Part shown: positions 1 to 64,000 of the stretch, piece after piece
Layout: each line of letters starts with the position of its first letter
Position numbering within the stretch: position 1 is the first letter of the stretch
IMG/VR virus record: IMGVR_UViG_3300017917_002560
Span: 74,096 to 138,095 of that record
DNA: 64,000 bases
Direction: 5' to 3' (one strand)
From: a virus
Taxonomy: Duplodnaviria; Heunggongvirae; Uroviricota; Caudoviricetes
Made by a program: the position numbers and the translations under genes
The notes under the pieces: model-generated
What the model was told of the DNA's origin: nothing
The model's input: only the letters and a program-made list of their open reading frames with translations
The model's database searches: none

Positions 1-13
1 GTACAATGCATCT

Positions 14-3000
14 GTGCCTACTGTAGAAATTCTAGGATTCCAGAACATCTATGCAGTTCCATTGGGTTATAGATATCTAGTAGATAGCGACGTTAACAAC
101 CGTGGCTTGTGGACCATTTATCAAGTTAGTCCAAACCCCACAATCTTGGACAGCTTTACCAGCACTGGTTCTAGTATCAGTGGTAACACACTGAACATTG
201 GCACATTGACGTCTGGCACTATTACTCCTGGTCAACTAGTAACTGGCCCTGGTATCGAAGGCGGTGTAATTATTGTCAACAATCTCAGTGGCGGCTCTGC
301 CAGTGGATCGGTTTGGGTCATTAACAAGATTTTAAGTGTTGCAACTACAGATATTGATGGTACTGCACCTCGCGAGCTTATACTGTATCGTGTGCAAAAT
401 TACAATACAGCAGACTATTGGGACTACATTAACTGGTACCAACCTGGGTATAACAGCAGTATCAAGCCTGTTGCAGAAGTACCTAACTTCTCAGCACTGA
501 CAACACTGGATGTTCCAATTGGCAGCAGTGTTCGTGTCACTGCCAACGCACAGGGTAAGTTTGAAATTTACCTTAAAACTAACTTAGGCTTTGAGCGTGT
601 TGGTTTACAAGACGGTACCATTGAAATTTCTGCTGAAATTTATGACTACAATCTAGGACGTTTTGGTTTTGACGTTGAAGTGTTTGACGCACAGTATTTT
701 GACCAAGAGCCTGTGATTGAAACTCGTAAAATTATTCAAGCCATTAACGAAGAATTGTTTGTTGGCGACTTGGAAATTGAACGTAATCGTTGCTTGGTGT
801 TGATGTTCAACTATGTGTTGAGTGAATTCTCCGCACCTGAGTGGTTGGTCAAGTCATCGCTGATTGACGTGGATCACAGAATTCGTGAACTGTTGCCATT
901 CCAGAATTACAGCCCAGACAATCAAGAATTCGTTGTTGACTACTTGCAAGAAGTTAAACCTTATCACGTACAGGTGCGTGAATTTAACTTGCAATACTTT
1001 GGTAACGATAGATTCTTTGGTGACTTAACAGATTTTGACTTACCAGCATATTATGACACCAGCCTTGATGTGCCACAGTTTGTAAGTCCAGTTCTAACTC
1101 CTTACAAGATTGCCACAAGTGATGTCAGCAATGTATTGAGCAATACTCCGCCCAACAGTTTGATTTGGGAAGATTGGCCATACAACCAGTGGTACTCTAA
1201 TTTCTTGTTAGTGCTAGAAAGCATCAAGGTCACAAGACTTGGTTCTGGTTATACCACAGCACCGCAAGTTACTTTGAGTGGTGGTGGAGCAACAACACAA
1301 GCCACAGCAGTGGCAGTGATCAACAGTGTTGGCCAGGTAGTTGCTATCAACGTGTTAACAAGTGGCAGTGGATACCGTTCACAACCTGTAATTACTATTG
1401 CTGGCGGTAACGGCAGTGGCGCCGAAGCTTACGCAGTGCTTGAAAATCCGCTGGTGCGTGAGTTCAAGACCACTATTCGCTACGACCGCTTCCAATTCAA
1501 GCCCAGCGTGGTTGAGTGGAACGGTCAATCAACATACCTAAATGGTACATTAGTACGTTACGAAAACCAAGTATGGGAAGCTGACAGCAATGACGGCAGT
1601 TCAGCGGTAACCGGACCAACATTCAATCTAGAAGATTGGAAACTGGTCAATGCCGCAACATATCAATATCCTGGTTCTAGTCAACCCACTGGTTTGACTG
1701 GTATTGACCGTACTGTTGGTTTGTATGTTCCTGGCTTTAACAACCCTGGATTAGACTTGCCACTGCTGGTTGACGGTATTGATTACCCTGGCGTGCAAGT
1801 ATGGGGCGATTACTTCACTGGTATTGAACAGCTTGACACAATTTATCAAAGCAGTTTCAGTGATGTATTCTTGGGCACTCGTCCTACAGACCTTGTGATT
1901 GACGGTGGACAATTCATTGGTCCATATGAAGGGCATGCTCCTGAAGAACTAGTCAACGGTGCCGAATACGACACACTTGATTTGCGTGTTTACACTCGTC
2001 CTGGCAGCGACTGGCAATTTGACGGTCATGGGTTCCAAGTCAACAGTGTTAACTACATCTATCAGCCTGTAACCAACTATATTTTGAGTTACGCTGATCA
2101 GGTTGAACACCCAGTTGAACTAATCGTTAGCAATCAAACATCAGGCAAAGTATTGGCCCTGGGCATTGACTACTTTATTGATTATGTTGATCTCACTGTT
2201 GAAATTGTTACTGGCAAAGCCAGTGCTGGCGATATTATCAACATCAGTGTGTATGAACTAGGTGGTGGCGCACAACTCTATCGTGCAAACTACACTGGTC
2301 CAGAACTTAGCTCAGGCAACTTCTTGATTCCGGTCAACAGCGCAGAAATTTCCACAATTGCTGTGTTTTACAACGGTTCTGCTGAAGCTATTCCTGCATG
2401 GACTCCTTATGTTGAAGCTCCTGCTTGGAACATATTGAGTACGTATGCTATTAATGATATTGTTGAAAACAGCAACACTTATTATCAAGCGGCTCAAGCA
2501 GTTCCTGCCGGTACATCAATTGCTGACACAGCATATTGGACAGTTTACGTGCCAACGCTACAGTCTAAAGTAACACTGGCAGTTCCCCCAACGTCAGTTG
2601 AAGGTGTAAGTGTAGTAGTACTAGGACAAAACTACGTCAATGCAGATCAACTAATTATTGGTCGTGAATACACCATTAGTACTTCGGGCAACACACCGTG
2701 GCTCACACTTGGTGCAGCCAGCACCGCTGTGGGAACAACGTTTACTAGAAACAATGTACAGTTGGGCGGATACGGATCAGGCATTGCAACTACCAACTAC
2801 AGTTGGAGCACTCCAATTACTCAGCAAGCTGTGGTAACACCACAAGTAATTAACGATGGTGGTTTCCAACTAGAAAACAGTATGCAAGGCACAAACCCTG
2901 TTAACATTGTGGTCAACATCAATGGTTTCAGACTTAATCCACCAGCTGGCATTGAGTGGATAGGTGACGGCTCAAGCACTAGCTTTGGCTTGCCACAGCG

Positions 3001-4393
3001 CATGGGCCCAAGCTTCTTGCAAAGCTCGATTAACGCACTAAACGACATACAAGTTTGGGTTGATAATATTCCGCAAACACAGAGTTTTGGTAGTGTTAAC
3101 GGAGACTACAGCGTTACTAACTGGGACGGTAGTAATACTCCAGGTCGACAAGTGGTGTTTGATACCCCGCCCGAGCCTGGCGCAAGAATTCTAATCACTG
3201 TTAGTACGCTAGCAGATTACAGTGTTGTTACAAACAACCTTGGACCATTCTTGCAATTGTTTGTGGTACCGTTGATTGGCGATCTTGCAACTGTAACAAG
3301 TTGGAATGATACCAGCCAACAAAACCTCCTGACACAAATCTTTGTTGGTCCTATTGTTTTGGGAACAATCATTGATGAACCGTTTGACAGCACAGACTTT
3401 GACGCTGGTTTGATCACTGGATCTCCGGGATCATTTGACTACAGCACTGGTGCAAGTATCGCTGTGAACCAATTCTATCTTGACACACCAGACATTAGCG
3501 GTAACAGATTGTGGGTCACATTGAACGGGCGTAGATTGTTTGAAGGCCAAGACTTTACAATTGTTAACAACGAATTGGTGTTGGCTGCTGGTGCAATTGG
3601 ACTTAGCGACGTCCTTGCAGTGACTCAGTTCACTACTAGTATTGTTCCCGAAGCATGTGCATTCCGCATATTCCAAGACATGCGCGGCACACAGGCCACC
3701 TATAGAATCACTGGCAGCACATCAACTGTGTTGGCAAGAGACTTGTTGGCCATGGATGACATTGTATATGTTGAGGATGCTAAAAAACTAAGTGAGCCAA
3801 ACTTAACTGCTGGTCGTTTAGGTGTTATTACAATCAACGGCGAACGTATCATGTATCGTGTGCGTGACATAATCAATAACACTCTAAGTGGATTGCGTCG
3901 TGGCACAGCTGGTACAGCAGCCGCAGACCACGAAATGGGCACAGATGTATATGATCAAGGGCGCGGAAATATCCTGGCCCAACAGTATCAAGATTACATT
4001 GAAAAAGATGTCAATTACGGCGACGGCAGCACCACAGTGTTTGATGCACCAAGCTTGACAACATTTGACTTTGGCGACAGCTCAAGTATCTTTGTTGAAA
4101 GTGTGGAAGTATATGTGGGCGGAGTACGCCAGTATCCCGTGGGACCAAATAGATTTGGTGATATTATCCCTTGCAGTCACCCATACACTGTGGTTGACGT
4201 AAACCCTGTGACCATAGAGTTTTACACAGATAATGACCCTGAAACACCAATTTTACCACCTGCTCCTGGAGTAGAGATTGTGATTCTACAGCGCAAGGGC
4301 ACTGGTTGGTACGGGCCCGGGGTCAAAGAAACCACTGGTTTTGCACTGCAAGAAACTGATACTGCCCAAGCAAGGTTTTTGACGGATAGATAA
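14..4393 (+). CDS. Large tail fibre / baseplate-associated structural protein (1459 aa), probably 5'-truncated at window start
   Basis: Long ORF open from window edge; Gly/Thr/Asn-rich beta-rich composition typical of phage fibre proteins; same strand and cluster as other fibre-like genes and late promoter box downstream. Confidence 0.6.
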   Translation: MPTVEILGFQNIYAVPLGYRYLVDSDVNNRGLWTIYQVSPNPTILDSFTSTGSSISGNTLNIGTLTSGTITPGQLVTGPGIEGGVIIVNNLSGGSASGSVWVINKILSVATTDIDGTAPRELILYRVQNYNTADYWDYINWYQPGYNSSIKPVAEVPNFSALTTLDVPIGSSVRVTANAQGKFEIYLKTNLGFERVGLQDGTIEISAEIYDYNLGRFGFDVEVFDAQYFDQEPVIETRKIIQAINEELFVGDLEIERNRCLVLMFNYVLSEFSAPEWLVKSSLIDVDHRIRELLPFQNYSPDNQEFVVDYLQEVKPYHVQVREFNLQYFGNDRFFGDLTDFDLPAYYDTSLDVPQFVSPVLTPYKIATSDVSNVLSNTPPNSLIWEDWPYNQWYSNFLLVLESIKVTRLGSGYTTAPQVTLSGGGATTQATAVAVINSVGQVVAINVLTSGSGYRSQPVITIAGGNGSGAEAYAVLENPLVREFKTTIRYDRFQFKPSVVEWNGQSTYLNGTLVRYENQVWEADSNDGSSAVTGPTFNLEDWKLVNAATYQYPGSSQPTGLTGIDRTVGLYVPGFNNPGLDLPLLVDGIDYPGVQVWGDYFTGIEQLDTIYQSSFSDVFLGTRPTDLVIDGGQFIGPYEGHAPEELVNGAEYDTLDLRVYTRPGSDWQFDGHGFQVNSVNYIYQPVTNYILSYADQVEHPVELIVSNQTSGKVLALGIDYFIDYVDLTVEIVTGKASAGDIINISVYELGGGAQLYRANYTGPELSSGNFLIPVNSAEISTIAVFYNGSAEAIPAWTPYVEAPAWNILSTYAINDIVENSNTYYQAAQAVPAGTSIADTAYWTVYVPTLQSKVTLAVPPTSVEGVSVVVLGQNYVNADQLIIGREYTISTSGNTPWLTLGAASTAVGTTFTRNNVQLGGYGSGIATTNYSWSTPITQQAVVTPQVINDGGFQLENSMQGTNPVNIVVNINGFRLNPPAGIEWIGDGSSTSFGLPQRMGPSFLQSSINALNDIQVWVDNIPQTQSFGSVNGDYSVTNWDGSNTPGRQVVFDTPPEPGARILITVSTLADYSVVTNNLGPFLQLFVVPLIGDLATVTSWNDTSQQNLLTQIFVGPIVLGTIIDEPFDSTDFDAGLITGSPGSFDYSTGASIAVNQFYLDTPDISGNRLWVTLNGRRLFEGQDFTIVNNELVLAAGAIGLSDVLAVTQFTTSIVPEACAFRIFQDMRGTQATYRITGSTSTVLARDLLAMDDIVYVEDAKKLSEPNLTAGRLGVITINGERIMYRVRDIINNTLSGLRRGTAGTAAADHEMGTDVYDQGRGNILAQQYQDYIEKDVNYGDGSTTVFDAPSLTTFDFGDSSSIFVESVEVYVGGVRQYPVGPNRFGDIIPCSHPYTVVDVNPVTIEFYTDNDPETPILPPAPGVEIVILQRKGTGWYGPGVKETTGFALQETDTAQARFLTDR

Positions 4394-4412
4394 CGCGGAT
4401 AAATAATAGACC

Positions 4413-4568
4413 ATGCCAAATACAGTACCTAATCAAAATAACACACAGCCTAAAGAACAGGCTCAACCTGCTCGCCGCCCCAATGAAGCTGGGGCTTTTC
4501 ACGTTGAAGGTCATGTGAAGATTTTTGACCCAGCAACCAAGAAAGTTTTTGTGGAGAAGCGAGCATGA
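4413..4568 (+). CDS. Small ORF (51 aa) overlapping start of next gene by ATGA; N-terminal motif HVEGHVKIFDP resembles GHVKIHDP of downstream protein
   Basis: ORF read directly; ATAAATA-like box at 4392-4398 upstream; not in ORF track (<60 aa). Confidence 0.25.
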   Translation: MPNTVPNQNNTQPKEQAQPARRPNEAGAFHVEGHVKIFDPATKKVFVEKRA

Positions 4569-5170
4569 TACAACCAGGACTAGCTAAAATTTCCGGACAT
4601 GTTAAGATACATGATCCCAAAAGCGGTGAGATCTTTTACAACGATCACAACGCTATTCACTATGAAAATATCAGTATAGCACTGGCACAGTCGCTCAGCG
4701 ATAGAAACCTTGGATTTATCTACAGCATGGCATTTGGTAATGGTGGTTCTAGTGTAGATCCTACTGGGGTTATTACATATCTACCGCCCAACACTACTGG
4801 TCAAAACGCTGACTTATACAACGAAACATACAGCAAAGTTGTAAACGATAACTCAGCGGCTAATACAGACCCAGAAAACAACAAGATGACGGTGCTACAC
4901 ACTCCTGGCAACGTTTACACAGATATATTGGTTTCTTGCTTGCTAGACTATGGCGAACCGCCTGAACAGCAAGCATTTGATAACAGCACAAACTTCAATG
5001 GTGAATTTGTGTTTGATGAGTTGGGGTTAAAAGCCTGGAACGGCGCAGTAGATAATCTGCGCTTGATTACCCATGTGATTTTTCACCCAGTGCAAAAGAG
5101 CTTGAATCGTCAGATTCAAATTGACTACACTTTGCGCATCCAAACACTCAGCAACATTAACGCTGTATAA
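4565..5170 (+). CDS. Hypothetical structural protein (201 aa)
   Basis: ORF in late structural cluster; no recognisable motif. Confidence 0.5.
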   Translation: MIQPGLAKISGHVKIHDPKSGEIFYNDHNAIHYENISIALAQSLSDRNLGFIYSMAFGNGGSSVDPTGVITYLPPNTTGQNADLYNETYSKVVNDNSAANTDPENNKMTVLHTPGNVYTDILVSCLLDYGEPPEQQAFDNSTNFNGEFVFDELGLKAWNGAVDNLRLITHVIFHPVQKSLNRQIQIDYTLRIQTLSNINAV

Positions 5171-5172
5171 AT
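5165..5172 (+). promoter_or_regulatory. T4-type late promoter box TATAAATA
   Basis: Exact TATAAATA 28 nt upstream of ATG at 5200, with GGAACAGG RBS-like sequence in between. Confidence 0.6.
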
Positions 5173-5199
5173 ATTGGTAACTAGGAACAGGTAACTGAC

Positions 5200-6999
5200 A
5201 TGGCATATACAATTACATTAACTGATGGTACGCTGTTTGCTACTGTCGCAGATGGTACAGTAAACCAGACTGCGGGATTTGCAAGCACAGCACCACTTAC
5301 TTTGGTCGGCAAAAACTACGCTGGCTACGGTGACTTTTTGAACGAAAACTTTATTCGTTTGTTAGAAAACGGTAGCAATACCACTGCACCCCCTACTCCG
5401 CTGACTGGTCAGCTGTGGTGGGACAAGGGCAACAACTTGCTGAAAGTTTACAACGGCTCAACATTCAAGACAATTTCAGCCGCAACAGCAAGTTCAACAG
5501 CTCCAGCTTCTAATGTGGTGGGTGACCTTTGGTACGACACAGTAAACCAGCAGTTGAAAGTTTGGACTGGTAGCACGTTCCTGGTTATTGGCCCTGCATA
5601 TTCAGCTGGTCAAGGTACATCTGGTGCTGTTCCTGAAACTATTACAGACGCAGTTGGTGCTACAAAGTTTATCACCAGCTTGTATGTCAACAACAACCGA
5701 GTTGGTGTAGTATATGACGCAAGTTCGTTTGTGCCACAAGCCAGCTTGCAATCAACATTCCCAACGATTTATCCTGGTATTACGCTGACTACAACCAACA
5801 GCGCAACATTTGCCGGTACAGCTAATAACGCAACATTCTTGAACAGCTTGACATCAAGCCAGTTCATGCGCAGTGATATTAACACAACAACTGCGGGCAC
5901 ATTGCGTGTGCTAAACAACGCAGGTTTGTTTGTTGGTACTGGTAACGCTACTAACATTACACAAAGTGGTAATGATGGTATCATCAGTGGCACAATTTCA
6001 ACTGGTAACGTTGTAATTCAAGCCAACGTTGGTGGTACACCGTTTGTAGTTGCTACAGCACAAGGTGCCAGCGGTAACTTGGCAATTGGTAATGCTGCCA
6101 CAGTGGGCACAACCCTTAGTGTTGGAGGTAACATCACTGGTGCTAACTTAGTCACTGCTGGTATTGTTACATCAGTTGGTAATATCACTGGTGGTAATAT
6201 TATTACTACAAACTTGGTACAAGGTGGTAACATCAGTGCAGTTGGTAACGTAACTGGTGGTAACTTACGTACTTCTGGTTTGATCAGTGCCACTGGCCAA
6301 ATTACAACAGCGGCCAACGTTGCCGGTACTTACTTTATTGGTAACGGTAGTTTGCTAACTGGCTTGAGTTCAGCTGTTAGTGTACAGAAAATCTCTAACG
6401 GTACATCAGAAGCCAACATTGGCGTACCTGGTGGTAATGCAAACATCAGTATTGCTGGTACATCTAACGTTGCTGTGTTTACAACAACCGGTGCTATCTT
6501 TACAGGCATCACTGTTCCCAGCATTGACAAAACTGGTACAAACGCTATTGGTAACATTGGTAGTTCGAGCAACTACTTCAACCGTGTGTTTGCTACTGCT
6601 ACCACTGCACTTTACGCTGACGTTGCAGAACGTTTTGAAGCCGACGAAGTCTTGGAAGCTGGCACAGTGGTTGAACTTGGTGGTGCCAAAGAAATTACAC
6701 GTGCTCGTAGCGAACTTAGCGAAAGTGTGTTTGGTGTGATAAGTACACGTGCTGCCTACTTGATGAACGGTGGCGCAGGCAACGATGACACGCACCCACC
6801 AGTGGCAATGACAGGTCGAGTTCCAGTACAAGTTATTGGACCTGTGCGCAAAGGTGACAGACTGGTGTCAGCTGGTAACGGTTTAGCTAGATCAGCTAAT
6901 CCTGGCGAAGCAACAGCTTTCAACGTAATTGGACGAGCTTTGGTCAATAAAGCCACAACAGATCTAGGTACAATTGAAGCAATCGTTACAATAAAATAA
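5200..6999 (+). CDS. Tail fibre protein (599 aa) with repeated GNxTGGN(L/I) motifs and putative C-terminal intramolecular-chaperone-like domain
   Basis: Tandem GGNITGANLVT/GGNIITTNLV/GGNLRTSGLI repeats; C-terminus ...YADVAERFE...GG...THPPVAMTGRVPVQV reminiscent of fibre/tailspike autoproteolytic chaperone domains. Confidence 0.6.
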   Translation: MAYTITLTDGTLFATVADGTVNQTAGFASTAPLTLVGKNYAGYGDFLNENFIRLLENGSNTTAPPTPLTGQLWWDKGNNLLKVYNGSTFKTISAATASSTAPASNVVGDLWYDTVNQQLKVWTGSTFLVIGPAYSAGQGTSGAVPETITDAVGATKFITSLYVNNNRVGVVYDASSFVPQASLQSTFPTIYPGITLTTTNSATFAGTANNATFLNSLTSSQFMRSDINTTTAGTLRVLNNAGLFVGTGNATNITQSGNDGIISGTISTGNVVIQANVGGTPFVVATAQGASGNLAIGNAATVGTTLSVGGNITGANLVTAGIVTSVGNITGGNIITTNLVQGGNISAVGNVTGGNLRTSGLISATGQITTAANVAGTYFIGNGSLLTGLSSAVSVQKISNGTSEANIGVPGGNANISIAGTSNVAVFTTTGAIFTGITVPSIDKTGTNAIGNIGSSSNYFNRVFATATTALYADVAERFEADEVLEAGTVVELGGAKEITRARSELSESVFGVISTRAAYLMNGGAGNDDTHPPVAMTGRVPVQVIGPVRKGDRLVSAGNGLARSANPGEATAFNVIGRALVNKATTDLGTIEAIVTIK

Positions 7000-7011
7000 C
7001 AGGAACATAGA

Positions 7012-7977
7012 ATGACGTATTCAGTTGGTGGCTTGATTCAAGCCACAGATTATAATGGATTTGTTAGTACCACAGCAGGGGCAAACGTTAATGCCACTTG
7101 GAGTACTGGTACCACCGACGCTGGCTACGGACAAAATGCAGTGGGTACTGTGGCTGCACAAGGTACAGTAACAGCAACACAGTGGGCCAGTTTGGTTAAT
7201 ACAATTGCCGCGATGGGAAGCCACCAGGGCACTACAATTACATCACGTTCAGCGCCTACCACAGGAAATTTGATTCAAATTTTTTCTAATGTAAACACAG
7301 ACCTTGCCAGTTGTTACAACAACCGAGGAAATGCGTCTGCATCTGGACCACAGTACACAACTATTTCTGGTACAAACTCAAAAACTACAACAACATCTGG
7401 CGCTACTTGGACTATTACTTTTACCAATACTATTACATTTGCATCAGCTGACGCCGCACGTTACTTTTGGAACGCAGGCGGCCTTGTTAAAATTGACGTA
7501 AGCAAAACTGCCACAGGGGAAACCGGTGACCCAGAATGGAATGACTTGGCCAATACATTGTGCGGAGACATTTGGATTTCAGGACGTGTAGCAGGAGCCG
7601 CACAAGTGATTGGTGGTGTTACATACACTGGTGTAACCAAAATTGGCGGCACAGGTACACCCAACACATTAACAACAACCACAGGTTGGTATCAGCTTTC
7701 TACAACAGATACTATCATTTACAAACAATTTGCTGATACTGCCCCTTATACCAGTAACTTTATTCAGCATTCAGCAAGAACAGCTGGTGCTGGTACACAG
7801 CTAGTTATTACCACAGTTTGGAGCGCCAGCGACGGCGACCCAATTTCTGGCGGTACTGCTAGTTCTGGCGCAACACCTGGTACAGCACCAACCACAATTG
7901 TTACATATTTCCCTCCAAGCACAACTTACTTGACTCCAACTTGGGGTGTGCCAACAGTAACAGCTACAACTGTTTAA
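7012..7977 (+). CDS. Thr/Gly-rich structural (fibre-like) protein (321 aa)
   Basis: ORF with RBS-like aggaacat upstream; composition similar to fibre proteins. Confidence 0.5.
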   Translation: MTYSVGGLIQATDYNGFVSTTAGANVNATWSTGTTDAGYGQNAVGTVAAQGTVTATQWASLVNTIAAMGSHQGTTITSRSAPTTGNLIQIFSNVNTDLASCYNNRGNASASGPQYTTISGTNSKTTTTSGATWTITFTNTITFASADAARYFWNAGGLVKIDVSKTATGETGDPEWNDLANTLCGDIWISGRVAGAAQVIGGVTYTGVTKIGGTGTPNTLTTTTGWYQLSTTDTIIYKQFADTAPYTSNFIQHSARTAGAGTQLVITTVWSASDGDPISGGTASSGATPGTAPTTIVTYFPPSTTYLTPTWGVPTVTATTV

Positions 7978-7980
7978 CCA

Positions 7981-8000
7981 AAAGGGCCACTAGGCCCTTT
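7981..8000 (+). terminator. Hairpin aaagggcc-acta-ggcccttt after structural gene
   Basis: 8-bp perfect stem, 4-nt loop immediately after stop at 7977; weak T-tract follows. Confidence 0.45.
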
Positions 8001-8032
8001 ACCTTTACTGCGTTTTCACGTATAATCAAAAG

Positions 8033-8341
8033 ATGAATACCGACGATCTAGTTAACCACGCCCGTGCCCGTTTTGATCATGCATCTGCTCGACGGGTACT
8101 CAAAGAAAAATACCAAGCCAAAATGTTGTTTGCCTATCAAGGCGGAATGTGGCGTGCTGGCCCAGAACTGCTGACATTGTTACAGTCCATACCAGTAGAA
8201 GATGATGTTATACTGTTGGATTTGTACGAAACTCCGGTACAGATCAATCCCTTGGAACTGCAACACTTGGCATTTGACCGCTGGCAAGAGCAAATGACAG
8301 CTTGGATGCTGGAATACAACGAGCTCAATAAAAAACGATGA
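8033..8341 (+). CDS. Hypothetical protein (102 aa)
   Basis: ORF; stop overlaps next start (ATGA). Confidence 0.45.
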   Translation: MNTDDLVNHARARFDHASARRVLKEKYQAKMLFAYQGGMWRAGPELLTLLQSIPVEDDVILLDLYETPVQINPLELQHLAFDRWQEQMTAWMLEYNELNKKR

Positions 8342-9141
8342 CCACTGGCGCACTTATTTTTGCCTTTAACAACGAGCAAACTGATTATGTTCGCATGGCT
8401 GCATGGAGCGCAGACAATATTCATCGGCATCTTGGTATTCCGGTAGCAGTGGTCACAGATGATCCCACCAATCCAAGGCTGAAAGATATTGATCAAATCA
8501 TTTACTCAGTCCCGGCCTCTGGCGGCACTAGATACTTTGATGATTATCAGTCCACAGTTACATGGAACAATGCCAGTAGAGTAAATGCTTATGACTTGTC
8601 CCCTTGGGATAGAACACTGGTGTTAGATGCCGACTATGTTGTAGCCAGTGACACATTAAAAACTTGTCTAAGCATACCACAAGATTTTCTTTGTTATAAA
8701 GATGCATATGATATTACGCTGAATTCAGATTTTGGTAGATTAAACACTTTTGGGGCACACAGTATGCCCATGTGGTGGGCCACAGTAATGATATTCAACC
8801 GCACACCACAAACAAAATATATCTTTGACAGCATGCAGATGATTCGAAACAACTGGCAACACTACAGAGATCTATACGGTATCCAAAAGAAAACTTATAG
8901 AAACGATTTTGCTCTGAGCATTTCATTGGGCATTGTGAGTGGTCACACTTGGCGCATTGACAGCCTGCCCGGCATGCTTGGTAGCGCAATGCCAGACCAT
9001 GAATTGACGTTGTTGGATCAAGATCATTACATGATTCAATTCCGTGACCGTGAAAGTATATTACGGCAAATGAGTTGGGCTGGCTTGGACTTTCATGCCA
9101 TGGGCAAAAGTCACTTGGAGAAAATAATTGCGTCCTATTGA
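8338..9141 (+). CDS. Putative nucleotide-sugar glycosyltransferase (GT-A-like, DxD motif LDADYV)
   Basis: N-terminal GALIFAFNN...YVRMAAWSADNIHRH...AVVTDD resembles GT8-like Rossmann start; DAD motif; paralogue of next gene. Confidence 0.45.
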   Translation: MTTGALIFAFNNEQTDYVRMAAWSADNIHRHLGIPVAVVTDDPTNPRLKDIDQIIYSVPASGGTRYFDDYQSTVTWNNASRVNAYDLSPWDRTLVLDADYVVASDTLKTCLSIPQDFLCYKDAYDITLNSDFGRLNTFGAHSMPMWWATVMIFNRTPQTKYIFDSMQMIRNNWQHYRDLYGIQKKTYRNDFALSISLGIVSGHTWRIDSLPGMLGSAMPDHELTLLDQDHYMIQFRDRESILRQMSWAGLDFHAMGKSHLEKIIASY

Positions 9142-9880
9142 AGAACAAGGATATTTGATCATAGGGTCAGGCGACTATGTACGCAATGCTGTGATGCTGG
9201 CGCAAAGCCTACGAAAGTTTCATCCTGACGCAAGAATTTGTTTGCTAACTGATCAAGAATTCACTGATCCTGTGTTTGATCATGTGCGGTTGTTAGATAA
9301 CCCCAACACAGAAAATCCCTGGGTCAATGACTGGCAGGTGGTTCGCAAAACACCGTTTAGAGAAACTATTAAACTAGAAGCTGATATGTTAATCGCCAGT
9401 CCTGTTGATCACTGGTGGACTATGTTTAGACATCGAGATGTTGTTGTCAGCACTGGTTGTAGAAACTGGCGCGGCGAAGTTAGCACAGCAAGAAACTATC
9501 GACGTGTGTTTGACGAGAATGGGTTACCGGATGTTTACAATGCTGTAACATACTGGCGACTGAGTCAAACCGCACGGGATTTCTTTTTCTGGGTACACAC
9601 TATTTTTGATAATTGGAGTGATTATAAAAAGCTAATTAAATTTCCTGAAGAGACGCCTAGCACAGACTTGGTGTACGCCATGGCCGCAGTGATTGTGGGA
9701 CCGCATTTGGTTACATTACCGTTTGTAGACTACCCTCAAATTGTACACATGAAACGACATCATGCAAGTACTCAAGACGAAGATTGGACTCATGAGTTAG
9801 TTTGGGAACACGACCCTTTGCGTATCAATACTGTAGCGCAGTGGGGTGCCTTTCATTACTACAAAAAGGATTGGGAATGA
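9128..9880 (+). CDS. Putative glycosyltransferase, paralogue of 8338..9141
   Basis: Shared N-terminal pattern (IIGSGDYVRNAVMLAQSLRKFHPDARICLLTDQ vs FAFNNEQTDYVRMAAWSADNIHRHLGIPVAVVTDD). Confidence 0.45.
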   Translation: MRPIEEQGYLIIGSGDYVRNAVMLAQSLRKFHPDARICLLTDQEFTDPVFDHVRLLDNPNTENPWVNDWQVVRKTPFRETIKLEADMLIASPVDHWWTMFRHRDVVVSTGCRNWRGEVSTARNYRRVFDENGLPDVYNAVTYWRLSQTARDFFFWVHTIFDNWSDYKKLIKFPEETPSTDLVYAMAAVIVGPHLVTLPFVDYPQIVHMKRHHASTQDEDWTHELVWEHDPLRINTVAQWGAFHYYKKDWE

Positions 9881-10209
9881 CACCTGAAGAGCTAATTAGT
9901 TTATTACAAGACATGCCAGAGCCAGAGCCAGTTTTTTATAGACTGTATCATGACAACAATGGCAATCCATTGTTTTACAGTATGGCAGATGTACCTGGCA
10001 CATACGTTGAAATTGACCGAGATACCTATGCCAAAAATAGTATGCGAGTCAAAGTAATCAATGGACAGTTATTAGAAATTACTTGGAAAACAGTTGACAA
10101 ATTAGTACCCAGTGACACCGGCACTAATTGTGACACCCGTGATGTGTCGGTGGTAGTTAGCTATGAGTCCAATTCAAAATGGAGCAAAAAAAGTTATGTA
10201 TTCAATTGA
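9877..10209 (+). CDS. Hypothetical protein
   Basis: ORF; ATGA overlap with upstream stop at 9878-9880 suggests start at 9877 rather than 9802. Confidence 0.4.
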   Translation: MTPEELISLLQDMPEPEPVFYRLYHDNNGNPLFYSMADVPGTYVEIDRDTYAKNSMRVKVINGQLLEITWKTVDKLVPSDTGTNCDTRDVSVVVSYESNSKWSKKSYVFN

Positions 10210-11119
10210 CGTTGCAGATTTAGACTGCATCTACCTTAGTTACGACGAACCACAAAAAGAAGAGTTTTGGGTTAAAATTAAGAACATGGTTCCTTGGGCC
10301 AAGCGTGTGGACGGAGTCAAAGGATCGGACGCCGCACACAAGGCCGCTGCCGAAGCCAGCGACACTGAGCGTTTTATTCTTATTGACGGTGATAATATAC
10401 CCAACCCAACGTTTTTCAACGTAACATTAAACATGCCAACTGAAGAATACCAACGTGCAGTGTTTCGTTGGCGTGCTAGAAATCACATCAATGGGTTAAT
10501 GTACGGTAACGGTGGATTGAGTTCATGGACAAAAGAATTTGTTATGAACATGAAAACTCACGAAAACACAGACGGGCGCACTGAAACAGAAGTAGAATTT
10601 TGCTTTGATCCACTGTACTGGCCCATGTACGATTGTTATTCTACTACCTATCCCAATGGATCGCCTTTCCAGGCCTGGCGTGCTGGATTCCGTGAAGGTG
10701 TTAAAATGTGTTTGCAACGTGGTCGTAAGCCCACTGTTGAAGAATTTAAAAATCAAGTGTTACGCAATCTTGACAACTTGACTATTTGGCACAATATTGG
10801 ATCAGATGTTGAACACGGAGAGTGGGCTATTGCTGGTGCAAGACAAGGCACATACATGACTATGCTGACTAATTGGGACCATCGTGAAGTACAAGACTTC
10901 GATAAACTTGCAGAATTGTGGAAAACAGTGGAAAACAGCAACCCAAGGTTGTTGAGTAATCAATTAGGTCCTGAGCTAGGTGGCCAGCTTGATTTGCCAA
11001 TGGCCATCTTAGAAGCAGAGCAAAGTGCATTTTTTAAATACCACTATCGTTCAAACTGGCACAACCAAGGTGCCATGGTTCGTGAAATTGATGTAATACG
11101 CAAACAAGAAGGTTGGTGA
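10163..11119 (+). CDS. Hypothetical protein with SYDEP(E/Q)xExxW domain shared with C-terminus of 27670..30687
   Basis: IYLSYDEPQKEEFWVKIKNM...VDGVKGSDAAHKAAAEAS aligns with VIFISYDEPEAEQNWEILKQR...VHGVAGMELALEAAADAS of the repeat protein. Confidence 0.5.
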   Translation: MSPIQNGAKKVMYSIDVADLDCIYLSYDEPQKEEFWVKIKNMVPWAKRVDGVKGSDAAHKAAAEASDTERFILIDGDNIPNPTFFNVTLNMPTEEYQRAVFRWRARNHINGLMYGNGGLSSWTKEFVMNMKTHENTDGRTETEVEFCFDPLYWPMYDCYSTTYPNGSPFQAWRAGFREGVKMCLQRGRKPTVEEFKNQVLRNLDNLTIWHNIGSDVEHGEWAIAGARQGTYMTMLTNWDHREVQDFDKLAELWKTVENSNPRLLSNQLGPELGGQLDLPMAILEAEQSAFFKYHYRSNWHNQGAMVREIDVIRKQEGW

Positions 11120-11120
11120 C

Positions 11121-11735
11121 ATGATTGACTATGCTAGACCATGGCACGTGTTAGACATTGATACCACTAATGCGTTGAATCCGCAGTTTGATCCATACAA
11201 GCTACGTGCTGAATCAACTCAAGCTGACGCACCGGTGAGTTTGTGGAAAATTCACGGCAACGAAGTGTACAGCGTATTCAACAAAGATTGGTTGGAACAA
11301 CTAGAAGCACGTGGTATTTCAATGTCATCGGCGATGCTGTTCTATAGAGATGCATACCATGTGCATCCAGTTATCCACATAGATGTATTCAAGGACGGCA
11401 CACCGTGCATATATGCATTTAACTGGGTAATATCACCAGTTGACAACAGTCCCATGGTTTGGTATGATATTGAAATTGGCACCGGCGAAGTAACTGAAAA
11501 CGTAGCCAGCACCAAATATCAATATTGGAGCATGGAAGAGTACCAGCACACTGAAGTTGCAAGAAAAATTATTGGCAACGAGTTGACCATGGTCAAGATA
11601 GGAATGCCGCATACTATTATTGTCAACGAGCATCCACGTTGGTTGATGAGTATTAGATGTACATTCAATGAGAATATCAAAGACTGGAACAGTGCAGTGG
11701 ACTACTATTCACATCTTTTTAAAAGAGTTGACTAA
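11121..11735 (+). CDS. Hypothetical protein (204 aa)
   Basis: ORF, tightly packed operon. Confidence 0.45.
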   Translation: MIDYARPWHVLDIDTTNALNPQFDPYKLRAESTQADAPVSLWKIHGNEVYSVFNKDWLEQLEARGISMSSAMLFYRDAYHVHPVIHIDVFKDGTPCIYAFNWVISPVDNSPMVWYDIEIGTGEVTENVASTKYQYWSMEEYQHTEVARKIIGNELTMVKIGMPHTIIVNEHPRWLMSIRCTFNENIKDWNSAVDYYSHLFKRVD

Positions 11736-12661
11736 TGTTTAGGATAGGCGGAACCAGCGATCGATTCTGGAACAAAACTGAGTTTGTTAAATTTCTAGTG
11801 GATAATCAACACAAAGAAATCAACATCACAGTTGACCCCGAAGCAATTTGCCTGCGGTCGTTAGGTGTGTACGACCTGCTGGATATGTTTGCGTTTGAAT
11901 CAGTTACAGTGCATACATGGAATCCTTTGGAGGCTCACCCCAACTACTGTGTAAAGCTGAACGGTCCAAACTTTTGGTTTGATAGAACAGCCAATATTGA
12001 TCCAATGTTGCATCAGTGGGATTTGTCACATGTTTTTTTATGCATGTATCATCGACCCACTGCTGGCCGCCTTGGCATTGCCAGTTATGCCTCACAGTAT
12101 AATACCTTGATGCACTTTTCTAGCGATCACAACCCTGACGAGTTGGTTCAATACGAGTTAGATAAACTTTTACAATACGATGTTGCTAGTGTGGCACGTG
12201 CTGGAGAGTTTTTGCAGAACTTGCCAATACTGCAAAGCTCACGAGACACGCTAACTAAATTCAATGGATATGATTATCGTGATCCGTTGACTGCATTGTA
12301 CCGTAAATGTTTTGTTGACTTAGTAGTTGAGTCGCACACAACTGGGCAAACATTTTTTCCTACAGAAAAAACCATTAGGCCCATACTGCTTAAAAAGCCG
12401 TTTATTGTGTTTGGCTCTGTCAGCTACTTGGATTACTTGCATCAAATGGGATTCCGTACATTCAGTGACTTCTGGGATGAGGATTATGATGGTTACGAAA
12501 AGGGCGATCGTCTACGACGCATCTATAGTCTAATAGACAGCATCGCCAAAATGCCAATCAACAAGCTTGAAACAATGTATTATGACATGCAGTATTCACT
12601 GGATCACAACTATAATTTGTTGATGAACAAAACTTTTAATAGAACAATAACACCAATATGA
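11735..12661 (+). CDS. GT10 (alpha-1,3-fucosyltransferase)-like glycosyltransferase-fold protein, paralogue 1 of 5
   Basis: Motif FFPTEKTIRPILLKKPFIVFGS...FWDEDYD matches FucT signature (ENSxxxxYxTEKxw...VPVVLG); shared by 14015, 19380, 25409, 26580. Confidence 0.55.
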   Translation: MFRIGGTSDRFWNKTEFVKFLVDNQHKEINITVDPEAICLRSLGVYDLLDMFAFESVTVHTWNPLEAHPNYCVKLNGPNFWFDRTANIDPMLHQWDLSHVFLCMYHRPTAGRLGIASYASQYNTLMHFSSDHNPDELVQYELDKLLQYDVASVARAGEFLQNLPILQSSRDTLTKFNGYDYRDPLTALYRKCFVDLVVESHTTGQTFFPTEKTIRPILLKKPFIVFGSVSYLDYLHQMGFRTFSDFWDEDYDGYEKGDRLRRIYSLIDSIAKMPINKLETMYYDMQYSLDHNYNLLMNKTFNRTITPI

Positions 12662-14058
12662 CCAAAGGCGATCAAAGTACTTTTATGAGTTCTGCTGAGC
12701 AGATGAAATCTGCTCTAGGGCCAGCCATGTGTTTGGCCAAGTGGAAACAGGTGAGCTTACATTTGCCCACTGGGCTTAACAATAGTTGTTATCATCCCCC
12801 GTTGCATGAAATTGATGCCAGCTTGTTGGCCAGCAATCCCAGCACATTGCATAACACACCGTACAAAAAACAACAGCGTAAAATCATGTTGCGTCAAGAG
12901 CGCCCACAAGAATGTGGATACTGCTGGGCCATGGAGGACAACAACAAACTCAGTGACCGTCACTATCGATCAGGTGAACCCTGGGCAGCCAAAGACTTTG
13001 ATAGCATTGTAAACTCAACTGGAGATGAAGATGTCTTACCTAGTTACGTTGAAGTTAATTTTAATCACGCTTGTAATCTTAAATGTAGTTACTGTAGTCC
13101 TCAATTTAGTTCAAGTTGGCAACAAGAAATGGATCACTTTGGCGCTTACCCTACTAGCACTAAACACAATGATCCTAGCCACTTCGTGGGTCGTAATAGA
13201 CCAATCCCAGTGCGCGAGCACAATCCCTATGTAGAAGCATTTTGGCAGTGGTGGCCCACACTGTATCCAGAACTAGAACATTTCCGTATGACCGGTGGCG
13301 AACCACTCATGGACAAGAATACATATCGTGTGTTTGATTATGTGCTGGAGAATCCTAGCAAAAAATTGCACCTCAATGTTACAAGTAACTTCAGCGTAGA
13401 TGAAAACCTGTGGCGCAAGTACAAGGACTATGTCAAGCGATTATGTGACACCGACGACGTAAAGCTAGAACATTTTATGCAGTATGTGAGCCTTGACGGT
13501 TGGGGTACACAGGCAGAATACATGCGACATGGGTTGGACTTTAATTTGTTATGGGATCGGGTCAATCAGTTCTTGGAAGAAATACCATACCGCAACAGCT
13601 TGACATTTATTGTCACAATGAACAACCTTTCAGTTACCAGCTTAGAGCATTTGTTTGCTGGTATCTTAGGACTGCGTAAAACATACAGTAAGACATATCA
13701 ACGTGTTTGGTTTGATACTCCGGTGTTGCGACAGCCGCATTGGCAGAGTTTGCAAATACTGCCAGAAAGCTATGCAGAACGTTTAGAGTATCTGTGGGCA
13801 TGGATGGTGCGCCAAACCGAAACACCCGAGGATCCATTCCATGGATTCAAAGATTATGAGATTGCACGCCTGGATCGAGACATTGCTTGGATGCGTGATG
13901 GGCAAAAGCTAGACCCTGCACAGCTACAGTTAAGGAAAGCAGACTTCTATCGTTTCTTCAATGAGCATGATCGACGCAGAGGCACAGACTTTTTGAAAAC
14001 ATTTCCAGAAATGCGTGAATGGTGGAAGGAGTGTGAATACCATGCTCGGCAATTATAA
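12658..14058 (+). CDS. Radical SAM protein, paralogue 1 of 5 (CNLKCSYC)
   Basis: CxxxCxxC motif; conserved N-terminal C..HPP...NTPxKK...ECGYCW module shared with 15108; no C-terminal SPASM-like Cys clusters seen. Confidence 0.65.
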   Translation: MTKGDQSTFMSSAEQMKSALGPAMCLAKWKQVSLHLPTGLNNSCYHPPLHEIDASLLASNPSTLHNTPYKKQQRKIMLRQERPQECGYCWAMEDNNKLSDRHYRSGEPWAAKDFDSIVNSTGDEDVLPSYVEVNFNHACNLKCSYCSPQFSSSWQQEMDHFGAYPTSTKHNDPSHFVGRNRPIPVREHNPYVEAFWQWWPTLYPELEHFRMTGGEPLMDKNTYRVFDYVLENPSKKLHLNVTSNFSVDENLWRKYKDYVKRLCDTDDVKLEHFMQYVSLDGWGTQAEYMRHGLDFNLLWDRVNQFLEEIPYRNSLTFIVTMNNLSVTSLEHLFAGILGLRKTYSKTYQRVWFDTPVLRQPHWQSLQILPESYAERLEYLWAWMVRQTETPEDPFHGFKDYEIARLDRDIAWMRDGQKLDPAQLQLRKADFYRFFNEHDRRRGTDFLKTFPEMREWWKECEYHARQL

Positions 14059-15157
14059 AATTATTGTTGACGAGTGGGCCGAAGTGTGGGACTTGTTAAA
14101 GCCTTATGCCGACGCTAGCTTTTGGCGCTGGCAAGACGTTGAGTTAGACCCTTCAAACATTTACATTGTTGGCCGTGTGGTACTAAAAGAAAATTGGCAA
14201 GCCATAACCGACTGGGCCACACAGCATCCAGGGCGAATTGTGTTCTCAAACCCAGCAGAAGGAAGCCAAACAATATTGTTGCAGTTACAAAGGTTGCGTA
14301 TCACTGACTATGTACGTGACGGCCGCATTGGATTGTTGACATCGGGTGACCTAGAACCGGGCATTGCTTACTGCAAAACTGATTGCTATTTTAGCAACAT
14401 TGTAGAGTACACCGAAAACAAAGCCGCACAATTGATGTGCGCCCTGGATTACAAAGAACGTAGGCCTTATGAATTTTTGTTTTTAAATGGACGCTTGCGC
14501 CCACATCGCAAGTACATGATAGATCACATGCGTGAATTAAATCTATTGGATCATGCGCTTTGGAGTAATCTTGGTTCGCAAGTTGAAATGTCGTTTACAT
14601 CTGTACTGGAAACCAAGAAGCTAGAACCTATTAGACTACTACCCCCTGAATACGAAATTGATCGTGCAAGGCCAAATCTCAAGCCCAGCTTGTACACCGA
14701 TGGCGGATTTGTTAAACATCAGTTGTTCAACAACACTTGGGGAGACGCTATTGTAAATCATCAATGCTACACAGACACATGGTTTAGTGTAGTAACAGAA
14801 ACCATATTTGACTACCCATATACTTTCCGCACAGAAAAGATTTGGAAGCCCATACTAATGGCACATCCATTTATAGTGGCTGCTAATCCTGGTTATCTGC
14901 GTGATTTGCGCAACGCTGGGTTTAAAACTTTTGCACACTTGATTAACGAAAGCTATGATGAAATTGACAGCCCGTGGGACAGAATTGATCGTGTAATAGA
15001 CACTATAAGCGAAGTTTCTGTCAGTGGAGCCGCTGATTTTTGGGAGGCCTCCCGCGATGTCTGTAAATATAACCAACAACACTTGGTAGAGCATAATCGT
15101 CAAGAACGTGCCTTATTACCTTATAACCTTGAAAAATATCTCAATGAACGATCTTGA
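14015..15157 (+). CDS. GT10-like glycosyltransferase-fold protein, paralogue 2
   Basis: FSVVTETIFDYPYTFRTEKIWKPILMAHPFIVAA...INESYDEID; true start may be 14042. Confidence 0.55.
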   Translation: MNGGRSVNTMLGNYKIIVDEWAEVWDLLKPYADASFWRWQDVELDPSNIYIVGRVVLKENWQAITDWATQHPGRIVFSNPAEGSQTILLQLQRLRITDYVRDGRIGLLTSGDLEPGIAYCKTDCYFSNIVEYTENKAAQLMCALDYKERRPYEFLFLNGRLRPHRKYMIDHMRELNLLDHALWSNLGSQVEMSFTSVLETKKLEPIRLLPPEYEIDRARPNLKPSLYTDGGFVKHQLFNNTWGDAIVNHQCYTDTWFSVVTETIFDYPYTFRTEKIWKPILMAHPFIVAANPGYLRDLRNAGFKTFAHLINESYDEIDSPWDRIDRVIDTISEVSVSGAADFWEASRDVCKYNQQHLVEHNRQERALLPYNLEKYLNERS

Positions 15158-16478
15158 ATTTCGACAACAAGTACTAGATACCAAAAGCGCCAGCTTTTGC
15201 GCAGCCAAGTGGTACAATGCTACAATATGGCTAGGGTCAGGAATGACCACTAGCTGTCACCATCCACCAGCTCATTTAGTGGACATTGATAAAGTTCAGA
15301 CTAACCCTAAGCTGTTGCACAACACGCCGCAGAAAAAAGATGATCGAAAGAAAATGTTGGCGGGAGAACGTCCCAGTGGTTGCGAATACTGCTGGAAGAT
15401 TGAAGACATGGGCCGTGATGCTATCAGTGACCGTGTGTATAAATCAAAAATTTACCCTATAAAGGCATTAGATGAAGCATACAATACACCAGTTGACGCA
15501 GACGTTAACCTCAAAACTCTCGAAATCGCATTTGATCGCACTTGCCAATTTGCTTGTAGCTATTGTAACCCTGCTTTCAGTAGCACATGGGTTAATGATA
15601 TCAAGCGCAACGGTCCTTATGAGCGTCTGGTGTCTGACGGGCGTAACCACTTTACTCACACTCACGATAGTGCTCAATTATACCGCTTTGGCGAAACTAA
15701 TCCGTACATTGAAGCGTTCTTTAAATGGTGGGAGTCAGACCTCCACTCAACCTTAGACGAGTTACGCATCACAGGTGGCGAGCCACTCATGAGTGGTTAT
15801 ACATGGCAACTGCTTGACTGGTTCCAAAACAATAGCGGACGATCAAAAACCCGGCTAGCTATTAATTCAAACTTGGGCATGGAGTTTGATGTTGTAGAAC
15901 GTTTGCTAAAATCAGCCAACGGTGTTGAATTAGACTTGTACACATCCAATGAAAGTTTTAGTGTTCATGCTGAGTATATTCGTGACGGATTAAGTTGGCC
16001 CCAGTGGGTTTACAATATGCGCAAAATCATGGGCTCTAAAAAGCTTCGTGGCTTGCATGTTATGTGTACTATCAACGCATTGTGCTTAGAAAGTTTGCCT
16101 GACTTCCTAGACCAACTCATGGTGTGGAAGAGTGAATACGGAACAGACTTTCCTAATTTCACTCTCAACATACTGCGCTTTCCAAGTTTCCAGTCTCCGC
16201 TGATTTTGCCTGACGAAATTAGAACACAGTACAAGGATAAGTTACAGCAGTGGCTGGATCGGTGGACCAACAACATTTCATTACAAGAACACGAACGCAA
16301 TCATGTACAGCGACTGATTGATTATCTTGACGTTGTTAAGACTCCCCACAGCGAAGCGTTTGACCGCCCTAAATTATTAAACGACTTTAAACAATTTTAT
16401 ACACAGTACGATCAACGTCGTGGCAAAAACTTTGCAGAAACATTCCCTACACTAGCCAACTGGTACAACACACTATGA
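15108..16478 (+). CDS. Radical SAM protein, paralogue 2 (CQFACSYC)
   Basis: CxxxCxxC; N-terminal CHHPPAHLVDID...LHNTPQKKDDRKKMLAGERPSGCEYCW nearly identical architecture to 12658; start may be 15144. Confidence 0.65.
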   Translation: MPYYLITLKNISMNDLEFRQQVLDTKSASFCAAKWYNATIWLGSGMTTSCHHPPAHLVDIDKVQTNPKLLHNTPQKKDDRKKMLAGERPSGCEYCWKIEDMGRDAISDRVYKSKIYPIKALDEAYNTPVDADVNLKTLEIAFDRTCQFACSYCNPAFSSTWVNDIKRNGPYERLVSDGRNHFTHTHDSAQLYRFGETNPYIEAFFKWWESDLHSTLDELRITGGEPLMSGYTWQLLDWFQNNSGRSKTRLAINSNLGMEFDVVERLLKSANGVELDLYTSNESFSVHAEYIRDGLSWPQWVYNMRKIMGSKKLRGLHVMCTINALCLESLPDFLDQLMVWKSEYGTDFPNFTLNILRFPSFQSPLILPDEIRTQYKDKLQQWLDRWTNNISLQEHERNHVQRLIDYLDVVKTPHSEAFDRPKLLNDFKQFYTQYDQRRGKNFAETFPTLANWYNTL

Positions 16479-18172
16479 ACATAACTCAACAATTAGACCA
16501 ACTAAGACAGCAGTACAATATTGTTGCTGTAATAGACTTGGACCCATGGTACGATACCCCTGACTATAAAAAGAAAAACTGGTTCCGTGACTTAATACAA
16601 CCAGTTTACAAAGAAGTATACGAAAACAACGACAGAATTGTTTTTACGCTAAGTCATGGCGACCGGTATGTTAGTGAAAACGATACAGCTGGCTATATCT
16701 TAACACAACTGCAACGAAGAATAAACGAAATTGATGTTAGCAATTTTTTTGTAACACTGTTAACCACTGATCAAACCCAAGCTGACAGTTATGCATCGGC
16801 ACTACCAATTATCAGCACAGATCCAGTACCTATTACAATAACAGTTTGCGAACCTCGAATCGAGCATAGACAATTATTCTCACCAAAAGCAGGATACAAT
16901 TACAACAGCAAAGACCCAATTAAAATTGATGTCAATGAGCTTGATGACAAGGAAAAGTTTCTTTTAACTGAGTCCAAACGTTTTTGTATGTTGCCTTGGA
17001 TACACATTCATGCCTACCCCAACGGTAAAACATACCCTTGCTGTGTTGGTGATATGCAGTTTCCAATTGGTGACATGCACACTCACACTATTCGCGAAAT
17101 CTGGAACCAAGCACCCATGCGAGAAATACGCCAAGCAATGTTGAGCGAAGCACCTGTGGATGCCTGTTCAAGATGTTACGAGCAAGAAGATGTTGGCTTT
17201 ATGAGTATGCGAAACAGTGCCAACAAGCATTATGGGCATCACATCAAACGAGTACACAAAACTAAAGAAGATGGCACACTGGATCAATTTGAATTAGTGT
17301 ACTGGGATATTAGATTCAGTAACTTGTGCAATCTACGTTGCCGTAGTTGCGGGCATATCTTTTCAAGCCAATGGTATCAAGATCAAGCTGAACTCAGTGG
17401 CCCAGACTGGAAAAAGACACACAAGGTGCTGAACTATGCTGGCCGTCACGAAATTGATGCATACGATCAGTTAGTTGAGCATTTGGATTATGTTGAACAA
17501 ATCTACTTTGCCGGCGGCGAACCGCTACTAATGGAAGAACACTATCGTATTCTCGACGAGCTAGTTCAACGCAAACGCTTTGATGTGCGTTTGATTTATA
17601 ACACAAACTTTACGCATACCGATCTCAAGGGCAAGTCGGTGTTTGAATACTGGAAACAGTTTGAGTCAGTTAGCATTGGCGCAAGTCTTGACGATATGGG
17701 CCCACGAGCAGAGTATATTCGCAAAGGTACCAACTGGGCAGTGGTTGAACAAAATCGTAAAGACATGATGGCAATTTGCCCCCAGGTTGATTTCTATATT
17801 AGTCCCACACTGAGTATCATGAACGCACTACACTTGACAGATTTTCATCGTGATTGGGTTGAAAAAGGATTAATCCGTGCGCAGGACCTAAACGTAAATA
17901 TCTTACAAGATCCTCCCTACTATAGAATTGACATCGCTACGTCTGACTATAAACAACAGATTGTTGAAAAGTTTCAAGCTCACATTGAGTGGCTCAAAGA
18001 TAAAGATCCGCTACAACGAGCCACAGTAGGGTTTGCATCTGCTATTAACTTTATCAACAACACTGATAACACACATCTTATTGAAACATTCTGGAAAAAG
18101 ACTGAAGAGCTTGACAGAATACGAAAAGAAAACATCCTGGATATTATTCCTGAGTTAAAGGCACTGAAATGA
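16475..18172 (+). CDS. Radical SAM protein, paralogue 3 with ~180-aa N-terminal extension (CNLRCRSC)
   Basis: CxxxCxxC at residues ~285; preceding CCVGD...C.RC Cys-rich module as in 18169 and 20368. Confidence 0.6.
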   Translation: MNITQQLDQLRQQYNIVAVIDLDPWYDTPDYKKKNWFRDLIQPVYKEVYENNDRIVFTLSHGDRYVSENDTAGYILTQLQRRINEIDVSNFFVTLLTTDQTQADSYASALPIISTDPVPITITVCEPRIEHRQLFSPKAGYNYNSKDPIKIDVNELDDKEKFLLTESKRFCMLPWIHIHAYPNGKTYPCCVGDMQFPIGDMHTHTIREIWNQAPMREIRQAMLSEAPVDACSRCYEQEDVGFMSMRNSANKHYGHHIKRVHKTKEDGTLDQFELVYWDIRFSNLCNLRCRSCGHIFSSQWYQDQAELSGPDWKKTHKVLNYAGRHEIDAYDQLVEHLDYVEQIYFAGGEPLLMEEHYRILDELVQRKRFDVRLIYNTNFTHTDLKGKSVFEYWKQFESVSIGASLDDMGPRAEYIRKGTNWAVVEQNRKDMMAICPQVDFYISPTLSIMNALHLTDFHRDWVEKGLIRAQDLNVNILQDPPYYRIDIATSDYKQQIVEKFQAHIEWLKDKDPLQRATVGFASAINFINNTDNTHLIETFWKKTEELDRIRKENILDIIPELKALK

Positions 18173-19380
18173 CAATACCACATGACAAGTTTTGCGTACT
18201 GCCTTGGATCAGCCTGGAAGCCAGCCCCATTGGTACTGTGCGTCCATGTTGCTTAGCCGACGATGAAATTGTAGACGATCATGGGGAGAAGTTTAGTTTA
18301 ATGACGGCTAACTTTTCACAAGTACAAAACAGCCAGCACATGCAGAAATTACGACAAGAATTTTTAGATGGCAAAAAGCCACAGACTTGCCGCAAGTGCT
18401 GGAACGAAGAACGCAGTGGCCGTACCAGCAAGCGCATGCATACGCTGAATAGGCTCAAGCACATTGTGGCAGATCAAACGTGGACAGCGGATGCCAAGCC
18501 CTTGATGTTCTTGGATCTTAAGTTAGGCAACATTTGTAATTTAAAATGTCGCATTTGCGGGTCGTGGAGTTCAAGCCAGTTTGCGACAGAAGAACTCAAT
18601 GATATGCCCATTGAAGCTGATAAGAAAACAACTTTTCCTTATCAAATGCTACGTGCCGGTGCATGGCCCAAAGAGAATCAACAATTCTGGGATCAAATTG
18701 ATCAGCATTTGAGCGACATTCGCTATATTGAATTCACTGGTGGTGAGCCTTTTATGATCAGTCAACACTTTGATATGTTGCAAGGTATCGTTGATCGTGG
18801 AATTGCACACAACGTAGAAATTCATTACAACACCAATGGCACAATGTTTCCAGCCCGCGGACCGGATATATGGCAACACTTTAAGACTGTGGAAATTGCA
18901 CTTAGTATTGACGACTTGGGTTCTAGATTTGAATATCAACGTAGCAATGCAGTATGGACAGAAGTGGTTGATAACTTGCGTCTATTCCAAGAATTGCGCA
19001 GCCGCATGTCCAACATTCAGTTGCAATGCTGTAGCACTGTAAACATATTCAATGTTCGTTACATTGACGAGCTTGCACGTTGGGTGGCACAACAAAATTT
19101 TGACTTTGTGTATTGGAATATGATGCACGATGCATGGTACTTCTCTATTGCTACGTTGCCTAACTCTGCCAAGACATTGCTTACACAGCACTTAGAATCT
19201 GCAGAAATACCACAACAGTATCAAGAAGAGTTTCAACGTATTGTTGATTTTATGAATCGTGGTGCAAGTACCGATGGATTTATGATGCGAATGAAAATAG
19301 CAGACTTAGATCGTAAGCGCAGTCAAAGCCTTGCTGACATCGAACCTGAGTTTGCTGAAATCATAGGATACACAAAGTAA
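18169..19380 (+). CDS. Radical SAM protein, paralogue 4 (CNLKCRIC)
   Basis: CxxxCxxC; N-terminal CCLADDE...CRKCWNEE module. Confidence 0.65.
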   Translation: MTIPHDKFCVLPWISLEASPIGTVRPCCLADDEIVDDHGEKFSLMTANFSQVQNSQHMQKLRQEFLDGKKPQTCRKCWNEERSGRTSKRMHTLNRLKHIVADQTWTADAKPLMFLDLKLGNICNLKCRICGSWSSSQFATEELNDMPIEADKKTTFPYQMLRAGAWPKENQQFWDQIDQHLSDIRYIEFTGGEPFMISQHFDMLQGIVDRGIAHNVEIHYNTNGTMFPARGPDIWQHFKTVEIALSIDDLGSRFEYQRSNAVWTEVVDNLRLFQELRSRMSNIQLQCCSTVNIFNVRYIDELARWVAQQNFDFVYWNMMHDAWYFSIATLPNSAKTLLTQHLESAEIPQQYQEEFQRIVDFMNRGASTDGFMMRMKIADLDRKRSQSLADIEPEFAEIIGYTK

Positions 19381-20387
19381 TGAGCCGGTTGGTTTTTATG
19401 TATTACCCTGGACACGAGCCCGAGCATCTAAGACGATTCTTGCCCAAAGGTTTCAAAATTGAAGTGTTTGATCCTATACAACAGTATCCAGCTGACACAG
19501 TGTTTTATTACGACATGTACGGTCCGTACGAAGATCACATTTTAATTCATTTGGATCAAGGATACAAGGTAGTGTACGATGCCAAAAACGAACACTATAT
19601 ACACTTTCGACGCCACTACATTTTTTACAGTTTCCTACAACATCCAGGTCAAGGATGTATTATTATTTCTGGTGACCGGCCTAACAACGTTCCCGGTGTT
19701 GACATTATTGCAACTCCATACTGGTACTGGATACTAGATCAAAAAAGTCTAATAGATAATGGTGTTGACCAACAAGTACGAACTTGGGACACCAACAAAA
19801 AGTTTTTTATGAGTCTAGGATTACACCGCGTAGAGCGCGACTACCTGTTTGATAATCTTGGTAATTTGTTAAATGACAGTTTGTACAGCTACCGTCATCG
19901 AGGAATGTTTCTCCCTGATGATGCGTCAATGGATGTAAATTGGCAACGGTATGTAAACCCTACATGGATGAACACTACTGCATTTACATTGGCTGTAGAA
20001 ACTTGTGTAATGGATGATGTCAAGTATGGATTCAGCCTGACGCTTGACGATAATCATTTTTTATGTGAAAAAACATACAAGCCCTTGGCAGCACAACATC
20101 CGTTGTTATTGGTGTCAACTCAAGGCAATTTAGCATACATGCGAAGTCAAGGGTTTGAGTCATTCCCTGAGTTGTTTGACGAAAGCTACGATAACATATC
20201 AGATTGGCAAAAGCGTATTGACCGTATCATTGAAATAGTTAGAGACTTTGATGTTGGTTTGGTAAACCAGCCCATTGTGCAAGAAAAAATAAAACACAAT
20301 CGAGATCATTTTTTTAACATTGATCTTGTAAATCAACTGGCACAAGACACTATTCAGCAACCTTTGTTTGAGTTCATCAATGGATAA
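19380..20387 (+). CDS. GT10-like glycosyltransferase-fold protein, paralogue 3
   Basis: HFLCEKTYKPLAAQHPLLLVSTQGNLAYMRSQGFESFPELFDESYD. Confidence 0.55.
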   Translation: MSRLVFMYYPGHEPEHLRRFLPKGFKIEVFDPIQQYPADTVFYYDMYGPYEDHILIHLDQGYKVVYDAKNEHYIHFRRHYIFYSFLQHPGQGCIIISGDRPNNVPGVDIIATPYWYWILDQKSLIDNGVDQQVRTWDTNKKFFMSLGLHRVERDYLFDNLGNLLNDSLYSYRHRGMFLPDDASMDVNWQRYVNPTWMNTTAFTLAVETCVMDDVKYGFSLTLDDNHFLCEKTYKPLAAQHPLLLVSTQGNLAYMRSQGFESFPELFDESYDNISDWQKRIDRIIEIVRDFDVGLVNQPIVQEKIKHNRDHFFNIDLVNQLAQDTIQQPLFEFING

Positions 20388-21687
20388 ACAAAAACCAGAC
20401 ACAATGTGCCTTGCCCCGTGGACGCACACATACCTATCGCCGCAGACCGAGCGACGATTATGCTGTGCGTCAAGAGAACCTGCACAAAACTTTCAGCAAT
20501 ACATTGATACTAAATCTGGTACTGGGCAATACATTCCCATTACACTAGAACAACACTGGAACAGCGATCACATGCGCAGTGTTCGTCGACGCATGATGGC
20601 CGGTGAAACACTGCCAGAATGTGATGTATGCAACAACAAATTGCTTAACACAGATGTGTATCGCGATTACTTTACACATTTGTTCCGTCACAAGTTACCA
20701 GAGATATTTGCATCTACTGCCGAAGATGGCAGTACAACAATGCAACCAGTGAGTTGGGATTATCGCTTCAGCAATTTGTGTAACTTCAAATGTCGCATGT
20801 GTGGCGATATGTTAAGTAGTAGTTGGGAAAGTGAACAACGCCAGCATAACATGATTAACTGGGCAGACTCAAAAAATAATTGGATGCTGCCAGCAGTGCG
20901 TAATCAAATATCGCAGTTTCAAGATCAACAAATTGAAGCAGAGTTTGCCAAAGCTGTAGAAGAACATCGTGTAGAGGAAATTTACTGGGTAGGCGGAGAG
21001 CCACTCATGTATGAACAGCACTGGCGCTACATGCAGAGGATCGTAGAACTAGGAGATGGACCACGTGTATATGCAAGATACAATACCAACCTTAGCAGAA
21101 TTGATTATCGGGGGTGTAACCTTTACAGCGATATTTTGGCTAATATACGAGATTGGCAAATTTGCGCAAGCCTTGACGGTACTGGAGCAGTTGGTGAGTA
21201 CATTAGAACAGGCCTTGACTACCAAACATTCTGCAGAAACTTTGAAGCTGGATTGCAACACCAACGCAATCGACGACAAATGCGACTAGACTTTACACTG
21301 ACATTGCCAGGCTTGTTTGAAGTAGAAGCCATGCAACAACTGGCCAATCGGTATGGCGTAGAAATGTTGGCCAAAGTAGTGTTTGGGTTCAGCCCAGACA
21401 TTGTAATGAGCCCATTGGCATTGCCAAGGTCAATCCTGGAAAGAAAAGTTCGTGAGCTATTGCCAATAACTACTGGTGCGATGCATGATGTGTTGCAACA
21501 ATTGTTGGCTCGTCCTACATTTGAAGAACAATGGCCTGACACTTACAGCAAAAGTATTGCACGTGGAAAGCAACGTATATTAAAGCTAGAAAGTATCAGA
21601 CAACAATCTATTACGTTTGAAGAAATTTGTCAACAGGATAAAGAAATTTATGAGTGGTGGAAAAATATTAGACCAGCTAACGATTAA
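20368..21687 (+). CDS. Radical SAM protein, paralogue 5 (CNFKCRMC)
   Basis: CxxxCxxC; N-terminal CCASREP...CDVCNN module. Confidence 0.65.
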   Translation: MSSSMDKQKPDTMCLAPWTHTYLSPQTERRLCCASREPAQNFQQYIDTKSGTGQYIPITLEQHWNSDHMRSVRRRMMAGETLPECDVCNNKLLNTDVYRDYFTHLFRHKLPEIFASTAEDGSTTMQPVSWDYRFSNLCNFKCRMCGDMLSSSWESEQRQHNMINWADSKNNWMLPAVRNQISQFQDQQIEAEFAKAVEEHRVEEIYWVGGEPLMYEQHWRYMQRIVELGDGPRVYARYNTNLSRIDYRGCNLYSDILANIRDWQICASLDGTGAVGEYIRTGLDYQTFCRNFEAGLQHQRNRRQMRLDFTLTLPGLFEVEAMQQLANRYGVEMLAKVVFGFSPDIVMSPLALPRSILERKVRELLPITTGAMHDVLQQLLARPTFEEQWPDTYSKSIARGKQRILKLESIRQQSITFEEICQQDKEIYEWWKNIRPAND

Positions 21688-22768
21688 GCTAGGTGGGGTC
21701 AACAGTGAATTAACTGTGTATGTTGATGTATGGGATCACTCGCTAGGACGCAAGTGGCTCGGTGCACTGAATCAACTGTTGGATCAACAGTATCATCTTG
21801 AAAAAAATTATTGCTTCTTTGGCTTTCCTGACGGCCCTAGAAATGGTAGATTGATTGTTGAACAAATTAACAAGAGTATTGTAGCCATCAACGCCGCAGA
21901 CTTGGGGTATCAAATCAATGATTACTTTACATTGGAAAACAGTTTGGTGCCCGGGGAGTTAGATCAACCAGTGTCGTTAGATCAGCAACGCCCGCCAGCA
22001 TTGCCCGGCGAAGTTGACCATGCCCACTTTAATCAGTTGCACAGATACTTTGAAGATCTGCAAGGGGTTAGCGGTGCAATATCTGAATATTACAACCGTG
22101 CCGATAGTGCTACACGTTGGCACATACGCCAGCTGAACTTGCTGTGCCATGAATTCGAGTCCTGGGCTTTAAGTAACAGAAAGAAGCATACAGCACCTAT
22201 GTGGATGCGTCCTAGTCAGCTTATGTGTTGGCTCAATGCCCCAAGGTTTGATCTAGATGCCGGAGATTTTGAAATGTTTGGCATTGAAACAATGAATCGT
22301 CCTTTGGGCGGTGTTTACGTTGGAGTTAACAAAGCTATCGGAAAACATCATTGGGAAGTATTTGTTGACGAAGCACATTACAACCCCAACATGATTGTTG
22401 ATAATTTGACTACAACCACAATGCGTGGACAATTAGAAGCGTCGGGCGACTTTGATATAGAGTGGGCCAACAATCCTGGCGATTATGAGTGGCAGAAAAA
22501 ACACTTAGCCGACTTTAGACAGTGGCTAATCAACAACAAGTTTGACCCCGATGACAAAAGCCTGACTATCGGGCATCCGCAAGTGGGCCAAGTTGATTTA
22601 ATGCGCAGTTTTGGCACAACAAACTACCAAGAAATTTGGAGTCAGCTTGAACAGCATCTCAATGTACTCAGTATAAAAACCAGTAGCAGTTACGCAGAGT
22701 ATAATTACAATTGGAGCGATGACAATTTCATTGATCTCCAAGTAGAAAGAATTACCAAAGGAAATTGA
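21617..22768 (+). CDS. Hypothetical protein (383 aa)
   Basis: ORF in same operon; start uncertain (21617 or 21650). Confidence 0.45.
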   Translation: MKKFVNRIKKFMSGGKILDQLTIKLGGVNSELTVYVDVWDHSLGRKWLGALNQLLDQQYHLEKNYCFFGFPDGPRNGRLIVEQINKSIVAINAADLGYQINDYFTLENSLVPGELDQPVSLDQQRPPALPGEVDHAHFNQLHRYFEDLQGVSGAISEYYNRADSATRWHIRQLNLLCHEFESWALSNRKKHTAPMWMRPSQLMCWLNAPRFDLDAGDFEMFGIETMNRPLGGVYVGVNKAIGKHHWEVFVDEAHYNPNMIVDNLTTTTMRGQLEASGDFDIEWANNPGDYEWQKKHLADFRQWLINNKFDPDDKSLTIGHPQVGQVDLMRSFGTTNYQEIWSQLEQHLNVLSIKTSSSYAEYNYNWSDDNFIDLQVERITKGN

Positions 22769-22867
22769 TATGAAATGGATTCGCAATTTAATTGAGCGTA
22801 TTCGGTTAGAGATACGTTATCGTAAAAAGTTAAAAGAGCTACGCAAAAGAGATCCGTTCATTTACAA

Positions 22868-24364
22868 ATGAGCAACATACTGGGAATATCTGCTGGGTTC
22901 CACGATGCCTCGGTGGCATTGGTTGATCGTCACGGCGAGATACTGTTTGCCGGGCATAGCGAACGTTACAGCAAAAAGAAAAATGATGCTGGGCTAGACC
23001 CACATCTATTGCTGGACGCCTGGGACTACGGGTCAATCAATCACATTGCATACTATGAGCGTCCGTGGGCCAAACAACTGCGTCGATTGCGCAGTGGTGA
23101 AGGCATACAATGGGATCAACTCACAGTAACACAGATATTAAACAAACAGCTAGGCCCAGGCTCATGGCCAACTATTAGTACATATAATCATCACCTTAGT
23201 CATGCGGCAGCTGGGTTTCAAACATCACCGTATGATCGAGCCACAGTTGTAGTAATAGATGCCATAGGAGAGTTTGATACTATATCAATATGGGGTGCAG
23301 AATATGATCGAAAAGGTCGTGCAGTTTATAAGAGACTGTGGAGACAAACTTACCCACATTCAATTGGGCTGTTTTATAGTGCAGTCACTGGCCGCGTTGG
23401 CCTTAAGCCACTAGACGAAGAATACATACTCATGGGCATGGCTGCCTATGGTGATCGTGGGTTTGGTACGCTGATGAAACAAGATCTGTTGTCTGACACA
23501 TGGGAAATGAAGTTCAAAGAAAACTTACACATAGGACTAGCACAAAAATATCTGTCCTATGTTGGTGACATGGACATTGCTGCCGGCGCACAAGACTTGG
23601 CAGAAGATCTCATAATGAACGTAATGATTCGTGCCAAGGGGTTTGGCTGGAGCAACAATCTTGTGTACATGGGCGGTGTTGCATTGAATTGCAGTGCTAA
23701 CCGTAAGTTGGGAAGTTGTTTTGATAATATCTGGATTATGCCTAATCCTGGCGATGCTGGCTCTAGCCTTGGTGCCGCCGCGCTGGCATACGGTCATAGG
23801 CTTAATTGGCGTGATGCTTTTCTGGGCCACGATATTGCAGGCCCTTACCCTGTTAATGCCATTTTGGACGAGCTTGTGTCTCGTCGTATCGTTGGTGTCG
23901 CTAGCGGCCGCGCTGAGTTTGGTCCGCGAGCGTTAGGCAACCGCAGTTTGTTGGCCGACCCTCGTGGACCTGAAATAAAGGATCAAGTTAATGAAATCAA
24001 ACGTAGACAAAAATTTCGACCATTTGCGCCAGTCATTCTGGAAGAGCATGTTCATGATTATTTTGACATGCCTCCTGGCTGGAGTGACAGTAGGTATATG
24101 CAAACAATCGCTACTTGCCGGCATCCTGAGCTATTTCCTGCTATCGTTCATTTTGATGGGACTAGTCGTGTTCAAACAGTACCAAAAGCCAGACCCGGAG
24201 AGCAACAATCCGGAATCCGAGAGCTTTTGGAGAAATGGTTTGTTTTGACTGGTTGTCCAATGTTGCTCAATACCAGCTTGAACATACGCGGCGAGCCCAT
24301 GGTAAACGATCGTGCAGATGCAGATCGCTTTGAACAATTATACGGAGTGAAAGTTTGTAGTTAA
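22868..24364 (+). CDS. NodU/CmcH-family carbamoyltransferase
   Basis: N-terminus MSNILGISAGFHDASVALVDRHGEILFAGHSERYSKKKND is the canonical carbamoyltransferase start; C-terminal YqeV-like domain length consistent. Confidence 0.8.
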   Translation: MSNILGISAGFHDASVALVDRHGEILFAGHSERYSKKKNDAGLDPHLLLDAWDYGSINHIAYYERPWAKQLRRLRSGEGIQWDQLTVTQILNKQLGPGSWPTISTYNHHLSHAAAGFQTSPYDRATVVVIDAIGEFDTISIWGAEYDRKGRAVYKRLWRQTYPHSIGLFYSAVTGRVGLKPLDEEYILMGMAAYGDRGFGTLMKQDLLSDTWEMKFKENLHIGLAQKYLSYVGDMDIAAGAQDLAEDLIMNVMIRAKGFGWSNNLVYMGGVALNCSANRKLGSCFDNIWIMPNPGDAGSSLGAAALAYGHRLNWRDAFLGHDIAGPYPVNAILDELVSRRIVGVASGRAEFGPRALGNRSLLADPRGPEIKDQVNEIKRRQKFRPFAPVILEEHVHDYFDMPPGWSDSRYMQTIATCRHPELFPAIVHFDGTSRVQTVPKARPGEQQSGIRELLEKWFVLTGCPMLLNTSLNIRGEPMVNDRADADRFEQLYGVKVCS

Positions 24365-24367
24365 GAA

Positions 24368-24397
24368 AATGCCCCTTTAAGGGGCATTTTTTATAGG
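24368..24397. terminator. Bidirectional intrinsic terminator (aaaatgcccctt/aaggggcatttt)
   Basis: 12-bp perfect hairpin followed by TTTTTAT on + strand and preceded by T-run equivalent on - strand; sits between convergent genes. Confidence 0.7.
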
Positions 24398-25416
24398 TAT
24401 GTTTCTAATCCGCCACGTCGTACAAGGTCCTGTGTACAGCAACTAATGCCACCGTCCCAAAAGTAACTGTGACGCAGTTCAGAGATAATAGGATTGATAC
24501 GATGCTTGCGACAGTAGTCAAATACTTCTTTGTTGTATGCTGAGAAAATTACGTTCTCTTCGTCTAACACAAGACAGTTGACATCAAACACAGTTTCAGC
24601 AACAAACCCAGTCCACTTATTCAGGTAAGTGTTAACGAAGTCTGTAAACTCAGGAGTGGGGGTTTGTCCTTGTACATACCAAGCCCCGGGACTTTGTTCG
24701 TACTTGAACTTGCCTACTTCCATGGCTGCCCAGATACTTGAGTCCCACACTTTGCAAACGTCCCAGCCAGGGAAGTCTCGACCCAAGTCTAAGTTTACGT
24801 CATGCTTGCTTGATAGTATAACACCGGGTTTGAGAATAGCAAACACAGCATCACCGTGTCCGTCTGTTACGGCTTCGTGTATGCGATATCGACTATCCAA
24901 ACAGTTATCTACAATCCACTGAGTTTGATCTGGACGTAAAAAGTCTGAGTTATCAAAAAATACATCAGTGCCCACACGCACAATACAGCTAGCCGACGCA
25001 CCATTTAAGATGCAATCTGGATCCCATGTGCTTTTGTGAGGGTTAACCACAGACTCTTTAAACTTCTCACACACAGAGTCAAGCTCGGGCATGTTAAGCA
25101 CACGCAATAGTTTATCGCCCAAGGTGATTTGCCAGTCGCGTGGTGTCAGTGGCGGCAGCGGAGCACCTCCTCCTTCGGTTTGAAACCAAACAAATTGATC
25201 TTTGTTGGGTAAGTCAGGGCGATGCACTCGTGCGCCGTACTGCTCAATTGTTCGTTGCAAGTTATCAAGATCTTCTTCGGTCTCGGCTAAAATTTGCTGT
25301 AGCTGATTACGTACTTGAGGATTGTCAATAAAGTCAAAGTAATCAGGACTGTATGCACGGCCTACAATAACTTCTTCCAGGGGTTGCCAGCTGGTGTATG
25401 AATTAACTTTAGTCAT
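24391..25416 (-). CDS. Amidinotransferase-superfamily protein (C-terminal GGISCCTQDLVRRG active-site Cys motif)
   Basis: C-terminus matches glycine/inosamine amidinotransferase catalytic Cys segment (GGxxHCxTxDxxRxG). Confidence 0.55.
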   Translation of the reverse strand: MTKVNSYTSWQPLEEVIVGRAYSPDYFDFIDNPQVRNQLQQILAETEEDLDNLQRTIEQYGARVHRPDLPNKDQFVWFQTEGGGAPLPPLTPRDWQITLGDKLLRVLNMPELDSVCEKFKESVVNPHKSTWDPDCILNGASASCIVRVGTDVFFDNSDFLRPDQTQWIVDNCLDSRYRIHEAVTDGHGDAVFAILKPGVILSSKHDVNLDLGRDFPGWDVCKVWDSSIWAAMEVGKFKYEQSPGAWYVQGQTPTPEFTDFVNTYLNKWTGFVAETVFDVNCLVLDEENVIFSAYNKEVFDYCRKHRINPIISELRHSYFWDGGISCCTQDLVRRGGLETYL

Positions 25417-26596
25417 GAATTTTCCAATGTAGGGTATTTAATCTTGCCAGTTTTGAGCCAGCAAATAGTTTTTGATTGTGGTCAAGATCCTTGATAGATT
25501 TTTTGTACAGTTTGTCTAGGCCTTGCTCCTGGGCTTTCTTTATGGCATCCAAAAGTTTAATCCAACGTTGTGTATGGTTTGGTTCAAGATCATAGCTGTT
25601 GTCTAACACATCGTCAAACACACAATACCCTAGATCACGTAGTTGTTGCAAACTACCTGCACCGCCAGCAACAAAGAACAACTGTCCGTGCTTGATGGGT
25701 TTGAATGTTTTTTCTGTAATAAACGCACCGCCGCTTTGATCAACGTCAAATTGACTTTCTAACACAATGTTGCAGTAACTATCCAAGTGATATTTGAATA
25801 CAGTGATACCGTGATCGTTGCGCTGATCCTGAGTCAAGTCATCACTGTAGTAAGGCGCACCTTGTGCAAACTTTTCCAAGTCCCAACGCAGTCTTGAAAT
25901 AGCATCAATTTCAATGGGGTTGTCTTTTGTAAATTCTTGATCCTTGGGGGCTTCGCAGTAGCTCCAGTAACTGTTCTCTAGGATACTATTACGTTGCATG
26001 TCGGCCATGACAGTGGCACGCCACCACTTGTGCAGCCTTGACAACACTGTGAAGTTTTTGCTACGTGATTTGGTATGCATAGGCAGTGGCACTTCTCGGT
26101 TTCTAGCATAGTACCATAGTTCAAAATCTACAAAGCTTACAAAGTTTTCTAGATGGTCTGCTTGACTATTGGAACTAACAAACACATAGCAGTTCTTTGG
26201 CAAATTGTGTTGCGTTACTAAAGAGTCAAGTCTGTTTTTAATGTTGACAGGGTTGTCTCCTTCGTGATAGTAAAACAACACACGAAGTTTTTGTTCTTGC
26301 AATTTGGCAATCACAGCACTGCTCATAAGAGAGAAGTAATCTATCTCAAAATCAAAAAATCCTAGCCCAATAGGGTAAAACGTATGAGCTGGTAGCTCAT
26401 CGTTGATATCAAAGATGTTGATCTTGCCACCGTGTGCCTGGCAGTACTCTTCTAGTCGCAACGGAGTAGTGTATGGCCAATGCTGACCAAACTCTCTCCA
26501 GCTAGTGGTATAAGGGCGACCTTGATGTCTAGCAAACGCTGGATATATTTTTCCCTTGATAGTGCGATCAGCTACAAAATTAAATTCTAAACTCAT
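25409..26596 (-). CDS. GT10-like glycosyltransferase-fold protein, paralogue 4
   Basis: AFITEKTFKPIKHGQLFFVAGGAGSLQQLRDLGYCVFDDVLDNSYD. Confidence 0.55.
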   Translation of the reverse strand: MSLEFNFVADRTIKGKIYPAFARHQGRPYTTSWREFGQHWPYTTPLRLEEYCQAHGGKINIFDINDELPAHTFYPIGLGFFDFEIDYFSLMSSAVIAKLQEQKLRVLFYYHEGDNPVNIKNRLDSLVTQHNLPKNCYVFVSSNSQADHLENFVSFVDFELWYYARNREVPLPMHTKSRSKNFTVLSRLHKWWRATVMADMQRNSILENSYWSYCEAPKDQEFTKDNPIEIDAISRLRWDLEKFAQGAPYYSDDLTQDQRNDHGITVFKYHLDSYCNIVLESQFDVDQSGGAFITEKTFKPIKHGQLFFVAGGAGSLQQLRDLGYCVFDDVLDNSYDLEPNHTQRWIKLLDAIKKAQEQGLDKLYKKSIKDLDHNQKLFAGSKLARLNTLHWKIHD

Positions 26597-27671
26597 TTAA
26601 CATTCCTAATAGTTCTTGCCATAGAACATCGGTAAAGCCGCCGTTGTAAAAATGGTTAAAGTTATGTTCAACAATTGGCAAGCATTGTTGATGTATATCC
26701 CAGCGTTGGCTAGGTGTTAGTTCGTCTAACTGCTTTAACAATTTTACTACTTTTTCAATGCGAAGTCTATCGTCAGTTTCTTCATCATAGCTTTCGTCAA
26801 ACACTGACGCAAACGTTTTGAATCCGTATTCACGCATGTATGCCAGACTGCCGGCTGGTGCCACAAGTACAAATGGCATTTCCAAAGCAATGGCTTTGAA
26901 TGTTTTTTCTGTAATGTGTTGCCTACGCCCAAAGTACACTGTTTCTGTGGGCACATATACCAAACTGTCAGAGGCCTCATCAAAGTTGGTAAGCCAACAT
27001 GATGCCATTTCCTGTGTTTCTTCTCCAGGGAACAATCGCGGCAAGTCTGCGGACTCAAACACTTGCTCTATGTCTGGATATATGCTATTATACTTAGATG
27101 CTACAACAGATATATCTACGTTCTCATATACACAGGTTCTTGGCGCACTGATCCAGTTATGCTCAAGACCCTGCTTGAACACGTTATACAAAAACAGCAC
27201 ACGGTGATCACGTTTGCCAGCAACAATTCGGTTGGGGCTAATGAAAGTGCGTGTGGGCTGTCGGTCTCTAGCACGTGGAATCAAAAAAGTTTTGTCGTAA
27301 CCACGGAACCAGTCCTGACAGGCCCAGCCATGAAAGAAATAGTAGTGTGGAGTCCAACCATATTTTTCGCACAACTTGTCAACAAACTCGCCACGTTCGC
27401 TTACAATAATGTGCCCAGTAGGTTTGCAAAAGATATCATCGTTGCGCCGTATTACATCTTTAAACAGTGGCTCGTGCAAGTCCAGGTGTACAGGTTCTTG
27501 ATCATGCAAATACACGTAGTCGTTTTCTATGATGTTGTCCTGGCCCAAGTTAAATAGATGTTCTGCATCAGTAAACCCAAATGGATCGCAAAAGAATACT
27601 CTAGTACCTGGACGATTTTTAGCAAACCAGGGCCAAAAAGTATTATTGTAAATTTCATCTATTCTAATCAT
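26580..27671 (-). CDS. GT10-like glycosyltransferase-fold protein, paralogue 5
   Basis: VYFGRRQHITEKTFKAIALEMPFVLVAPAGSLAYMREYGFKTFASVFDESYDEETD. Confidence 0.55.
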   Translation of the reverse strand: MIRIDEIYNNTFWPWFAKNRPGTRVFFCDPFGFTDAEHLFNLGQDNIIENDYVYLHDQEPVHLDLHEPLFKDVIRRNDDIFCKPTGHIIVSERGEFVDKLCEKYGWTPHYYFFHGWACQDWFRGYDKTFLIPRARDRQPTRTFISPNRIVAGKRDHRVLFLYNVFKQGLEHNWISAPRTCVYENVDISVVASKYNSIYPDIEQVFESADLPRLFPGEETQEMASCWLTNFDEASDSLVYVPTETVYFGRRQHITEKTFKAIALEMPFVLVAPAGSLAYMREYGFKTFASVFDESYDEETDDRLRIEKVVKLLKQLDELTPSQRWDIHQQCLPIVEHNFNHFYNGGFTDVLWQELLGMLNEFRI

Positions 27672-30600
27672 GTTTGACGTTTTTTATTCAGGACCTAAAC
27701 CTAATTTGTTCGCACACGAGCAACAGGCCTCGGATATTGACCATGCTCAGAAGTTAAGCCGTACTAGGTATTTTTGGTGGATCACATACTTAGCGGATTT
27801 GCAGGACTGGGATTTTCTTTGGGAACCGGCGCCGTGGCAAGCTGAGTACATGCATGTTTGGCCCAGTGAAGTTGAAGGATACGCCGCAGTAAAACTGATT
27901 CCGCGCGACACAGTTGACCCACAGCCACACTATCACAACATAGTTGTAAAGTCTTTGCCTAGGCTCAACAACTATCGTACCCTGGTGCCTTGTGACTTTG
28001 ATTACTCATGGTTACCTAGTCCGTTTGATCCCCCGTTCATTTATGTGTTTGGTAACCAACACTGGCCAGCAGAACAACAGCCCACAGTAGAATATCATGC
28101 ACCGGGCGCAACGGAACGCAAATATCTAGAGTGGCCACAAGCAACTCTATTGCCCGACCGTACACATTGGAAAGTGTTGGAGCAGATCAACGAAGCACAC
28201 TGGGACTGGTCATGGAGGCCTGATCCGGGCGATCCACCTTACATCTATGTGTTTGGTAACCAGTGGCACCCAGCAGAATTCAAGGCCAGTGTAGAGTATC
28301 ATGTGCCCGGGGCAACAGAGCGTAAGTACATGGATCCACGCACTGAGAGATTGCCGTGTTATGATAATCGCTGGCGTGTTCACCAGTCTGTGGAAGAATT
28401 TGATTATTCGTGGGAGCCCGACCCATTTGACCCGCCTTACATTTACGTATTTGGTAACCAATGGTATTCTGCCGAAGTGGAAGCTACAATAGAGTATCAT
28501 GTTCCCGGTGCAACAGAGCGCAAGTATGTTCACGATATTATAGCTCGTGTACAGTCTAACACAACCAACTACTATCAACACTGTGCAGTGGAATCTTTTG
28601 ACTATTCTTGGCATCCAGATCCTGGCGAACCACCGTACATTTACGTATTTGGTAATCAGTGGTACCCAGCAGAGATCATGCCCACTGTGGAATATCGTGT
28701 ACCTGGCGCAACAGAAAAGAAGTACATGGATGCACCCCGAGCAACATTGCCACAGCGTCATGACAATCACTGGCACACTATAGAGGATTGCAACTGGGAT
28801 TACAGTTGGGTACCTGATCCGGGCGATCCACCTTACATCTATGTGTTTGGCAATCAGTGGTGGCCCGCAGAAAAATGGCCTACTGTAACATATACAGTGC
28901 CCGGCGCTACTGAACGCAAGTACATGAACAGTCCACAAGCTACATTACTGCCCAACAACGATCACTGGGTTAGCTTGATTGACCGTGGGTTTGAATTTGA
29001 TTATTCTTGGCAGCCTGATCCCGGAGATCCACCTTATCGCTATGTGTTTGGTAACCAGTGGCATTCGGCTGAAGTTATGCCTACATTGTCATGGACTCAC
29101 CCCAACGCAGACAGCAACACGCCCACAAAATACATAGACTGGCCACGTGCTACTCTATTGCCTGACGCTACAAACTGGACACTGCCTGCTGGAGTAACAC
29201 CTGACAGTGTGGACTTCAGTTGGGTACCTGACCCTGGTGAGCCGCCATACATCTATCAGTTTGCCACACAGCACCAAAAAACAGGCGGTCCGGTGTACAC
29301 AGTGCCCGGTGCTACAGAAACAAAGTACCTTGAGTCAGTGGAAATCAAGATTGAAGTAGAAACAGTGCCCATTGTGGAAATTGATCACTTGGATGGCAAT
29401 GCTGGCAACATAGCCAATGTTGTTAAACGTGTGAGATACTTTGACAACTACCGTGACACGCTGATTCGCATTGCCAAGAGCCTTGTGGGTCAACATGAGT
29501 TTGTTTGGATCTGTTCTAGCGTATGTGATTACACTGACTTTGATTTTACATGGCACCCAGAAAAATGGCAACAAACTATGTTGCATGTATTTGCCAGCAA
29601 TGAACAAAAGTTTGGTGATACATTTTACATGCATGTTCCTTCGTTTGCAGAACGTGCAGAAAAGAAAGCTCTACTGGAGTGGTACGCAGTAAACTATGTA
29701 CCACGCAAACGGGTACCGCGCAGACTCATGCCAGTGTTTGAACACACGCATGATACACATGTGGGCACAGTTAAGAGTACAGACTGGACTGGCCCACTAG
29801 CACTGTTTACTACCAATGGCGTGCCTGCAACTATTCCAGCTGTGCCACTGTGGCGTTCAGAAGTTAAAACCATTGTGCCATTAAGCTCGGGTGCCGGGGC
29901 AGTGGTTGTACCCAAGGTTGCTCGTGGAGATATCAAAACACAGTTATACGACTATCCTTACATTGACAAAACACAACAAAGCACACATCCACCGCAGTTA
30001 CAAGATGTAATATTCATCAGTTACGATGAACCCGAAGCTGAACAAAATTGGGAAATACTAAAGCAACGTTGCCCAAGAGCACAACGAGTGCATGGTGTAG
30101 CTGGCATGGAACTGGCATTGGAAGCAGCCGCCGACGCTAGTACCACGCCGTGGTATTTTGCTGTGTTTGCAAAAACAAGATTGCATGATAGTTTTGATTT
30201 TTCGTTTGTACCTGATTACATGCAACAGCCCAAGCACTACATTTTCAACTGTCGCAATGCCAGCAATGGATTAGAATACGGACACATGGGCATGGTATTG
30301 TATAACTGTGCTGGAATACGTAGTACCAACCGTGCTGGCAATTTTGGTCTTGATTATACCTTGAGCTTCCCACACGAAAGTATTCCGTTGTTGAGTTGCC
30401 ATGGTGAATTTGCTACCACACCATATCATGCATGGCGCACAGCATTTAGAGAGACTGCCAAGTTAGCGTACTTTGAAAGTGTAGACCCCACAGTTGATAA
30501 TCAGTACCGACTCAACGTTTGGTTAAATCGTGCAGACGGCAACAACTCTGAGTGGGTGTTACGTGGTGCGCAAGATGGCTATGACTTTTACACAGCCACA

Positions 30601-30687
30601 CAGGGCGAGCTTGACAAGCTCAAGCAGAGTTTTAGATGGGAATGGTTACGTTCTTACTTTGAAGAACGCTACGGCGATTTAAAGTAA
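27670..30687 (+). CDS. Repeat protein (1005 aa): eight ~80-aa tandem repeats (W.PDPGDPPYIYVFGNQW.PAE...YHVPGATERKYM) plus C-terminal SYDEP domain
   Basis: Repeats read directly from translation (residues ~100-560); C-terminal 300 aa paralogous to 10163..11119. Confidence 0.6.
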   Translation: MFDVFYSGPKPNLFAHEQQASDIDHAQKLSRTRYFWWITYLADLQDWDFLWEPAPWQAEYMHVWPSEVEGYAAVKLIPRDTVDPQPHYHNIVVKSLPRLNNYRTLVPCDFDYSWLPSPFDPPFIYVFGNQHWPAEQQPTVEYHAPGATERKYLEWPQATLLPDRTHWKVLEQINEAHWDWSWRPDPGDPPYIYVFGNQWHPAEFKASVEYHVPGATERKYMDPRTERLPCYDNRWRVHQSVEEFDYSWEPDPFDPPYIYVFGNQWYSAEVEATIEYHVPGATERKYVHDIIARVQSNTTNYYQHCAVESFDYSWHPDPGEPPYIYVFGNQWYPAEIMPTVEYRVPGATEKKYMDAPRATLPQRHDNHWHTIEDCNWDYSWVPDPGDPPYIYVFGNQWWPAEKWPTVTYTVPGATERKYMNSPQATLLPNNDHWVSLIDRGFEFDYSWQPDPGDPPYRYVFGNQWHSAEVMPTLSWTHPNADSNTPTKYIDWPRATLLPDATNWTLPAGVTPDSVDFSWVPDPGEPPYIYQFATQHQKTGGPVYTVPGATETKYLESVEIKIEVETVPIVEIDHLDGNAGNIANVVKRVRYFDNYRDTLIRIAKSLVGQHEFVWICSSVCDYTDFDFTWHPEKWQQTMLHVFASNEQKFGDTFYMHVPSFAERAEKKALLEWYAVNYVPRKRVPRRLMPVFEHTHDTHVGTVKSTDWTGPLALFTTNGVPATIPAVPLWRSEVKTIVPLSSGAGAVVVPKVARGDIKTQLYDYPYIDKTQQSTHPPQLQDVIFISYDEPEAEQNWEILKQRCPRAQRVHGVAGMELALEAAADASTTPWYFAVFAKTRLHDSFDFSFVPDYMQQPKHYIFNCRNASNGLEYGHMGMVLYNCAGIRSTNRAGNFGLDYTLSFPHESIPLLSCHGEFATTPYHAWRTAFRETAKLAYFESVDPTVDNQYRLNVWLNRADGNNSEWVLRGAQDGYDFYTATQGELDKLKQSFRWEWLRSYFEERYGDLK

Positions 30688-31560
30688 TTCTTTAACACGG
30701 TCAATTACACGGGCAACTGCCTTGGCTGACTCAAGTCCGGTTGCCGGTTGTTGTCTGGTTCGAACACAGTTGACCCAGTGTTGTAGTTCAGTTTCCAATG
30801 GCGTCAGTGAGTGAGTATATGTAATCACACGTGGGTTGGTGTCTGCTACAGCACGTCGATCTTGAATCTTGTTCCAGGTCACAGTCACAGTGTTTGCATC
30901 CTGGTCCCAGATAATTTGCCCGTCGGTGCCCATGATAATTGTCTGTCTAGTGCGTACAGGCCAGTGCCAGCTTACATCAATATCAAATGTTACTTCAGTA
31001 TTGCAAGCACCTGAAAACCAAACACGATCTGGTTGTGCATTGTTACTGTAATTCCAACCCTGTGCTTGTTGGATCAAAGGTTGATCGCCAACAATGGCCA
31101 GCACAATGCTGATGTCATGTGTAGCCAAGCTCAGCAAAGGATCTGTCTTGGTTTGATAAATCCCCCAGTTGAGTCTACGACTAGATATGTGTGTTAATTT
31201 ACCAATAGCACCGCTGTCAAGTATGGCTTTGATTTCGGCCAGTTGTGGGTGATGCACAAACAAGTGTCCCACCATAAGCAACTGCCCGGGCATGACGTAG
31301 CTACCAATGCCCAATACTTGATTGAATGTTTCAGCCATGGGCTTTTCAACATATACATCATGCCCACGACGCAACAGTTCACAAGTTTGCTCGTGATGTT
31401 GCCACAGTGGGGTTGCTAGCATCACGGGATCCATAGTATCGATATCTGCAATACTTTGTCCGTTGCGGATGTCAATGACTTGAGCAGTGACATCAAACTT
31501 TTTCAAACTGTCCAACAGTTTGCTACCCCAATAACCGGCACCAACTAGCCACATATTCAT
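30679..31560 (-). CDS. Gfo/Idh/MocA-family NAD(P)-dependent oxidoreductase
   Basis: N-terminal Rossmann MNMWLVGAGYWGSKLL; length and EKP motif (VYVEKPMA) typical. Confidence 0.6.
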   Translation of the reverse strand: MNMWLVGAGYWGSKLLDSLKKFDVTAQVIDIRNGQSIADIDTMDPVMLATPLWQHHEQTCELLRRGHDVYVEKPMAETFNQVLGIGSYVMPGQLLMVGHLFVHHPQLAEIKAILDSGAIGKLTHISSRRLNWGIYQTKTDPLLSLATHDISIVLAIVGDQPLIQQAQGWNYSNNAQPDRVWFSGACNTEVTFDIDVSWHWPVRTRQTIIMGTDGQIIWDQDANTVTVTWNKIQDRRAVADTNPRVITYTHSLTPLETELQHWVNCVRTRQQPATGLESAKAVARVIDRVKELL

Positions 31561-32648
31561 GCAAAGAACTCCTGTACAGATTTGATCACGTGTTCAACTT
31601 GCGCTGGTGTCATGCTGTACCAACAAGGTAAGCTTAGAATTTCATTGACAGTGCGCTCAGCAATGGGGCAAGGTGTGTACCAAGAACGATACGCAGGCTG
31701 AGTATGTGTGGTTGTTGCATAATGCACATTGGTACCAATACCGCAACTTTCTAAATGCTGTTTAAGAGCATCACGTTTGGGAGTCTGTATCACATACACA
31801 TAGTATCCGTGTCCAACACCAGGCTCGTGTTTTATGGTCTTGACCACACCACTCAAGGCTTGATCATACTGTTGACAAATTTGTGTCTTGCGTTCAATCC
31901 ATTCAGTTAGTCGCGGCAATTTGGCCAATACAATATTGGCCTGCATGTTGTCAATTCTGGCATTGTAACCTAGTTCATTAAATTCATATCTTGATGTACG
32001 TCCGTGATCTCTAAACACACGCACACGATCCATGTTGACTTGACTACCGGTAACACACCCGGCGTCACCCATGGCACCTAGATTTTTTACAGGGTTGAAA
32101 CTAAAGCAAGTATAATCAGCTTGGTGTCCTATACGTTGTCCTTGCCATGTTGTGCCTAAACTATGTGCCGCATCTTCAATCATTATTAGGTGATAGCGAT
32201 CACATATTTCTCTCAATCTTGATAAATCAGGGCATTGGCCATAAATGTCCACAAACAATACTGCTCGTGTCTTTATAGTGATCTTGGCCACAAGCTTTTC
32301 CAAATCAATTAAATGTGTGTCAGGGTTAATGTCCACAAACACTGGTGTGGCACCTACTATGGCAATGGCTTCAGTTGTGGCAACAAACGTATGCGGAGTA
32401 GTCAATACTTCGTCACCGTGTCCAATGCCTGCGGCTTTGAGGGAACAGATCAGTGCTGTGGTACCTGAACCAGTGCTGGCGCAGTCTTCAGCGCCAACAT
32501 ACTGAGCCATTTCTTTTTCAAATCGTGTGACGTCTAAGCCAGTGATAAAACTGCTGGATGCAATAGTGTCAGCAATAGCTTGATCAATCTCAGTTCGGCA
32601 ATCTACGTATTGTTGGTAGAGATTGGTAAAAGGAATATCAATTTTCAT
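31557..32648 (-). CDS. DegT/DnrJ/EryC1/StrS-family PLP-dependent sugar aminotransferase
   Basis: DAAHSLG...SFNPVKNLGAMGDAG lysine/PLP motif. Confidence 0.75.
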   Translation of the reverse strand: MKIDIPFTNLYQQYVDCRTEIDQAIADTIASSSFITGLDVTRFEKEMAQYVGAEDCASTGSGTTALICSLKAAGIGHGDEVLTTPHTFVATTEAIAIVGATPVFVDINPDTHLIDLEKLVAKITIKTRAVLFVDIYGQCPDLSRLREICDRYHLIMIEDAAHSLGTTWQGQRIGHQADYTCFSFNPVKNLGAMGDAGCVTGSQVNMDRVRVFRDHGRTSRYEFNELGYNARIDNMQANIVLAKLPRLTEWIERKTQICQQYDQALSGVVKTIKHEPGVGHGYYVYVIQTPKRDALKQHLESCGIGTNVHYATTTHTQPAYRSWYTPCPIAERTVNEILSLPCWYSMTPAQVEHVIKSVQEFFA

Positions 32649-33612
32649 TTATTTTATTTTGCCAATAGGTACTGTTACTGAGCCACTTGAAATATTCGCG
32701 GAATCCTTCTTCTACGTCAACTTGAGGATTGTATCCAAAGTCTCGTTGTGCGGCTTCAATATTAAGAGCTCCGCGGCTGGGGAAGTCTGCATCTTTGCCA
32801 CGTATTTCTACAGAGCCTTTGCCAACAATGTTAACGATCATATTGGCAGCCTCAAGCAAGCTCACTGAGTGGCTTTTGGTAATGTTGTATGTGTTATTTA
32901 CAGCAGTGTCACTGAGTGCAGCCGCAACAATGCCATTGGCTGCATCGTCAACATAGGTAAAGTCCAAGGTTTCGCTGGCACCGTTGACTTTTAGCGTACC
33001 CCCACGCATGGCACTGAGCATAAATTTAGCAACCACTCGGTCTTCCACGTCCAAGGGCCCGTAAACAGCACTGGGCCTAATAATAGTATAATCAAAACAC
33101 TCACGACGAGCATAGTCTTTAACAATATCTTCTCCTGATAATTTCATAATTCCATATTGCCCCTGTGGGCGACATACTGCATCTTCTCGCACTTGGTCAT
33201 CAAAGTCACCGTACACCATTGAGCTAGAAATATAAACAAACCGTTTGACTCTGGCGTTTTTGGCACTCTCGCAAAGATTAATCAAGCCTTCCATCATAAC
33301 CCTAGCACCATGGCCAGGGTTAGCATTGACAACTTTTTGTCTAGGAAAGCTGGCCATGTGTATAATGACGTCAGGTTCTTGACTGCGAATCAACCAATCA
33401 ATATCTTCTTGTTCAGTAATGTCAATTCTGTAAATTCTATCTGTAGCAATCTTCTTACGACGCTCATGCATCAAGTAATCTAACTCGTCTTGTGGAATAA
33501 TACCGTAGGTGGTTTGCGAGTCAGTGATAACAACTTCGTGGCCCAAGGTTTCTAATCTATCAACAACATTGTGTCCAATGAGTCCTAGGCCGCCTGTAAC
33601 TAAAATTTTCAT
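32638..33612 (-). CDS. NAD-dependent sugar epimerase/dehydratase (SDR family)
   Basis: VTGGLGLIGHNV Rossmann motif, YGIMK catalytic YxxxK. Confidence 0.75.
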   Translation of the reverse strand: MKILVTGGLGLIGHNVVDRLETLGHEVVITDSQTTYGIIPQDELDYLMHERRKKIATDRIYRIDITEQEDIDWLIRSQEPDVIIHMASFPRQKVVNANPGHGARVMMEGLINLCESAKNARVKRFVYISSSMVYGDFDDQVREDAVCRPQGQYGIMKLSGEDIVKDYARRECFDYTIIRPSAVYGPLDVEDRVVAKFMLSAMRGGTLKVNGASETLDFTYVDDAANGIVAAALSDTAVNNTYNITKSHSVSLLEAANMIVNIVGKGSVEIRGKDADFPSRGALNIEAAQRDFGYNPQVDVEEGFREYFKWLSNSTYWQNKINEN

Positions 33613-33885
33613 TTATTTCCCCCACTTCATTTGGAACCATGCAAATGTTTGTTCATCCATGATCCAGAAATTACCAGTGACGCTGTAGTCCCATCTTGGC
33701 CCTCTAGGCCCAAACGTTTCAAACAACCATGTTTTTTGTGCGTCATTTAGTGAACCATTTCGTTTGTACAACGTTACTGGTACAAACTTCTCTCCGTCCC
33801 ATATTTGTTTCTTTACAGGAGGTGGCGGTATTACTTCTGCGTCAACGTATTCTATTTGTTGAGTCCACCCCATTTGAGCCTCCAA
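33613..33885 (-). CDS. Small protein of WFxLKW C-terminal-motif family
   Basis: C-terminus FAWFQMKWGK; paralogues at 33852, 41105-42363. Confidence 0.45.
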   Translation of the reverse strand: MEAQMGWTQQIEYVDAEVIPPPPVKKQIWDGEKFVPVTLYKRNGSLNDAQKTWLFETFGPRGPRWDYSVTGNFWIMDEQTFAWFQMKWGK

Positions 33886-34199
33886 AAAGTTTCGTTTTGC
33901 TCGGACATTCGAGCCATGACTCTGTATATGTGTGCGTATGCGGAAATATCCATATGCCGTATCCAGTACGGAGTTTCTTCTGCATTACTCATAATCCACC
34001 GTCCGGCTTCACTGGTTTGCCATTGTAACAAATGCTCGGCCACCATGATGTCTGGATCTTCAACATCACTCATGCGTATGGTATGCACACATACATCGCG
34101 AAACCGCACTGGGCAACCGTTAATTAATTTAACTTCTTCAGTCTTCCAGTGCGAGAGCTTCGCAGTTTCGTAATCGTGTGCCATACTATAGTATAGCAA
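33852..34199 (-). CDS. Small protein of WFxLKW family (ends FWRLKWGGLNK)
   Basis: ORF; start possibly 34186 because promoter-like element overlaps 34190-34218. Confidence 0.4.
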   Translation of the reverse strand: MLYYSMAHDYETAKLSHWKTEEVKLINGCPVRFRDVCVHTIRMSDVEDPDIMVAEHLLQWQTSEAGRWIMSNAEETPYWIRHMDISAYAHIYRVMARMSEQNETFWRLKWGGLNK

Positions 34200-34218
34200 A
34201 TTGATTAATCTTTTGCAA
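34190..34218 (-). promoter_or_regulatory. Possible sigma70-like promoter (TTGCAA-17-TATACT)
   Basis: Read on minus strand; weaker match than other early promoters; overlaps thyX stop. Confidence 0.3.
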
Positions 34219-34897
34219 CTAAATCGGTGGCCATGGGGAAAATGTTGGCAATGACTTCGGCACAGGCACGTGCAATTTCCATGTGCTCTTTTTGTGTACC
34301 GTTGCCGCTACGCAGTTCGATAAAGTGTACCCAGCTACGCAGTGTGCCATTCATGTACATGCGACTCACTGTAAGACCTTCGGGCAACACAGCACGGGCT
34401 TGTTCTTTGGCAATACCGTTTTTGATGGCCCAGGAATATTCTTGTTTGACTGAGAACAACACACGCTTTTGAGCACGTTCCCACTCAATTGCCAATAGTC
34501 GTTGTTCTTCGTTGCTGTGATCAAGCTCTACACTGTTCTGTCGATTCTTTGTGTCCTGGAATCTTGCCTCACGTAACACAAACGCTTCGTCAAGTTCAGC
34601 TGTAGGATCAGCATATCGCTGGGAGAACTCTTGGAATGAGAAACTTCTGTGACGTAGAATCTGTCGTGCAATGTCACGGGTGGTTGTGATTTCGCAACAG
34701 GCAGACACCATTTCGAGTGGGCTCCAGTGCTTGTGTTTAACAAGGTATCTAATGAGCTTTTCGCTTGTTTCGGTATTGAATTGATTGGCTGGATTGGAGA
34801 CACGGGCACAATACGCAATGAGTTCTTGCGCATCTTCGATGCCCATGTCTCTAAACTCACCAGTGGGCTGGGAGTAAGAGACAAGTTTAACATTCAT
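34205..34897 (-). CDS. thyX: Flavin-dependent thymidylate synthase ThyX
   Basis: ThyX signature ILRHRSFSFQEFSQRY (RHRx7S...S.RY). Confidence 0.8.
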   Translation of the reverse strand: MNVKLVSYSQPTGEFRDMGIEDAQELIAYCARVSNPANQFNTETSEKLIRYLVKHKHWSPLEMVSACCEITTTRDIARQILRHRSFSFQEFSQRYADPTAELDEAFVLREARFQDTKNRQNSVELDHSNEEQRLLAIEWERAQKRVLFSVKQEYSWAIKNGIAKEQARAVLPEGLTVSRMYMNGTLRSWVHFIELRSGNGTQKEHMEIARACAEVIANIFPMATDLVAKD

Positions 34898-35199
34898 TTT
34901 AGGCTACTTAAAAGTTTGTCAGTTTCGGGTTGTACAATCTCGGCCACAGCAGTGACATCAACTACAAAGTCTAAGTCAATCACTGTGTCACCAAGTTCGT
35001 AAAGTGTGCGGTTTAGAACAATTTCGATCTCGTCTAAGTCTAAACCTTGGCGACGAAGTGTATGCAAATTAATGGTCTTCTGTCGACGACCACGTGTTTT
35101 GATAATAACCTTCTTGATGCACTCAAGGGGAACTTCGGTCTTGTTCACTTCGTTGATGATGTGTTCCCATTTTGCCAAGAACTCATCACTGAACTGCAT
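34894..35199 (-). CDS. Hypothetical protein (101 aa)
   Basis: ORF, ATGA overlap with thyX. Confidence 0.45.
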   Translation of the reverse strand: MQFSDEFLAKWEHIINEVNKTEVPLECIKKVIIKTRGRRQKTINLHTLRRQGLDLDEIEIVLNRTLYELGDTVIDLDFVVDVTAVAEIVQPETDKLLSSLK

Positions 35200-35914
35200 C
35201 GGCAGCCACCGCTTTCTTGCGAGTACGTGCCTTTGTGGCAGTTGGTTTGGCTGTTTCTTTTGCGTCAGACTTGTTGACTGAAGGGAACATCTTTTCAGCT
35301 TCTTTCTTCATACGTGCGGCTTCGGCAATAAGTCCCTTGGCTTCGGCTTCCATGCGTTGAGCTTGTGTCAACATGTTAGCAGCCAATGAGCGATCGTCTA
35401 GTGCGCCATCTGTAGGGGCCTGAACTGGCACTTCGCCACGTGCGCGAGCCGCGGCATCTCGTTCCAACTGTTGGCGTTTAAACTGTTGTTCGGCAGCTCG
35501 CTTTGTGGCTGGGTCAACAATGCCCTGGCTAGCATCAAGCTGTTCCATCTTTTTACGAGCTTCGTCACCGCTTTCCATTTCACGAACAATGCGATTGAGT
35601 TCGTCAAGCTTGACTGAACTTGTGGCAGTTGGGGTAACAATGACTTGGCTAGTTGGAACTTTCTTAAGCATACCTTCGCGGTGTAACGCTTCTAGAATAA
35701 CACGACCGTCGGGCAATAGGTTACGATGTAGCGCATTGGCCAAGGTGTTTTCTTGTTGGCCGCTGGGGCTTTCGATGACCTTCATAATGGTGTCGTGAAT
35801 ATGTGTTGGTAGCACTTCGGGGTAAATCACGAGACACATGTGATCCTCGCCAGGAATCTCTCTAAAAATGATAGCAACCTTGCGGTCACCATGTCTACCG
35901 ATATGTTTAAGCAT
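35186..35914 (-). CDS. Hypothetical protein with Ala/Lys-rich C-terminus
   Basis: Start assigned to MLKHIG preceded by AAGGAGAAAATA RBS; longer ORF to 36046 lacks RBS. Confidence 0.45.
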   Translation of the reverse strand: MLKHIGRHGDRKVAIIFREIPGEDHMCLVIYPEVLPTHIHDTIMKVIESPSGQQENTLANALHRNLLPDGRVILEALHREGMLKKVPTSQVIVTPTATSSVKLDELNRIVREMESGDEARKKMEQLDASQGIVDPATKRAAEQQFKRQQLERDAAARARGEVPVQAPTDGALDDRSLAANMLTQAQRMEAEAKGLIAEAARMKKEAEKMFPSVNKSDAKETAKPTATKARTRKKAVAADAVQ

Positions 35915-36110
35915 TATTTTCTCCTTGTGCTTGTTGAGTTTGATTCTGTTGCAGTTGAGCTTGAGCTTGCTCGACAAAATAAGCCAACTTGTCATACAGC
36001 AAGCCCACAGTACTAAGCTCGCCCATTTTAAATGCACCTCGTGCATGAGCGGCTTCCAGCAGAGCCTTTAAACTGGCTATGTCAGATACAGTGAGTTGTT
36101 TGTTTTCCAT
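35907..36110 (-). CDS. Hypothetical small protein
   Basis: ORF MENKQLTV...; start uncertain. Confidence 0.3.
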   Translation of the reverse strand: MENKQLTVSDIASLKALLEAAHARGAFKMGELSTVGLLYDKLAYFVEQAQAQLQQNQTQQAQGENNA

Positions 36111-36191
36111 ACTGATATTTAACGGCAAAGATCGTGTAGCACAAATAAAAACACCTCGTTTAGAGGTGTTTTGGCAAAATTGACCTGAAGT

Positions 36192-36677
36192 TTATTCAGT
36201 TTCATTATGTTCTTCTTGACCCTGAATTTGCTTTTTGAAAAATTCTAGTTGGTCAATTATGTTCTGTACGCCCTGTGCGTTCATGGTGATTTCACTGTAT
36301 CCCATTTGGAAGCTAACTCGATTGTCGCTGGTGATGCCCAATCGGTAGTAAGTCACTGCGGGTTTTTCTTTCTCAGCAAGCGGCACCGGGGCAGAATAAC
36401 CAGAACTAGGCACTTCAGGAAACGGAACAATCTTGCCGTCGTCCTTGCTTTTGTTTTTAAACCAATCAAACATTTTACGATCCCATTCAATATCTAAGTT
36501 AAGCCAACGCCCAAAGCTTGGAACTGCAAAGGGCAACAACAAACACGTTAACCAGAACAACTGCACGGATGCCGCTGGTACTTCCTTGAAGTAAAATGCA
36601 CAGGCCGCCCCAGCTGTCAAATAAACCGCAGACGTCCAGAACAACCAGTGACCACTTGTGCGTTCAAACAGTTTCAT
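36192..36677 (-). CDS. Putative membrane protein (two N-terminal hydrophobic helices)
   Basis: Hydrophobic stretches WLFWTSAVYLTAGAACAFYF and LFWLTCLLLPFAVPSF. Confidence 0.45.
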   Translation of the reverse strand: MKLFERTSGHWLFWTSAVYLTAGAACAFYFKEVPAASVQLFWLTCLLLPFAVPSFGRWLNLDIEWDRKMFDWFKNKSKDDGKIVPFPEVPSSGYSAPVPLAEKEKPAVTYYRLGITSDNRVSFQMGYSEITMNAQGVQNIIDQLEFFKKQIQGQEEHNETE

Positions 36678-36828
36678 GAGTAGTGTTTACCAAACAAGCA
36701 ATACACTGCAAACCATTTGCTGGGCGGGTTCTCAAGGAAGTAAGGATTAACACGGAATGTTATTTCCCAGTCCCTTGAGAACTGAAAGTGGCGCACCCCA
36801 AATCTGATGTTGAACCAAAGATTGCTCA

Positions 36829-37626
36829 TTACTTAGGCAACATCAAGCTAGTCATGTTGCTGGGAACAACGATAGTCTGCACCTTGCCGTTCTTGATACC
36901 TTCGGAGATGTTAAGTGCGGCCTGTGCGTTCATAAACGCAATTGAGCTAGAACTGTTGTTGGCAAGAGCAGCCATTCTGCGAGCTTCTGCTTCAGCAGTT
37001 TTAACTTCAATTTCTTTTTGCTTGAGTTCGTTCTTGCTACGAACCAAGTCATTGGCACTGGCAACAACTGAGTCTGCCGGAGTCACATTACGAATCATGA
37101 CCTGACTGATAGTGATTGAACCGTCCAGCTTTTCTTCGGCAAGGTTGCGAATCATTTCTTCCTTGATGAAGTTTTCCATGTTGTCGCGATTATCTGCCAT
37201 GTCAAGAGCTTCATATTTGCGAGCAGCCTTGTAGATAGCGTTACGAGCATTTTGAACAACATAGTTGTACATCAAATACACGTCGCCTTTGTGCTCGGCA
37301 TGGAAGCTACGGTTTTTAGAACTATACAGTTCGGCAACCTGGGCTTGGTTGATGTTGTAAACAATCACAGCATCAACGTCTTTCATGGTTGAGTTGTCCT
37401 TGGCCACAGGAGTCATGTTTTCAATCACAACGTTGACGTCCTTGTAAGGGAAAGTCAACACATCACCAATCAACACCTGATTGAAAGAGCCGGGTAGCAG
37501 TTCTCCAGGCTTGACTTGTTTGTCAAAGCCCACACGCACACCAACTTCGCCAGTCTCAATTCGAGTACATGCAGAAGTAGCGGCAACCACAGCAGCCACA
37601 ATAGCCAGTTTTGCAAAACGATTCAT
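36829..37626 (-). CDS. SPFH/band-7 (prohibitin/HflC-like) domain lipoprotein
   Basis: Lipobox-like LAIVAAVVAATSAC; SPFH-type core (ETGEVGVRVGF...); coiled-coil Ala/Glu-rich C-terminus. Confidence 0.6.
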   Translation of the reverse strand: MNRFAKLAIVAAVVAATSACTRIETGEVGVRVGFDKQVKPGELLPGSFNQVLIGDVLTFPYKDVNVVIENMTPVAKDNSTMKDVDAVIVYNINQAQVAELYSSKNRSFHAEHKGDVYLMYNYVVQNARNAIYKAARKYEALDMADNRDNMENFIKEEMIRNLAEEKLDGSITISQVMIRNVTPADSVVASANDLVRSKNELKQKEIEVKTAEAEARRMAALANNSSSSIAFMNAQAALNISEGIKNGKVQTIVVPSNMTSLMLPK

Positions 37627-37636
37627 ATATTTTCCT

Positions 37637-37825
37637 TTAAAACAAGATTACGATCAAACTCATGATTGCTGTTGCTAGCAATGCAACAATTATACTATAG
37701 CCTAGATTTTTTGTCAACGACCATCGTTCCTTACCACTGAGACTGCGCCAAGCCATGATACCAAAATGTATCAACACAGCCAACACAACAAAAATAACAA
37801 ACAGTCTAAACATGTTAACCTCCAA
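37637..37825 (-). CDS. Small membrane protein (62 aa)
   Basis: Two hydrophobic segments. Confidence 0.4.
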   Translation of the reverse strand: MEVNMFRLFVIFVVLAVLIHFGIMAWRSLSGKERWSLTKNLGYSIIVALLATAIMSLIVILF

Positions 37826-38099
37826 AATCTCGAATGATCAAGTCCAAGGCATCAATTCTGCGGATGTTGCCAGCAACGTCTTCGGGGTGTAACCAGACAC
37901 CTTCGGGGTTGTTGTCTGACCTTGGATTAACACGCCATGCGTCAAGTTCGCCCTGTAGGTAGCTTTGATAATCTTTGAGCACTGCTACGGCAATACCATC
38001 GCCTACTTCGCTGGGTATCACATAACCGCCAGACGCATGCTGGTGTTCGTTTTCAGTCTTTACCAGTTTGTTTTTAGCTTTTTGATTTTTGACTTTCAT
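37815..38099 (-). CDS. Hypothetical protein
   Basis: ORF. Confidence 0.4.
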   Translation of the reverse strand: MKVKNQKAKNKLVKTENEHQHASGGYVIPSEVGDGIAVAVLKDYQSYLQGELDAWRVNPRSDNNPEGVWLHPEDVAGNIRRIDALDLIIRDFGG

Positions 38100-38335
38100 T
38101 GCAAGTTCCTTGGTTCGTCGTCGTCACCAAGCATACGCATCAGTGCTTCGGCCATGTCTGGATCATCGTCAATCAATTGATCAATGTCCACAGGCTGACT
38201 ACGTTCTTGTAACTCACCTGATTCGGCCATGCGTCGAATCTCAGCTACAAGTTCGTCCAGCTCTTCTTGTGTGCCGTCAAAGTTGTCAAAACACCCTGGG
38301 GCAAACTCAATTTGGATTTTCTTTGGTTCAGTCAT
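38096..38335 (-). CDS. Hypothetical acidic protein
   Basis: ORF. Confidence 0.4.
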   Translation of the reverse strand: MTEPKKIQIEFAPGCFDNFDGTQEELDELVAEIRRMAESGELQERSQPVDIDQLIDDDPDMAEALMRMLGDDDEPRNLQ

Positions 38336-38651
38336 TCGAGACTTTCACGTCAGTTACGTTGTCAACTCGGAAACTACGCCACTCTTTTTTGTCCAGGCAC
38401 CAAACGCTGAGCACAGCGGGATTGGCTTTCTTTGTACGGGGGAAATCCACTGGATTGTCAGTGTTGGTGACATGCACAGGCACTGGAGGCAACATGCTTT
38501 CCTTGAGCGTACACGGCATCACTCGTGTAGAGCCATCCACCTTGGTAAATGTAACCTCGCACACGTTGGTGCGAAGCATTTCAGTCAGTTGTTCTCGATT
38601 GTAAGTTGCACTCATATAGTCACCTGCTGTGGTAAATTTCATGTCGTTCAT
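38328..38651 (-). CDS. Hypothetical protein
   Basis: ORF. Confidence 0.4.
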   Translation of the reverse strand: MNDMKFTTAGDYMSATYNREQLTEMLRTNVCEVTFTKVDGSTRVMPCTLKESMLPPVPVHVTNTDNPVDFPRTKKANPAVLSVWCLDKKEWRSFRVDNVTDVKVSND

Positions 38652-39935
38652 TTAGTTTGCTTTTTCTTCATAGTAAGCATATTGACCCCAGGGAGGAACA
38701 ATGGTAGTAGTACCATGCAAGATCCACACAGTGTCGGTGTAGTTTTCATCGCCCCAGCTACCAAACGGGTAACCGTCAGTGAAAACAACCAGTCGCTTGG
38801 GCTCAATTTCTTCCTCTTTGAGGTAGTTAAAAATAGCAGTAAAGTCAGTACCGCCACCACCCATGGGGTCGTAGTTGGTAATGTCCTCCAAGTTCTCGCT
38901 GTCAAACTGTTGCGGGTTGTACACTTCGGTATCAAACGTAAACACATGGATGCGATACGAATTGAATTGTTCCATGATGCCGGCAATTTCGCCTAGAAAA
39001 TCCTTCAGCATCTTTTCACCAATTGAGCCCGAGGTATCAATTGCTACAGCAATATCAATCATCTCATCGTTCTTCATGCCGGGCATGACAGCATCCATGT
39101 GCCAACCGCGTCGGCTTGCTCGCATCCAAGTAAAGTCACTCTTGATAGTAGACTCCAACTGCATACGAAGCAGTTCTCGCCAGTTCAGTTTGGGCTCAGT
39201 AAGTTGCTGAATGATGCGCTTGACACCAGCAGGCAAGTTACCTGCACCGTCCACAGTAGCGGCAGCCGCCAACATGGCTTCTTTGATCTCATCGCGAATT
39301 TTAGCACGATCCTCGGCGCTGAGTCGTGGACGACCTTTGCCTTCACCGTCGCCATCGCCATCGCCACTACCGTCGTCATTGCCGTCCAAGTGATCGTCGA
39401 TCAGTTTGTTCAGCAAGTCGTTGATGTTGATCTTTTCAGCGTTTTCGTACAAGATATCGTAGACTTCTTCTGCACTCATGCCTTCGTATTTGCTGTCGTA
39501 CAAGCAAGGCACTGTGGTAATCTTCTCACCCACACGATGCTTGATCAAGTCGCCGTTGACACAGTAGTCGTCAGCGATGTTCCACAGTTGCGGATCACGT
39601 TCGCCGCGACGACCAAAGTGATCATAAACACAGTGCAGAACTTCGTGACCAAACAAGAACTCAACCTCTTTGGGCTTGAGCATTTGAATGAATCGGCTGT
39701 TGTAATAGAAATGACGACCGTCTGTGGCCGCAGTGGTACACCATTCGTCGGCGTTGACAAGCTTCAAACGAGTTGCAAGGTTACCAAAGAAGCTGGCTTT
39801 GAGTAGCAGACCCACACGAGCTGTGATGAGCTTTTCGCGCATTTCGCGATCCAGCTTGGGGTCAGTAGGGCCCAAAAGGTTAGCAAACTTTTTGGCGTCG
39901 TCTTTGTTTGTGGTAGTAGTGCTGGCTGTGCTCAT
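38652..39935 (-). CDS. VWA-domain protein with N-terminal HExxH metallopeptidase-like domain (MoxR partner type)
   Basis: HEVLHCVYDHF zinc-binding-like motif; C-terminal DTSGS MIDAS-like motif (AVAIDTSGSIG); Asp/Gly-rich linker. Confidence 0.65.
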   Translation of the reverse strand: MSTASTTTTNKDDAKKFANLLGPTDPKLDREMREKLITARVGLLLKASFFGNLATRLKLVNADEWCTTAATDGRHFYYNSRFIQMLKPKEVEFLFGHEVLHCVYDHFGRRGERDPQLWNIADDYCVNGDLIKHRVGEKITTVPCLYDSKYEGMSAEEVYDILYENAEKININDLLNKLIDDHLDGNDDGSGDGDGDGEGKGRPRLSAEDRAKIRDEIKEAMLAAAATVDGAGNLPAGVKRIIQQLTEPKLNWRELLRMQLESTIKSDFTWMRASRRGWHMDAVMPGMKNDEMIDIAVAIDTSGSIGEKMLKDFLGEIAGIMEQFNSYRIHVFTFDTEVYNPQQFDSENLEDITNYDPMGGGGTDFTAIFNYLKEEEIEPKRLVVFTDGYPFGSWGDENYTDTVWILHGTTTIVPPWGQYAYYEEKAN

Positions 39936-39961
39936 GTTGTGTCCTTTGTTACTATACCATT

Positions 39962-39990
39962 ATTATAGCAAAACTCAAATAAATGGTCAA
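39962..39990 (-). promoter_or_regulatory. Early sigma70-like promoter TTGACC-17-TATAAT (extended TGn)
   Basis: Minus-strand read: cggTTGACCatttatttgagttttgcTATAATaa, 27 nt upstream of VWA gene start. Confidence 0.6.
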
Positions 39991-40127
39991 CCGTGCTTAT
40001 TTGTACTCTTCTTCGGCGGCCAGTAGGATTAGGTGGGCAAAATTTTGGCAAAAAATGTTAAACCAAAGGGTATCTAGTACATCTTCAGGGGCACCGGCTT
40101 CTACTGCAATTGCTCTTAATTCTTGGT

Positions 40128-40382
40128 TCATTCTTCAACTCCGAAATCTTTATTGATAGCCCGAATGTAATCTTCCGATGTAGGCTTCTGTCCTTTTTCT
40201 TCCATAATCACATCAGTGATTAAAATGCTTGCGATTACTTTGCGGTGCATATCCTTTTGAATCAACTCAGCAAACTTATTCATAAACTCAACTTCTCTTT
40301 GCCAAGAACCCAAGTTAGGATCTTCTCTCTGCCTGCCAATCTCTGCGGCTTGGTTCCAAATCTGGTTGATTCGTTCGGTCAT
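40128..40382 (-). CDS. Hypothetical protein ending FGVEE
   Basis: Tandem paralogue of 40379..40633. Confidence 0.4.
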   Translation of the reverse strand: MTERINQIWNQAAEIGRQREDPNLGSWQREVEFMNKFAELIQKDMHRKVIASILITDVIMEEKGQKPTSEDYIRAINKDFGVEE

Positions 40383-40633
40383 TCTTCAACTCCGAAATGT
40401 TTCAAAATATTGTTATGCACCCGCTTCATAATAGCATCCAGGTCATCACCATCTTCAACGCTATCTAAGCCAACTTCAGCACATTCTCGAACAATCAACT
40501 CGGCGAACTTGTCTTCCCAGGCTTTGCCGTAGCCATTGGTTTCTTCGCTAAACTGTTCGGGGATGTTCTCGTCACACCACACAGAAGCCTGGTTTTTAAG
40601 TAGTTTAATTATCTCGTTCATTTTAGAATCCAT
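40379..40633 (-). CDS. Hypothetical protein ending FGVEE
   Basis: Tandem paralogue. Confidence 0.4.
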   Translation of the reverse strand: MDSKMNEIIKLLKNQASVWCDENIPEQFSEETNGYGKAWEDKFAELIVRECAEVGLDSVEDGDDLDAIMKRVHNNILKHFGVEE

Positions 40634-40708
40634 CCTTCACAACAATTGCCAGGCCCATGATGATCGCAGGCATTAGCACGATGACAAGATTAGTGATTGC
40701 GGTCATTC
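40621..40708 (-). CDS. Possible 28-aa hydrophobic micro-protein (MTAITNLVIVLMPAIIMGLAIVVKDGF)
   Basis: Short ORF overlapping downstream start; speculative. Confidence 0.2.
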
Positions 40709-40827
40709 AATGCTCCAAATATATGCAGGGGGATATCCAGCAAGACTATTTCTTACCTGCTCATAAGTTCCATGACGCTGGAATTCTTGTGTAGAATATC
40801 CATCATAAACTTTTACCGTCCAGTTTC

Positions 40828-41028
40828 TCATTCCAATTCTCCTGTAGCATCGTTGACCCTGCCATGGTACACAGCCTTGAAACCACCTTGGGAACCTAGG
40901 TTGTATGATTCAACATACAACTCAGCCACTCGCTGGGTGTCAAACTCTTTTTCGTGCTTGACCTTATACAGGTTAGGCTCACCAAGTTCTACGGGGTGGA
41001 CTTGGACGATGTGTACATATTTTGTCAT
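40828..41028 (-). CDS. Hypothetical protein (66 aa)
   Basis: ORF downstream of promoter at 41054. Confidence 0.4.
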   Translation of the reverse strand: MTKYVHIVQVHPVELGEPNLYKVKHEKEFDTQRVAELYVESYNLGSQGGFKAVYHGRVNDATGELE

Positions 41029-41053
41029 TGCTGTTGCCCTTTGCTATGTTTCT

Positions 41054-41082
41054 ATTATAGCAAAAGAGCAAATTCAGGCCAA
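41054..41082 (-). promoter_or_regulatory. Early sigma70-like promoter TTGGCC-17-TATAAT
   Basis: Minus-strand read cgtTTGGCCtgaatttgctcttttgcTATAATag. Confidence 0.45.
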
Positions 41083-41104
41083 ACGCAAAAGTAGTACTTG
41101 AGTA

Positions 41105-41416
41105 TTACAGATTTAGATATTTTAGCTGAAACCAGCTCTGCGTAGCTTCATTGAAGAAATCCAAATGCACTTGATCTTCGTAGTAGTAGCGATGGTCCAA
41201 CTCGCTGGTCAGATCAGATGGTTTTCTTGGCACCAAGCCCTTGTGACGGCGCACAGTAAAGCCTAGCTCACGTTTGAGCTTCCAGGAAATTGCAATGCTG
41301 GGGCCATGTTCGTGAATCAACTGTTGATGAATTGCTTCCCACTCTTCGGGTCGATGAAAGATTATGAGATTGCGTTTAACGGTAACTTTCATTTCCCCCA
41401 CCTTAATGCAAACCAC
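41105..41416 (-). CDS. WFxLKW-family small protein
   Basis: C-terminus SWFQLKYLNL. Confidence 0.45.
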   Translation of the reverse strand: MVCIKVGEMKVTVKRNLIIFHRPEEWEAIHQQLIHEHGPSIAISWKLKRELGFTVRRHKGLVPRKPSDLTSELDHRYYYEDQVHLDFFNEATQSWFQLKYLNL

Positions 41417-41652
41417 ATTGCTTCTTCATCGTCTTCGAACTCAATGAACTTTTGTGTCAAATACCCAGGACTGCGATAGTAAGGTTTACGGCAGTTAGCC
41501 TCAAGCCAAGCATCAACCAAGTGGTCCTTGTAACTTCTTTGATATGCCGCCAATGTGCCGTCCGTGGTTTCACCGTAAACTACTCTGTGCAGTTTAGGAA
41601 ATTTTATTCCCGGCCAGGCATCGTTTGTTTTGTATGTTACAGTCATTTCCAC
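41389..41652 (-). CDS. WFxLKW-family small protein
   Basis: C-terminus AMWFALRWGK. Confidence 0.45.
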   Translation of the reverse strand: MEMTVTYKTNDAWPGIKFPKLHRVVYGETTDGTLAAYQRSYKDHLVDAWLEANCRKPYYRSPGYLTQKFIEFEDDEEAMWFALRWGK

Positions 41653-41894
41653 TTTAATTCAAACCACAGCGCATCTTTGGACTCGGCAAATCTGTAAACA
41701 TACCTACCAAGTTGGCGGTCTGGTCCATGGCCTGCCCAGAAACAAGTCCACGTACCGGTTCGATTATCCAAGGCGTTCCACTGCTCACCAAACGATTCAA
41801 CACACCAAGGCTTAATGGTATGTGGTTCAATGTTGCTATGGACTTTGTAGTCTAGCTGGCGTGATCGTGTGCGAACTTGAGTCACGATGCCCAC
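41643..41894 (-). CDS. WFxLKW-family small protein
   Basis: C-terminus ALWFELKWK. Confidence 0.45.
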   Translation of the reverse strand: MGIVTQVRTRSRQLDYKVHSNIEPHTIKPWCVESFGEQWNALDNRTGTWTCFWAGHGPDRQLGRYVYRFAESKDALWFELKWK

Positions 41895-42205
41895 CGCAAT
41901 GCAAACAAGGTAAGATGTTGTGGCTCTTTGAATGCAAAAGTAGTGTTGCCAAACATGCTATGCATGATCCAGATTTTGTCTTGTAATCCAGCCCACTCTT
42001 TGGGACTGGTATAACTCCAACCTCCGGGGCCAATGTTGTTTCTGCACCAACTAGCCATTTCTTCTTGTTGGTGGTATCTGTCTTTGCCAAAAGTAATTTC
42101 CATCTTGTACCAATCTTGGGCCAAATTTTCAAACAAAATTGATTGATCAATATCCTGGGCCACGCCCTGAGCCATTTTATTCAGTATGATTTTTTCTAGA
42201 TCCAT
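41882..42205 (-). CDS. WFxLKW-family small protein
   Basis: C-terminus LTLFALRWAS. Confidence 0.45.
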   Translation of the reverse strand: MDLEKIILNKMAQGVAQDIDQSILFENLAQDWYKMEITFGKDRYHQQEEMASWCRNNIGPGGWSYTSPKEWAGLQDKIWIMHSMFGNTTFAFKEPQHLTLFALRWAS

Positions 42206-42363
42206 TTCAATGAAAACACCAGAGCGTCTTGAGCCTTGCCAAAGTAGTAAACAATCTTACCGCTGGGGTCAGCTTGGTTAGTAATGTAGCTAGGACAATA
42301 TCTCTTGGCCCACGTCAGTGCAAGCCAGCAAGGATCATACGGCAATGTTACTGAAGTACTCAT
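42196..42363 (-). CDS. WFxLKW-family small protein (start trimmed to MSTSV)
   Basis: C-terminus ALVFSLKWI; ATGA overlap with upstream stop argues for 42363 start rather than 42459. Confidence 0.4.
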   Translation of the reverse strand: MSTSVTLPYDPCWLALTWAKRYCPSYITNQADPSGKIVYYFGKAQDALVFSLKWI

Positions 42364-42713
42364 ACAGTGCTCTGCGAATGACTCAGTACAAACCAGTTCA
42401 GCGTAGCTTCGTCTTTGATGTAGATGCGATATTCGTTGTATTTGATACTGTACGCCCACACTGGATTGTAATCTGTGGGTTGATCAAAACAAGGCAGGTG
42501 CCCGGCACTCAAGGCCTTGACAATGTCTAATTGTGTTTCTACGTCTTGGCTCCAGCCAAACTTTTCGTTGAACCAACGTCGACTACGATCATAATCTAGT
42601 ACGCCGGACTTTTTTGTTTGTTGCCAGTTACTGTAGCGATTGAACTCAATCATGTACGCATAGCTGGCGTGGTAGCTATGTCGTCGATCAAGTTTGGTTA
42701 TTGTGTAGTTCAT
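42360..42713 (-). CDS. Hypothetical protein (related, ends NWFVLSHSQSTV)
   Basis: ORF. Confidence 0.4.
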   Translation of the reverse strand: MNYTITKLDRRHSYHASYAYMIEFNRYSNWQQTKKSGVLDYDRSRRWFNEKFGWSQDVETQLDIVKALSAGHLPCFDQPTDYNPVWAYSIKYNEYRIYIKDEATLNWFVLSHSQSTV

Positions 42714-43047
42714 ATCGCCTCGCTGACTGTAAATGATATTTCATGGCTGCTCCAGAAAAGAATCGATCATCAGCATCAAACCTAACACCATTTAAGAAAA
42801 AAGTTTTCAAAACAATGTCGCCGTTCCATGACTGTCGACTGCACTGAATATATCCTTGCTCTTCAAGTTGATTGCGCAGGGCTTTGAATTCTTTGCAGTC
42901 GTCTGACCCAATGCTTCTACAATTGCCTTTGCCACGAAGCACCTCCAATAAATCTTCAGAGGTAACAGTGTGTTTTCTCAAGTAACTGTTCCACTCTCGA
43001 TGCACTGTTGGGTGCCATTCTAGAGTTTCGTCAAGTTCAAATATCAT
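42688..43047 (-). CDS. Hypothetical protein
   Basis: ORF. Confidence 0.4.
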   Translation of the reverse strand: MIFELDETLEWHPTVHREWNSYLRKHTVTSEDLLEVLRGKGNCRSIGSDDCKEFKALRNQLEEQGYIQCSRQSWNGDIVLKTFFLNGVRFDADDRFFSGAAMKYHLQSARRYELHNNQT

Positions 43048-43060
43048 AGTTTAAAAAGGC

Positions 43061-43110
43061 GGGAGGGCAGTGCGAACACAGCCCTGTGATTCGTAGCCCA
43101 CTGCCCTCCC
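43061..43110 (-). terminator. Intrinsic terminator for minus strand (12-bp GC-rich stem gggagggcagtg...cactgccctccc)
   Basis: Hairpin immediately after MoxR stop; on minus strand followed by GCCUUUUUAAAC. Confidence 0.6.
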
Positions 43111-43116
43111 TAACTG

Positions 43117-44205
43117 TTAGCTGGCCGAAGCCTGCAGGATGTACTTGCCAAAACGCTGATGGAACTCATCAAAGTTCTTCATCTTGGTGGGCAGGAAAGG
43201 AAGACCGTAAGTAGTCAGCGCAATCCGAGCACCCATCACAGTGAGCTCAGTTTCAAAGTTCTTCATCATGTAGCCCAGGAAGTTGTCAGCCATTTCGTGG
43301 AACTGTTTGTCCGGTACTTTGGCTTCCACAGCAGCCTTGAGCTCGTAGCACATGCTGATAACCAGCGAGTACATGGCACTGACTTCTTTGACGTCAAGAT
43401 CCTTGACCTTGCCCGACAGGATGTCAGCCGGGTTAGGCATACGACCTGCAATCTTGCGGTGAGCCATAAACTTCACAGCCAAGCCTTCGCCAACAGTACC
43501 TGCAATCAGGTTCATGATAGTGTCGTCATCACCGTCTTCGTCTTCCAAGAGTTGGCTAACGAATGTCCAGCTACGTGGAGTAGCAAATGCACGGCTCGCA
43601 GATTTAGCGTCAAAGTCGTACAGGTCTTGCTTGGCAAAACTCAAGTAACCCACAACGTCTTTGTGGATTTGGTTCTGCACTGCCCATTCTTGCCAGCTTG
43701 GAAAGTCCACACGCATTTCTTGGTGAACAAAACGGTTTGCCAGCGGAGTAGGCATACGGAACGTAACACCTTTGTCGCTTTCACGGTTACCTGCGGCAAC
43801 CATAACAACGTTCTCGGGCAAGTGATACTTACCGATTCGGCGGTTCAGGATCAGCTGGTAGGCAGCCGATTGCACCGAGGCAGGGGCCGAGTTCATTTCA
43901 TCCAGGAACAGCACCACGATAGGATACTGAGCGGCAGTTTCTTCATCGGGCAAGTCCACAGGGGCGGCCCAATCCATCTTGCCATTGTCCTTGTTGTAGA
44001 ACGGGATACCACGAATGTCAGTGGGCTCCATTTGACCCAGTCGCAGGTCATACATGATACCACCAAGTTCTTGAGTGATACCCTCCACAAGTTCACTCTT
44101 GCCAATGCCGGGAGGACCCCACAAGAACAGAGGGCGTTGTTTGCGGAAAGCTTTGAGAATACTTTTACGAGCTTGCGTAGAAGTTACGGTACGTGCGTCT
44201 GACAT
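43117..44205 (-). CDS. MoxR-family AAA+ ATPase
   Basis: Walker A LWGPPGIGKS, Walker B VLFLDEMN; length typical. Confidence 0.8.
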   Translation of the reverse strand: MSDARTVTSTQARKSILKAFRKQRPLFLWGPPGIGKSELVEGITQELGGIMYDLRLGQMEPTDIRGIPFYNKDNGKMDWAAPVDLPDEETAAQYPIVVLFLDEMNSAPASVQSAAYQLILNRRIGKYHLPENVVMVAAGNRESDKGVTFRMPTPLANRFVHQEMRVDFPSWQEWAVQNQIHKDVVGYLSFAKQDLYDFDAKSASRAFATPRSWTFVSQLLEDEDGDDDTIMNLIAGTVGEGLAVKFMAHRKIAGRMPNPADILSGKVKDLDVKEVSAMYSLVISMCYELKAAVEAKVPDKQFHEMADNFLGYMMKNFETELTVMGARIALTTYGLPFLPTKMKNFDEFHQRFGKYILQASAS

Positions 44206-44255
44206 GGGCTGTGTTCCTTTAAAAAGTCAGTGTTGAAAAATTGCGTTATGTATGT

Positions 44256-44284
44256 ATTGTAAGCGATTGTGATTTAATGGTCAA
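44256..44284 (-). promoter_or_regulatory. Early sigma70-like promoter TTGACC-17-TACAAT
   Basis: Minus-strand read cgtggTTGACCattaaatcacaatcgctTACAATac. Confidence 0.55.
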
Positions 44285-44290
44285 CCACGA

Positions 44291-44551
44291 TCAGTCAAGC
44301 AAAACAAAGTATTCTTCCGGATAGTTGCGGCTGAACCAATCCAGACCTGCTTGGACAGTTTTGTAGTCGCCCAGCATCTCGGCACCTTTGATGACATCGT
44401 ACACTGCCACGGCTTCCGGGGTAAGAGTACACGTTTCACCTGAGTACGGATTCTGCACTTGCACTGGCCCTTGATCCAGTACTTCTACATCAAACGGTAA
44501 CTTCATTGTTGACCTCATGTTGTTTACTATAACTCTATTATAGCAAAACAC
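44291..44551 (-). CDS. Hypothetical protein (86 aa)
   Basis: ORF. Confidence 0.45.
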   Translation of the reverse strand: MFCYNRVIVNNMRSTMKLPFDVEVLDQGPVQVQNPYSGETCTLTPEAVAVYDVIKGAEMLGDYKTVQAGLDWFSRNYPEEYFVLLD

Positions 44552-44565
44552 GAATAATTGGTCAA
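44537..44565 (-). promoter_or_regulatory. Early sigma70-like promoter TTGACC-17-TATAAT
   Basis: cggTTGACCaattattcgtgttttgcTATAATag. Confidence 0.6.
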
Positions 44566-44570
44566 CCGCG

Positions 44571-45248
44571 CTAGGACAGCGTGGAATGCCGGTAGATGCG
44601 AGTCATGTGCCGACTCAGTGACACTTTTTCGCCGGGCAGTACATTGCGAGCAACATGCAAACAAGGGCCAATATTGGCGCCATCGCCAATGGTAATATCA
44701 TTATCATCACCTACCACGGTTGACGACATACTGATATAAACATCAGCGCCAACTTGTGCATGAATTAAAACTTGTCGTTGTAAAACTGAATTCTCACCAA
44801 TGAAATTATGATGCCCAACAGTACAGTTTCCCCATATAGTAACAAAATCTTTAATGGTAGTATATGGCTCAACATTTACACCTGGGCCAATAAAAATATT
44901 AGTACCTAAATCAGCAAATTTACTTACATAACTCTTGGGATCTATTAAGTTAATGCACGGTAGATTATGTTTTCGAACCAATTCAATAAACATTTTTCTT
45001 TTGGGAATATCGCGTCCTGCTTTGGGATTCCAATTAACACCTACAAAAAAAACATAATCCTGGTATTTCCCAGGATCAGTATTGAAAATTTCTTGAGAAT
45101 CCAATAAAGGAAGGCCTGCGAACGAGTCTCGGTTACCAAACCAATCGCCGTCAATAATTCCAGCAATAGGTTGTTCTTGACGTTCGCATGCCTCAATGTG
45201 ACGTTCCAGTACGCCGTTGGTTCCTAGAAAGATCAACTTCTTCATCAC
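44571..45248 (-). CDS. NeuD/PglD-like sugar N/O-acetyltransferase (hexapeptide-repeat left-handed beta-helix)
   Basis: N-terminal Rossmann-like KLIFLGTNG...AGIIDGD plus C-terminal hexapeptide repeats (IGPGVNV...IWGNCTVG...IGENSVL...VGADVYI). Confidence 0.6.
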   Translation of the reverse strand: MMKKLIFLGTNGVLERHIEACERQEQPIAGIIDGDWFGNRDSFAGLPLLDSQEIFNTDPGKYQDYVFFVGVNWNPKAGRDIPKRKMFIELVRKHNLPCINLIDPKSYVSKFADLGTNIFIGPGVNVEPYTTIKDFVTIWGNCTVGHHNFIGENSVLQRQVLIHAQVGADVYISMSSTVVGDDNDITIGDGANIGPCLHVARNVLPGEKVSLSRHMTRIYRHSTLS

Positions 45249-45850
45249 ATTGTGGGTCCGTTGCCATTCTTGAAACCAACAGTGCCGCCTTCTGCTTCAA
45301 TGCGCTTTAACACATCTTCAAACAAGATAGGCGCAAAGTCCGGTGTTTGTTCCACGCATACACAGTGGTAGCGAGTGTCAATTTCGTCACCGTACAACAC
45401 AGCGCCAGTTCTGGCATCCACACCACGTGCCCGCTTGACACGACTGGCGTGCAAGTGACCATGGATGTTGACACCAAAGCGGCCCAAGCTGGCTTCATGC
45501 ACTGGGATGTGACTCAAGATCATACCGTTCATGACATGGTATGCACGTAATTCACGAAAGTACTGACTGTACTCAGTGTCACGGAAAATGTCATGGTTAC
45601 CACGGATCAACACCTTGTCGCCGTTTAATCTCCGCAATGTGCCCAAGGCCTTGCGGTTGATCACAACATCTCCCAAATGGTACACTTTGTCTGTGGGACG
45701 AACACGTTCGTTCCAAGCCTTGATCATGGCTTCGTCCATTTCCTCGGGATCGTCCCACGGGCGTAACTTAGTAAAGCCATCTTCACGCATAAAGCGACAC
45801 ACTCCGGCATGTCCAAAGTGCGTGTCGCTAACTAACCAAACTGCTGGCAT
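45245..45850 (-). CDS. Calcineurin-like metallophosphoesterase
   Basis: VSDTHFGH, GDVV, GNHD motifs. Confidence 0.65.
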   Translation of the reverse strand: MPAVWLVSDTHFGHAGVCRFMREDGFTKLRPWDDPEEMDEAMIKAWNERVRPTDKVYHLGDVVINRKALGTLRRLNGDKVLIRGNHDIFRDTEYSQYFRELRAYHVMNGMILSHIPVHEASLGRFGVNIHGHLHASRVKRARGVDARTGAVLYGDEIDTRYHCVCVEQTPDFAPILFEDVLKRIEAEGGTVGFKNGNGPTM

Positions 45851-45860
45851 AATTGCCTCC

Positions 45861-46028
45861 TTAATGTACTGGTGCGGTTTCTGTTACTTCGCACTCGATG
45901 ACCCAGTTCTTGAACTGAGTATATTTGTCTACATCTACACCCAAACCCACTGCTTCATTTACAAAATGTTGCAGTAGAACATTGTAAAGTTCATCGGGCA
46001 TAGTTTCCTTATCAAAACGAATTTTCAC
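45861..46028 (-). CDS. Possible small protein (GTG start, AGGAGA RBS)
   Basis: ORF VKIRFDKETMPDELYNVLLQHF...; not in ORF track. Confidence 0.3.
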   Translation of the reverse strand: MKIRFDKETMPDELYNVLLQHFVNEAVGLGVDVDKYTQFKNWVIECEVTETAPVH

Positions 46029-46037
46029 GATCTCTCC

Positions 46038-46433
46038 TTAAAACCACACAGGTTCAACAGCACGTTTGCCTTGCAATGTCATCCAAGTTTCTTGCTTGGT
46101 GTCATACACTAGGCCACACTCTTGTAACACAGCCCTACGAGCTTCACTGCTCATACCACACCACTTTTCAACAGCTTCGTAACTGCCATAAGCTTGGTGC
46201 GGCATAGCATCTCTGATCCAGCCACTCAGCGCCTTGAATGCCTGGACAGTATTGACAGGGTGACTGCGTTGCATAGCCATGTAAAAATCATTGGCCAATA
46301 CAGACGTAAAACAACTGCCAGGCTCGTAACCATACACCAGGTAATTGTAAAAAGCATCAGCGAAATCTTTTGGAACGTCCCAGTGGTGTAAGGTTGTCAT
46401 AATACGAGCACGACTGTATTTTGACAGTTCCAT
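46038..46433 (-). CDS. Hypothetical protein (131 aa)
   Basis: ORF. Confidence 0.45.
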   Translation of the reverse strand: MELSKYSRARIMTTLHHWDVPKDFADAFYNYLVYGYEPGSCFTSVLANDFYMAMQRSHPVNTVQAFKALSGWIRDAMPHQAYGSYEAVEKWCGMSSEARRAVLQECGLVYDTKQETWMTLQGKRAVEPVWF

Positions 46434-46921
46434 TAGATATCCCCTTCGTAGTTCTTGGGAACAATAATACCACTGTCTAATACCACACCGTTAATAGTAT
46501 GAGGTTCGTTCTCGTCGTATGTCCAGCCCAAGACTTTCATCATCTTGTGCTTGACCATCAAGTTGGGACTACGATATGCTTCAGCATCTTGGAATCCCAT
46601 CATAACACCAACTTCGGCTACTGCACCACTGCGGCATACGCCAGCAACACAGTGAACAACCACATCCATGCGATTGTCTTTTGCATGCTGGAGCAAGCGA
46701 ACAAGTTCAGCGGCCTGCTCATCAGTGACTTTGAATTCCTCACCCCAAGGATCATTTTCTTCAAGGTCAAGAAACTCAAACTGATGCACTTCTTTGAACT
46801 TGTGCCTGGGAGTAGGAAACTCCATGGCCGGGTCCACAATTTGGATCAGCATGGAATTCTCGTCCACACGAATGTGATGTCCTTTGGGGATATCAGCCAG
46901 CGATACGTTTTGAATCCACAT
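46433..46921 (-). CDS. Dual-specificity/tyrosine protein phosphatase-like protein
   Basis: P-loop VVHCVAGVCRSGAV (HCxxGxxRS). Confidence 0.6.
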   Translation of the reverse strand: MWIQNVSLADIPKGHHIRVDENSMLIQIVDPAMEFPTPRHKFKEVHQFEFLDLEENDPWGEEFKVTDEQAAELVRLLQHAKDNRMDVVVHCVAGVCRSGAVAEVGVMMGFQDAEAYRSPNLMVKHKMMKVLGWTYDENEPHTINGVVLDSGIIVPKNYEGDI

Positions 46922-46940
46922 CTTATTCTCCTAATGTTAT

Positions 46941-46969
46941 ATTATAGCATCAGGAGAATAATTGGTCAA
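46941..46969 (-). promoter_or_regulatory. Early sigma70-like promoter TTGACC-17-TATAAT
   Basis: ggTTGACCaattattctcctgatgcTATAATat. Confidence 0.6.
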
Positions 46970-46971
46970 CC

Positions 46972-48261
46972 TTAGTATCTGTATGTGTCGGGTTTGTATG
47001 GCCCGTCAACATTAACACTAATGTATGCGGCTTGTTCTGGGGTAAGAGTTGTGAGTTTTGCACCTACTTGAGCCAAGTGTAATCTAGCCACTTGCTCGTC
47101 AATGTGCTTGGGCAACAGATACAATTTGCCATCCTCATAACGGTCAGGATTGTTGTACAATTCAATCTGTGCCAATACTTGGTTGGTAAAACTGTTTGAC
47201 ATCACATAGCTGGGGTGTCCTGTGGCACAGCCCAGGTTTACCAATCTACCTTTGGCCAGCACAATAATCTTGGTGCCATTGCTGAGTGTGACATGATCCA
47301 CTAGCGGCTTGATCTCGTCCCAGTGGCAGTCTTTTAAGCCAGCAATGTCAATTTCGCTGTCAAAGTGACCAATGTTACACACAATGGCATTGTTTTTCAT
47401 TTGCAACATATGGTAGTGAGTGATAACATCAATGTTGCCTGTGGCAGTGACAAAGATATCGGCTTCACGACATGCTTCGTCCATTGTGACAACACGGTAT
47501 CCTTCCATGGCGGCTTGTAGAGCACAGATTGGATCAACTTCAGTAATCCAGACTTGCGCACTCAACGCACGTAGGGCTTGAGCAGAGCCTTTGCCCACAT
47601 CGCCATACCCGCACACCACAGCAATCTTGCCAGCAATCATAACATCAGTAGCACGTTTAATAGCGTCCACTAAGCTTTCTCTGCAACCGTACAAGTTATC
47701 AAACTTGCTCTTGGTAACTGAGTCGTTGACGTTGATAGCAGGCATTTTGAGGGTGCCGGCAGCTACACGTTCCAAGAGCTTGTGAATTCCTGTTGTAGTT
47801 TCTTCTGTTACACCAATAATGTCCGGTAGTAGATCTGGCCTGCGATCATGCACGTATGCAGTTAAATCATGCCCGTCGTCCAGCAACATGTTGGGGCGCC
47901 AACCATTAGCACCTTCCAGCGTTTGTTCAATACACCACCAGTATTCTTCTTCTGTTTCCCCCTTCCATGCAAACACAGGAATACCACGAGCGGCAAGTGC
48001 AGCCGCGGCATGATCTTGTGTAGAGAAAATGTTACAGCTTGACCAACGCACCTGGGCACCTAGGTCAATCAAAGTTTCTACTAGTACAGCAGTTTGAATA
48101 GTCATGTGCAAACTGCCGGCAATCCGAGCGCCTGCCAAGGGCTTCTGTCCAGCATACTCACGACGTACTGCCATGAGCCCAGGCATTTCACTTTCTGCAA
48201 TTAAAATTTCTTTGCGGCCCCAATCGGCCAGGGTAATATCTGCTACTTTATAATCACTCAT
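46972..48261 (-). CDS. ahcY: S-adenosyl-L-homocysteine hydrolase
   Basis: [19 protein letters not shown] start, NAD-binding [15 protein letters not shown], conserved HxTxQTAVLIETL-like block; ORF track start at 48375 lacks homology so start set at 48261. Confidence 0.8.
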
Positions 48262-48508
48262 TATCGGTCCATTTTTTAGTTTGGTCAAATCGTCGTTCTT
48301 GCATGGTGCGCTCTTTAAAGAATTTTCTAGGGTTGCCACACATTGCGCAATTTGAATCACCACATGTAGTGGCATGAATTTTACTTAGCCTATGTTCTGG
48401 GCCAGTGGGAAATCCGTGTGCTTTGGCAATACGTTTTTGCTTTTTTATTGCGGCTTCCTCGCGAAGAAGTCGGCGGCTGTGTTTAAAACGTTCAACTTGA
48501 TTGCTCAT
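48254..48508 (-). CDS. Hypothetical basic protein with [14 protein letters not shown] Cys cluster
   Basis: ORF downstream of promoter 48529. Confidence 0.45.
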
Positions 48509-48528
48509 GATTGCTCCTTGCTTGTTAC

Positions 48529-48557
48529 ATTATATAGTAGCCAATAACTCAATGCAA
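48529..48557 (-). promoter_or_regulatory. Possible sigma70-like promoter TTGCAT-17-TATAAT
   Basis: gcagTTGCATtgagttattggctactaTATAATgt. Confidence 0.4.
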
Positions 48558-48609
48558 CTGCAAACGGCCATGAAAAAGGCCACCCTACAGTGGCCTAAAT
48601 TCAAATAAA

Positions 48610-49125
48610 TCAGTTGTTTAGCACTTTGCTTACACTGTTGATCACTGCGGCAATGCGTCCAATATCACGCAATTGCTCTACTGAATAACCTTCTTGCTTC
48701 AGTGTGTCGTAGTGTGCTTTTACGCAGAAGTGACACTTGCCAATGATACTGGCAGCCAAACTGTAGGCTTCAAAACGAGCCTTGGTTGTACCACCATGGC
48801 TTGCAATAGCGTTCATGCGCAACTGTGCCGGCAAGCCTTTGAGACTTTCGTCGTTGGCCATTTCGACGTATGGATACCAAACGTTGTTTTGGGCCATAAT
48901 GCTTGCGGCTGTCAAGGCCGCATCAGCTTCTTTGCGATCTGCAATTACACTGTGTACCCAAGTCCAAAACTTGGTATTACCTGTAGCAAATGCGGCCGCA
49001 ACTGCAATAGCTTCGGCTTCCTCCACTGGCAGTGTGCTACGCTTGATCACTGCATCAATATTGAGCTTGGTGTCCTTGGCGTAGTCAGGGATTGTTTCCT
49101 TGAGTTGATCTACCCATGCAGTCAT
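48610..49125 (-). CDS. Carboxymuconolactone decarboxylase/AhpD-like protein (CxxH motif GKCHFCVKAH)
   Basis: AhpD-core-like length and CxxH. Confidence 0.55.
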   Translation of the reverse strand: MTAWVDQLKETIPDYAKDTKLNIDAVIKRSTLPVEEAEAIAVAAAFATGNTKFWTWVHSVIADRKEADAALTAASIMAQNNVWYPYVEMANDESLKGLPAQLRMNAIASHGGTTKARFEAYSLAASIIGKCHFCVKAHYDTLKQEGYSVEQLRDIGRIAAVINSVSKVLNN

Positions 49126-49195
49126 TTCTTATCTCCTTGTGTGTTACAAGATGGGCAATGCCATCTTTTCAAATACCAAAATTGTTCTTGATAAT

Positions 49196-49606
49196 TCATT
49201 TTGTTTGCTCCGATATTGATCTGTACCCTTTGTGTGTTGGGTGAACGCTGTCAGGGCTGAGTGCATGACTTCTTGAGTCAATCACTATGTCATTGTACTT
49301 TTTTGCAACTTGTTGAACATCGTCTCTTTTTATGTCCTTGATAGCTGGCAAGATCCAATACACACGATCAGCTTTTACCAACTGTCTTAATGTATCCAGC
49401 TCTTCGTAAGTATTAATTTTTTGAGAATCGTTAGAGCCTAAACTAATGATCACATGCTTGGCTTGTGTGTTGCCCTGAGTATGCAATACATGCCTATTCA
49501 CATAGTCATAGCTGTTGATTCCGCTCTTGGCTCGAGTCACACATTCTGTACGAACTTGACCGATACCAACTGCAAGGCTGTCGCCTAGAATCAAACAATC
49601 TAACAT
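49196..49606 (-). CDS. GDSL/SGNH-family hydrolase-like protein
   Basis: N-terminal LILGDSLAVG (GDSL block I), SLGSND later. Confidence 0.5.
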   Translation of the reverse strand: MLDCLILGDSLAVGIGQVRTECVTRAKSGINSYDYVNRHVLHTQGNTQAKHVIISLGSNDSQKINTYEELDTLRQLVKADRVYWILPAIKDIKRDDVQQVAKKYNDIVIDSRSHALSPDSVHPTHKGYRSISEQTK

Positions 49607-49739
49607 GTCATCCCCAAAAAATCTTATACAAAATGATACACTGTAACGTAATAATTACAACTGGTGCAATGCTTCTTAGCAATTCGAGACGATAATGATA
49701 CTGCCTTATTTTTTTCTCAAATTCCTTGCCAGTCATTGA

Positions 49740-50069
49740 TTACTTGCTCCTTGCATATTCTTGAAGCCACTCTATGTTTAGAGTTAGCGGGCGCCCAATC
49801 CATCTTGCACCTTCGGTGTGATCACGCACATCATCGCCTGTGTCTTCATGTAATAGGATATGAAGTTTAGCTTTGTATAACAAGGTTTCAACTTCTTCTG
49901 CAATACTGCTATTGTAGTTTACCTGATACATGGCATAAGGATGAGGTCCAACGGGTTCTTCGTGTATTGAACCTACTTTACACCCCATCTCTCTAAGAGG
50001 CTCTCGTAGGTGCAATGCTTCAAACCTCTGAGCTTCATTCTGCCAGTAGATGTGTGCGTGATAGCGCAT
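49740..50069 (-). CDS. DOPA 4,5-dioxygenase (YgiD)-family-like protein
   Basis: ~110 aa with N-terminal YHAHIYW; weak, by resemblance only. Confidence 0.35.
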   Translation of the reverse strand: MRYHAHIYWQNEAQRFEALHLREPLREMGCKVGSIHEEPVGPHPYAMYQVNYNSSIAEEVETLLYKAKLHILLHEDTGDDVRDHTEGARWIGRPLTLNIEWLQEYARSK

Positions 50070-50602
50070 TACAGTGTCTCGCCGCCTACAGTACGGTTAC
50101 ATGCACATAGCTCGCCAGTTTGCAATGCGTCGAGCACACGCAATGTTTCATCTGGGCTACGACCAACGTTCAAGTTGTTGACAGTAACGTGCTGGATAAC
50201 GTTGTCTGGGTCAACAATGAATGTTGCACGAAGTGCGGCACCTGCTGGAGCATAGAATACACCAAGCTGTTCAATCAAGCTCAACTCACCACGCTGTGTG
50301 TCGGCAAATTGGATGTGCTTGATCTTCTTGAGATCTTCGTGTGCGGCTTGCCATGCAAGTTTGCAGAACTCGTTGTCTGTTGAACCTGTGAGCAATACTG
50401 CATCACGGTCAGCAAAATCTTGGAACAGTTTGTCGTACGCAACAATTTCTGTTGGGCATACGAATGTAAAGTCCTTGGGGTAATAAACAATCACTTTCCA
50501 CTTACCAGCAAATGATTCATCTGTGATAGTAAAGAAGTCATCCTTACCTGGGTTAACGCCGGTAACGGCAAATTTTTCTAGCTTGTGACCAACTGTTTTC
50601 AT
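50069..50602 (-). CDS. Peroxiredoxin (AhpC/Prx family)
   Basis: FTFVCPTEI peroxidatic Cys motif. Confidence 0.75.
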   Translation of the reverse strand: MKTVGHKLEKFAVTGVNPGKDDFFTITDESFAGKWKVIVYYPKDFTFVCPTEIVAYDKLFQDFADRDAVLLTGSTDNEFCKLAWQAAHEDLKKIKHIQFADTQRGELSLIEQLGVFYAPAGAALRATFIVDPDNVIQHVTVNNLNVGRSPDETLRVLDALQTGELCACNRTVGGETL

Positions 50603-50652
50603 AATATCTCCTTGAGTTAAAAAATGGTGCTCAGTGTTACTACTGAGTGTTA

Positions 50653-50681
50653 ATTGTAATAGTATATACCTATAAAGTCAA
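50653..50681 (-). promoter_or_regulatory. Early sigma70-like promoter TTGACT-17-TACAAT upstream of peroxiredoxin
   Basis: gcTTGACTttataggtatatactatTACAATtaac. Confidence 0.5.
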
Positions 50682-50744
50682 GCAAAATAATAGGTTTTTC
50701 CTGAATATTTTTTAATAACGATTATAGGAAAAATCAATAACGAT

Positions 50745-51188
50745 TTAAAAAAGTCTGGCAGTGATGCTGACTCTAAGATCAGTTATATTGACAACTTCGT
50801 GAGGGGAATCGGCTTTGAACACATGCCATTGCTGAGGCTCAATTTTGTAAGATGCTACTTTGGTGATGTAATCATGATCGTAAAATATTGTTTCTGTATC
50901 ACTGCCACCAGTTGCGATTATGTAATTAATTTTGATTTTGGTTCCAATATCCGTGTGTATAGGGACATGGCCGGTCATTAACTGCACACCAAAATATAAG
51001 TCTTGGCCAATGTTAGTCTTGCCCCAGTCGTTTAACTGTTGGGTGCCAAAGTCGCTCCATGTGTATGTGTCATACAAACTGGCATTGTGATGTTGTTGAT
51101 GAACATCAACATCCATTACAATGGACTTTAAAATTTCTTCGGGAATTTTGGGTAAATTTAAATACTGAACATATCTAGGGTCATACAT
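50745..51188 (-). CDS. Hypothetical protein, possible cupin/2OG-Fe(II) oxygenase-like (HTD...H)
   Basis: HVPIHTDIG motif; low specificity. Confidence 0.35.
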   Translation of the reverse strand: MYDPRYVQYLNLPKIPEEILKSIVMDVDVHQQHHNASLYDTYTWSDFGTQQLNDWGKTNIGQDLYFGVQLMTGHVPIHTDIGTKIKINYIIATGGSDTETIFYDHDYITKVASYKIEPQQWHVFKADSPHEVVNITDLRVSITARLF

Positions 51189-51352
51189 CAGCGCCCTCTC
51201 CCGGTAGCTTTCTTGACTGGTCGTCCGGTAATAACTGGAATTGGTTTGATTTTGGATTTTTTGTCAGAAGTGGATGCATCAGCACCGTCGACATGATGCT
51301 GGCCTTTTTTCTTGGCCAGTGCTGATTTAAGCGTGTCAGTAAATTTGGTCAT
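51188..51352 (-). CDS. Possible small basic protein (54 aa)
   Basis: ORF with TGATG stop/start overlap onto downstream gene. Confidence 0.3.
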   Translation of the reverse strand: MTKFTDTLKSALAKKKGQHHVDGADASTSDKKSKIKPIPVITGRPVKKATGRGR

Positions 51353-51361
51353 AGTGGCCTT

Positions 51362-51556
51362 TTACTTGACAGTGGCTTCTTGGATTTGTTTAAGAGCGTC
51401 GATGCAAGTGATCAAACGATCGGGGTTGTTGTTTTTGCGTTTGAGTTCGCGAGTGAGTTGTGCGGCCGCAATAACTAGATCATAACGACTGCCAACATTT
51501 TCGACACATTTCTCAATGTCAATGATTGAGTTACGACTATCTTCAAGACGTTTCAT
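51362..51556 (-). CDS. Hypothetical protein (~64 aa, start MKRLEDSRN)
   Basis: AGGAGT RBS 7 nt upstream of this ATG; longer ORF would overlap promoter. Confidence 0.4.
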   Translation of the reverse strand: MKRLEDSRNSIIDIEKCVENVGSRYDLVIAAAQLTRELKRKNNNPDRLITCIDALKQIQEATVK

Positions 51557-51580
51557 AATGACTCCTATTTGTAATGTTAC

Positions 51581-51609
51581 ATTATAGCAGAAGTTCGTTA
51601 CTGTGTCAA
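51581..51609 (-). promoter_or_regulatory. Early sigma70 consensus promoter TTGACA-17-TATAAT
   Basis: gcTTGACAcagtaacgaacttctgcTATAATgtaa. Confidence 0.6.
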
Positions 51610-51691
51610 GCTGTTTTGGTGCTCCCAACTGGTAACGATCCAGTGTTTCTACATTACCAATGTAGTGTAATACCTTTATACTATGAGAGCG

Positions 51692-53251
51692 TTAGGTCAA
51701 ATTTAATTGTGAATACAATGCCTGTTTGTATTCCTGAATTTTTTTCTCTTTTTTTAGAGTAACACTGTGCCAATCAAATGTACTGACTGATTGATTTATA
51801 ACAGTCTTGGGATCAATGCCTAGGCTACTCATGTACAGTACATCATTGCTTCTTACTTTTAACAAATCTCGTTTTATACTTTCTTGATGGTTCTGACTTG
51901 CTAACATTTTACACTCGTCAAAAGAAGTTAGATCGTTTTCCCATACCAATGACTTGAGCTCGTTGTCAAAGCCAGTTATCCTGTATCCGTATTTTTTGTA
52001 ATTTTTGTCAATGTCACTGCTGAATATCGCAGTTTTAGAAGACCTAATTATCAAGGGATGACAATACCAAACATCAAGTCCAGTTTCGTTATTAACAAGC
52101 TGTTCGTGAGTTTGTTTTATACTGTTGACATCTTCGTAAGGAAGCCCAAAAATAAATCCAGCATGCAACGTTACTGAATTACCGTATTGGTTTTTAATTT
52201 TTTTAACAGTTGCAATTAACTTTTCTCGACTACCGCCCTTGCCAATAAACGACCCAGCTTGTTTGTTAAACGTTTCAATGCCAAAGAAGTTTGCAATACA
52301 TCCGCTACCATACAAAAGATTTATGGTTTCAGGATCAGCAGCCAATAAATCTAGTCTAACATAAGCCCAATATTCTAACTTAAATGGTAGCTTTTTTGAT
52401 ATGTCGTAAATGGCTTGTAGTTTTTCCTTTGAGTCGTTAAATGTGTCGTCAGTAAACACATAACGTGTGGTTCCAAAGCGTTCGTAGTTGTCAATTAGTT
52501 CTGCATACAACACATCTGTGTGTTTGATGTAGTCATTTTTTTCTTGCCGTTTAACGGAAATGAACAGAACTTGCATTGAAAAATACAGCCGCGCCCAATT
52601 TCAATTGGAAGAGTTTCGTTGGGCAACACAATATCGTGTTCATGATATTTCATTTGTGTCCCAACAAAGTCGTAGCCTTTTGCAGTGGGGTCATCAATTA
52701 CAGTAAATTTAAACACACTCTTTCTACTGTTATTAAGAGCATCTCCAAATGCCAGGTGCCGTGCCAAATTGACAGCAGATATATCAGCTAGGCCCTGCAC
52801 AACATAATCGTAATCTGAATTGAAGTCAATGTCTTCTGCATCCGGTCCGCCTAGTACAATTTTACAATTAGGCGATATAGAACGAATCAGTTGTTTGATA
52901 ACTGTATTATATTTTTTTCCGTGGGGCAAAAAAGAACCGGATTCTTTAGGAGAGAATTTTATGCCGCCTTTTTCCCAGTGATTTTCGGCATTGTCAATTA
53001 TTTGTGCGTTATCTACTCCTTGATAAAAAATTGAATTGAATCCAATATACAAGGTTTTATCACTCACAGCAGAATTAAGTATTTGGATAATCTCTTCTAT
53101 AGAAAAAATATGTAAATGGTTGATCACCAACACTTCAAATCCTTCATTGCGCAGAGAATCAGCGACCTTGGTGACTCCCAATAGCCGTTGCAAAAACAGC
53201 GGATGACTGTAATCGGTCATCAGGATGATATTGTGCTTGGTTTTATCAAAC
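51692..53251 (-). CDS. Cobalamin-binding radical SAM protein, apparently split by a frameshift near 52495-52576
   Basis: Upstream ORF (52495..53251/53280) has B12-binding-like N-terminus and IGRGCIFQCKFCSF (CxxxCxxC); downstream ORF (51692..52576) continues rSAM fold; frames overlap 82 nt around an A/T homopolymer. Confidence 0.5.
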
Positions 53252-53296
53252 ATGTTAATATGTATATGCGTTTGAATCAAAAAAAATATTTATTGT

Positions 53297-53378
53297 TGGT
53301 ACCCCTGCTCGGATTCGAACCGAGAAACCGCGGCACACCTTTTGAGAGTGCTGACTTTACCAATTTGTCCACAGGGGC
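53297..53378 (-). tRNA. tRNA-Leu(CAA)-like, long variable arm, CCA encoded
   Basis: Hand fold: T arm ctcgg/attcgaa/ccgag, anticodon loop cucaaaa, acceptor 6 WC+1 GU. Confidence 0.5.
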
Positions 53379-53379
53379 G

Positions 53380-53453
53380 TGGTGGGTTCGACAAGAATTG
53401 AACTTGTGTCTTTGCCATGTCAAAGCAACGTTCTACCATTGAACTACGAACCC
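53380..53453 (-). tRNA. tRNA-Val(GAC)
   Basis: T loop uucaauu, anticodon loop uugacau, perfect acceptor. Confidence 0.55.
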
Positions 53454-53459
53454 AATGAG

Positions 53460-53537
53460 TGGTCGGAATAGCAAGATTCGAACTTGCGACCCCTGGTCCC
53501 CCAGACCAGTGCGCTAACCAGACTGCGCTATACTCCG
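53460..53537 (-). tRNA. tRNA-Pro(GGG)
   Basis: Anticodon arm ctggt/cccccag/accag, D stem gcgc. Confidence 0.55.
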
Positions 53538-53622
53538 TTATATGGCAGGCCCTTCAGGAATTGAACCTTCGACTCCGGCGGTTGGAATGCCGAGAGATCT
53601 GCCAGAGTGAGCCCATAAAACT

Positions 53623-53820
53623 TTATCGACGTTTGCGCCAAGTGTATTCTACACCGTCAGGGCACACACCGTCCTTGATACTATCGGCACCAAAGTGCCC
53701 TACAATTTCCATTCCGTTACCACGAATGGTAACAAAACAATCTAAAACTTTAGCTAGATCCATTGCGGCTTGTAAATCTATTACTTCGGTTTCTTTTTCG
53801 CCGCATACAACACAATACAT
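53623..53820 (-). CDS. Hypothetical small protein (65 aa) within tRNA island
   Basis: ORF between tRNA groups. Confidence 0.35.
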   Translation of the reverse strand: MYCVVCGEKETEVIDLQAAMDLAKVLDCFVTIRGNGMEIVGHFGADSIKDGVCPDGVEYTWRKRR

Positions 53821-54057
53821 TTATTTTTCTTCGTCTCTCTTCAACAACAATGAATTTGCAAACAATCCGGTTTCGCCAGGGCGTGTAGCTGTAAACTATC
53901 GACACAGGGTAGAGCTTACTTCATCCTGCAATAGATAATCCTTGACACCGGAAACAGTCCGGGACCTCTCATCCCAGCAACTGATCCATAGAAGATGCGC
54001 ATTACTGCACAGAGCCTCAAGGGGTATTGCCCCTGCACGAGTCCTTGCTTGCAAAAC

Positions 54058-54140
54058 TGGTGCCCAGGGAGGGACTCGAACCCTCACGGTTTCCCGCCGG
54101 ATTTTGAGTCCGGTGCGTCTACCTATTCCGCCACCTGGGC
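54058..54140 (-). tRNA. tRNA-Leu(CAA), class II
   Basis: Perfect anticodon stem ccgga/tccgg with loop cucaaaa; 11-nt variable arm cgg-gaaa-ccg. Confidence 0.6.
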
Positions 54141-54144
54141 AATT

Positions 54145-54219
54145 TGGTGGGCCCACTAGGAATTGAACCTAGACTCAAGCGATTATGAGTCGCCTGCTTT
54201 ACCATTAAGCTATAGGCCC
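54145..54219 (-). tRNA. tRNA-Met or Ile2 (CAU)
   Basis: Anticodon loop cucauaa; 1-72 paired so elongator-type. Confidence 0.55.
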
Positions 54220-54226
54220 AAAACTT

Positions 54227-54478
54227 TTATTTCTTTGCATCCATTCCGTCTAACACCCAGACTTGAATTGCGTCTAGCTTGTTGGGAGATTCAAATACTT
54301 CTGGGCATTTATGAGCCACTCGATCCAAGTCCCAAGAACCTGGATAATGACGCAACACTGCCAGGGCACGTTGTCGAACAACTTTGGGAACCCGCGGCGT
54401 CTTGGCGGGATTGCAAAGGTCCATCAAGAACTGCTCTGCTGACCTTACTGCTCGATAACGTTCGTCCGGTAGTGTCAT
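54227..54478 (-). CDS. Hypothetical protein (83 aa)
   Basis: ORF downstream of promoter 54506. Confidence 0.45.
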   Translation of the reverse strand: MTLPDERYRAVRSAEQFLMDLCNPAKTPRVPKVVRQRALAVLRHYPGSWDLDRVAHKCPEVFESPNKLDAIQVWVLDGMDAKK

Positions 54479-54505
54479 GATCCTTGCTCTTTAAACTATA
54501 GATGT

Positions 54506-54534
54506 ATTATAGCAATCTAGTATTTAATTGTCAA
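54506..54534 (-). promoter_or_regulatory. Early sigma70 consensus promoter TTGACA-17-TATAAT
   Basis: ctggTTGACAattaaatactagattgcTATAATac. Confidence 0.6.
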
Positions 54535-54659
54535 CCAGTGCTGTGCTTCTTGCTTGTGGGTCAGTATGCATTTTCTAAAAAAGAATCGCTGTAAAACGTT
54601 CTGTTGGTGAAAAATGCATACTTTGGTTTACCTTTTCTGCAAACAACAGTATTACCTTT

Positions 54660-54736
54660 TGGTACCCTGGACGGGACTCGAACCCGTAGAACCTGCGACC
54701 TCAACGCAGTGTGTCTGCCAATTCCACCACCGGGGC
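54660..54736 (-). tRNA. tRNA with anticodon GAG (Leu-type) but class I (short variable arm) shape
   Basis: Perfect anticodon stem ctgcg/cgcag, loop uugaggu; acceptor has one C-A mismatch. Confidence 0.45.
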
Positions 54737-55078
54737 TTATAACCAATACTCTCGACGTGGCTTGCTTTCAATCATGACCTCATGGTCGGGATCACGCTGG
54801 TAACGATGCAGTTCTCGACGTGCTCGCACTTTGTACGGCTTTTGTGAGAACTCGCGATGAAACCAACTGGGCCCACGGTAGTTCATCCAGTGATCTTTTT
54901 TGTCACTGTGGAACTCGGCTAGCTTTTTACGACCTTCTTTACTGTGCGCATCGATTCGCTGATACGCCCAGCGATATGGAGCAGTACGAACTAGCTCTCT
55001 CAACACGTCAGCTTCAAGCCAACGATGTTTCTTAAAACGATATGTACGACTCATCTTTCCTCCTATTGTGATAGTCAC
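54737..55078 (-). CDS. Hypothetical basic protein (113 aa)
   Basis: ORF ending exactly at tRNA 5' end. Confidence 0.45.
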   Translation of the reverse strand: MTITIGGKMSRTYRFKKHRWLEADVLRELVRTAPYRWAYQRIDAHSKEGRKKLAEFHSDKKDHWMNYRGPSWFHREFSQKPYKVRARRELHRYQRDPDHEVMIESKPRREYWL

Positions 55079-55119
55079 AATCGGTGGAAAGTCCTTTTGT
55101 TTTTCTTGATATACATGTT

Positions 55120-55494
55120 TTACCTTACTGCTCGTGCTCGAGCATCAATTACATCATTCATGTCGCATTTGACAACGACATTAGTGTATGTATCAACAAA
55201 TCCGCTGGCATGATCTGTTACGCGGTTGTCGGGTTCGTGATATGTTCTAATACGTTCCTGCCCAGCAAGATACCGTTGTGTATCTTCGTGAAAGTGGGCC
55301 TGCACTCTGCTCAAACAAGTAATGTATGCCGCACGTCGATTGTCTTCTCGACTGCGACTGTTAGTACCATTGGCTTGAATGCCAGTGGGCTCGTGTATGC
55401 AACGGCAACAGTTTTGATGCTTGTTGCGATGCTGTCCGCCTTTTCCTGTGCCCGAGAACCACTCAAAGCGGAATTGGTCTTCTGTGATTTTCAT
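55120..55494 (-). CDS. RF-1/ArfB-like GGQ-domain peptidyl-tRNA hydrolase
   Basis: SGTGKGGQHRNKHQNCCRCIHEPTGI matches class I release factor/ArfB GGQ domain (SGxGGQHVNK...HxPTGI). Confidence 0.65.
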   Translation of the reverse strand: MKITEDQFRFEWFSGTGKGGQHRNKHQNCCRCIHEPTGIQANGTNSRSREDNRRAAYITCLSRVQAHFHEDTQRYLAGQERIRTYHEPDNRVTDHASGFVDTYTNVVVKCDMNDVIDARARAVR

Positions 55495-55502
55495 GGCATT
55501 CC

Positions 55503-55883
55503 TTACAGTAGTGGTAGAGTGCCTGTAACAGCGTCTACGCGGTCTTCACGGTCTGGGCCAACAGCAACGGCGGTATAGGTTTTTACACCACCAAACTCTG
55601 TGAGCCCAGCGTCTTGGATTAAGCTAGCAACAAGTCCTGCCGCTAGTGCCTGATTGTGTATGGCCAACAGCTCTTGTTCACTGTTGACATATACACAGAT
55701 TTTTTTAAAACGTCCTGTAAGCCAAGGGCGCACACGATCGTCCATTTTTAATTCCAGCATGTCATTCTTTACTTGACACAGACCTAGGATAGCACCCATG
55801 GAGGCATGAGCACCTTGTGCTACCATTTTGCCTTTGCGCATGTTTAAATCTTTGCGTAACACTATGACTTGTTTGTGTTCCAT
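55503..55883 (-). CDS. PTH2-family peptidyl-tRNA hydrolase
   Basis: KQVIVLRKDLNMRKGKMVAQGAHAS resembles PTH2 N-terminal block. Confidence 0.65.
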   Translation of the reverse strand: MEHKQVIVLRKDLNMRKGKMVAQGAHASMGAILGLCQVKNDMLELKMDDRVRPWLTGRFKKICVYVNSEQELLAIHNQALAAGLVASLIQDAGLTEFGGVKTYTAVAVGPDREDRVDAVTGTLPLL

Positions 55884-55897
55884 GTGTGTCTCCTTGT

Positions 55898-55973
55898 TGG
55901 TGCCGCCCCCAGGGATCGAACCTGGTTCCTCGGTGCTTCAAACCGGTGCTATGACCACATCAGCTAAAGCGGC
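55898..55973 (-). tRNA. tRNA-Phe(GAA)
   Basis: Anticodon loop uugaagc. Confidence 0.55.
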
Positions 55974-55978
55974 ATGTT

Positions 55979-56053
55979 TGGTACATCCTCACGGTTTCGA
56001 ACCGCGGACCCTTTCCGTGTAAAGGAAACGCTCTACCCCTGAGCTAAGGATGC
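55979..56053 (-). tRNA. tRNA-Val(UAC)
   Basis: Anticodon arm tttcc/gtgtaaa/ggaaa. Confidence 0.6.
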
Positions 56054-56058
56054 GTTAA

Positions 56059-56150
56059 TGGTACTCCCGGGGAGAGTCGAACTCCCATTAGCGGCTTATC
56101 TAGCACTTACCCGTTATAAGCGGGCCGTTTTACCATTAAACTACGGGAGC
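56059..56150 (-). tRNA. Class II tRNA (89 nt) with apparent anticodon UAU; isotype unclear
   Basis: Good acceptor, D arm gttt/taccatt/aaac, T arm; 22-nt variable region; anticodon loop cuuauaa. Confidence 0.4.
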
Positions 56151-56158
56151 CTTGTTGT

Positions 56159-56234
56159 TGGTTGCGGGGCTTGGATTTGAACCAAGGATGGCAAAGGCTT
56201 ATGAGACCTCGCTGGTGACCGGACCCTCCCCGCG
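56159..56234 (-). tRNA. Initiator tRNA-fMet(CAU)
   Basis: 5' CGCGGGG with C1·A72 mismatch, T loop UUCAAAU, anticodon loop cucauaa, as in bacterial tRNAfMet. Confidence 0.65.
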
Positions 56235-56241
56235 CCAGTTG

Positions 56242-56808
56242 TTACAGTAGGCCCACTTCCTTGAGTGAACTTACTATGTCTTCGGTCAACTCAATTTCTG
56301 TGCGAACATTGAGTTCAAGAATTTCGTCGTTGAGCTTTTGTTTTTGCTTCTTGAGGTGCAGTACTAGAGCCTTGAATGTGTCAATTTGTTCTTGACGCAG
56401 TACACCAGTGTTCACAGTGTCACCGTAGCCGTAAATGCGGCTCTTGGCTTCAACATTGCGAAGCTTTTCCAGCTTGCCGTTGATGAGACCCAGTGCTTCT
56501 TGCACATCGGCCTTGGCTAGCTCAGTCATGTGACCAATGCGCTTGTCCAAGTAGGCGCATTCAGCCAACTTGTCTGTGACACCGCACTGTGCATTGGCCA
56601 TGCCAATCATGCTACGAATGCGATACAAGATACGTGTGAGTCGGTCACGTTGGTCGTCACGTGCCACCAACTGAGTGTTGAGAGCAAACAACACCACTTC
56701 TGCGTCCTCAAACTCGTTGAGTGTAGCAGTGGATTTGATTTCAATACCACGGATGAACTCTTGGATTACAGTTTGCAGGGCATTGGCTTTACGCAGAGTG
56801 ATTTTCAT
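56242..56808 (-). CDS. Hypothetical coiled-coil protein (188 aa)
   Basis: ORF downstream of promoter 56829. Confidence 0.5.
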   Translation of the reverse strand: MKITLRKANALQTVIQEFIRGIEIKSTATLNEFEDAEVVLFALNTQLVARDDQRDRLTRILYRIRSMIGMANAQCGVTDKLAECAYLDKRIGHMTELAKADVQEALGLINGKLEKLRNVEAKSRIYGYGDTVNTGVLRQEQIDTFKALVLHLKKQKQKLNDEILELNVRTEIELTEDIVSSLKEVGLL

Positions 56809-56828
56809 TTTGAATTCCTTAAAAAATA

Positions 56829-56857
56829 ATTATATGCTGAATCAATGTGTTAGTCAA
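56829..56857 (-). promoter_or_regulatory. Early sigma70-like promoter TTGACT-17-TATAAT
   Basis: ttgTTGACTaacacattgattcagcaTATAATtatt. Confidence 0.55.
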
Positions 56858-57142
56858 CAAAAAACGGATAAAGAAACGGCAAGTAAATAGCCGGACAACA
56901 TGCAACAGTCAATCGCCCCAGAACACTAATCTCGAGCTAACAACTATCAAAAAACAGAGGACTCAATATCTCCAAGGATCAACAAACAGGGCTATTACGC
57001 CGGACTACCTTGGATCTCTGAGTCACGGAGGCTGTGCAAGCCAATTGTCAGTAATTCCATTTTCACATGGATTACCGTTTTGCTACTCCTCATCTCCGCT
57101 TCTTCAACCGGTTGGTTTTGCAAAAACCAACAAAACAAAACT

Positions 57143-57217
57143 TGGCTCCCCAGCGTGGGCTCGAACCACGGACCAAAGGATTAACAGTCCTCTACTCTAC
57201 CTCTGAGCTACTAGGGA
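57143..57217 (-). tRNA. tRNA-Asn(GUU)
   Basis: Anticodon loop cuguuaa, acceptor 6 WC+1 GU, G73. Confidence 0.65.
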
Positions 57218-57241
57218 ATGGGTTAACACAGTATTTGTCCT

Positions 57242-57270
57242 ATTATACTCCCTGTGTTATGGAGAGTCAA
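57242..57270 (-). promoter_or_regulatory. Early sigma70-like promoter TTGACT-17-TATAAT driving tRNA-Asn
   Basis: TTGACTctccataacacagggagTATAATagg. Confidence 0.55.
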
Positions 57271-57276
57271 CTGTTA

Positions 57277-57708
57277 TTATAAAAAAGCGTACTCGTAATT
57301 GACCGATTCTTCGTTGTCGCTCAGCACAGTTGCGCCGTTTTTCAAGTGGAATCGTCGAGCCATTTCGGTCTTGGGACTCAAGGTCACAAAACGTGTGATT
57401 TCAGGAAACTGTCTACGTATCTCTTCTACAGTGGCACGTAACAGTTCTGCGCCGGCACCAGGAGCATAACTCCATATGGTGTAGAAAACCGCAGTGTTAG
57501 GGTTCTCTGCGTCACCTAAGTCGCTGACTCGAGTAGGAACTCGATCCAGCAGGTTCACGCAGACCATGGCACGTGGGCGGTCTTCAACTAGAGCACTGAC
57601 AAATCGATTCTTACCAACCCTGAACTCTCTAGAGATTTCTGGTCTAACAGGATCATCTTTGACGTACTCCAGTAGTGGATCTAGTGGGTTCGCTACAAAC
57701 GTCAACAT
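57277..57708 (-). CDS. Hypothetical protein (143 aa)
   Basis: ORF. Confidence 0.45.
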   Translation of the reverse strand: MLTFVANPLDPLLEYVKDDPVRPEISREFRVGKNRFVSALVEDRPRAMVCVNLLDRVPTRVSDLGDAENPNTAVFYTIWSYAPGAGAELLRATVEEIRRQFPEITRFVTLSPKTEMARRFHLKNGATVLSDNEESVNYEYAFL

Positions 57709-57761
57709 AATATTTGTATATATCTCAGATGCTGAATTTTTGTATTACAGCAATATTACAA

Positions 57762-57837
57762 TGGAGCGGGTAGCGAGATTCGAACTCGTCTCTTGAGGTT
57801 TGGAAGACCGCCGTGCAACCGTAAACACTTTACCCGC
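57762..57837 (-). tRNA. tRNA-Gly(UCC)
   Basis: Anticodon loop cuuccaa, U73 discriminator, perfect acceptor gcgggta/tacccgc. Confidence 0.6.
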
Positions 57838-58131
57838 ATCTTAGTGAAACACTCTAAAGGTTTTCTTCCCGGGACCCAGATCCACCTTAAACTGGTCGAT
57901 GTTTTGTAGAATGTTTCATTAAGATGTTTAGCTACTCTCACCACAAGAGCCCTAAACTGGGTGGTTACCCCGTCCACGTTCTTTTCCATTTAGACGGGCA
58001 ATCGTCCCCGCCTTTGTGATTTCTCAAGTCGCCCATGTAAGCGGGCCTTGCAGTAGATCCAATGCACTGTGTCTTTTATGGTACAGACAATTGACCCCCG
58101 TTTACTAACGGCTACGGGATGCCGGGTTGTT

Positions 58132-58215
58132 TGGTGCCCCAGGGGAGACTCGAACTCCCACGCCTTTCGACAATGGCTTCTAAGACCATCGTGTCTACCA
58201 TTCCACCACCAGGGC
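58132..58215 (-). tRNA. tRNA-Leu(UAG), class II
   Basis: Anticodon loop cuuagaa, 13-nt variable region. Confidence 0.55.
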
Positions 58216-58239
58216 ATTTGTTATATTATAACAAACTCA

Positions 58240-58713
58240 TCAAGCATTTGCAACCTTTAATCCACGCATACGGTCAGCGGCATAGCTTGCGGCAAATGCG
58301 TCGGGCTTGACCATGGGAATAATGTTGCAAGTGCCTCGAATGTAACCAATGGCTTGTGCAATGACATTTGAACTCTTGTGCATATCGTTGGGGTTTAAGT
58401 CCAAATGCACTTCAACATGTCGTCCTTCAAGGACATCGGCTAATTTTAGATACAGTTCGCTGACTTTGTAAACTTCAGTCATCAAACGTGTGTTGGGTTT
58501 GTCAACTCGATCGTAATCGCGTTCTTTGGTAATCTCACCAAACAGTTTGCAACCATTGTTACCATTGACGTGAACAACGATGGCGGCTGTGTAGTAGGCC
58601 CAAAACTCTCCTCCGATCTTTACACGTTCGCTATCGCAACCAAGATACACACGAGTATCTGGGCTTTGTGCTAGAATAAATTCACGCACTACATCAATGT
58701 CAAACTTCTTCAT
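58240..58713 (-). CDS. Hypothetical protein (start MKKFDIDV)
   Basis: ORF between tRNAs; longer N-terminus to 58767 unlikely. Confidence 0.45.
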   Translation of the reverse strand: MKKFDIDVVREFILAQSPDTRVYLGCDSERVKIGGEFWAYYTAAIVVHVNGNNGCKLFGEITKERDYDRVDKPNTRLMTEVYKVSELYLKLADVLEGRHVEVHLDLNPNDMHKSSNVIAQAIGYIRGTCNIIPMVKPDAFAASYAADRMRGLKVANA

Positions 58714-58734
58714 GATTACCTCTCGTAAAAATCT

Positions 58735-58808
58735 TGGCATCCCACCAGGGACTCGAACCCCGACCAACGGTTTTGGAGACCGCTATGCTGCCATTACACC
58801 AGCGAGAT
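58735..58808 (-). tRNA. tRNA-Trp(CCA)
   Basis: Anticodon loop cuccaaa, D arm gugu/aauggca/gcau. Confidence 0.6.
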
Positions 58809-58820
58809 ATTTTGTATATA

Positions 58821-58894
58821 TGGTAGCCAGTACAGGTAACGATCCTGTGTCGCACGATTATCAGTCGTGTGCTCTACCTTTGAGCTAACCGGCT
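58821..58894 (-). tRNA. tRNA-Ile(GAU) with unusual T loop AUCGUUA
   Basis: Perfect anticodon stem cacga/tcgtg, loop cugauaa. Confidence 0.6.
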
Positions 58895-58930
58895 ATGAAT
58901 TTTTGTGCAAGTTTTTAAAGAACAGCTTGT

Positions 58931-58959
58931 ATTATACAAGAATGTTGCTTTATGGTCAA
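58931..58959 (-). promoter_or_regulatory. Early sigma70-like promoter TTGACC-17-TATAAT driving tRNA-Ile block
   Basis: TTGACCataaagcaacattcttgTATAATac. Confidence 0.55.
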
Positions 58960-58962
58960 GCT

Positions 58963-59037
58963 TGGTGGTAAAGGTGAGATTCGAACTCACACCGGGCACC
59001 GTATGAAGGTGTTGCACAACCATTATGCTACTTTACC
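58963..59037 (-). tRNA. tRNA-Met or Ile2 (CAU), second elongator-type copy
   Basis: Anticodon loop uucauac, perfect acceptor ggtaaag/ctttacc. Confidence 0.55.
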
Positions 59038-59160
59038 ATATAAAAACATTTTCAATTTCAGTTCAATGCTGGCACAAAGAACCTTTCGCCACTGCCAGGT
59101 GACCGAAGAGATTACTCGCTCTAATTGCGAGGTCTGTCCGTCAAAAATGTTTTTATATGG
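59036..59160. repeat. 17-bp perfect inverted repeat (ccatataaaaacatttt / aaaatgtttttatatgg) enclosing a 91-nt hairpin-rich spacer between two tRNAs
   Basis: Arms 59036-59052 and 59144-59160; right arm includes CCA of tRNA-Lys, left arm abuts 5' end of tRNA(CAU). Confidence 0.7.
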
Positions 59161-59235
59161 TAGGAGCACTGGGATTCGAACCCAGACCTGGCGGATTAAA
59201 AGTCCGCTGTGCTAAACCGTTGACACTATACTCCC
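59158..59235 (-). tRNA. tRNA-Lys(UUU)
   Basis: Perfect anticodon stem gcgga/tccgc, loop cuuuuaa. Confidence 0.65.
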
Positions 59236-59365
59236 GTTTGTCTTTCATCTTACTATCGCGTCTTAGAGCTTTGTTGCTCTTGCGGTGCGAGCCCGCCTTC
59301 CGTTTGCTTGCCAGTACGGCAAATATGTTACGAGGTTTCACTTCGTTTCTCCTTAAAAAATAAAT

Positions 59366-59444
59366 TGGTCCGAGTAGAAGGATTCGAACCTTCGATCTCC
59401 TGCTCCCAAAGCAGGCGGATTAAACCAGACTTTCCTACACTCGG
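59366..59444 (-). tRNA. tRNA-Pro(UGG)
   Basis: Perfect anticodon stem cctgc/gcagg, loop uuuggga. Confidence 0.6.
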
Positions 59445-59450
59445 ATATTA

Positions 59451-59525
59451 TGGTGGACCGTACCGGGATCGAACCGGTCCTTAAGGCTTGCAAAGCCCTC
59501 GTGCCCCCAACAACACTTACAGCCC
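59451..59525 (-). tRNA. tRNA-Ala(UGC)
   Basis: Anticodon loop uuugcaa; G3:U70 wobble present. Confidence 0.65.
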
Positions 59526-59540
59526 ATAATACTAACTAAC

Positions 59541-59615
59541 TGGCCCGGCGTAAGGGAATCGAACCCCTATTCGCACTTTAGAAGAATGCTGTCCTATCCA
59601 TTGAACGAACGCCAG
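59541..59615 (-). tRNA. tRNA-Arg(UCU)
   Basis: Anticodon loop cuucuaa. Confidence 0.55.
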
Positions 59616-59622
59616 AATAACT

Positions 59623-59698
59623 TGGGGTGTCCAACCGGTATCGATCCGGTACTACCGCTTTCACAGAGCAGTGTGCAGGCCACTACACTATGGACACC
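59623..59698 (-). tRNA. tRNA-His(GUG) with encoded G-1 and C73
   Basis: Anticodon loop cugugaa; extra 5' G opposite C73; T loop AUCGAUA. Confidence 0.65.
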
Positions 59699-59867
59699 AT
59701 TGATAAATTTGAGTAAATGCTACAGGATTCGAACCTGTACCTGCGTCCGCCTTCGCCGCTTACTAAGTCTGCAAACTTTTCGTCGGGTACTACCTTCTGC
59801 TGTGCTTGCCAGTACACCACGCAACCTGTCATAGTTCATTGCAGTGCCCTATGAGCAGTCTCAAAAT

Positions 59868-59943
59868 TGGCATCCCCACCAGGAGTCGAACCTGGGACTA
59901 GACCTTCGCAGGGTCTAATGATTTCCTATTTCACCACAGGGAT
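59868..59943 (-). tRNA. tRNA-Arg(GCG)
   Basis: Perfect anticodon stem agacc/ggtct, loop cugcgaa. Confidence 0.5.
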
Positions 59944-59950
59944 ATAAACT

Positions 59951-60027
59951 TGGCCGGCCCTGAGGGATTCGAACCCCCAACAATCAGTTTCGAAGACTGA
60001 TAGTCTATCCAATTGACGTAAAGGCCG
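59951..60027 (-). tRNA. tRNA-Arg(UCG)
   Basis: Perfect anticodon stem tcagt/actga, loop cuucgaa. Confidence 0.55.
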
Positions 60028-60087
60028 AATTGTTATAAGGTGCTCGTGTTGGCGCTTGAATCCGCGATAGCCCCTCTCTTCACGGCT

Positions 60088-60900
60088 GGTCCTTGCGCTG
60101 TCTAGAATTGGCAAGTATTTCAGTTGTTCCGCTGTAGCTACTACACAAGCAAAATTACTATTCTGAAACACACTATGCCACGCTTTGAACCTGGACTCTT
60201 AGTAATGTGTTTTAGAATAGTGCTAACGCTGAGATTACACGTTAGCCATAAGCACCTCTAGCATTATAGTCCGCCTTGCGAGCAAACCTTCTCTAGACAT
60301 CCACATAAGCCCTTGCGGTACCTACGTCTGCTTACAGCATCGCCGTTTTTAAAGACAGGCAGTAGTCTTGTCGCCATATGCTATTCTACGCTATCTACTC
60401 CGTTGACCTTGCGAGCCATTCACAGTCGCTAAACCGTTACGAAACTTCCAGCATAAACCAATTTCACCTTGCGAGCTACGTTGGACTTGATTCACTTGCG
60501 TGTCAAGTATTAGATGCTTTTCACATATGACCGAGTCAGTCTTTGCATTTTATTGTTAGAAGGAGTCGAACCTTCAGTCTATTCTTTAACAGAGAATTGG
60601 CCTACCATTAGCCTATAACGAACCTACTGCGATGTGCTGACTCAGTTGCCGCATACTCTTTTGGAATACACGATACAACACACCACGTACCTTTTGCCTC
60701 GCGAGCTACTCAGTAGTCTTTCGCGACCAATGTAACAACGTTTCGCAACGTGTCCCATCAACCACTAAAACTGCATACAAGCCCTTGGGAGCGACCCCTC
60801 GGACACGTACACTACCCTTTCTCATACCAGTTGACTGATTGGTTTGTATGGAAGTCAGCACCACCTGTTACTTTTCATTGCCCCGTGTTCCTTGCGGCAC
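60088..60900. repeat. Dispersed copies (>=8) of CCTTGCGAGC-like motif in ~1.1-kb noncoding stretch
   Basis: Copies at ~60090, 60274, 60311, 60415, 60475, 60697 (palindromic CCTCGCGAGC), 60783, 60890; irregular spacing. Confidence 0.55.
60551..60622 (-). tRNA. tRNA-Asn(GUU)-like, probable pseudogene (two acceptor mismatches, no CCA)
   Basis: Good T arm, anticodon arm attct/ttaacag/agaat, D arm; acceptor 5/7. Confidence 0.35.
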
Positions 60901-61276
60901 GTCGAACAATGTTCTTTCCTCATACATCAGCTTCGCTGTTACATCCACCGGTCTTATCAGTGAACGCTACCTCACGGTAGTGAGCAGGCTTGTCTAAACA
61001 GACCATTACTGGCGGAGTTATGTAGGCATACCTCCTTTGGCTGTGTCACCACAGTTATCTTTCATACACGGCAAGCCGTGTATAGGATGTTAAACCACCC
61101 TTGAAATCTTTTGTCTAATAGACATACTACTGCACACTCACAGGAATCGAACCTGCCAACCACACCAATGGGCGAAGCTGTTTCCGCAACATCGGCCTGC
61201 GCATTTAGCCTTTGTGTGCATGAGTATATCTACTATTTTTTAAAGAACGCTTTAGTTAATTTCTAACTAAGCATGT

Positions 61277-61305
61277 ATTGTAGCATCACATGAATAATGT
61301 GTCAA
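61277..61305 (-). promoter_or_regulatory. Early sigma70 consensus promoter TTGACA-17-TACAAT at head of tRNA/noncoding block
   Basis: gtggTTGACAcattattcatgtgatgcTACAATac. Confidence 0.55.
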
Positions 61306-61306
61306 C

Positions 61307-61382
61307 CACAAAGACCTGGTACACCGTATGGGAATCGAACCCATCTTACCAACGTGAAAGGCTGGTGTCCTAAACCGATAGA
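61307..61382 (-). tRNA. tRNA-Glu(UUC)
   Basis: Anticodon loop cuuucac. Confidence 0.55.
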
Positions 61383-61559
61383 CGAACGGTGCATTGTATA
61401 GGTTTTTGAGAGCCTAACTATCCTCCTGGGAGGACTCGCTAGATTGTCTCGAATAGTCAAGTTTAACCAACCGACTTCAGTCATACTGTAGTGTCAACAC
61501 AGTCAACCCCACTGTGCCTAGACTGGCAGGGACTCTAAACTATCGTCTATCTCAAAACT

Positions 61560-61636
61560 TGGAGCACAGGGTGGGACTCAAACCCACGAATCAACGGATT
61601 TGCAATCCGCGCCATTAGTCGCTCTGGTACCTGTGC
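61560..61636 (-). tRNA. tRNA-Cys(GCA)
   Basis: Anticodon loop uugcaaa, U73, perfect acceptor; T loop UUUGAGU (U56). Confidence 0.55.
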
Positions 61637-61642
61637 ATTGAC

Positions 61643-61717
61643 TGGAGCAGGATATCGGGTTCGAACCGATGACATTCTCGTTGGCAACGAGACATTCTAC
61701 CACTGAATTAATCCTGC
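61643..61717 (-). tRNA. tRNA-Gly(GCC)
   Basis: Perfect anticodon stem tctcg/cgaga, loop uugccaa, U73, perfect acceptor. Confidence 0.65.
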
Positions 61718-61775
61718 AAATTTTAAAAAGCCTAGGGACTCAAGTCACGTCAGGAGTGGGTATAGGCTATATTAG

Positions 61776-61850
61776 TGGTGCCCCGGGGGTGAATCGAACA
61801 CCCGACCTCGGATTACAAAACCGATGTTTTACCACTAGAACTAACGGGGC
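61776..61850 (-). tRNA. tRNA-Thr(UGU)
   Basis: Anticodon loop uuuguaa. Confidence 0.55.
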
Positions 61851-61859
61851 AAATTAACT

Positions 61860-61949
61860 TGGCCGAGAGTCAGGGAGTCGAACCCTGTCACCGTGTTTCC
61901 ACGATGTACGGATTAGCAATCCGCTGCCTTACCATCCGGCCCACTCTCG
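61860..61949 (-). tRNA. tRNA-Ser(GCU), class II
   Basis: Anticodon loop uugcuaa, G73, 20-nt variable arm with cgug/cacg stem, 3-bp D stem. Confidence 0.65.
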
Positions 61950-61956
61950 AAAGTCT

Positions 61957-61985
61957 ATTATATATGTTAGTTGAACAAGTGTCAA
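61957..61985 (-). promoter_or_regulatory. Early sigma70 consensus promoter TTGACA-17-TATAAT immediately upstream of tRNA-Ser(GCU)
   Basis: TTGACActtgttcaactaacataTATAATag. Confidence 0.55.
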
Positions 61986-61994
61986 CAATAAAAT

Positions 61995-62086
61995 TGGTGG
62001 AAGCGGTGAGATTCGAACTCACGGACCCATTTCTGAGCCGACAGTTTTCAAGACTGTTGCAATAAACCGGACTCTGCCACACTTCC
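61995..62086 (-). tRNA. tRNA-Ser(UGA), class II
   Basis: Perfect anticodon stem acagt/actgt, loop cuugaaa, 18-nt variable arm. Confidence 0.55.
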
Positions 62087-62092
62087 ATATCT

Positions 62093-62168
62093 TGGTCGGG
62101 CATCCTGGAGTCGAACCAGGTTCTCTCGGCTTAAGAGGCCGGACTTCACCACGCAAAGTTTATCCCCG
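62093..62168 (-). tRNA. tRNA-Lys(CUU)
   Basis: Anticodon loop cucuuaa; 4-bp anticodon stem. Confidence 0.5.
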
Positions 62169-62173
62169 AAATT

Positions 62174-62248
62174 TGGTGGAGACCGAGGGAGTTGAACCCT
62201 TCTAGACATTGTGCCTGCCAGGCGCAACCGTAGCCCGCTACTGCCCCC
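62174..62248 (-). tRNA. tRNA-Ala(GGC)-like, aberrant fold (possible pseudogene)
   Basis: T arm and G3:U70 acceptor present, anticodon loop cuggcag, but D arm/variable region do not fold canonically. Confidence 0.35.
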
Positions 62249-62332
62249 ATTAATGAAGCGTACTAGACTGGATCGCCCATCACCTAGTCCAGACGGTGTA
62301 CGTATATGCGAATTAGTACGCTTCATTAATGG
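62247..62332. repeat. 19-bp perfect inverted repeat (ccattaatgaagcgtacta / tagtacgcttcattaatgg) enclosing a 48-nt hairpin-forming core between two tRNA-like genes
   Basis: Arms 62247-62265 and 62314-62332; right arm contains CCA of downstream tRNA-like gene; inner gactgga/tccagac sub-hairpin. Confidence 0.7.
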
Positions 62333-62408
62333 CTCCGAGTATGAGAATCGAACTCATCTAACCATTGATTAACAGTCAAGCCCATGCACCTTGCTCGGGT
62401 TTCTCGGA
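62330..62408 (-). tRNA. tRNA-like gene with Asn-type loop (cuguuaa), degenerate D arm and acceptor
   Basis: Perfect T arm atgag/aatcgaa/ctcat; other arms poor. Confidence 0.3.
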
Positions 62409-62416
62409 ATAGAAAT

Positions 62417-62491
62417 TGGCATCCTGCACGGGTATCGATCCCGTTCCTTCACCTTGAAAGGGTGATGATCTAGCCAGTAATCTAGCAGGAT
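62417..62491 (-). tRNA. tRNA-Glu(UUC), second copy, T loop AUCGAUA
   Basis: Perfect anticodon stem tcacc/ggtga, loop cuuucaa, perfect acceptor. Confidence 0.55.
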
Positions 62492-62497
62492 AAAAAT

Positions 62498-62571
62498 TGG
62501 CACCGGTACCAGGGCTCGAACCTAGAACGACTGAGTCAAAGTCAGTTGTGTTACCATTACACCATACCGGA
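62498..62571 (-). tRNA. tRNA-Gln(UUG)
   Basis: Perfect anticodon stem actga/tcagt, loop cuuugac; 1-72 mismatch as in bacterial tRNA-Gln. Confidence 0.6.
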
Positions 62572-62799
62572 ACAGAAATGAATTTGAGAGTTGTGCCACC
62601 ATCGTTATTGGCACCATTCACCTATTTGCATAAAGCCCGGGCTAGGACTCGGTACGTTACTTGAGATTCATCCAGCCTGTGTGCCATCAGACACCCTGAT
62701 CTTCCGATCAGTCGGGCCTCGAACCCGCGACCTTTTACTATATCAGTAGTTCGAACATACCTTTATAGCGTGATTTCACTTGCTAACACTCTCAAAACT

Positions 62800-62889
62800 T
62801 GGTGGATGCGGTAGGAGTTGAACCTACACAGTCTTATTTGTATGCGGGCGGGTTACAGCCGCTTGAGCTCGCCAATGCTCAGCACATCC
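62800..62889 (-). tRNA. tRNA-Tyr(GUA), class II
   Basis: Anticodon loop cuguaac, long variable arm, D stem gagc/gctc. Confidence 0.6.
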
Positions 62890-62894
62890 ATGTT

Positions 62895-62968
62895 TGGTGC
62901 CCCATGACAGAATCGAACTGCCGTACCCGGATTACAAAACCGGTGTAATACCATTATACTAATAGGGC
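62895..62968 (-). tRNA. tRNA-Thr(UGU), second copy
   Basis: Anticodon arm ccgga/ttacaaa/accgg. Confidence 0.55.
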
Positions 62969-62973
62969 ATGTT

Positions 62974-63058
62974 TGGTGCTCCGAGCCAGAATCGAACTGG
63001 CACGCCCGAGGGCGAGAGATTTTAAGTCTCTTGTGTCTACCTATTCCACCATCGGAGC
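62974..63058 (-). tRNA. tRNA-Leu(UAA), class II
   Basis: Perfect anticodon stem agaga/tctct, loop cuuaaaa; 13-nt variable arm cgccc-ucg-gggcg; perfect acceptor. Confidence 0.65.
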
Positions 63059-63065
63059 AAAAACT

Positions 63066-63140
63066 TGGCGACTCGTGGGAGAATCGAACTCCCGTCTCCG
63101 GATAGACAATCCGGGATAATGACCATTATATGAACGAGCC
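63066..63140 (-). tRNA. tRNA with anticodon GUC (Asp-type) but unusual U37
   Basis: Perfect anticodon stem ccgga/tccgg, loop uugucua. Confidence 0.45.
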
Positions 63141-63146
63141 TAAACT

Positions 63147-63223
63147 TGGCGCACCGTAGGGGACTTGAACCCCTGGCCTCATGCGTGACAGGCATGCGAT
63201 CTAACCAACTGATCTAACGGTGC
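63147..63223 (-). tRNA. tRNA-Asp(GUC)
   Basis: Perfect anticodon stem catgc/gcatg, canonical loop cugucac, perfect acceptor. Confidence 0.65.
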
Positions 63224-63809
63224 GTAATCTTCCTTTGACCCAACCATCTGGCATAGGGTCAGTTTGTTTAATCTTGCGTTCGTGTGTGTTATTATTGATC
63301 CACATCGAACCTAAATTTACTTGCTTTGCTCGATTAGAAAGTTCTTGCTGTAAAACAGAATCTTTGAATACGCTAACTCTGCCATTTGCGTATTGCTGTT
63401 TGTTTAGAGCAGATTTTCTCTCCGATTCGGCATTGCGAAATTCTTCGTCGTTTTCAAGTCGGGATGCGTATGTTTGGCCGCCTTTGAGGTATTGCTTGGC
63501 TTTGTTGTTTTGTCCTGTTTTGTTTAGGTAATCAAAACCGCCTGAGCCACCGCGACGCAAATTATACACATCATCACGCGATAAAAAGTCTTCGGTTACA
63601 ACTTCTTTTTCACGCTTGAACATTTCATCGCTATTCTCAAAAATTTCAAGAATAGTCTTCTCAAAGTTTTCAATGCCATGCTTGTTGATAGCGGCACGTA
63701 TTACTTTACCTGAACCCATGTAACCATCATTCATGTCAGATGTTTTATGAACTCCGACATAAATTTTGCCATTCACTTTGTTTTTGATTTGATACATGTA
63801 GTAAAACAT
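63201..63809 (-). CDS. GIY-YIG homing endonuclease
   Basis: N-terminal YMYQIKNKVNGKIYVGVH...YMGSG GIY-YIG motifs; 3' end overlaps 5' part of tRNA-Asp by ~23 nt. Confidence 0.7.
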   Translation of the reverse strand: MFYYMYQIKNKVNGKIYVGVHKTSDMNDGYMGSGKVIRAAINKHGIENFEKTILEIFENSDEMFKREKEVVTEDFLSRDDVYNLRRGGSGGFDYLNKTGQNNKAKQYLKGGQTYASRLENDEEFRNAESERKSALNKQQYANGRVSVFKDSVLQQELSNRAKQVNLGSMWINNNTHERKIKQTDPMPDGWVKGRLRTVRSVG

Positions 63810-63885
63810 TTTGTTCTCCTACATTTATTTATCAAATGTGCGGCGTATATGGGTAATAGGCTGATGTGCGTCCATGAACACTTTG

Positions 63886-63969
63886 AGACCAAATTGGTGT
63901 ACGTTACGGGATTCGAACCCGCACCTCAAGGTTTTTAGGCCCTGCGTCGTGATGCCCTAACATTTTGAC
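63886..63969 (-). tRNA. tRNA-like gene (G3:U70 acceptor, class II length), isotype unresolved
   Basis: T arm acggg/attcgaa/cccgc and acceptor pair; interior not folded confidently; a further tRNA 3' end appears to begin at 63976 and runs off the window. Confidence 0.35.
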
Positions 63970-64000
63970 CAAACGCACATAATTGGTGGAGTGTAGCAGA

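Follow-up and report, generated by a model that had tools for sequence, protein, structure and literature searches.

Does a promoter-like motif that recurs along the minus strand of a viral genome mark real promoters, and if so, which polymerase would read them and when? The question is raised by a window of 64,000 nucleotides, the whole stretch of DNA that was analysed, whose source is an uncultivated jumbo phage. The first-pass annotation had described a stereotyped early promoter used at least 16 times on the minus strand and a single T4-late signal on the plus strand, and had taken the two together as the early/late partition of a T4-like phage. At the level of sequence, the repeated motif is confirmed as real, and its members are putative host-type, near-consensus sigma-70 promoters.

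A repeated motif on the minus strand

From 34 to 62 kb, the minus strand carries TTGAC(A/C)-N17-TATAAT 14 times at high score and 4 times in a weaker form, where fewer than one would be expected by chance (Table 1). When up to one mismatch was allowed, TTGACC-N17-TATAAT matched the whole window 15 times (13 on the minus strand) versus 0.44 expected, and none of 100 shuffles attained 15. A weight matrix trained on related loci only, with the window left out, returned 14 sites on the minus strand and 1 on the plus strand at a cut-off of at least 14 bits against a null of 0.15 per strand; every one of the 14 minus-strand sites reached at least 20 bits. All 15 coordinates listed earlier carry a minus-strand -35/-10 pair with a 17-bp spacer. 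The full motif, GGTTGACC-N14-TGCTATAAT, is exact only at 39962, 44537 and 46941, and with up to three mismatches it occurs at 8 sites versus 0.19 expected; it is therefore a consensus, and the claim of at least 16 uses stands as repetition but not as exact reuse. Two listed sites, 48529 (TTGCAT) and 34190 (TTGCAA/TATACT), are present but weak, only the latter having been called weaker, and the list had missed the perfect P37689 and the TG-extended P58225.

The sites are near-consensus and sense-oriented, with a fixed spacer, and stand directly 5' of gene groups and tRNA blocks, as the first-pass annotation had proposed. Eleven lie 19-62 nt upstream of a Shine-Dalgarno sequence (SD) and ATG, and four precede a tRNA by 7-36 nt, in an island of 40 tRNAs. 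P61277 is the exception to this placement, with no ORF or tRNA directly downstream; it is the closest promoter 5' of the GOLLD RNA block. The GOLLD RNA itself (about 61111-60204) is among the side finds in the window.

A generic scan, which returned, per 20 kb, 50-55 loose matches to a promoter versus about 32 in shuffles, agrees with the view that such sites are chance products of AT-rich intergenic composition. The high-stringency matches, however, are about 30-90 times as frequent as expected, are specific to strand and spacer length, and are conserved. The likelihood of a chance origin is next to nil, and it was ruled out by the enrichment, the N17 and sense bias in relatives and the family-matrix scores.

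Table 1. Predicted promoters, weak candidates and late-type elements in the window (12/12, perfect match; orthologues, upstreams with the site).
Site	Coordinates	Strand	Sequence	Bits	Setting or target, with distance	Orthologues
P37689	37689..37717	-	TTGACA-N17-TATAAT, 12/12	25.3	ORF 37626-36829, lipoprotein-like, phrog_200; 62 nt	2/2
P39962	39962..39992	-	GGTTGACC-N14-TGCTATAAT, exact	29.1	ORF 39935-38652, phrog_1314 (annotated 'HNH endonuclease' or hydrolase); 26 nt	11/11 distinct
P41054	41054..41082	-	TTGGCC-N17-TATAAT, with TGC	20.2	66-aa ORF, start 41028; 25 nt; -10 spanned by inverted repeat TTTGCTAT/ATAGCAAA	
P44256	44256..44284	-	GGTTGACC-N17-TACAAT	24.9	MoxR-type AAA ATPase gene 44205-43117; 50 nt	18/18
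P44537	44537..44567	-	full motif, exact	28.1	71-aa ORF, start 44506; 30 nt	
P46941	46941..46971	-	full motif, exact	30.3	phosphatase-like ORF 46921-46433; 19 nt	
48260 (weak candidate)	48260..48288	-	TTGACC-N17-GATAAT	13.1	within 3' end of 84-aa ORF, just ahead of AdoHcy hydrolase start	3/62, so probably not functional
P48529	48529..48557	-	weak -35 TTGCAT, N17-TATAAT	under family-matrix threshold	84-aa ORF (48508), 20 nt; then AdoHcy hydrolase gene 48255-46972; adjoins intrinsic terminator 48577-48596 on its downstream side	6/10
P50653	50653..50681	-	TTGACT-N17-TACAAT	22.8	peroxiredoxin (AhpC/TSA) gene 50602-50069; 50 nt	10/16
P51581	51581..51609	-	TTGACA-N17-TATAAT, 12/12, with TGC	26.7	begins 7 nt past tRNA-Thr(ggt); 24 nt 5' of 64-aa ORF (51556)	
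P54506	54506..54534	-	GGTTGACA-N17-TATAAT, 12/12, with TGC	28.8	27 nt 5' of 83-aa ORF (54478), then tRNA-Met and tRNA-Leu	
P56829	56829..56857	-	TTGACT-N17-TATAAT	21.8	20 nt 5' of ORF 56808-56242, then tRNA block Met-Ile-Val-Phe (56234-55898)	10/46, more distant relatives
P57242	57242..57270	-	TTGACT-N17-TATAAT	21.5	24 nt 5' of tRNA-Asn (57217-57143)	
P58225	58225..58253	-	weaker -35 TTGCAA, TGT-TATAAT	11.5	9 nt 5' of tRNA-Leu(tag) at 58215	
P58931	58931..58959	-	TTGACC-N17-TATAAT	25.4	begins 3 nt past tRNA-Met; 36 nt 5' of tRNA-Ile and tRNA-Trp	
P61277	61277..61305	-	GGTTGACA-N17-TACAAT, with TGC	28.0		
P61957	61957..61985	-	TTGACA-N17-TATAAT, 12/12	22.4	begins 9 nt past tRNA-Ser(tga); 7 nt to tRNA-Ser(gct), head of Ser-Thr-Gly-Cys block	
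34190 (weak candidate)	34190..34218	-	TTGCAA-N17-TATACT, with TGC	11.4	directly past thyX stop codon; no clear gene downstream	
T4-late-type -10	5166..5173	+	TATAAATA		overlaps stop codon of ORF 4565-5170; 599-aa virion structural gene 5200-6999, 26 nt	41/51 distinct
Second candidate late-type site	4398..4405	+	GATAAATA		7 nt 5' of ATG, 50-aa ORF 4413-4565	
Sigma-70-type promoter	7998..8026	+	TTTACC-N17-TATAAT		after terminator hairpin 7983-7998; ends 6 nt ahead of ATG of ORF 8033-8341	

Conservation in relatives and the flanking bases

Relatives were taken as IMG/VR loci, 80 from the early region (1.2 Mb) and 67 from the tRNA region. In the early-region loci, TTGAC-N17-TATAAT (at least 10/11) occurred 276 times in sense versus 21 in antisense, and spacings of N16 (13) and N18 (39) were far below N17. 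The equivalent test on the tRNA-region loci gave 271 sense and 21 antisense matches. Of 149 distinct upstreams from orthologues of promoter-bearing genes, 74 had the site, versus 12 of 164 for genes that lack a promoter in the window; in more distant relatives with a different gene order conservation drops to about 20-40%. Across 19 distinct ATPase-gene upstreams, TTGAC and TA.A.T were the sole invariant elements, without gaps between them, and flanks and leader length differed. The promoters are conserved family-wide, almost always on the sense strand and at exactly 17 bp, their orthologous positions being kept as the flanks diverge.

T4-type phages carry promoter-early stem-loops (PeSL), which are gene-shuffling cassettes. 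The stereotyped terminator/promoter units of the window might likewise be primarily mobile or recombinogenic, and owe their similarity to recombination rather than to polymerase contacts. An identical 16-mer, GGTTGACCAATTATTC, is present at 44537 and 46941 and recurs in several relatives, many promoters lie within inverted repeats, and the gene order flanking the promoters varies among relatives. Orthologous promoters nevertheless diverge freely apart from the -35 and -10 elements and the distance between these, which is a signature of functional selection and not of recent copying, and neither flanking direct repeats nor cassette boundaries were seen. Shuffling cassettes are an improbable source of the similarity, and are in any case compatible with functional promoters.

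The shared flanks had been thought to imply recognition beyond the hexamers. The family logo does contain additional signal at G-36, T-15, G-14 and A-6 and in an AT-rich spacer (at most 0.5 bit each), the extended -10 (T-15 G-14) is present in 9 of 17 sites, and an A/T preference at -41 to -43 is weak. The extra signal is there, but a new specificity is not: the signal is mainly a classical extended -10, single bases flanking the hexamers (G just 5' of the -35, A just 3' of the -10) and a spacer rich in A and T, all of which appear to be ordinary sigma-70 contacts. The same extras (G-36, TGC ahead of the -10, the AT-rich spacer) would also suit a phage-encoded sigma-70-family factor on the host core RNAP, or a phage-modified holoenzyme, defining a phage-controlled temporal class. 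The Rak2-like jumbo phage CBB encodes a sigma factor with regions 2, 3 and 4 in its presumed early region (PMC5259590), and the window covers 64 kb of the genome. The motif is nonetheless the universal housekeeping consensus including its 17-bp spacer and classical TGn, no sigma-like domain was found among about 50 window ORFs scanned, and the related phage PA5oct needs host RNAP. A phage factor is very unlikely to be responsible.

As a separate observation, the spacer of P46941 carries an anti-SD, TTATTCTCCT, complementary to the SD, AGGAGAATAA, of the phosphatase-like gene. The predicted SD-sequestering hairpin (-21.9 kcal/mol, z -5.3) has its 5' arm upstream of the predicted transcription start. 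In T4, a promoter-internal hairpin reportedly gates translation of gene e (lysozyme), and I-TevI is said to be gated by a hairpin with an internal promoter. P46941 resembles both in the position of the 5' arm 5' of the start site and in the sequestered SD; it differs in that the internal promoter is late in T4 and of sigma-70 type here, and in that the anti-SD lies within the promoter spacer itself. By analogy, the SD is predicted to be exposed solely in transcripts begun at the gene's own promoter.

The plus strand and the strand partition

The plus-strand TATAAATA had been placed at 5165; it is present, and starts at 5166. A single copy in the window is at chance level (2.0 expected). Its conservation among relatives extends to synonymous sites, with an invariant GTA codon, and to the three noncoding bases (ATA) past the stop, which upholds it as an element 5' of a virion-structural gene. 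The PA5oct homologue of the 599-aa protein is a virion protein detected by mass spectrometry, and TATAAATA was not found upstream of the PA5oct gp359 orthologue. It had also been called the only plus-strand signal, which does not hold: the conserved GATAAATA at 4398, with NATAAATA at the equivalent position in 34 of 76 related loci, and a conserved terminator/promoter at 7998-8026 are present as well. ORF 8033-8341 has no SD, and its orthologues carry TA[TC]AAT 5-6 nt ahead of the ATG in 43 of 52 distinct upstreams and a TTTACT -35 in 30; its transcript is a candidate leaderless mRNA.

The proposed early/late partition of the strands is present in part but is not clean, as the family matrix detects no sigma-70 site for the sugar-nucleotide genes that lie on the minus strand at 24-34 kb. 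These genes, the sigma-70-type promoter inside the plus-strand structural module and the fact that timing is not given by sequence alone are in line with promoters that are functional but constitutive or middle-phase, the strand layout then not being temporal; near-consensus promoters could be active throughout infection. Against this, the driven genes (tRNAs, small ORFs, auxiliary metabolic genes) are of a kind typically expressed before replication, the virion gene has the conserved TATAAATA instead, and an equivalent split exists in CBB and GAP32. A non-early role is rather unlikely.

Probable host-type promoters and cultured relatives

In sequence, the label T4-like does not apply; no window protein or DNA tested gave a T4-type match. 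Among isolates, PA5oct, Phosso and Atu_ph07 match best (37-50% amino-acid identity); Rak2-like jumbo phages are further off and have one virion protein in common with the window. The likeness to T4 is one of promoter logic (early host-type, late TATAAATA), known here from sequence elements. In T4, early genes and the tRNA cluster are served by strong, extended -10 promoters of host type, and T4 late promoters are reportedly a bare TATAAATA -10 element, associated with gp55/gp33/gp45. The -35 of the window is the canonical TTGAC, whereas that of T4 early promoters is said to be a GTTTAC variant.

PA5oct, a Pseudomonas jumbo phage of the Arenbergviridae, shares 50% identity with the ATPase, 45% with the phrog_1314 protein and 44% with the virion protein of the window. 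Around its RNA-seq start sites, 32 intergenic promoters with a TTGAC -35 and a TATAATA -10 have been reported, and the phage is rifampicin-sensitive, has no RNAP gene of its own and depends on host RNAP (PMC7318152). Its ATPase orthologue is preceded by a TTGACT...TGCTTTAAT element; PA5oct differs in having no DNA similarity to the window and 12 tRNAs, versus 40 and a GOLLD RNA. In the three-class promoter scheme of the Rak2-like phages CBB and GAP32, RpoD-like promoters cluster ahead of many short ORFs in the presumed early region, structural genes are preceded by ATAAATA resembling T4 late TATAAATA, and a gp55-like factor occurs (PMC5259590). The window phage likewise has RpoD-like sites at small ORFs and an ATAAATA-type element at a virion gene. 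The 'middle' motif of CBB and GAP32 (TGAAACG at -35) was not found in the window, and of the UP-like element described in CBB, the window-phage family shows a faint trace at most.

In sigma-70, region 4.2 contacts the -35, regions 2.3-2.4 the -10 and region 3.0 the extended -10, with an optimal spacing of 17 bp. We consider it probable, at roughly 85%, that the sites are read by the host housekeeping sigma-70/RpoD holoenzyme, the consensus being that of universal housekeeping sigma-70, from which that of the host may differ. Region 4.2 would bind TTGAC(A/C), regions 2.3-2.4 TATAAT at 17 bp, and region 3.0 T-15 G-14 in about half of the sites. The sites are near consensus and a phage factor is unneeded, and firing would therefore be expected once the DNA enters the cell; we infer from the motif which polymerase and sigma factor are used, where exactly transcription starts and that it is early. 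Between ~37.7 and 62 kb, the promoters would divide the minus strand into numerous short transcription units, some closed by intrinsic terminators, with a MoxR ATPase, AdoHcy hydrolase, peroxiredoxin, phosphatase, small ORFs, tRNA blocks and, most likely, the GOLLD RNA as cargo, and the plus-strand structural genes would use a separate T4-late-like (T/G)ATAAATA element. Overall, the finding is correct but ordinary, a start-of-infection strategy already described in cultured jumbo-phage relatives.

Sigma-70-type promoters of the minus strand and their conservation

The minus strand of the window carries a series of sigma-70-type promoters (see table), each named here by P and its lowest window coordinate. 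At every coordinate proposed by the first-pass annotation, which had been made by a model from the window sequence, the minus strand has a -35 and a -10 element separated by 17 bp. The motif TTGACC-N17-TATAAT with at most one mismatch has 15 matches in the window (13 of them on the minus strand) versus 0.44 expected; none of 100 shuffled sequences reached 15, and a chance origin of the motif is excluded. The longer -35/-10 sequence described as stereotyped and reused, GGTTGACC-N14-TGCTATAAT, stands as a consensus and not as an exact repeat. It is exact only at 39962, 44537, and 46941, and was found in the window at 8 sites with up to three mismatches versus 0.19 expected. To avoid circularity, the weight matrix for the window scan was built from related metagenomic loci alone, with the window left out. 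At a threshold of 14 bits or more, this family matrix detected 14 minus-strand sites, all of at least 20 bits, and one plus-strand site, with a null expectation of 0.15 per strand. The sites at 37689, a perfect 12/12 match, and 58225 had been missed in the first pass. The sites of the window are intergenic and sense-oriented, with a strand bias of 14:1. The -35 element is close to TTGACA (TTGAC in 14 of 17 curated sites) and the -10 element to TATAAT (TATAAT in 13, TACAAT in 3, and TATACT in 1). The spacer is exactly 17 bp at all window sites, within the 17 ± 1 bp of sigma-70 promoters, and the extended -10 TGn (T-15 G-14) is present in 9/17 sites versus about 6% expected by composition. The plus-strand sequence TTGACA-N17-TATGAT at 11440–11468 (18 bits with the family matrix) was taken as a probable chance match because it lies inside ORF 11121–11735 and is not conserved in relatives.

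Coordinates of promoters, genes, and other elements in the window
Feature	Position	Strand	Remarks
Strong sigma-70-type sites (n = 14)	37689, 39962, 41054, 44256, 44537, 46941, 50653, 51581, 54506, 56829, 57242, 58931, 61277, 61957	-	Family matrix ≥20 bits
Weaker sigma-70-type sites (n = 4)	34190, 48260, 48529, 58225	-	Lower score
ThyX	34205–34897	-	Auxiliary metabolic gene; no promoter directly upstream
S-adenosylhomocysteine (AdoHcy) hydrolase	46972–48255	-	Auxiliary metabolic gene; behind P48529
CMD-family protein	48610–49125	-	Auxiliary metabolic gene; no promoter directly upstream
AhpC/TSA peroxiredoxin	50069–50602	-	Auxiliary metabolic gene; behind P50653
Sugar-nucleotide pathway: NAD-dependent epimerase/dehydratase, DegT-type aminotransferase, GFO/IDH/MocA oxidoreductase	30679–33612	-	No sigma-70-type promoter
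40-tRNA island	51617–63978	-	Interspersed small ORFs, RNaseH-like gene, GIY-YIG endonuclease gene (63201–63809)
GOLLD RNA (RF02032)	60226–60686	-	tRNA-Asn embedded (60551–60622)
Candidate second late-type site GATAAATA	4398 (region 4398–4415)	+	7 nt before ATG of unlisted 50-aa ORF 4413–4565
Sigma-70-type unit: terminator hairpin, TTTACC-N17-TATAAT, 6 nt, ATG	7983–8035	+	ORF 8033–8341, no SD

The window (44% G+C) is part of a large uncultivated family in IMG/VR with 70–88% identity and more than 120 contigs, the longest of 364 kb. Megablast against GenBank phages found a tRNA match only and no close relative, and an exact-protein look-up with the ATPase returned no contig on record. At the protein level the relatives are PA5oct-like Pseudomonas jumbo phages, Sinorhizobium phage Phosso, and Agrobacterium phage Atu_ph07, with Rak2-like jumbo phages more distant; best-match identities are 23–50% overall. 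Because these are its protein relatives, the window is not T4-like in the usual sense, and the gene similarity to T4-type phages that this label implies was not found.

The promoters are conserved across the family. In an early-region set of 80 related loci totalling 1.2 Mb, with the AdoHcy hydrolase gene setting the orientation, TTGAC-N17-TATAAT with at least 10 of 11 matching positions occurred at 276 sense versus 21 antisense sites, while other spacers gave 13 (N16), 39 (N18), and 15–19 (N15 and N19). A similar bias of 271 sense versus 21 antisense was obtained in 67 tRNA-region loci. Orthologues of the promoter-bearing window genes had a site within 130 nt in 74/149 distinct cases, including all 11 for the phrog_1314 gene and all 18 for the ATPase, versus 12/164 for orthologues of genes that have no promoter in the window. 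According to one rival explanation, the sites are recombination cassettes. In the alignment of 19 distinct regions upstream of the ATPase gene, only TTGAC and TA.A.T are invariant, the stretch that separates them contains no gap, and both flanking sequence and leader length are variable, which is a textbook promoter footprint.

A cluster-weighted family logo was made from 276 sites (210 distinct sequences in 183 clusters). Each of the five TTGAC positions carries 1.5–2.1 bits, and the sixth base is A or C. Beyond the hexamers, the logo contains G at -36 (0.27 bit), an AT-rich spacer (0.05–0.28 bit per position), an extended -10 (T-15 0.50 bit, G-14 0.35 bit), A at -6 (0.29 bit), and a depletion of G near +1. 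A search of the logo for an A-tract UP element farther upstream gave just a faint preference for A/T at positions -41 to -43. An A/T conserved in relatives at the seventh nucleotide past the -10, within the 6–9 nt where a sigma-70 transcription start site (TSS) would be expected, is only suggestive. The TGn extended -10 and the spacer preferences are known preferences of the sigma-70 holoenzyme. Recognition beyond the hexamers had been proposed from conserved flanks; as a new specificity it is not borne out, since the additional signal consists mainly of these same sigma-70 preferences.

Genes and RNAs behind the promoters

Eleven of the sites end 19–62 nt 5' of an ATG preceded by a Shine-Dalgarno (SD) sequence, and four end 7–36 nt 5' of a tRNA; P61277 has neither directly downstream. 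Three promoters, P51581, P58931, and P61957, are wedged between tRNAs and begin 3–9 nt past the preceding one, and a strong intrinsic terminator (48577–48596) directly precedes P48529. The genes served include those for the phrog_1314 protein, a MoxR-type ATPase, a phosphatase-like protein, and peroxiredoxin, as well as the AdoHcy hydrolase gene, which is reached through a small ORF upstream of it; small ORFs, tRNA blocks, and GOLLD RNA are also found downstream of promoters. The presence of AdoHcy hydrolase fits the abundance of radical-SAM and SAM-using genes. No sigma-70 site was found in window scans before the minus-strand sugar-nucleotide genes at 24–34 kb. Because of these genes, the proposed early/late partition of the strands holds as a tendency and not as a rule.

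The tRNA island comprises 39 tRNAs detected by ARAGORN and a 40th detected by Rfam (63898–63978); all of them are minus-strand genes within 51.6–64 kb, with duplicates for Met (three), Leu(caa), Asp, Asn, Thr(tgt), and Glu (two each). In relatives (loci L042–L121 and L199–L265), the distance from the -10 to the mature tRNA 5' end has a sharp peak at 7–9 nt, which accounts for 19 of the 51 distinct pairs of promoter and tRNA and involves at least eight tRNA types. Such short gaps occur in the window at P61957 (61950–61957) and P58225 (58216–58225). A gap of this size predicts tRNA precursor leaders of merely 0–3 nt. The island also contains two overlapping minus-strand ORFs, 52495–53280 with a weak B12-binding match and 51692–52576 with a Radical_SAM match, and the pair (51692–53280) may represent a single B12-dependent radical-SAM gene that a frameshift, or crude ORF calling, could have divided in two.

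The GOLLD RNA within the island scored 207.7 bits versus an Rfam gathering score of 150, and the match spans model positions 1–416 of 416. GOLLD is already known from the tRNA islands of phages, where its linker contains tRNAs (PMC12286853). A non-coding block of about 900 nt (60204–61111, minus strand) is conserved at 77–85% identity in 11 related loci by nhmmer/blastn. An Rfam scan of nine tRNA-region relatives found no GOLLD; the 11 loci with the block are other loci. P61277 is the nearest promoter upstream of GOLLD. The nearest sigma-70 site in the loci with the block was 260–300 nt upstream or undetected, and at least one locus (L201) has an intervening tRNA. Because the sites of relatives are thus distant, interrupted by a tRNA, or undetected, it is plausible, and no more, that P61277 drives GOLLD.

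Late-type elements and a leaderless candidate on the plus strand

The plus-strand genes at 14–9880 include a homologue of a virion protein beside a T4 gp10-like baseplate gene; the PA5oct homologue of this protein has been detected by mass spectrometry. Upstream of the gene for this virion protein (599 aa), TATAAATA is present at 5166–5173 (plus strand) with no -35 element, as in T4-type late promoters. The window alone gives it no statistical support because it occurs once versus 2.0 expected. Among relatives, TATAAATA is present in 41/51 distinct orthologous upstream regions, and in the structural region it occurs 74 times sense versus once antisense, where an analytic Markov estimate predicts about 14 for either strand. 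The conserved part includes a GTA valine codon that never varies, the stop codon, and three non-coding bases after it, and the next 10–20 nt vary freely.

The first-pass annotation had regarded TATAAATA as the only plus-strand signal; a conserved sigma-70-type unit at 7998–8035 and the conserved GATAAATA are also there. The latter is kept as NATAAATA in 34/76 related loci by positional regex search and would leave almost no leader. A tblastn search with the 50-aa ORF as the query found nothing. The sigma-70-type unit keeps its layout of terminator hairpin, TTTAC(C/T), 17 bp, (TG)TATAAT, 5–6 nt, and SD-less ATG in 43/52 distinct orthologues. ORF 8033–8341, which lies within the virion-gene module, is a candidate for a leaderless mRNA.

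Other plus-strand genes were also noted. Five ORFs at 12658–24364 have radical-SAM matches, most of them under the Pfam cut-off, and two have SPASM domains; a NodU/CmcH-type carbamoyltransferase gene (22868–24364) comes after them. The baseplate genes lie upstream of this region, which has the appearance of a gene cluster for biosynthesis or modification. Between the convergent genes 22868–24364 (plus) and 24391–25416 (minus) lies a perfect hairpin, AAAATGCCCCTTTAAGGGGCATTTTTT (24366–24392), which is likely a bidirectional terminator.

Probable recognition by host polymerase, and promoter-embedded hairpins

Recognition by unmodified host sigma-70 holoenzyme is the best explanation of the minus-strand sites; which sigma factor acts, where transcripts start, and when they are made are all inferred. 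The holoenzyme would read the sites immediately after DNA entry, and such host-read promoters would give rise to many short early transcription units. This reading is supported by cultured relatives. PA5oct is rifampicin-sensitive and codes for no RNAP of its own; 32 TTGAC/TATAATA promoters lie at its RNA-seq start sites (PMC7318152). In the Rak2-like phages CBB and GAP32, RpoD-like promoters cluster 5' of short early ORFs, ATAAATA is found 5' of structural genes, and a gp55-like factor is present (PMC5259590). A T4-type late promoter would also call for a gp33 co-activator and a sliding clamp; CBB has the gp55-like gene and no gp33 or gp45 (PMC5259590). Rival readings, each held to be less likely, are that a phage sigma factor reads the sites and that they are functional promoters of non-early timing. 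The "middle" motif of CBB and GAP32, TGAAACG(-N-)TATA, gave scattered matches and none in promoter context in our search, a difference from those phages. The observation and the core interpretation of the first-pass annotation are upheld, with correction of its T4-like label and of its single plus-strand signal.

Some promoters may also act through their position. The spacer of P46941 holds an anti-SD, TTATTCTCCT, that can pair with AGGAGAATAA, the SD of ORF 46921–46433 downstream (window 46912–46972, minus strand). The RNA reading through P46941 has a predicted fold of -21.9 kcal/mol (z-score -5.3), while RNA begun at the predicted TSS of the promoter is predicted to be unstructured. RNA reading through from the gene upstream would hide the ribosome-binding site, and translation would be left to RNA begun at P46941 itself. 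The hairpin mirrors the gating logic of T4 gene e and I-TevI. MAFFT set the arms of the P46941 hairpin out of register, and therefore per-sequence folding replaced a column-wise covariation count; in 10/10 orthologues examined, GGAG was paired with co-varying spacer sequence (-11.8 to -21.8 kcal/mol). Perfect inverted repeats of at least 7 bp spanning the -10 occur at 5/17 window sites versus 7% in permuted controls, and a folding z-score below -2 at 7/17 versus 10% of control windows (Mann-Whitney p = 0.05). Hairpins spanning the -10 are commoner than expected in a subset of the sites only; further promoters embedded in them are those at 41054, 44537, 57242, 58225, and 58931.

The anti-SD of P46941, the 7–9-nt promoter-tRNA gaps, and the promoter whose end is 5–6 nt from an SD-less ATG, with a leaderless mRNA as the predicted product, together suggest that promoter position in this uncultivated jumbo-phage family may be a post-transcriptional switch and not just a start signal. 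We hold this reading tentatively, at somewhat less than even odds (about 0.4).

The phenomenon of such early promoters is well known, and the present ones leave the current understanding of phage transcription unchanged. The promoters could become strong portable parts because they are compact and near consensus. Most worth experiment are the hairpin-gated translation, the minimal tRNA leaders, and the candidate leaderless gene of the late module. Overall, the sites amount to a working transcription map for a large freshwater-type family of uncultivated jumbo phages with 40-tRNA islands and GOLLD RNA. The map puts the tRNAs and most likely GOLLD under host-type promoters and implies that the family begins infection with the host sigma-70 polymerase, as PA5oct does and phiKZ-type jumbo phages do not.

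Follow-up and report, generated by a model that had tools for sequence, protein, structure and literature searches.

A probable translation island in an uncultured giant phage, combining a tRNA array with PTH2, a free-standing GGQ protein and GOLLD RNA

A dense array of tRNA genes, with open reading frames (ORFs) for a peptidyl-tRNA hydrolase (PTH2) and a small GGQ protein (miniRF) set among them, occupies one end of the 64,000-nt stretch of viral DNA analysed here (the window) and raises the question of whether these elements form a unit devoted to translation and how such a unit might work. We regard it as reasonably probable, at about 0.65, that the region serves an uncultured giant phage of the roughly 350-kb class as a translation island, operating by the mechanism set out below, because the tRNAs were recovered by two methods and because of the promoters, the profile matches of PTH2 and miniRF, the GOLLD RNA and the matches to phage genes. 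A phage origin, proposed in an earlier reading made from the letters without database searches (the sequence-only reading), is borne out by virion-protein PHROG matches within the window, by relatives that are IMG/VR viral contigs of 340–375 kb, and by a GIY-YIG homing endonuclease. Each type of component in the island is already known in giant phages. Release factors and tRNAs have been reported in huge phages (PMC7162821), jumbo phages are known to carry PTH2 (PMC7824862), and GOLLD has been found near tRNA islands, its linker at times harbouring a tRNA (PMC12286853).

Across the 64,000-nt window ARAGORN called 39 tRNA genes on the minus strand and none on the plus strand; every feature described below is likewise on the minus strand. 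All but one of these genes (38 of 39) lie co-oriented within 53297–63223, which confirms the large tRNA island of the sequence-only reading, and the 39th, Thr(GGU) (51617–51690; 57.7 bits against the Rfam tRNA model), is an outlier of the island. The calls also withstood the covariance-model check, in which 36 of the 38 reached the Rfam gathering score of 29 bits (E-values 1e-14 to 5e-5). The island runs from at least 51617 through the end of the window, beyond both of the limits that had been drawn for it.

The ARAGORN calls include, with Rfam scores in bits, Leu(CAA) copy 1 (53297–53378, 52.0, with encoded CCA) and copy 2 (54058–54140, 62.9), Val(GAC) (53380–53453, 73.0), Pro(GGG) (53460–53537, 63.2), Leu(GAG) (54660–54736, 50.2), Phe(GAA) (55898–55973, 46.9), Val(UAC) (55979–56053, 61.0), Asn(GUU) (57143–57217, 62.6), Gly(UCC) (57762–57837, 40.3), Leu(UAG) (58132–58215, 54.0), Trp(CCA) (58735–58808, 51.8), Ile(GAU) (58821–58894, 61.5), Lys(UUU) (59158–59235, 59.9), Pro(UGG) (59366–59444, 62.0), Ala(UGC) (59451–59525, 43.7), Arg(UCU) (59541–59615, 47.5), Arg(GCG) (59868–59943, 50.1), Arg(UCG) (59951–60027, 56.9), Glu(UUC) copy 1 (61317–61392, 54.3) and copy 2 (62417–62491, 53.2), Cys(GCA) (61560–61636, 51.3), Gly(GCC) (61643–61717, 67.8), Thr(UGU) copy 1 (61776–61850, 48.7) and copy 2 (62895–62968, 60.8), Ser(GCU) (61860–61949, 48.2), Ser(UGA) (61995–62086, 54.7), Lys(CUU) (62093–62168, 31.8), Gln(UUG) (62498–62571, 59.6), Leu(UAA) (62974–63058, 57.8), and Asp(GUC) copy 1 (63066–63140, 52.8) and copy 2 (63147–63223, 69.3).

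Three further tRNA-shaped genes stand outside the 38 calls. The first, a class II Tyr(GUA) gene (62804–62889) with A73 and CCA and an anticodon loop, CUGUAAC, that was read by hand from the sequence, was not called by ARAGORN and scored 32 bits with the Rfam tRNA-Sec model; once it is added to the ARAGORN calls, all 20 amino acids are covered. The second, an Asn(GUU)-like gene (62330–62408; ARAGORN relaxed mode; Rfam 25.6 bits), has an aberrant D arm and a CCA, and the third (63898–63978; Rfam tRNA 39.9 bits) has a conserved D loop of 18 nt and an anticodon loop of 8 nt, of which the D loop is retained and the anticodon loop varies among six relatives. By their anticodons, these approximately 40 phage tRNA genes on one strand read all 20 amino acids and, via wobble, all sense codons, so that the near-complete decoding set proposed earlier was correct in its breadth but understated. 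CCA is encoded by every canonical gene, and indeed by all the tRNA genes except the one embedded in GOLLD. The isoacceptor sets expected for Ser, Leu and Arg are present (two for Ser, four anticodons for Leu and three for Arg). Glu(UUC), Thr(UGU), Leu(CAA), Asp(GUC) and Asn(GUU) appear twice each, as had been noted, but one Asn(GUU) is a domain of the GOLLD RNA. The duplicated tRNAs match the most-used codons of the phage (TTG, 34% of Leu; GAA, 74% of Glu; ACA, 43% of Thr; also AAC and GAY), a match made against the phage's own usage.

Several of the identity-defining features picked out by the sequence-only reading were found as described. There are three CAU genes: an initiator type (56159–56234), an Ile2 type (54145–54219; ARAGORN; 72.9 bits), presumed to be a lysidine substrate, and an elongator-like Met (58963–59037; ARAGORN; 59.9 bits). 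The anticodon arm of the Ile2-type gene, CAGGCGACUCAUAAUCGCUUG, matches that of E. coli ileX. The ARAGORN-called initiator has C1.A72, the UUCAAAU T loop and an atypical D arm, and is about 95% conserved in seven relatives; it falls below the Rfam threshold (23.7 bits) and its anticodon stem is without the third G-C pair, which we count against our reading. In tRNA-His(GUG) (59623–59698, G-1 included; ARAGORN; 52.7 bits; flanking sequence), the encoded G-1 faces C73. The 92-nt tRNA-Ile(UAU) (56059–56150; ARAGORN; 62.1 bits) carries an added variable-arm hairpin with the loop UAGAUAA; in a 12-sequence alignment the helix covaries and the loop AGAU.A is invariant, and by its sequence this loop is a copy of the GAU anticodon loop. 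A non-canonical tRNA-Ala(GGC) (62174–62248), detected by ARAGORN only and without a match to the Rfam tRNA model, has G3.U70 and a 4-nt loop in the D arm, and its family is conserved in 29 related loci. The non-canonical tRNAs are kept in related loci.

Much of what had been taken for tRNA pseudogenes is of another kind. The segment 60226–61112 is a GOLLD RNA of about 890 nt (RF02032, 207.7 bits; gathering score 150), comprising the conserved 3' domain modelled by Rfam (60226–60686; E 7e-58; model positions 1–416) and a 5' domain (60687–61112; nhmmer E 1e-56 to 1e-85) that are contiguous in 24 of 25 loci, and compensatory changes affect 103 of 240 pairs over the entire RNA. RNAs of the GOLLD class are RNA cages, as others have shown. 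Within the linker lies the second Asn(GUU) call, a tRNA-like domain (60551–60622; ARAGORN and alignments of GOLLD homologues) that has no CCA and whose acceptor stem is conserved in the inner 4 bp only; such a domain is predicted to be one that cannot be charged. Upstream, a near-consensus sigma-70 promoter (TTGACA-17-TACAAT; 61277–61305) is conserved in homologues, and between it and the GOLLD core alignment and RNAalifold delineated a tRNA-like leader (61125–61225) with an acceptor stem, a D-like hairpin, a short anticodon-like arm, a long variable arm and a T arm, and no CCA.

Three additional elements are candidates for conserved structured RNAs. E1 (62572–62803; about 220 nt) was found at 15 loci with E-values down to 6e-43, has the closing helix UUUGAGAGU/ACUCUCAAA and compensatory changes in 24 of 46 predicted pairs, and gave no Rfam match even at E 10; a 19-mer of E1 is present in at least 119 IMG/VR contigs, and E1 often adjoins GOLLD in relatives. 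The intergenic E2 (61393–61559; 12 loci, later 32) and E3 (57909–58131; nhmmer, 11 loci, later 40) show compensatory changes in 20 of 37 and 21 of 31 predicted pairs, respectively, and neither had a match in Rfam. GOLLD and E1–E3 together appear to fill much of the supposed pseudogene gaps with structured non-tRNA RNA. GOLLD, its promoter, its leader and the three further structured RNAs had all escaped the sequence-only reading.

The two proteins fared differently. The PTH2 assignment of the ORF at 55503–55883 held, with exact coordinates (Pfam PF01981, E 9e-31; TIGR00283, 103.8 bits with a cutoff of 82), and the ORF, which aligns end-to-end with the Pth2 structure 2ZV3, is a full-length, genuine Pth2. 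For the 124-aa GGQ ORF at 55120–55494, the coordinates and the RF-1 domain (Pfam RF-1, E 1e-14) held, but the ArfB-type label did not. This protein, miniRF, aligns over its full length to RF1 residues ~193–340, the IRTYxxPxNRVTDH segment included, and is a free-standing RF1 domain 3, the catalytic GGQ domain, with the C-terminal strands and helix. It is without the codon-reading domain and without a basic tail, its C-terminus being net acidic. In a Foldseek search with the miniRF model, the top 46 PDB matches were RF1, RF2 and mtRF1/mtRF1a, none of the 50 matches listed was a chain annotated as ArfB or ICT1, and the ArfB family was absent from the NCBIfam matches. On the strength of the RF1-like alignment and fold, the lack of an ArfB match and the acidic C-terminus, we rejected an ArfB-type assignment.

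More than 1100 homologues of miniRF occur only in uncultured giant phages, mostly within tRNA arrays. The best 120 listed of these are mostly of exactly 124 aa, with identities of 74–87%; many clusters formed at 50% identity contain proteins of ~125–140 aa that match over their full length, and GGQHRNKHQN is invariant or nearly so in 75 distinct sequences with identities to the query down to 41%. Among 54 close loci, 40 have at least five tRNAs within 10 kb of miniRF and 36 have a tRNA within 200 nt, all co-oriented. Counted against our reading are the moderate confidence of the AF2 model (pLDDT 72.6), the failure to find a conserved protein neighbour across loci, the flanks usually being tRNAs only, and the lack of a known route by which a lone RF domain 3 could bind the ribosome.

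At the junction of the two genes, the PTH2 stop codon TAA is followed by GGAATGCC and then by the miniRF ATG, an arrangement, in which miniRF follows PTH2 after 8 nt and has an overlapping ribosome-binding site, that indicates translational coupling. This adjacency is peculiar to the present phage: PTH2 lies within 10 kb of miniRF in 0 of 84 miniRF loci, and in relatives PTH2 is partnered by a different RF-like protein of 178–183 aa. The confinement of the pairing to one phage also counts against our reading.

From homology, it is a reasonable inference that PTH2 and miniRF provide two rescue or recycling activities. PTH2 would release tRNAs held off the ribosome as peptidyl- or N-acyl-aminoacyl-tRNA, miniRF would cleave peptidyl-tRNA by hydrolysis on stalled or split ribosomes with no need of a stop codon, and the tRNAs would sustain phage translation in the face of a mismatched, depleted or attacked pool of host tRNAs. 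Phage tRNAs act as counter-defence (PMC10264068, PMC11555353). The uncharacterised parts of the island merit follow-up.

Seven host-type (sigma-70) promoters match 11–12 of 12 consensus positions, each of them on the minus strand and with a spacer of 17 nt; they include perfect ones at 54506–54534 (TTGACA-17-TATAAT) and 61957–61985 (12/12 each) and others at 56829–56857, 57242–57270 and 58931–58959 (11/12 each). Among the remaining ORFs, a small conserved one of 65 aa (53623–53820; tblastn 44–56% identity at many loci) has a homologue directly upstream of PTH2 in relatives (by ORF order in L087 and L089), and an 83-aa ORF (54227–54478) belongs to the BPSL0761 family (NCBIfam NF041728, E 4e-16). 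Just downstream of miniRF is a very basic 113-aa ORF (54737–55078; weak Pfam GP63 and phrog_31697 matches), a neighbour that miniRF has in just one of 84 loci. An ORF of 188 aa (56242–56808) is conserved in relatives (tblastn 34–51% identity) and had no family match in Pfam, NCBIfam or PHROG. The 143-aa ORF at 57277–57708, recurrent in related islands, resembles the malonyl-CoA decarboxylase C-terminal (GNAT-like) domain (Pfam PF05292, E 5.7e-9; PDB 4KSA, E 1.6e-5). A DUF458/RNase H-like protein (58240–58713; Pfam PF04308, E 6.5e-16; phrog_11311, E 1e-51) is co-located with miniRF in 15 of 84 loci; its ORF had been listed to 58767, a start that overlaps tRNA-Trp, so the methionine of MKKFD is the likely start. 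Finally, the GIY-YIG homing endonuclease ORF (63201–63809; Pfam PF01541; phrog_314, E 4e-41; TIGR01453), as mechanically delimited, overlaps tRNA-Asp by 23 nt at its 3' end.

By ARAGORN the window contains 39 tRNA genes, every one of them on the minus strand: tRNA-Thr(GGU) at 51617–51690 and 38 genes within 53297–63223. The 38 calls are co-oriented and packed in 10 kb, as is typical of a phage tRNA island, and 36 of them scored at or above the Rfam tRNA gathering score (E values from 1e-14 to 5e-5). Thus the array that the sequence-only reading had folded by hand is real, and most of its members were accepted by the covariance model. Further minus-strand genes came from other searches: a class II tRNA-Tyr(GUA) at 62804–62889, found with Rfam and by hand reading and missed by ARAGORN; an Asn-like tRNA gene at 62330–62408, found with Rfam and relaxed ARAGORN; and an odd tRNA-shaped gene at 63898–63978, found with Rfam. 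(Note that ARAGORN with introns allowed returned no further tRNAs.) Once Tyr(GUA) is counted, all 20 amino acids are covered and all sense codons can be reached by wobble; what had been described as a near-complete decoding set is therefore present, and is in fact complete. An encoded CCA ends every tRNA gene except the one embedded in the GOLLD RNA at 60551–60622. Other details of the hand folding also held, including the C1·A72 and UUCAAAU T loop of the initiator-type gene, the three CAU genes, the encoded G-1 of tRNA-His, and the duplicate genes for Glu, Thr, Leu(CAA), Asp and Asn. The anticodon arm of one CAU gene agrees with that of E. coli ileX.

Two of the tRNAs are unusual enough that their status had to be judged from their conservation. 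The initiator-type gene (56159–56234) fell under the Rfam tRNA threshold, at 23.7 bits, and the Rfam tRNA model returned no match to Ala(GGC) (62174–62248), which has a 4-nt D loop. In bacterial initiator tRNAs positions 1 and 72 are mismatched and the anticodon stem begins with three G-C pairs in a row; the stem of the window's gene has just two G-C pairs, followed by U·G. Because the initiator-type gene is kept with its odd D arm in 7 related loci, and Ala(GGC) with its odd D arm in 29, both are genuine non-canonical tRNAs and not products of decay. Indeed, the three sub-threshold tRNAs are 90–95% conserved in relatives, with CCA ends and acceptor stems intact. Much of the material previously taken for pseudogenes is structured RNA other than tRNA. 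The tRNA-shaped gene at 63898–63978 (minus strand) has a perfect acceptor stem, CCA and a D loop of 18 nt with hardly any variation across relatives, together with an anticodon loop that varies in sequence and in length (7 or 8 nt).

A further non-canonical member is tRNA-Ile(UAU) (56059–56150, minus strand), which at 92 nt contains an additional hairpin in its variable arm. The extra arm is common to 12 copies from related loci, among them the window's own, those at 7332–7422 of L003, 19352–19443 of L037 and 8876–8971 of L052 (related loci on other contigs), and 8 more. Across the 12 copies all three inner pairs of the arm have changes on both sides, and the whole cloverleaf has 92.6% of its cells paired, as compared with 42–55% when the 3' partners are slid by 1–3 columns. 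Within the variable-arm loop, AGAU.A is invariant to the same degree as the anticodon; the consensus of this 7-nt loop, YAGAUWA, reproduces G34-A35-U36-A37-A38 from the anticodon loop of tRNA-Ile(GAU), except that U33 is replaced by A. Acceptor/T geometry is 7/5, position 73 is A and the D arm is of class I; the body also retains C4-G69, U12-A23 and C29-G41, pairs that determine Ile identity in E. coli. Allo-tRNAs and nematode nev-tRNAs are likewise long-armed with a UAU anticodon. The former, however, have 8/4 or 9/3 acceptor/T geometry and G73, and the latter a Leu-type body (PMC7609411, PMC3333845); the window's gene differs in geometry, in position 73 and in its body, including the class I D arm, and we rejected both assignments. 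We found no description of a long-arm tRNA-Ile(UAU) in phages in the literature searched. The gene is relevant to the question of how decoders of AUA gain Ile identity.

Inside the array the sequence-only reading had placed a PTH2-type peptidyl-tRNA hydrolase at 55503–55883 (minus strand), and these limits are exact. The ORF encodes a full-length Pth2 of 126 aa that exceeds the cutoffs of both Pfam PF01981 (106.9 bits against 23; E 9e-31) and TIGR00283 (103.8 bits against 82) and lies just under that of the stricter NF003314 model (110.3 bits against 126). Residues 4–126 align end to end with the archaeal structure 2ZV3; in particular, RKDLNMRKGKMVAQGAHA and IQDAGLTEF align with that structure, and the KGK...AQ..HA and DAG.T motifs are kept. 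These aligned motifs belong to the catalytic region. The closest homologue from an isolate is that of Ralstonia phage RsoM2USA (65% identity), where the gene's context contains no tRNA island. Jumbo phages were already known to encode PTH2 (PMC7824862), and the protein studied here is similarly an archaeal/eukaryotic-type Pth2 in a giant phage; unlike those, it lies inside a tRNA island and is translationally coupled to miniRF, the 124-aa GGQ protein encoded at 55120–55494 (minus strand). The miniRF gene lies 8 nt downstream of PTH2, whose stop codon is overlapped by an AGGA sequence. We considered and rejected the idea that PTH2 and miniRF form a conserved pair, as PTH2 was found within 10 kb of miniRF in 0 of 84 miniRF loci.

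In the closest relatives, PTH2 is followed by a distinct RF-like protein of 178–183 aa, which retains the last part of PCRF, including a VPPTE loop. Because this RF1-like protein occupies that position in the relatives, it constitutes a second truncated release-factor family in the clade. Examples are the ORFs at 10518–11069 of L087 and 6116–6652 of L089, each an N-terminally truncated RF1 with a PxT-like VPPTE loop. The next gene in L087 (11070–11288) and L096 encodes IF-1. Neither the 178–183-aa protein nor IF-1 is encoded in the window.

Seven promoters, all on the minus strand, are spread through the island; scored against the sigma-70 consensus, they match at 11–12 of 12 positions and have 17-nt spacers. 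That near-consensus promoters punctuate the island in this way suggests that it is transcribed by the host polymerase. The codons served by the duplicate tRNAs (TTG, GAA, ACA, AAC and GAY) are those that the phage uses most, a correspondence that fits a supply matched to demand in a genome of 44% G+C. The full set and its conserved odd shapes fit equally well with replacement of a host pool that has been degraded or attacked (PMC10264068, PMC11555353). By homology, PTH2 would return to use those tRNAs that are locked up as peptidyl- or N-acyl-aminoacyl-tRNA, and miniRF would release peptides from ribosomes lacking an A-site stop codon or from split large subunits.

These considerations raise the possibility, to which we give somewhat less than an even chance, that the tRNA set serves mainly as a spare pool against host defences rather than to compensate for codon usage. 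In that case nuclease-resistant or otherwise odd tRNAs would outlast host anticodon nucleases, nucleases acting on tRNA tails and acetylating toxins, and PTH2 and miniRF would then clear the ribosomes and blocked tRNAs left by such attacks. The set is complete, and not just one of rare-codon tRNAs, and it includes conserved odd shapes such as the initiator D arm, the 4-nt D loop of Ala, the extra arm of Ile(UAU) and the gene with the expanded D loop. Moreover, there are published cases of phage tRNAs that evade tRNA-targeting defences (PMC10264068, PMC11555353, PMC12851939), and jumbo-phage PTH2 has been interpreted as handling ribosomes jammed by cleaved tRNAs (PMC7824862). Against this, the way in which the duplicates track the commonest phage codons is what plain supply and demand would produce. 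The two explanations are not mutually exclusive.

The sequence-only reading had called the GGQ protein ArfB-like. Its limits were exact and the RF-1 domain is present (Pfam E 1e-14), with GGQ at residues 19–21, but the protein aligns, and is predicted to fold, as RF1/RF2. In particular, miniRF aligns over its whole length with RF1 residues ~193–340, that is, with domain 3, the C-terminal strands containing IRTYxxPxNRVTDH and the last helix. It begins at RF1 position ~193–210 and scores 62 bits with the prfA models, against cutoffs of 400 and 423. No profile match to the PCRF domain was obtained for miniRF, which hence has no PxT or SPF loop; domain 1 is absent as well. An AlphaFold (AF2) model (pLDDT 72.6) reproduced the topology of RF1 domain 3, and when this model was searched with Foldseek, PDB ranks 1–46 were occupied by RF1, RF2 and mtRF1/mtRF1a, with PrfH at ranks 47 and 50. 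No chains named ArfB or ICT1 were among the 50 Foldseek matches listed or the 45 PDB sequence matches (E ≤ 1), and no ArfB model was among the NCBIfam matches. The ArfB-sized phage family phrog_3122 aligns just with miniRF residues 3–60.

ArfB and ICT1 reach the ribosome by way of a basic C-terminal tail that occupies the empty mRNA channel. Like ArfB (YaeJ) and ICT1, miniRF is a small GGQ protein without a domain for reading stop codons, so that any release it catalyses would be independent of the codon. However, it has no basic tail; its last 40 residues, which align with the C-terminal segment of RF1, are net acidic by hand count, and it retains the RF1 C-terminal strands and helix and is nearer to RF1/RF2 in sequence and in fold. 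RF1 (PrfA) is its best match in both respects, with the GGQ loop, long helix and IRTYxxPxNRVTDH segment kept, and differs in possessing domains 1 and 2 and the PxT codon-reading loop. PrfH and mitochondrial C12orf65 can be grouped with RF1 among the nearest known systems. Unlike PrfH, miniRF has no RtcB partner among the neighbouring genes called in the loci L001 and L003, and its score with the PrfH model TIGR03072 is far under the cutoff (48.1 bits against 166.65).

Homologues of miniRF number more than 1100 and nearly all members of the family are exactly 124 aa long. Conservation within the protein is highest at the GGQ motif and in the residues flanking it; among 75 distinct sequences, down to 41% identity with the query, GGQHRNKHQN is invariant or nearly so. 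Full-length matches fall into many clusters at 50% identity, with proteins of ~125–140 aa. The fixed length, the invariant motif and the diversity of full-length clusters indicate that the family is under selection. In an alignment of 30 close homologues C29, C30, C32 and C60 are invariant; these cysteines, which could form a metal or redox site, are not known to have a counterpart in canonical release factors.

We think it improbable that miniRF is a decoy or modulator and no rescue hydrolase, one that would, for instance, occupy the A site or peptidyl-transferase centre, or titrate the host methyltransferase acting on the GGQ glutamine, with the effect of altering host termination. Such a role would accommodate both the four cysteines and the lack of every known ribosome-targeting element (domain 1, domain 2 and the ArfB tail), yet a catalytic role best predicts the pattern in which GGQ and its flanks are what is most conserved. 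Far less credible is the view that the GGQ ORF is a decaying fragment of RF1 and the odd tRNAs are pseudogenes, leaving the island partly junk: miniRF does equal just the final third of RF1, and three tRNA-shaped genes do lie under the Rfam threshold, but the size, fixed length, invariant residues and diverse full-length clusters of the miniRF family, like the conservation of the sub-threshold tRNAs, have largely refuted it already. How a bare GGQ domain finds the ribosome is a question whose answer would extend what is known of ribosome rescue.

Among close homologues of miniRF, 40 of 54 loci contain five or more tRNAs less than 10 kb away, and in 36 of the 54 a tRNA lies less than 200 nt away, co-oriented in every case; miniRF is therefore a resident of tRNA islands in this clade. 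A tblastn search of deposited phages indicated that the family is absent from cultured phages, with matches of ≤43% identity only. Most of these matches are full-length RF1/RF2 genes in records that resemble host contamination; a further one, covering part of the sequence, is to a protein of Tunturiibacter phage Tunturi_3 annotated as having an RF-1 domain. The miniRF family is large, conserved and restricted to uncultured giant phages, and we found no description of a phage mini release factor in the literature searched. No conserved partner gene was found beside miniRF in the loci compared. A basic 113-aa downstream ORF, considered as an ArfA-like adaptor, was rejected, being co-located in just 1 of 84 loci. 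In L001, a 204-aa PP-loop protein (PF01171, TilS N-terminal type; 9171–9785) is encoded beside tRNA-Met(CAU) and miniRF; no such TilS-like gene was present in the window or in the other miniRF loci.

Several findings place the island in a phage genome. Homologues of virion structural proteins (PHROG matches) and a GIY-YIG homing endonuclease (Pfam, PHROG) are encoded in the window, and miniRF homologues occur on metagenomic contigs of up to 374 kb that are viral according to IMG/VR. Among 50,697 deposited phage records there was no close relative, and megablast of the island returned only matches of tRNA length; the sole isolate with similarity to two window proteins is RsoM2USA, a 344-kb Ralstonia jumbo phage. 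A scan of 185,579 species genomes for a host returned three distant miniRF matches only (41–45% identity), all in metagenome-assembled bacterial genome bins. Mycobacterium genomes have tRNA arrays with GOLLD (work cited in PMC12286853; PMC6582537). These arrays and the three matches in bacterial bins could be taken to mean that the tRNA array is not phage DNA but part of a bacterial chromosome or plasmid, akin to the mycobacterial ones; given the virion homologues and homing endonuclease, close relatives that are all IMG/VR viral contigs, and the resemblance to a single isolate that is a jumbo phage, we consider this scarcely likely.

The GOLLD RNA of the phage island, which the sequence-only reading had not recognised, lies at 60226–61112 (minus strand). 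Positions 60226–60686 match the whole 416-position model of RF02032 (207.7 bits against a gathering score of 150; E 7e-58). The Rfam model represents the 3' domain only, and the 426 nt upstream (60687–61112) are conserved and directly adjoin it in 24 of 25 related loci; the consensus structure that RNAalifold derived from six homologues contained 240 pairs, 103 of them compensatory, spread over both halves. Because the 5' part is thus conserved, contiguous and covarying, the RNA is ~890 nt long, the size expected of GOLLD (PMC12286853). A promoter, TTGACA-17-TACAAT (61305–61277), is kept in homologues, and between promoter and core lies a tRNA-shaped leader of ~100 nt without CCA, present in the window phage and four relatives. 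The leader (61125–61225, minus strand), found in 5 of 8 homologues compared, combines a short anticodon-like arm with a long variable arm, and its acceptor stem is lengthened by an outer helix.

Some members of the GOLLD family hold a tRNA in the linker, and GOLLD occurs near tRNA islands (PMC12286853). The window's member shares with the family the full 3'-domain match, a separate and more variable 5' domain, a phage tRNA island and a tRNA-like linker insert; it differs in that a tRNA-like leader precedes it, behind a near-consensus sigma-70 promoter of its own. The insert, at 60551–60622, had been counted as an Asn-type tRNA, an assignment that does not stand: it belongs to the GOLLD linker, is the sole tRNA-type gene without CCA and, having a truncated acceptor stem, is not a normal tRNA gene. 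Of its acceptor stem, only the four innermost pairs persist across the aligned homologues, in which the "anticodon" is GUU, UCU or UUU. The insert should not be counted among the decoding tRNAs. For GOLLD env-38 a 14-mer cage has been determined by cryo-EM (PMC12286853).

Three other intergenic stretches of the island, E1, E2 and E3, are candidate structured RNAs, all on the minus strand. With nhmmer, E1 (62572–62803) had matches in 15 loci, E2 (61393–61559) in 12 and E3 (57909–58131) in 11; in small alignments of related sequences, 24 of 46, 20 of 37 and 21 of 31 pairs, respectively, were compensatory. An island-wide scan (E ≤ 0.1) assigned none of them to an Rfam family, and E1 alone against Rfam at E ≤ 10 returned noise only. 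E1 is ~220 nt, structured and covarying; a 19-nt block of it occurs in at least 119 IMG/VR contigs, and in relatives it often lies a few hundred bases from GOLLD. One stretch of E1 is reminiscent of the RNase P specificity-domain consensus. Identification of E1 or of the odd Ala gene as a tmRNA, an RNase P RNA or a Y-RNA-like molecule was not supported; the Rfam scores were 15.5 bits for tmRNA and 11.2 bits for permuted tmRNA. The tRNA islands of relatives also contain recurrent counterparts of two ORFs, a GNAT-like one (malonyl-CoA decarboxylase C-terminal type; 57277–57708, minus strand) and a DUF458 RNase H-like one (58240–58713, minus strand), whose products may modify or process tRNA or RNA.

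Xanthomonas phage XacN1 is an isolate with a large tRNA array. Huge phages have tRNA arrays of up to 67 tRNAs and encode release factors as well (PMC7162821). As in the arrays of jumbo and huge phages, dozens of co-oriented tRNAs lie here among small ORFs and homing endonucleases, and the genome, which exceeds 300 kb, also encodes translation-related proteins; the window's set differs in that it spans all 20 amino acids, encodes CCA throughout and includes several conserved non-canonical tRNAs. Each type of component has a precedent, namely tRNA arrays, release factors, PTH2, and GOLLD by tRNA islands, and the island therefore belongs to a known kind of system. The observation made in the sequence-only reading is thus confirmed and its interpretation was right in part. 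The island provides a clean natural example of a phage-borne decoding apparatus, with a complete CCA-encoding tRNA set, predicted enzymes of recycling and release type, GOLLD and host-type promoters. Its parts of particular value are those so far uncharacterised: the miniRF family, the promoter-leader-GOLLD unit with its companion RNAs, and the extra-arm tRNA-Ile(UAU).

A bolder interpretation, which we regard as rather unlikely, is that the island is a semi-autonomous, co-evolving translation kit, in which the odd tRNAs would be chargeable yet proof against attack, miniRF would represent a new phage-specific class of stop-codon-independent release factor, and GOLLD and E1–E3 would handle or store tRNAs or ribosomes. 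Under this interpretation, the extra arm of tRNA-Ile(UAU) may provide a second identity handle by displaying the copied GAU anticodon loop, and the initiator with its odd D arm and Ala with its 4-nt D loop may be further attack-proof forms. If it were true, the clade would make GOLLD function directly testable. For the island as a phage-borne decoding apparatus, the defined promoter-leader-GOLLD unit beside tRNAs, and the recurrent E1, supply concrete constructs with which to address that function.

Elsewhere in the window, at least 4 radical SAM or SPASM ORFs and a carbamoyltransferase are clustered at 12658–24364 (plus strand), and an S-adenosylhomocysteine hydrolase is encoded away from them at 46972–48375 (minus strand); together these look like a biosynthetic or modification module. 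A B12-binding/radical SAM gene adjoining the island is present as two overlapping frames (51692–52576 and 52495–53280, minus strand) that are split at the A-run GGCAAGAAAAAAATG; its counterpart in L009 is a single ORF of 513 aa, and the split is a frameshift, whether a sequencing error or real. Among 40 long ORFs in window positions 1–51188 the stop codons were TAA in 25, TGA in 14 and TAG in 1, such that TAG is almost unused.

What the first reader, a model, noticed from the sequence alone, without database searches (positions are those of the whole stretch)
59036..59160. Perfect 17-bp inverted repeat clamps the spacer between tRNA-Lys and tRNA(CAU); a 19-bp one does the same at 62247-62332
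In both cases the right arm includes the encoded CCA of one tRNA and the left arm abuts the 5' end of the next. In the minus-strand precursor a long perfect duplex therefore forms directly between the two tRNAs, around a 48-91 nt hairpin-rich core. Stems of this length are RNase III substrates, so these look like dedicated processing cassettes for the polycistronic tRNA precursor, or the loops are small stable RNAs released by processing, as with T4 species 1/2 RNAs. A weaker 9-bp version flanks 62583-62797. Perfect conservation of 17-19 bp in noncoding DNA argues for selection.
Basis: seen in the sequence. Interest (0 to 1): 0.65.

Follow-up and report, generated by a model that had tools for sequence, protein, structure and literature searches.

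The report
Stem-clamped small RNAs in phage tRNA array
The two inverted repeats are the closing helices of small structured RNAs lodged between tRNA genes of a huge uncultured phage, and they belong to an apparently undescribed family found in more than 120 viral contigs, in which a nearly invariant 19-base-pair stem encloses very different RNA cores.

Summary
Both inverted repeats are perfect 19-mers. Each starts at the CCA of one tRNA(-like) gene and ends in the first bases of the next.

They are not isolated. The 59034-59162 element has nine homologues in IMG/VR contigs. Across these, the long stem and three inner hairpins keep pairing through compensatory changes.

The same arms (ACCAUAUAAAAACACAUU / AGUGUGUUUCUAUAUGGU) enclose dozens of unrelated cores in at least 120 viral contigs. 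These cassettes always lie in tRNA arrays and always in the tRNA sense. They most often follow tRNA-Lys(UUU) and end at position -1 of tRNA-His or tRNA-Met.

Most copies carry a conserved A·C mismatch at stem position 9, so the window's perfect copies are atypical. Two more copies in the window (60157-60221 and 57837-57926) were missed for that reason.

G·U outnumbers A·C 177 to 68 inside the helix, which points to pairing in the sense RNA.

No Rfam family, ribozyme, Y RNA, T4 rnaC/rnaD, terminator or promoter fits.

Best reading: a conserved processing or recognition helix that packages exchangeable small RNAs cut out of the tRNA precursor. RNase III involvement is plausible but untested, and what the cargo RNAs do is unknown.

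The parts
59158..59235 (-). tRNA-Lys(UUU); its A73-CCA (59158-59161) forms the first four pairs of the clamp helix
   Evidence: ARAGORN; Rfam tRNA 59.9 bits; sequence
59141..59162 (-). Cassette 1, P1 5' strand (UACCAUAUAAAAACAUUUUUGA)
   Evidence: Perfect 19-nt inverted repeat; 22-bp P1 in MFE; covariation
59056..59140 (-). Cassette 1 core. P2 59104-59140. P3 59088-59103 with loop CUGGCA (59093-59098). GAAA linker. P4 59060-59083 with loop UGCCAG (59069-59074).
   Evidence: Alignments A1 and A3 of 8-10 homologues. 53 pairs, 90.7% paired, 15 pairs with changes on both sides, 0 of 500 shuffles reach this. CM R1 scores 158 bits on the sense strand and 30 bits on the antisense strand.
59034..59055 (-). 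Cassette 1, P1 3' strand (UUGAAAAUGUUUUUAUAUGGUA); its last 4 nt are G1-A4 of tRNA-Met
58963..59037 (-). tRNA-Met(CAU) directly 3' of cassette 1; its RNase P site coincides with the end of the helix
   Evidence: offset statistics
62330..62412 (-). tRNA-like gene (anticodon loop CUGUUAA, atypical D region) whose CCA opens cassette 2
   Evidence: Rfam tRNA-Sec 26 bits; conserved in 24 distinct loci
62247..62332 (-). Cassette 2. Arms CCAUUAAUGAAGCGUACUA / UAGUACGCUUCAUUAAUGG around a 48-nt core. A divergent member of the same arm family. It ends in G1-G2 of tRNA-Ala(GGC) (62174-62248).
   Evidence: L132 has, in the same slot, a cassette with intermediate arms (CCAUUAUAGAAGCACAU / AUGUGUUUCUAUAAUGG) and compensatory differences.
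60157..60221 (-). Third family member, directly 3' of the GOLLD RNA. Arms ACUAUUCUAAAACACAUUAC / AUAGUGUGUUUCAGAAUAGU, with the family's A·C mismatch at position 9.
57837..57926 (-). Fourth family member. Arms CAUCUUAAUGAAACAUUCUA / UAGAGUGUUUCACUAAGAUG with an A·C mismatch. It ends at G1 of tRNA-Gly(UCC).
62583..62797 (-). It is a different arm type. The same 'CCA-AGUUUUGAGA ... UCUCAAA' frame recurs at 59698-59867 and 61393-61559.

Best explanation
The inverted repeats are the closing helices (P1) of small non-coding RNA cassettes. These are co-transcribed with the tRNAs of a huge uncultured phage.

Each cassette is a 19-22-bp AU-rich helix of nearly fixed sequence: 5'-ACCAUAUA(A)AAACACAUU / AGUGUGUUU(C)UAUAUGGU-3'. 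It usually carries an A·C mismatch at position 9. It encloses a GC-richer core of 30-100 nt that differs from cassette to cassette.

The helix begins at the discriminator-CCA of the upstream tRNA, mostly tRNA-Lys(UUU). It stops at position -1 of the downstream tRNA, mostly His or Met.

What is shown:
- The helix and the core of cassette 1 are under selection for pairing in the sense RNA.
- The arms are more conserved than the neighbouring tRNA.
- The cassettes occur only inside tRNA arrays and only in the tRNA orientation.
- The cargo is highly diverse.

What is inferred:
- Ordinary tRNA maturation frees a hairpin-capped small RNA: RNase P at the 3' border and 3'-end trimming of the upstream tRNA at the 5' border.
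- The invariant helix serves as a sequence-specific processing or recognition module, for an RNase III-type or other dsRNA-binding factor, and as protection against exonucleases.
- The exchangeable cores are the functional payload.

Tandem cassettes have no tRNA between them, so separating them needs a cut within or between helices.
For: Covariation:
- Cassette 1 family: 53 pairs, 90.7% paired, 15 pairs with changes on both sides, 0 of 500 shuffles as good.
- P1 in an unbiased tRNA-Lys slot set of 35 sequences: positions 1-8 and 10-19 pair in about 100% of copies. 10 pairs show double changes. 0 of 500 shuffles reach this.

Same arms, different cores:
- CM R1 finds about 40 further hits of 28-47 bits. 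They share the arms only.
- 83 unique cassettes fall into 56 core clusters.
- At least 120 IMG/VR contigs carry exact arms.

Sense-strand RNA:
- Inside the helix G·U outnumbers A·C 177 to 68. Just outside it the counts are 172 to 189.
- 280 stems are found only when G·U is allowed (sense) against 129 only when A·C is allowed (antisense).
- R1 scores 158 bits on the sense strand and 30 bits on the antisense strand.
- Sigma-70 consensus promoters lie on the minus strand. There is no promoter or terminator in the cassettes.

Geometry:
- Stem starts peak 4 nt before the upstream tRNA's 3' end (157 of 467 stems).
- Stem ends peak at -3 to +3 of the next tRNA's start (142 of 467).
- The offset is -1 for tRNA-His and -2 for tRNA-Met.

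Array restriction: 72 of 72 cassettes lie within 500 nt of a tRNA, although 62% of the sequence searched does not.

Conservation and composition:
- Arms stay about 90% identical even where tRNA-Lys is only 60-80% identical.
- Cores have 51% GC against 44% background, and a mean folding z of -0.6 against -0.2 in controls.

Compensated slot homologue of cassette 2.
Against: - There are no expression or end-mapping data.
- No nuclease or binding protein has been identified. No RNase III signature occurs in the 2.4 Mb held at that point, the window plus the array-flanking loci.
- Most cores are singletons in this sample. They diverge to random-level identity (0.48-0.51), like the unconstrained flanks. 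Their folding z-scores are only modestly negative. Many cores could therefore be filler.
- The conserved A·C at position 9 would be a G·U in an antisense transcript.
- A single-stranded DNA hairpin on the sense strand would show the same G·T asymmetry.
Confidence: 0.58

Rival explanations
1. Pure processing hairpins. Only the long duplex matters. It is an RNase III (or similar) site that cuts the polycistronic precursor between tRNAs or helps tRNA-Lys 3'-end formation. The enclosed loops are unselected filler.
For: Arms are about 90% conserved, while cores are at random-level identity even between phages with identical tRNA-Lys and tRNA-Met. Helix length is constant at 19 bp, a size suitable for RNase III (established knowledge). 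Core length varies freely from 30 to 100 nt.
Against: Cassette 1's core is conserved at 81-92% in contigs whose flanks no longer align. It has three covarying hairpins and two invariant loops. Several other core families recur in different phages and different tRNA slots. Cores are GC-enriched. Most adjacent tRNAs in these arrays are separated by only 5-9 nt without any hairpin, so a hairpin is not needed to separate tRNAs.
Confidence: 0.2
2. A DNA-level element. The arms are terminal inverted repeats of a small mobile element, or a folded single-strand recombination site (attC-like), that inserts at tRNA gene borders and shuffles cargo or tRNA genes.
For: Conserved terminal repeats with variable interior. 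Presence/absence polymorphism at the same slot. The same cassette is found between different tRNA pairs, and cassettes occur in tandem. A GIY-YIG homing endonuclease and an RNase H-like-fold protein are encoded in the array.
Against: - Arm changes are compensated cassette by cassette within one genome, rather than shared by all copies.
- G·U is in excess on the transcribed strand.
- Orientation relative to the tRNAs is fixed, and all copies lie in tRNA arrays.
- No target-site duplication is visible at filled versus empty slots.
- No near-identical dispersed copies exist within a locus.
- There are no integron R-box motifs, and no transposase or integrase was found among the array ORFs tested.
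Confidence: 0.1
3. A tRNA-centred regulatory device. The helix sequesters the CCA end of tRNA-Lys(UUU), Glu(UUC) or Gln(UUG) and the 5' end of the next tRNA. This would time or protect their maturation, for example against host nucleases that attack these tRNAs.
For: The upstream tRNA is Lys(UUU) in 85 of 157 clamped stems, Glu(UUC) in 29 and Gln(UUG) in 6. The helix pairs with A73-CCA and with G1-G2-U3 of the next tRNA.
Against: Many cassettes have no tRNA on one or both sides, including the copy after GOLLD and the tandem copies, and they keep the helix with non-CCA sequence. The tRNA bias may simply be inherited gene order.
Confidence: 0.07

Closest known systems
Phage T4 species 1 and 2 RNAs (rnaC, rnaD) in the T4 tRNA cluster
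   Same: Small stable RNAs of about 120-140 nt, encoded on the tRNA strand directly next to tRNA genes of a phage (annotation). They are presumed to be cut from the same precursor. Their function is unknown.
   Different: There is no sequence or model similarity. R1 gives no hit on rnaC or rnaD, and its best score in the locus is 15 bits elsewhere. The predicted folds lack a long closing helix: rnaC has a short acceptor-like stem plus a T-arm, and rnaD folds no better than its shuffles, z = -0.8. T4 has two fixed RNAs, not a family with common arms and variable cargo.
RNase III processing stems of bacterial rRNA operons and phage T7 RNase III sites (e.g. R1.1) (own knowledge)
   Same: Inverted repeats flanking a mature RNA in a polycistronic precursor form a duplex of about 20 bp or more. 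T7 sites share a consensus and carry an internal mismatch or loop that shapes cleavage.
   Different: Cleavage by RNase III is untested here. The helix sequence is conserved across distantly related phages far more strongly than RNase III is known to require. The enclosed RNAs are 30-100 nt and interchangeable.
tRNA-spacer-derived functional RNAs such as E. coli 3'ETS-leuZ, and gammaherpesvirus MHV68 tRNA-pre-miRNA chimeras (own knowledge)
   Same: Functional small RNAs or hairpins fused to a tRNA and released by the tRNA-processing machinery.
   Different: They come from other organisms and use other enzymes (RNase E; tRNase Z plus Dicer). They have no shared conserved clamp helix and no array of exchangeable cargos.
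Bacterial and phage Y RNAs (YrlA; Chen et al. 2014, PMC4201824)
   Same: RNAs of 80-130 nt whose 5' and 3' ends form a long stem carrying a protein-binding site. The other half is a variable or tRNA-like module. Some are phage-encoded.
   Different: The arms have no GGUCCGA-like Ro60 motif. There is no Rfam Y RNA or YrlA hit. No TROVE/Ro60 gene was found among the 30 window ORFs scanned.
GOLLD / ROOL ornate RNAs of phage tRNA islands (Kretsch et al. 2025, PMC12286853)
   Same: Structured non-coding RNAs of unknown function residing in phage tRNA islands. A bona fide GOLLD (207.7 bits) lies in this same array at 60226-60686, and a cassette abuts its 3' end.
   Different: GOLLD and ROOL are 400-800-nt RNAs with their own conserved folds. 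The cassettes are about 65-130 nt, have no Rfam match, and are defined by a shared closing helix.

Membership tests
Any Rfam 15 family (including HDV-like, hammerhead, twister and hatchet ribozymes, Y RNA/YrlA, tmRNA, T-box) | Match to the family covariance model at or near its gathering score | tested here: not met
   (13 kb, E<=1): only tRNAs, GOLLD and weak tRNA-Sec hits. (cassettes alone, E<=10): only chance hits of 9-17 bits to miRNA or CRISPR models.
RNase III processing stem | Continuous dsRNA of about two helical turns (roughly 20 bp or more) formed by sequences flanking a mature RNA | tested here: met
   19-22-bp P1; helix length conserved at 19 bp.
RNase III processing stem | Staggered cleavage by RNase III in vivo or in vitro; products altered in an rnc mutant | not testable with these tools
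   No RNA-end data. No RNase III signature motif (E[RKQ]LE[FWYL][LVIM]GD) in the 2.4 Mb held at that point, the window plus the array-flanking loci. A host enzyme is not excluded.
T4 rnaC/rnaD stable RNAs | Sequence or structure homology to T4 rnaC or rnaD | tested here: not met
   no R1 hit on L329 1409-1672; cultured phages match only at tRNA level; the folds differ.
T4 rnaC/rnaD stable RNAs | Encoded within a phage tRNA cluster on the tRNA strand | tested here: met
Y RNA / YrlA | Ro60-binding motif (GGUCCGA-like) in the terminal stem and an adjacent Ro60 (TROVE) gene | tested here: not met
   Arm consensus is ACCAUAUAAAAACACAUU. No TROVE domain among the 30 window ORFs scanned. Motif definition taken from PMC4201824.
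MITE / TIR transposon | Terminal inverted repeats | tested here: met
MITE / TIR transposon | Dispersed near-identical copies, target-site duplications, cognate transposase | tested here: not met
   72 of 72 copies lie inside tRNA arrays. Cores differ within a locus. No duplication at filled versus empty slots. No transposase domain in array ORFs.
Integron attC site | R''/R' core sites (RYYYAAC / GTTRRRY) and a nearby IntI integrase | tested here: not met
   Read directly from the arm sequences: no such boxes. No integrase among the ORFs scanned.
Intrinsic terminator / sigma-70 promoter | GC-rich hairpin followed by a U tract; or -35/-10 hexamers | tested here: not met
   none of the listed terminator-like or promoter-like sites falls in 59034-59162, 62247-62332, 60157-60221 or 57837-57926.
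Proposed new family: stem-clamped tRNA-array cassettes | 19-bp closing helix with consensus ACCAUAUA(A)AAACACAUU / AGUGUGUUU(C)UAUAUGGU, in tRNA sense, inside a tRNA array | tested here: met
   59034-59162 matches the consensus, with A-U instead of A·C at position 9. 60157-60221, 57837-57926 and 62247-62332 are compensated variants.

The most novel reading that the evidence does not exclude
These phages run a modular 'RNA cassette' system. An unidentified sequence-specific reader recognises the invariant 19-bp helix with its A·C mismatch. It excises or loads a repertoire of exchangeable small RNAs that act in the phage-host arms race as decoys, sponges or anti-defence RNAs. The cargo of the window's cassette 1 would assemble into multimers through its two invariant, mutually complementary hairpin loops (CUGGCA / UGCCAG). 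The 4-nt linker makes it unlikely that these loops pair within one molecule, so the arrangement would resemble phi29 pRNA or the GOLLD/ROOL assemblies.
Probability: 0.15. Interest if true: 0.85.

Novelty: new variant of a known kind. Interest (0 to 1): 0.68.

Why it matters
Phage tRNA islands are usually treated as codon-usage or anti-defence tRNA reservoirs. GOLLD and ROOL are the only well-known non-tRNA RNAs there, and their function is unknown. This analysis shows that the islands of a large group of uncultured huge phages also hold many small structured RNAs in one standard 'package'. That package is a helix conserved more strongly than the tRNAs beside it.

This gives three things:
- A simple signature for finding hundreds of new phage small RNAs.
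- A defined RNA element whose reader protein or nuclease can be sought.
- A testable model of how non-tRNA RNAs are released from tRNA precursors.

If the cargos turn out to be host-directed or anti-defence RNAs, it would be a new layer of phage-host conflict.

Tried and rejected
- Rfam, on 13 kb and on each cassette alone: nothing.
- Self-cleaving ribozymes next to tRNAs (HDV-like/theta, hammerhead): no model hit and no core motifs.
- Y RNA: the motif and the Ro60 gene are absent.
- T4 rnaC/rnaD: fetched and folded; unrelated.
- Megablast and blastn against 50,697 cultured-phage records: only tRNA-level matches.
- Bacterial and archaeal genomes: one hit, on a 1.5-kb contig binned to a Ca. Planktophila MAG. 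This is probably a phage fragment or a host hint.
- Promoter or terminator reading of the arms: rejected.
- RNase III signature motif in six-frame translations of the 2.4 Mb of sequence held at that point: none. This is inconclusive, because only pieces of each genome are held.
- PF04308 RNase H-like neighbour as candidate partner: no PDB relative, and its PHROG has unknown function. Its co-occurrence cannot be separated from conserved gene order.
- 'Hypervariable cargo' claim: withdrawn. Flanking non-tRNA DNA is as diverged as the cores, so replacement and fast drift cannot be told apart.
- A 14-mer scan (AAACATTTTTGACG) was too unspecific.
- Literature searches found no description of this element. 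The library is incomplete.

Full report
**Observation.** The window carries at least 39 tRNA genes, all on the minus strand, between 51.6 and 63.3 kb. The repeat finder reports two perfect 19-nt inverted repeats:
- 59034-59052 / 59144-59162, with 91 nt between the arms.
- 62247-62265 / 62314-62332, with 48 nt between the arms.

For the first repeat, read in RNA sense, the helix starts at U72-A73-CCA of tRNA-Lys(UUU). It ends in G1-A4 of tRNA-Met(CAU).

The second repeat starts at the CCA of a tRNA-like gene (62330-62412) that ARAGORN misses and that Rfam scores weakly as tRNA-Sec. It ends in G1-G2 of tRNA-Ala(GGC).

Both regions fold into long closed stems far better than shuffles, with z = -6.0 and -5.0. 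The first repeat is 19 nt long, not 17.

**Relatives.**
- No cultured phage matches beyond the tRNAs.
- The PF04308 RNase H-like protein encoded 270 nt downstream (58240-58767) served as an anchor. It retrieved 80 IMG/VR loci from huge phages, with contigs up to 364 kb.
- Cassette 1 has homologues of 77-92% identity in six of these and related contigs. Later searches raised the set to ten sequences including the window.
- The neighbours differ between contigs. Upstream is tRNA-Lys, or no tRNA called by ARAGORN. Downstream is tRNA-Met, tRNA-His or neither.

**The cassette 1 RNA is real.** On the ten-sequence alignment the structure has a 21-bp P1 and three inner hairpins.
- 90.7% of cells are paired and 15 pairs show changes on both sides.
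- 0 of 500 column shuffles reach this. Sliding the partners drops pairing to about 42%.
- In L081 and L083 no tRNA is called immediately upstream of the element. There the base of P1 reads ACUU...AAGU instead of ACCA...UGGU. The helix is what is kept, not the CCA.
- The covariance model scores 158 bits on the sense strand and 30 bits on the antisense strand.
- The P3 loop (CUGGCA) and the P4 loop (UGCCAG) are invariant and complementary, while both stems covary. This invariance cannot be tested by covariation.

**The key result: same arms, different cores.**
- Searching the model over 85 sources gave about 40 further hits of 28-47 bits. Inspection showed the same arms around unrelated cores.
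- A census found 83 unique cassettes in the first 87 loci plus the window. They fall into 56 core clusters.
- The same pattern hit one 1.5-kb contig among 185,579 bacterial and archaeal genomes.
- Tandem cassettes occur, separated by only 1-3 nt.

**The helix.** I built an unbiased set from the slot after tRNA-Lys(UUU). It was anchored only on the terminal UGGU and holds 35 distinct sequences.
- Positions 1-8 and 10-19 pair in 91-100% of copies. Pairing then decays.
- Ten pairs show double changes, with 0 of 500 shuffles as good.
- Position 9 is non-standard in 33 of 35 copies, and it is A·C in 173 of 253 cassettes overall.
- The window's two perfect repeats are therefore the exception.
- Two further members in the window carry the mismatch and were missed for that reason: 60157-60221, directly after GOLLD, and 57837-57926, ending at G1 of tRNA-Gly.
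- Cassette 2 is a divergent member. In L132 the same slot (tRNA-like gene -> cassette -> tRNA-Ala(GGC)) holds arms intermediate between the consensus and the window's, with compensated differences. Other loci have an empty slot of 5-9 nt.

**RNA or DNA?**
- With strand-neutral selection, G·U outnumbers A·C 177 to 68 inside the helix, positions 9 and 17 excluded. In the five positions just beyond it the counts are 172 to 189.
- Generic long stems are nine times more frequent than in shuffles (553 against 62).
- 280 unique stems are found only when G·U is allowed (sense) against 129 only when A·C is allowed (antisense).
- All cassettes share the tRNA orientation.
- All 72 cassettes in the independently retrieved set lie within 500 nt of a tRNA, though 62% of that sequence does not.
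- Consensus sigma-70 promoters sit on the minus strand. None lies in a cassette, and no terminator-like site does either.
- Arm variants are compensated cassette by cassette within one genome. That argues for intramolecular pairing rather than two ends read by one protein.
- A DNA-level element is not excluded, but it is the weaker reading.

**Geometry and mechanism.**
- Stem starts peak 4 nt before the upstream tRNA's 3' end. Stem ends peak at -3 to +3 of the next tRNA's start.
- For tRNA-His and tRNA-Met the RNase P site falls exactly after ...CUAUAU. Normal tRNA maturation would thus release a nearly blunt hairpin-capped RNA. This step is inference.
- Adjacent tRNAs elsewhere in these arrays need only 5-9 nt between them. 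The hairpins are therefore not needed just to separate tRNAs.
- Arms stay about 90% identical even where tRNA-Lys is only 60-80% identical. That calls for a sequence-specific reader, which I could not identify.
- RNase III is a reasonable candidate from helix length and from the T7 precedent of mismatched consensus sites (own knowledge). Nothing here tests it, and no RNase III motif occurs in the 2.4 Mb held at that point, the window plus the array-flanking loci.

**The cargo.**
- Cores are GC-enriched (51% against 44%) and fold slightly better than controls (mean z of -0.6 against -0.2).
- Several core families recur in different phages and in different tRNA slots.
- Most cores, however, are at random-level identity even between phages with identical flanking tRNAs, and so are the non-tRNA flanks. 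I therefore cannot say whether cores are swapped or simply drift. Some may be filler.

**Comparison with known things.**
- No Rfam family fits.
- T4 rnaC and rnaD share only the location.
- Y RNAs share the long terminal stem, but not the Ro60 motif or gene.
- rRNA and T7 RNase III stems share the logic.
- GOLLD and ROOL share the habitat. A genuine GOLLD with an embedded tRNA-Asn lies in this very array, as described for some GOLLDs in PMC12286853.
- My literature searches found no description of these cassettes.

**Verdict.**
- The broader finding is a widespread family of stem-clamped cassettes that I could not find described in the literature available to me.
- Their function and their processing enzyme remain to be shown.

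Noticed in passing
window 60226-60686 (-): Full-length GOLLD RNA (Rfam RF02032, 207.7 bits, E = 6e-58) with tRNA-Asn(GUU) (60551-60622) embedded in its linker. A stem-clamped cassette follows 4 nt after its 3' end.
   Followed up: partly
window 62330-62412 (-), 62804-62889 (-), 63898-63978 (-): Three tRNA-like genes that ARAGORN does not call. The first has an Asn-type anticodon loop (CUGUUAA) and an atypical D region, and is conserved in 24 distinct loci. The second scores 32 bits as tRNA-Sec. The third scores 39.9 bits as tRNA in Rfam.
   Followed up: partly
window 59698-59867, 61393-61559, 62572-62803 (-): Three other tRNA spacers are conserved non-coding elements, with 72-94% identical homologues in several to many loci. 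Each opens 'CCA-AGUUUUGAGA' and closes 'UCUCAAA', but their cores are unrelated. This may be a second, shorter type of closing stem. AGUUUU is also a common trailer after CCA in short spacers.
   Followed up: partly
window 60623-61316 (-): A roughly 700-nt ORF-poor gap between the GOLLD/tRNA-Asn region and tRNA-Glu. It folds very stably (-242 kcal/mol) and contains a T-arm-like GGUUCGAUUCC. There is no Rfam hit.
   Followed up: no
related loci: The tRNA immediately upstream of a clamp helix is Lys(UUU) in 85 cases, Glu(UUC) in 29 and Gln(UUG) in 6, out of 157. By my own knowledge these three are the tRNAs that carry the xm5s2U34 wobble modification and are frequent targets of anticodon nucleases. 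The bias could also be inherited gene order.
   Followed up: no
window 58240-58767 (-): A PF04308 'RNaseH_like' protein (175 aa; phrog_11311, function unknown; no PDB relative) sits next to the cassette region. It has 315 relatives in IMG/VR, almost always in these tRNA arrays.
   Followed up: partly
window 55120-55883, 51692-53280, 63201-63809 (-): Proteins embedded in the tRNA array: PTH2 peptidyl-tRNA hydrolase, an RF-1-domain (ArfB-like) protein, a radical-SAM plus B12-binding pair, and a GIY-YIG homing endonuclease.
   Followed up: no
window 12658-21687 (+), 46972-48375 (-): Five consecutive radical-SAM/SPASM ORFs, plus an S-adenosylhomocysteine hydrolase further on. This suggests a peptide- or cofactor-modification cluster in the phage.
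   Followed up: no
window 61985-61957, 54534-54506, 51609-51581 (-): Three perfect 12/12 sigma-70 consensus promoters (TTGACA-17-TATAAT), and four 11/12 ones, all on the tRNA strand inside the array. They imply several host-polymerase transcription units.
   Followed up: no
L208 (CAZQNP010000058.1): The only hit to the arm pattern among 185,579 genomes is a 1.5-kb contig binned to a Candidatus Planktophila MAG (a freshwater actinobacterium). It is either a mis-binned phage fragment or a hint at the host.
   Followed up: no
window 56059-56150 (-), also L076 745-836, L030 9252-9343: tRNA-Ile(UAU) is consistently 92 nt long, which is unusually long for a class I tRNA.
   Followed up: no
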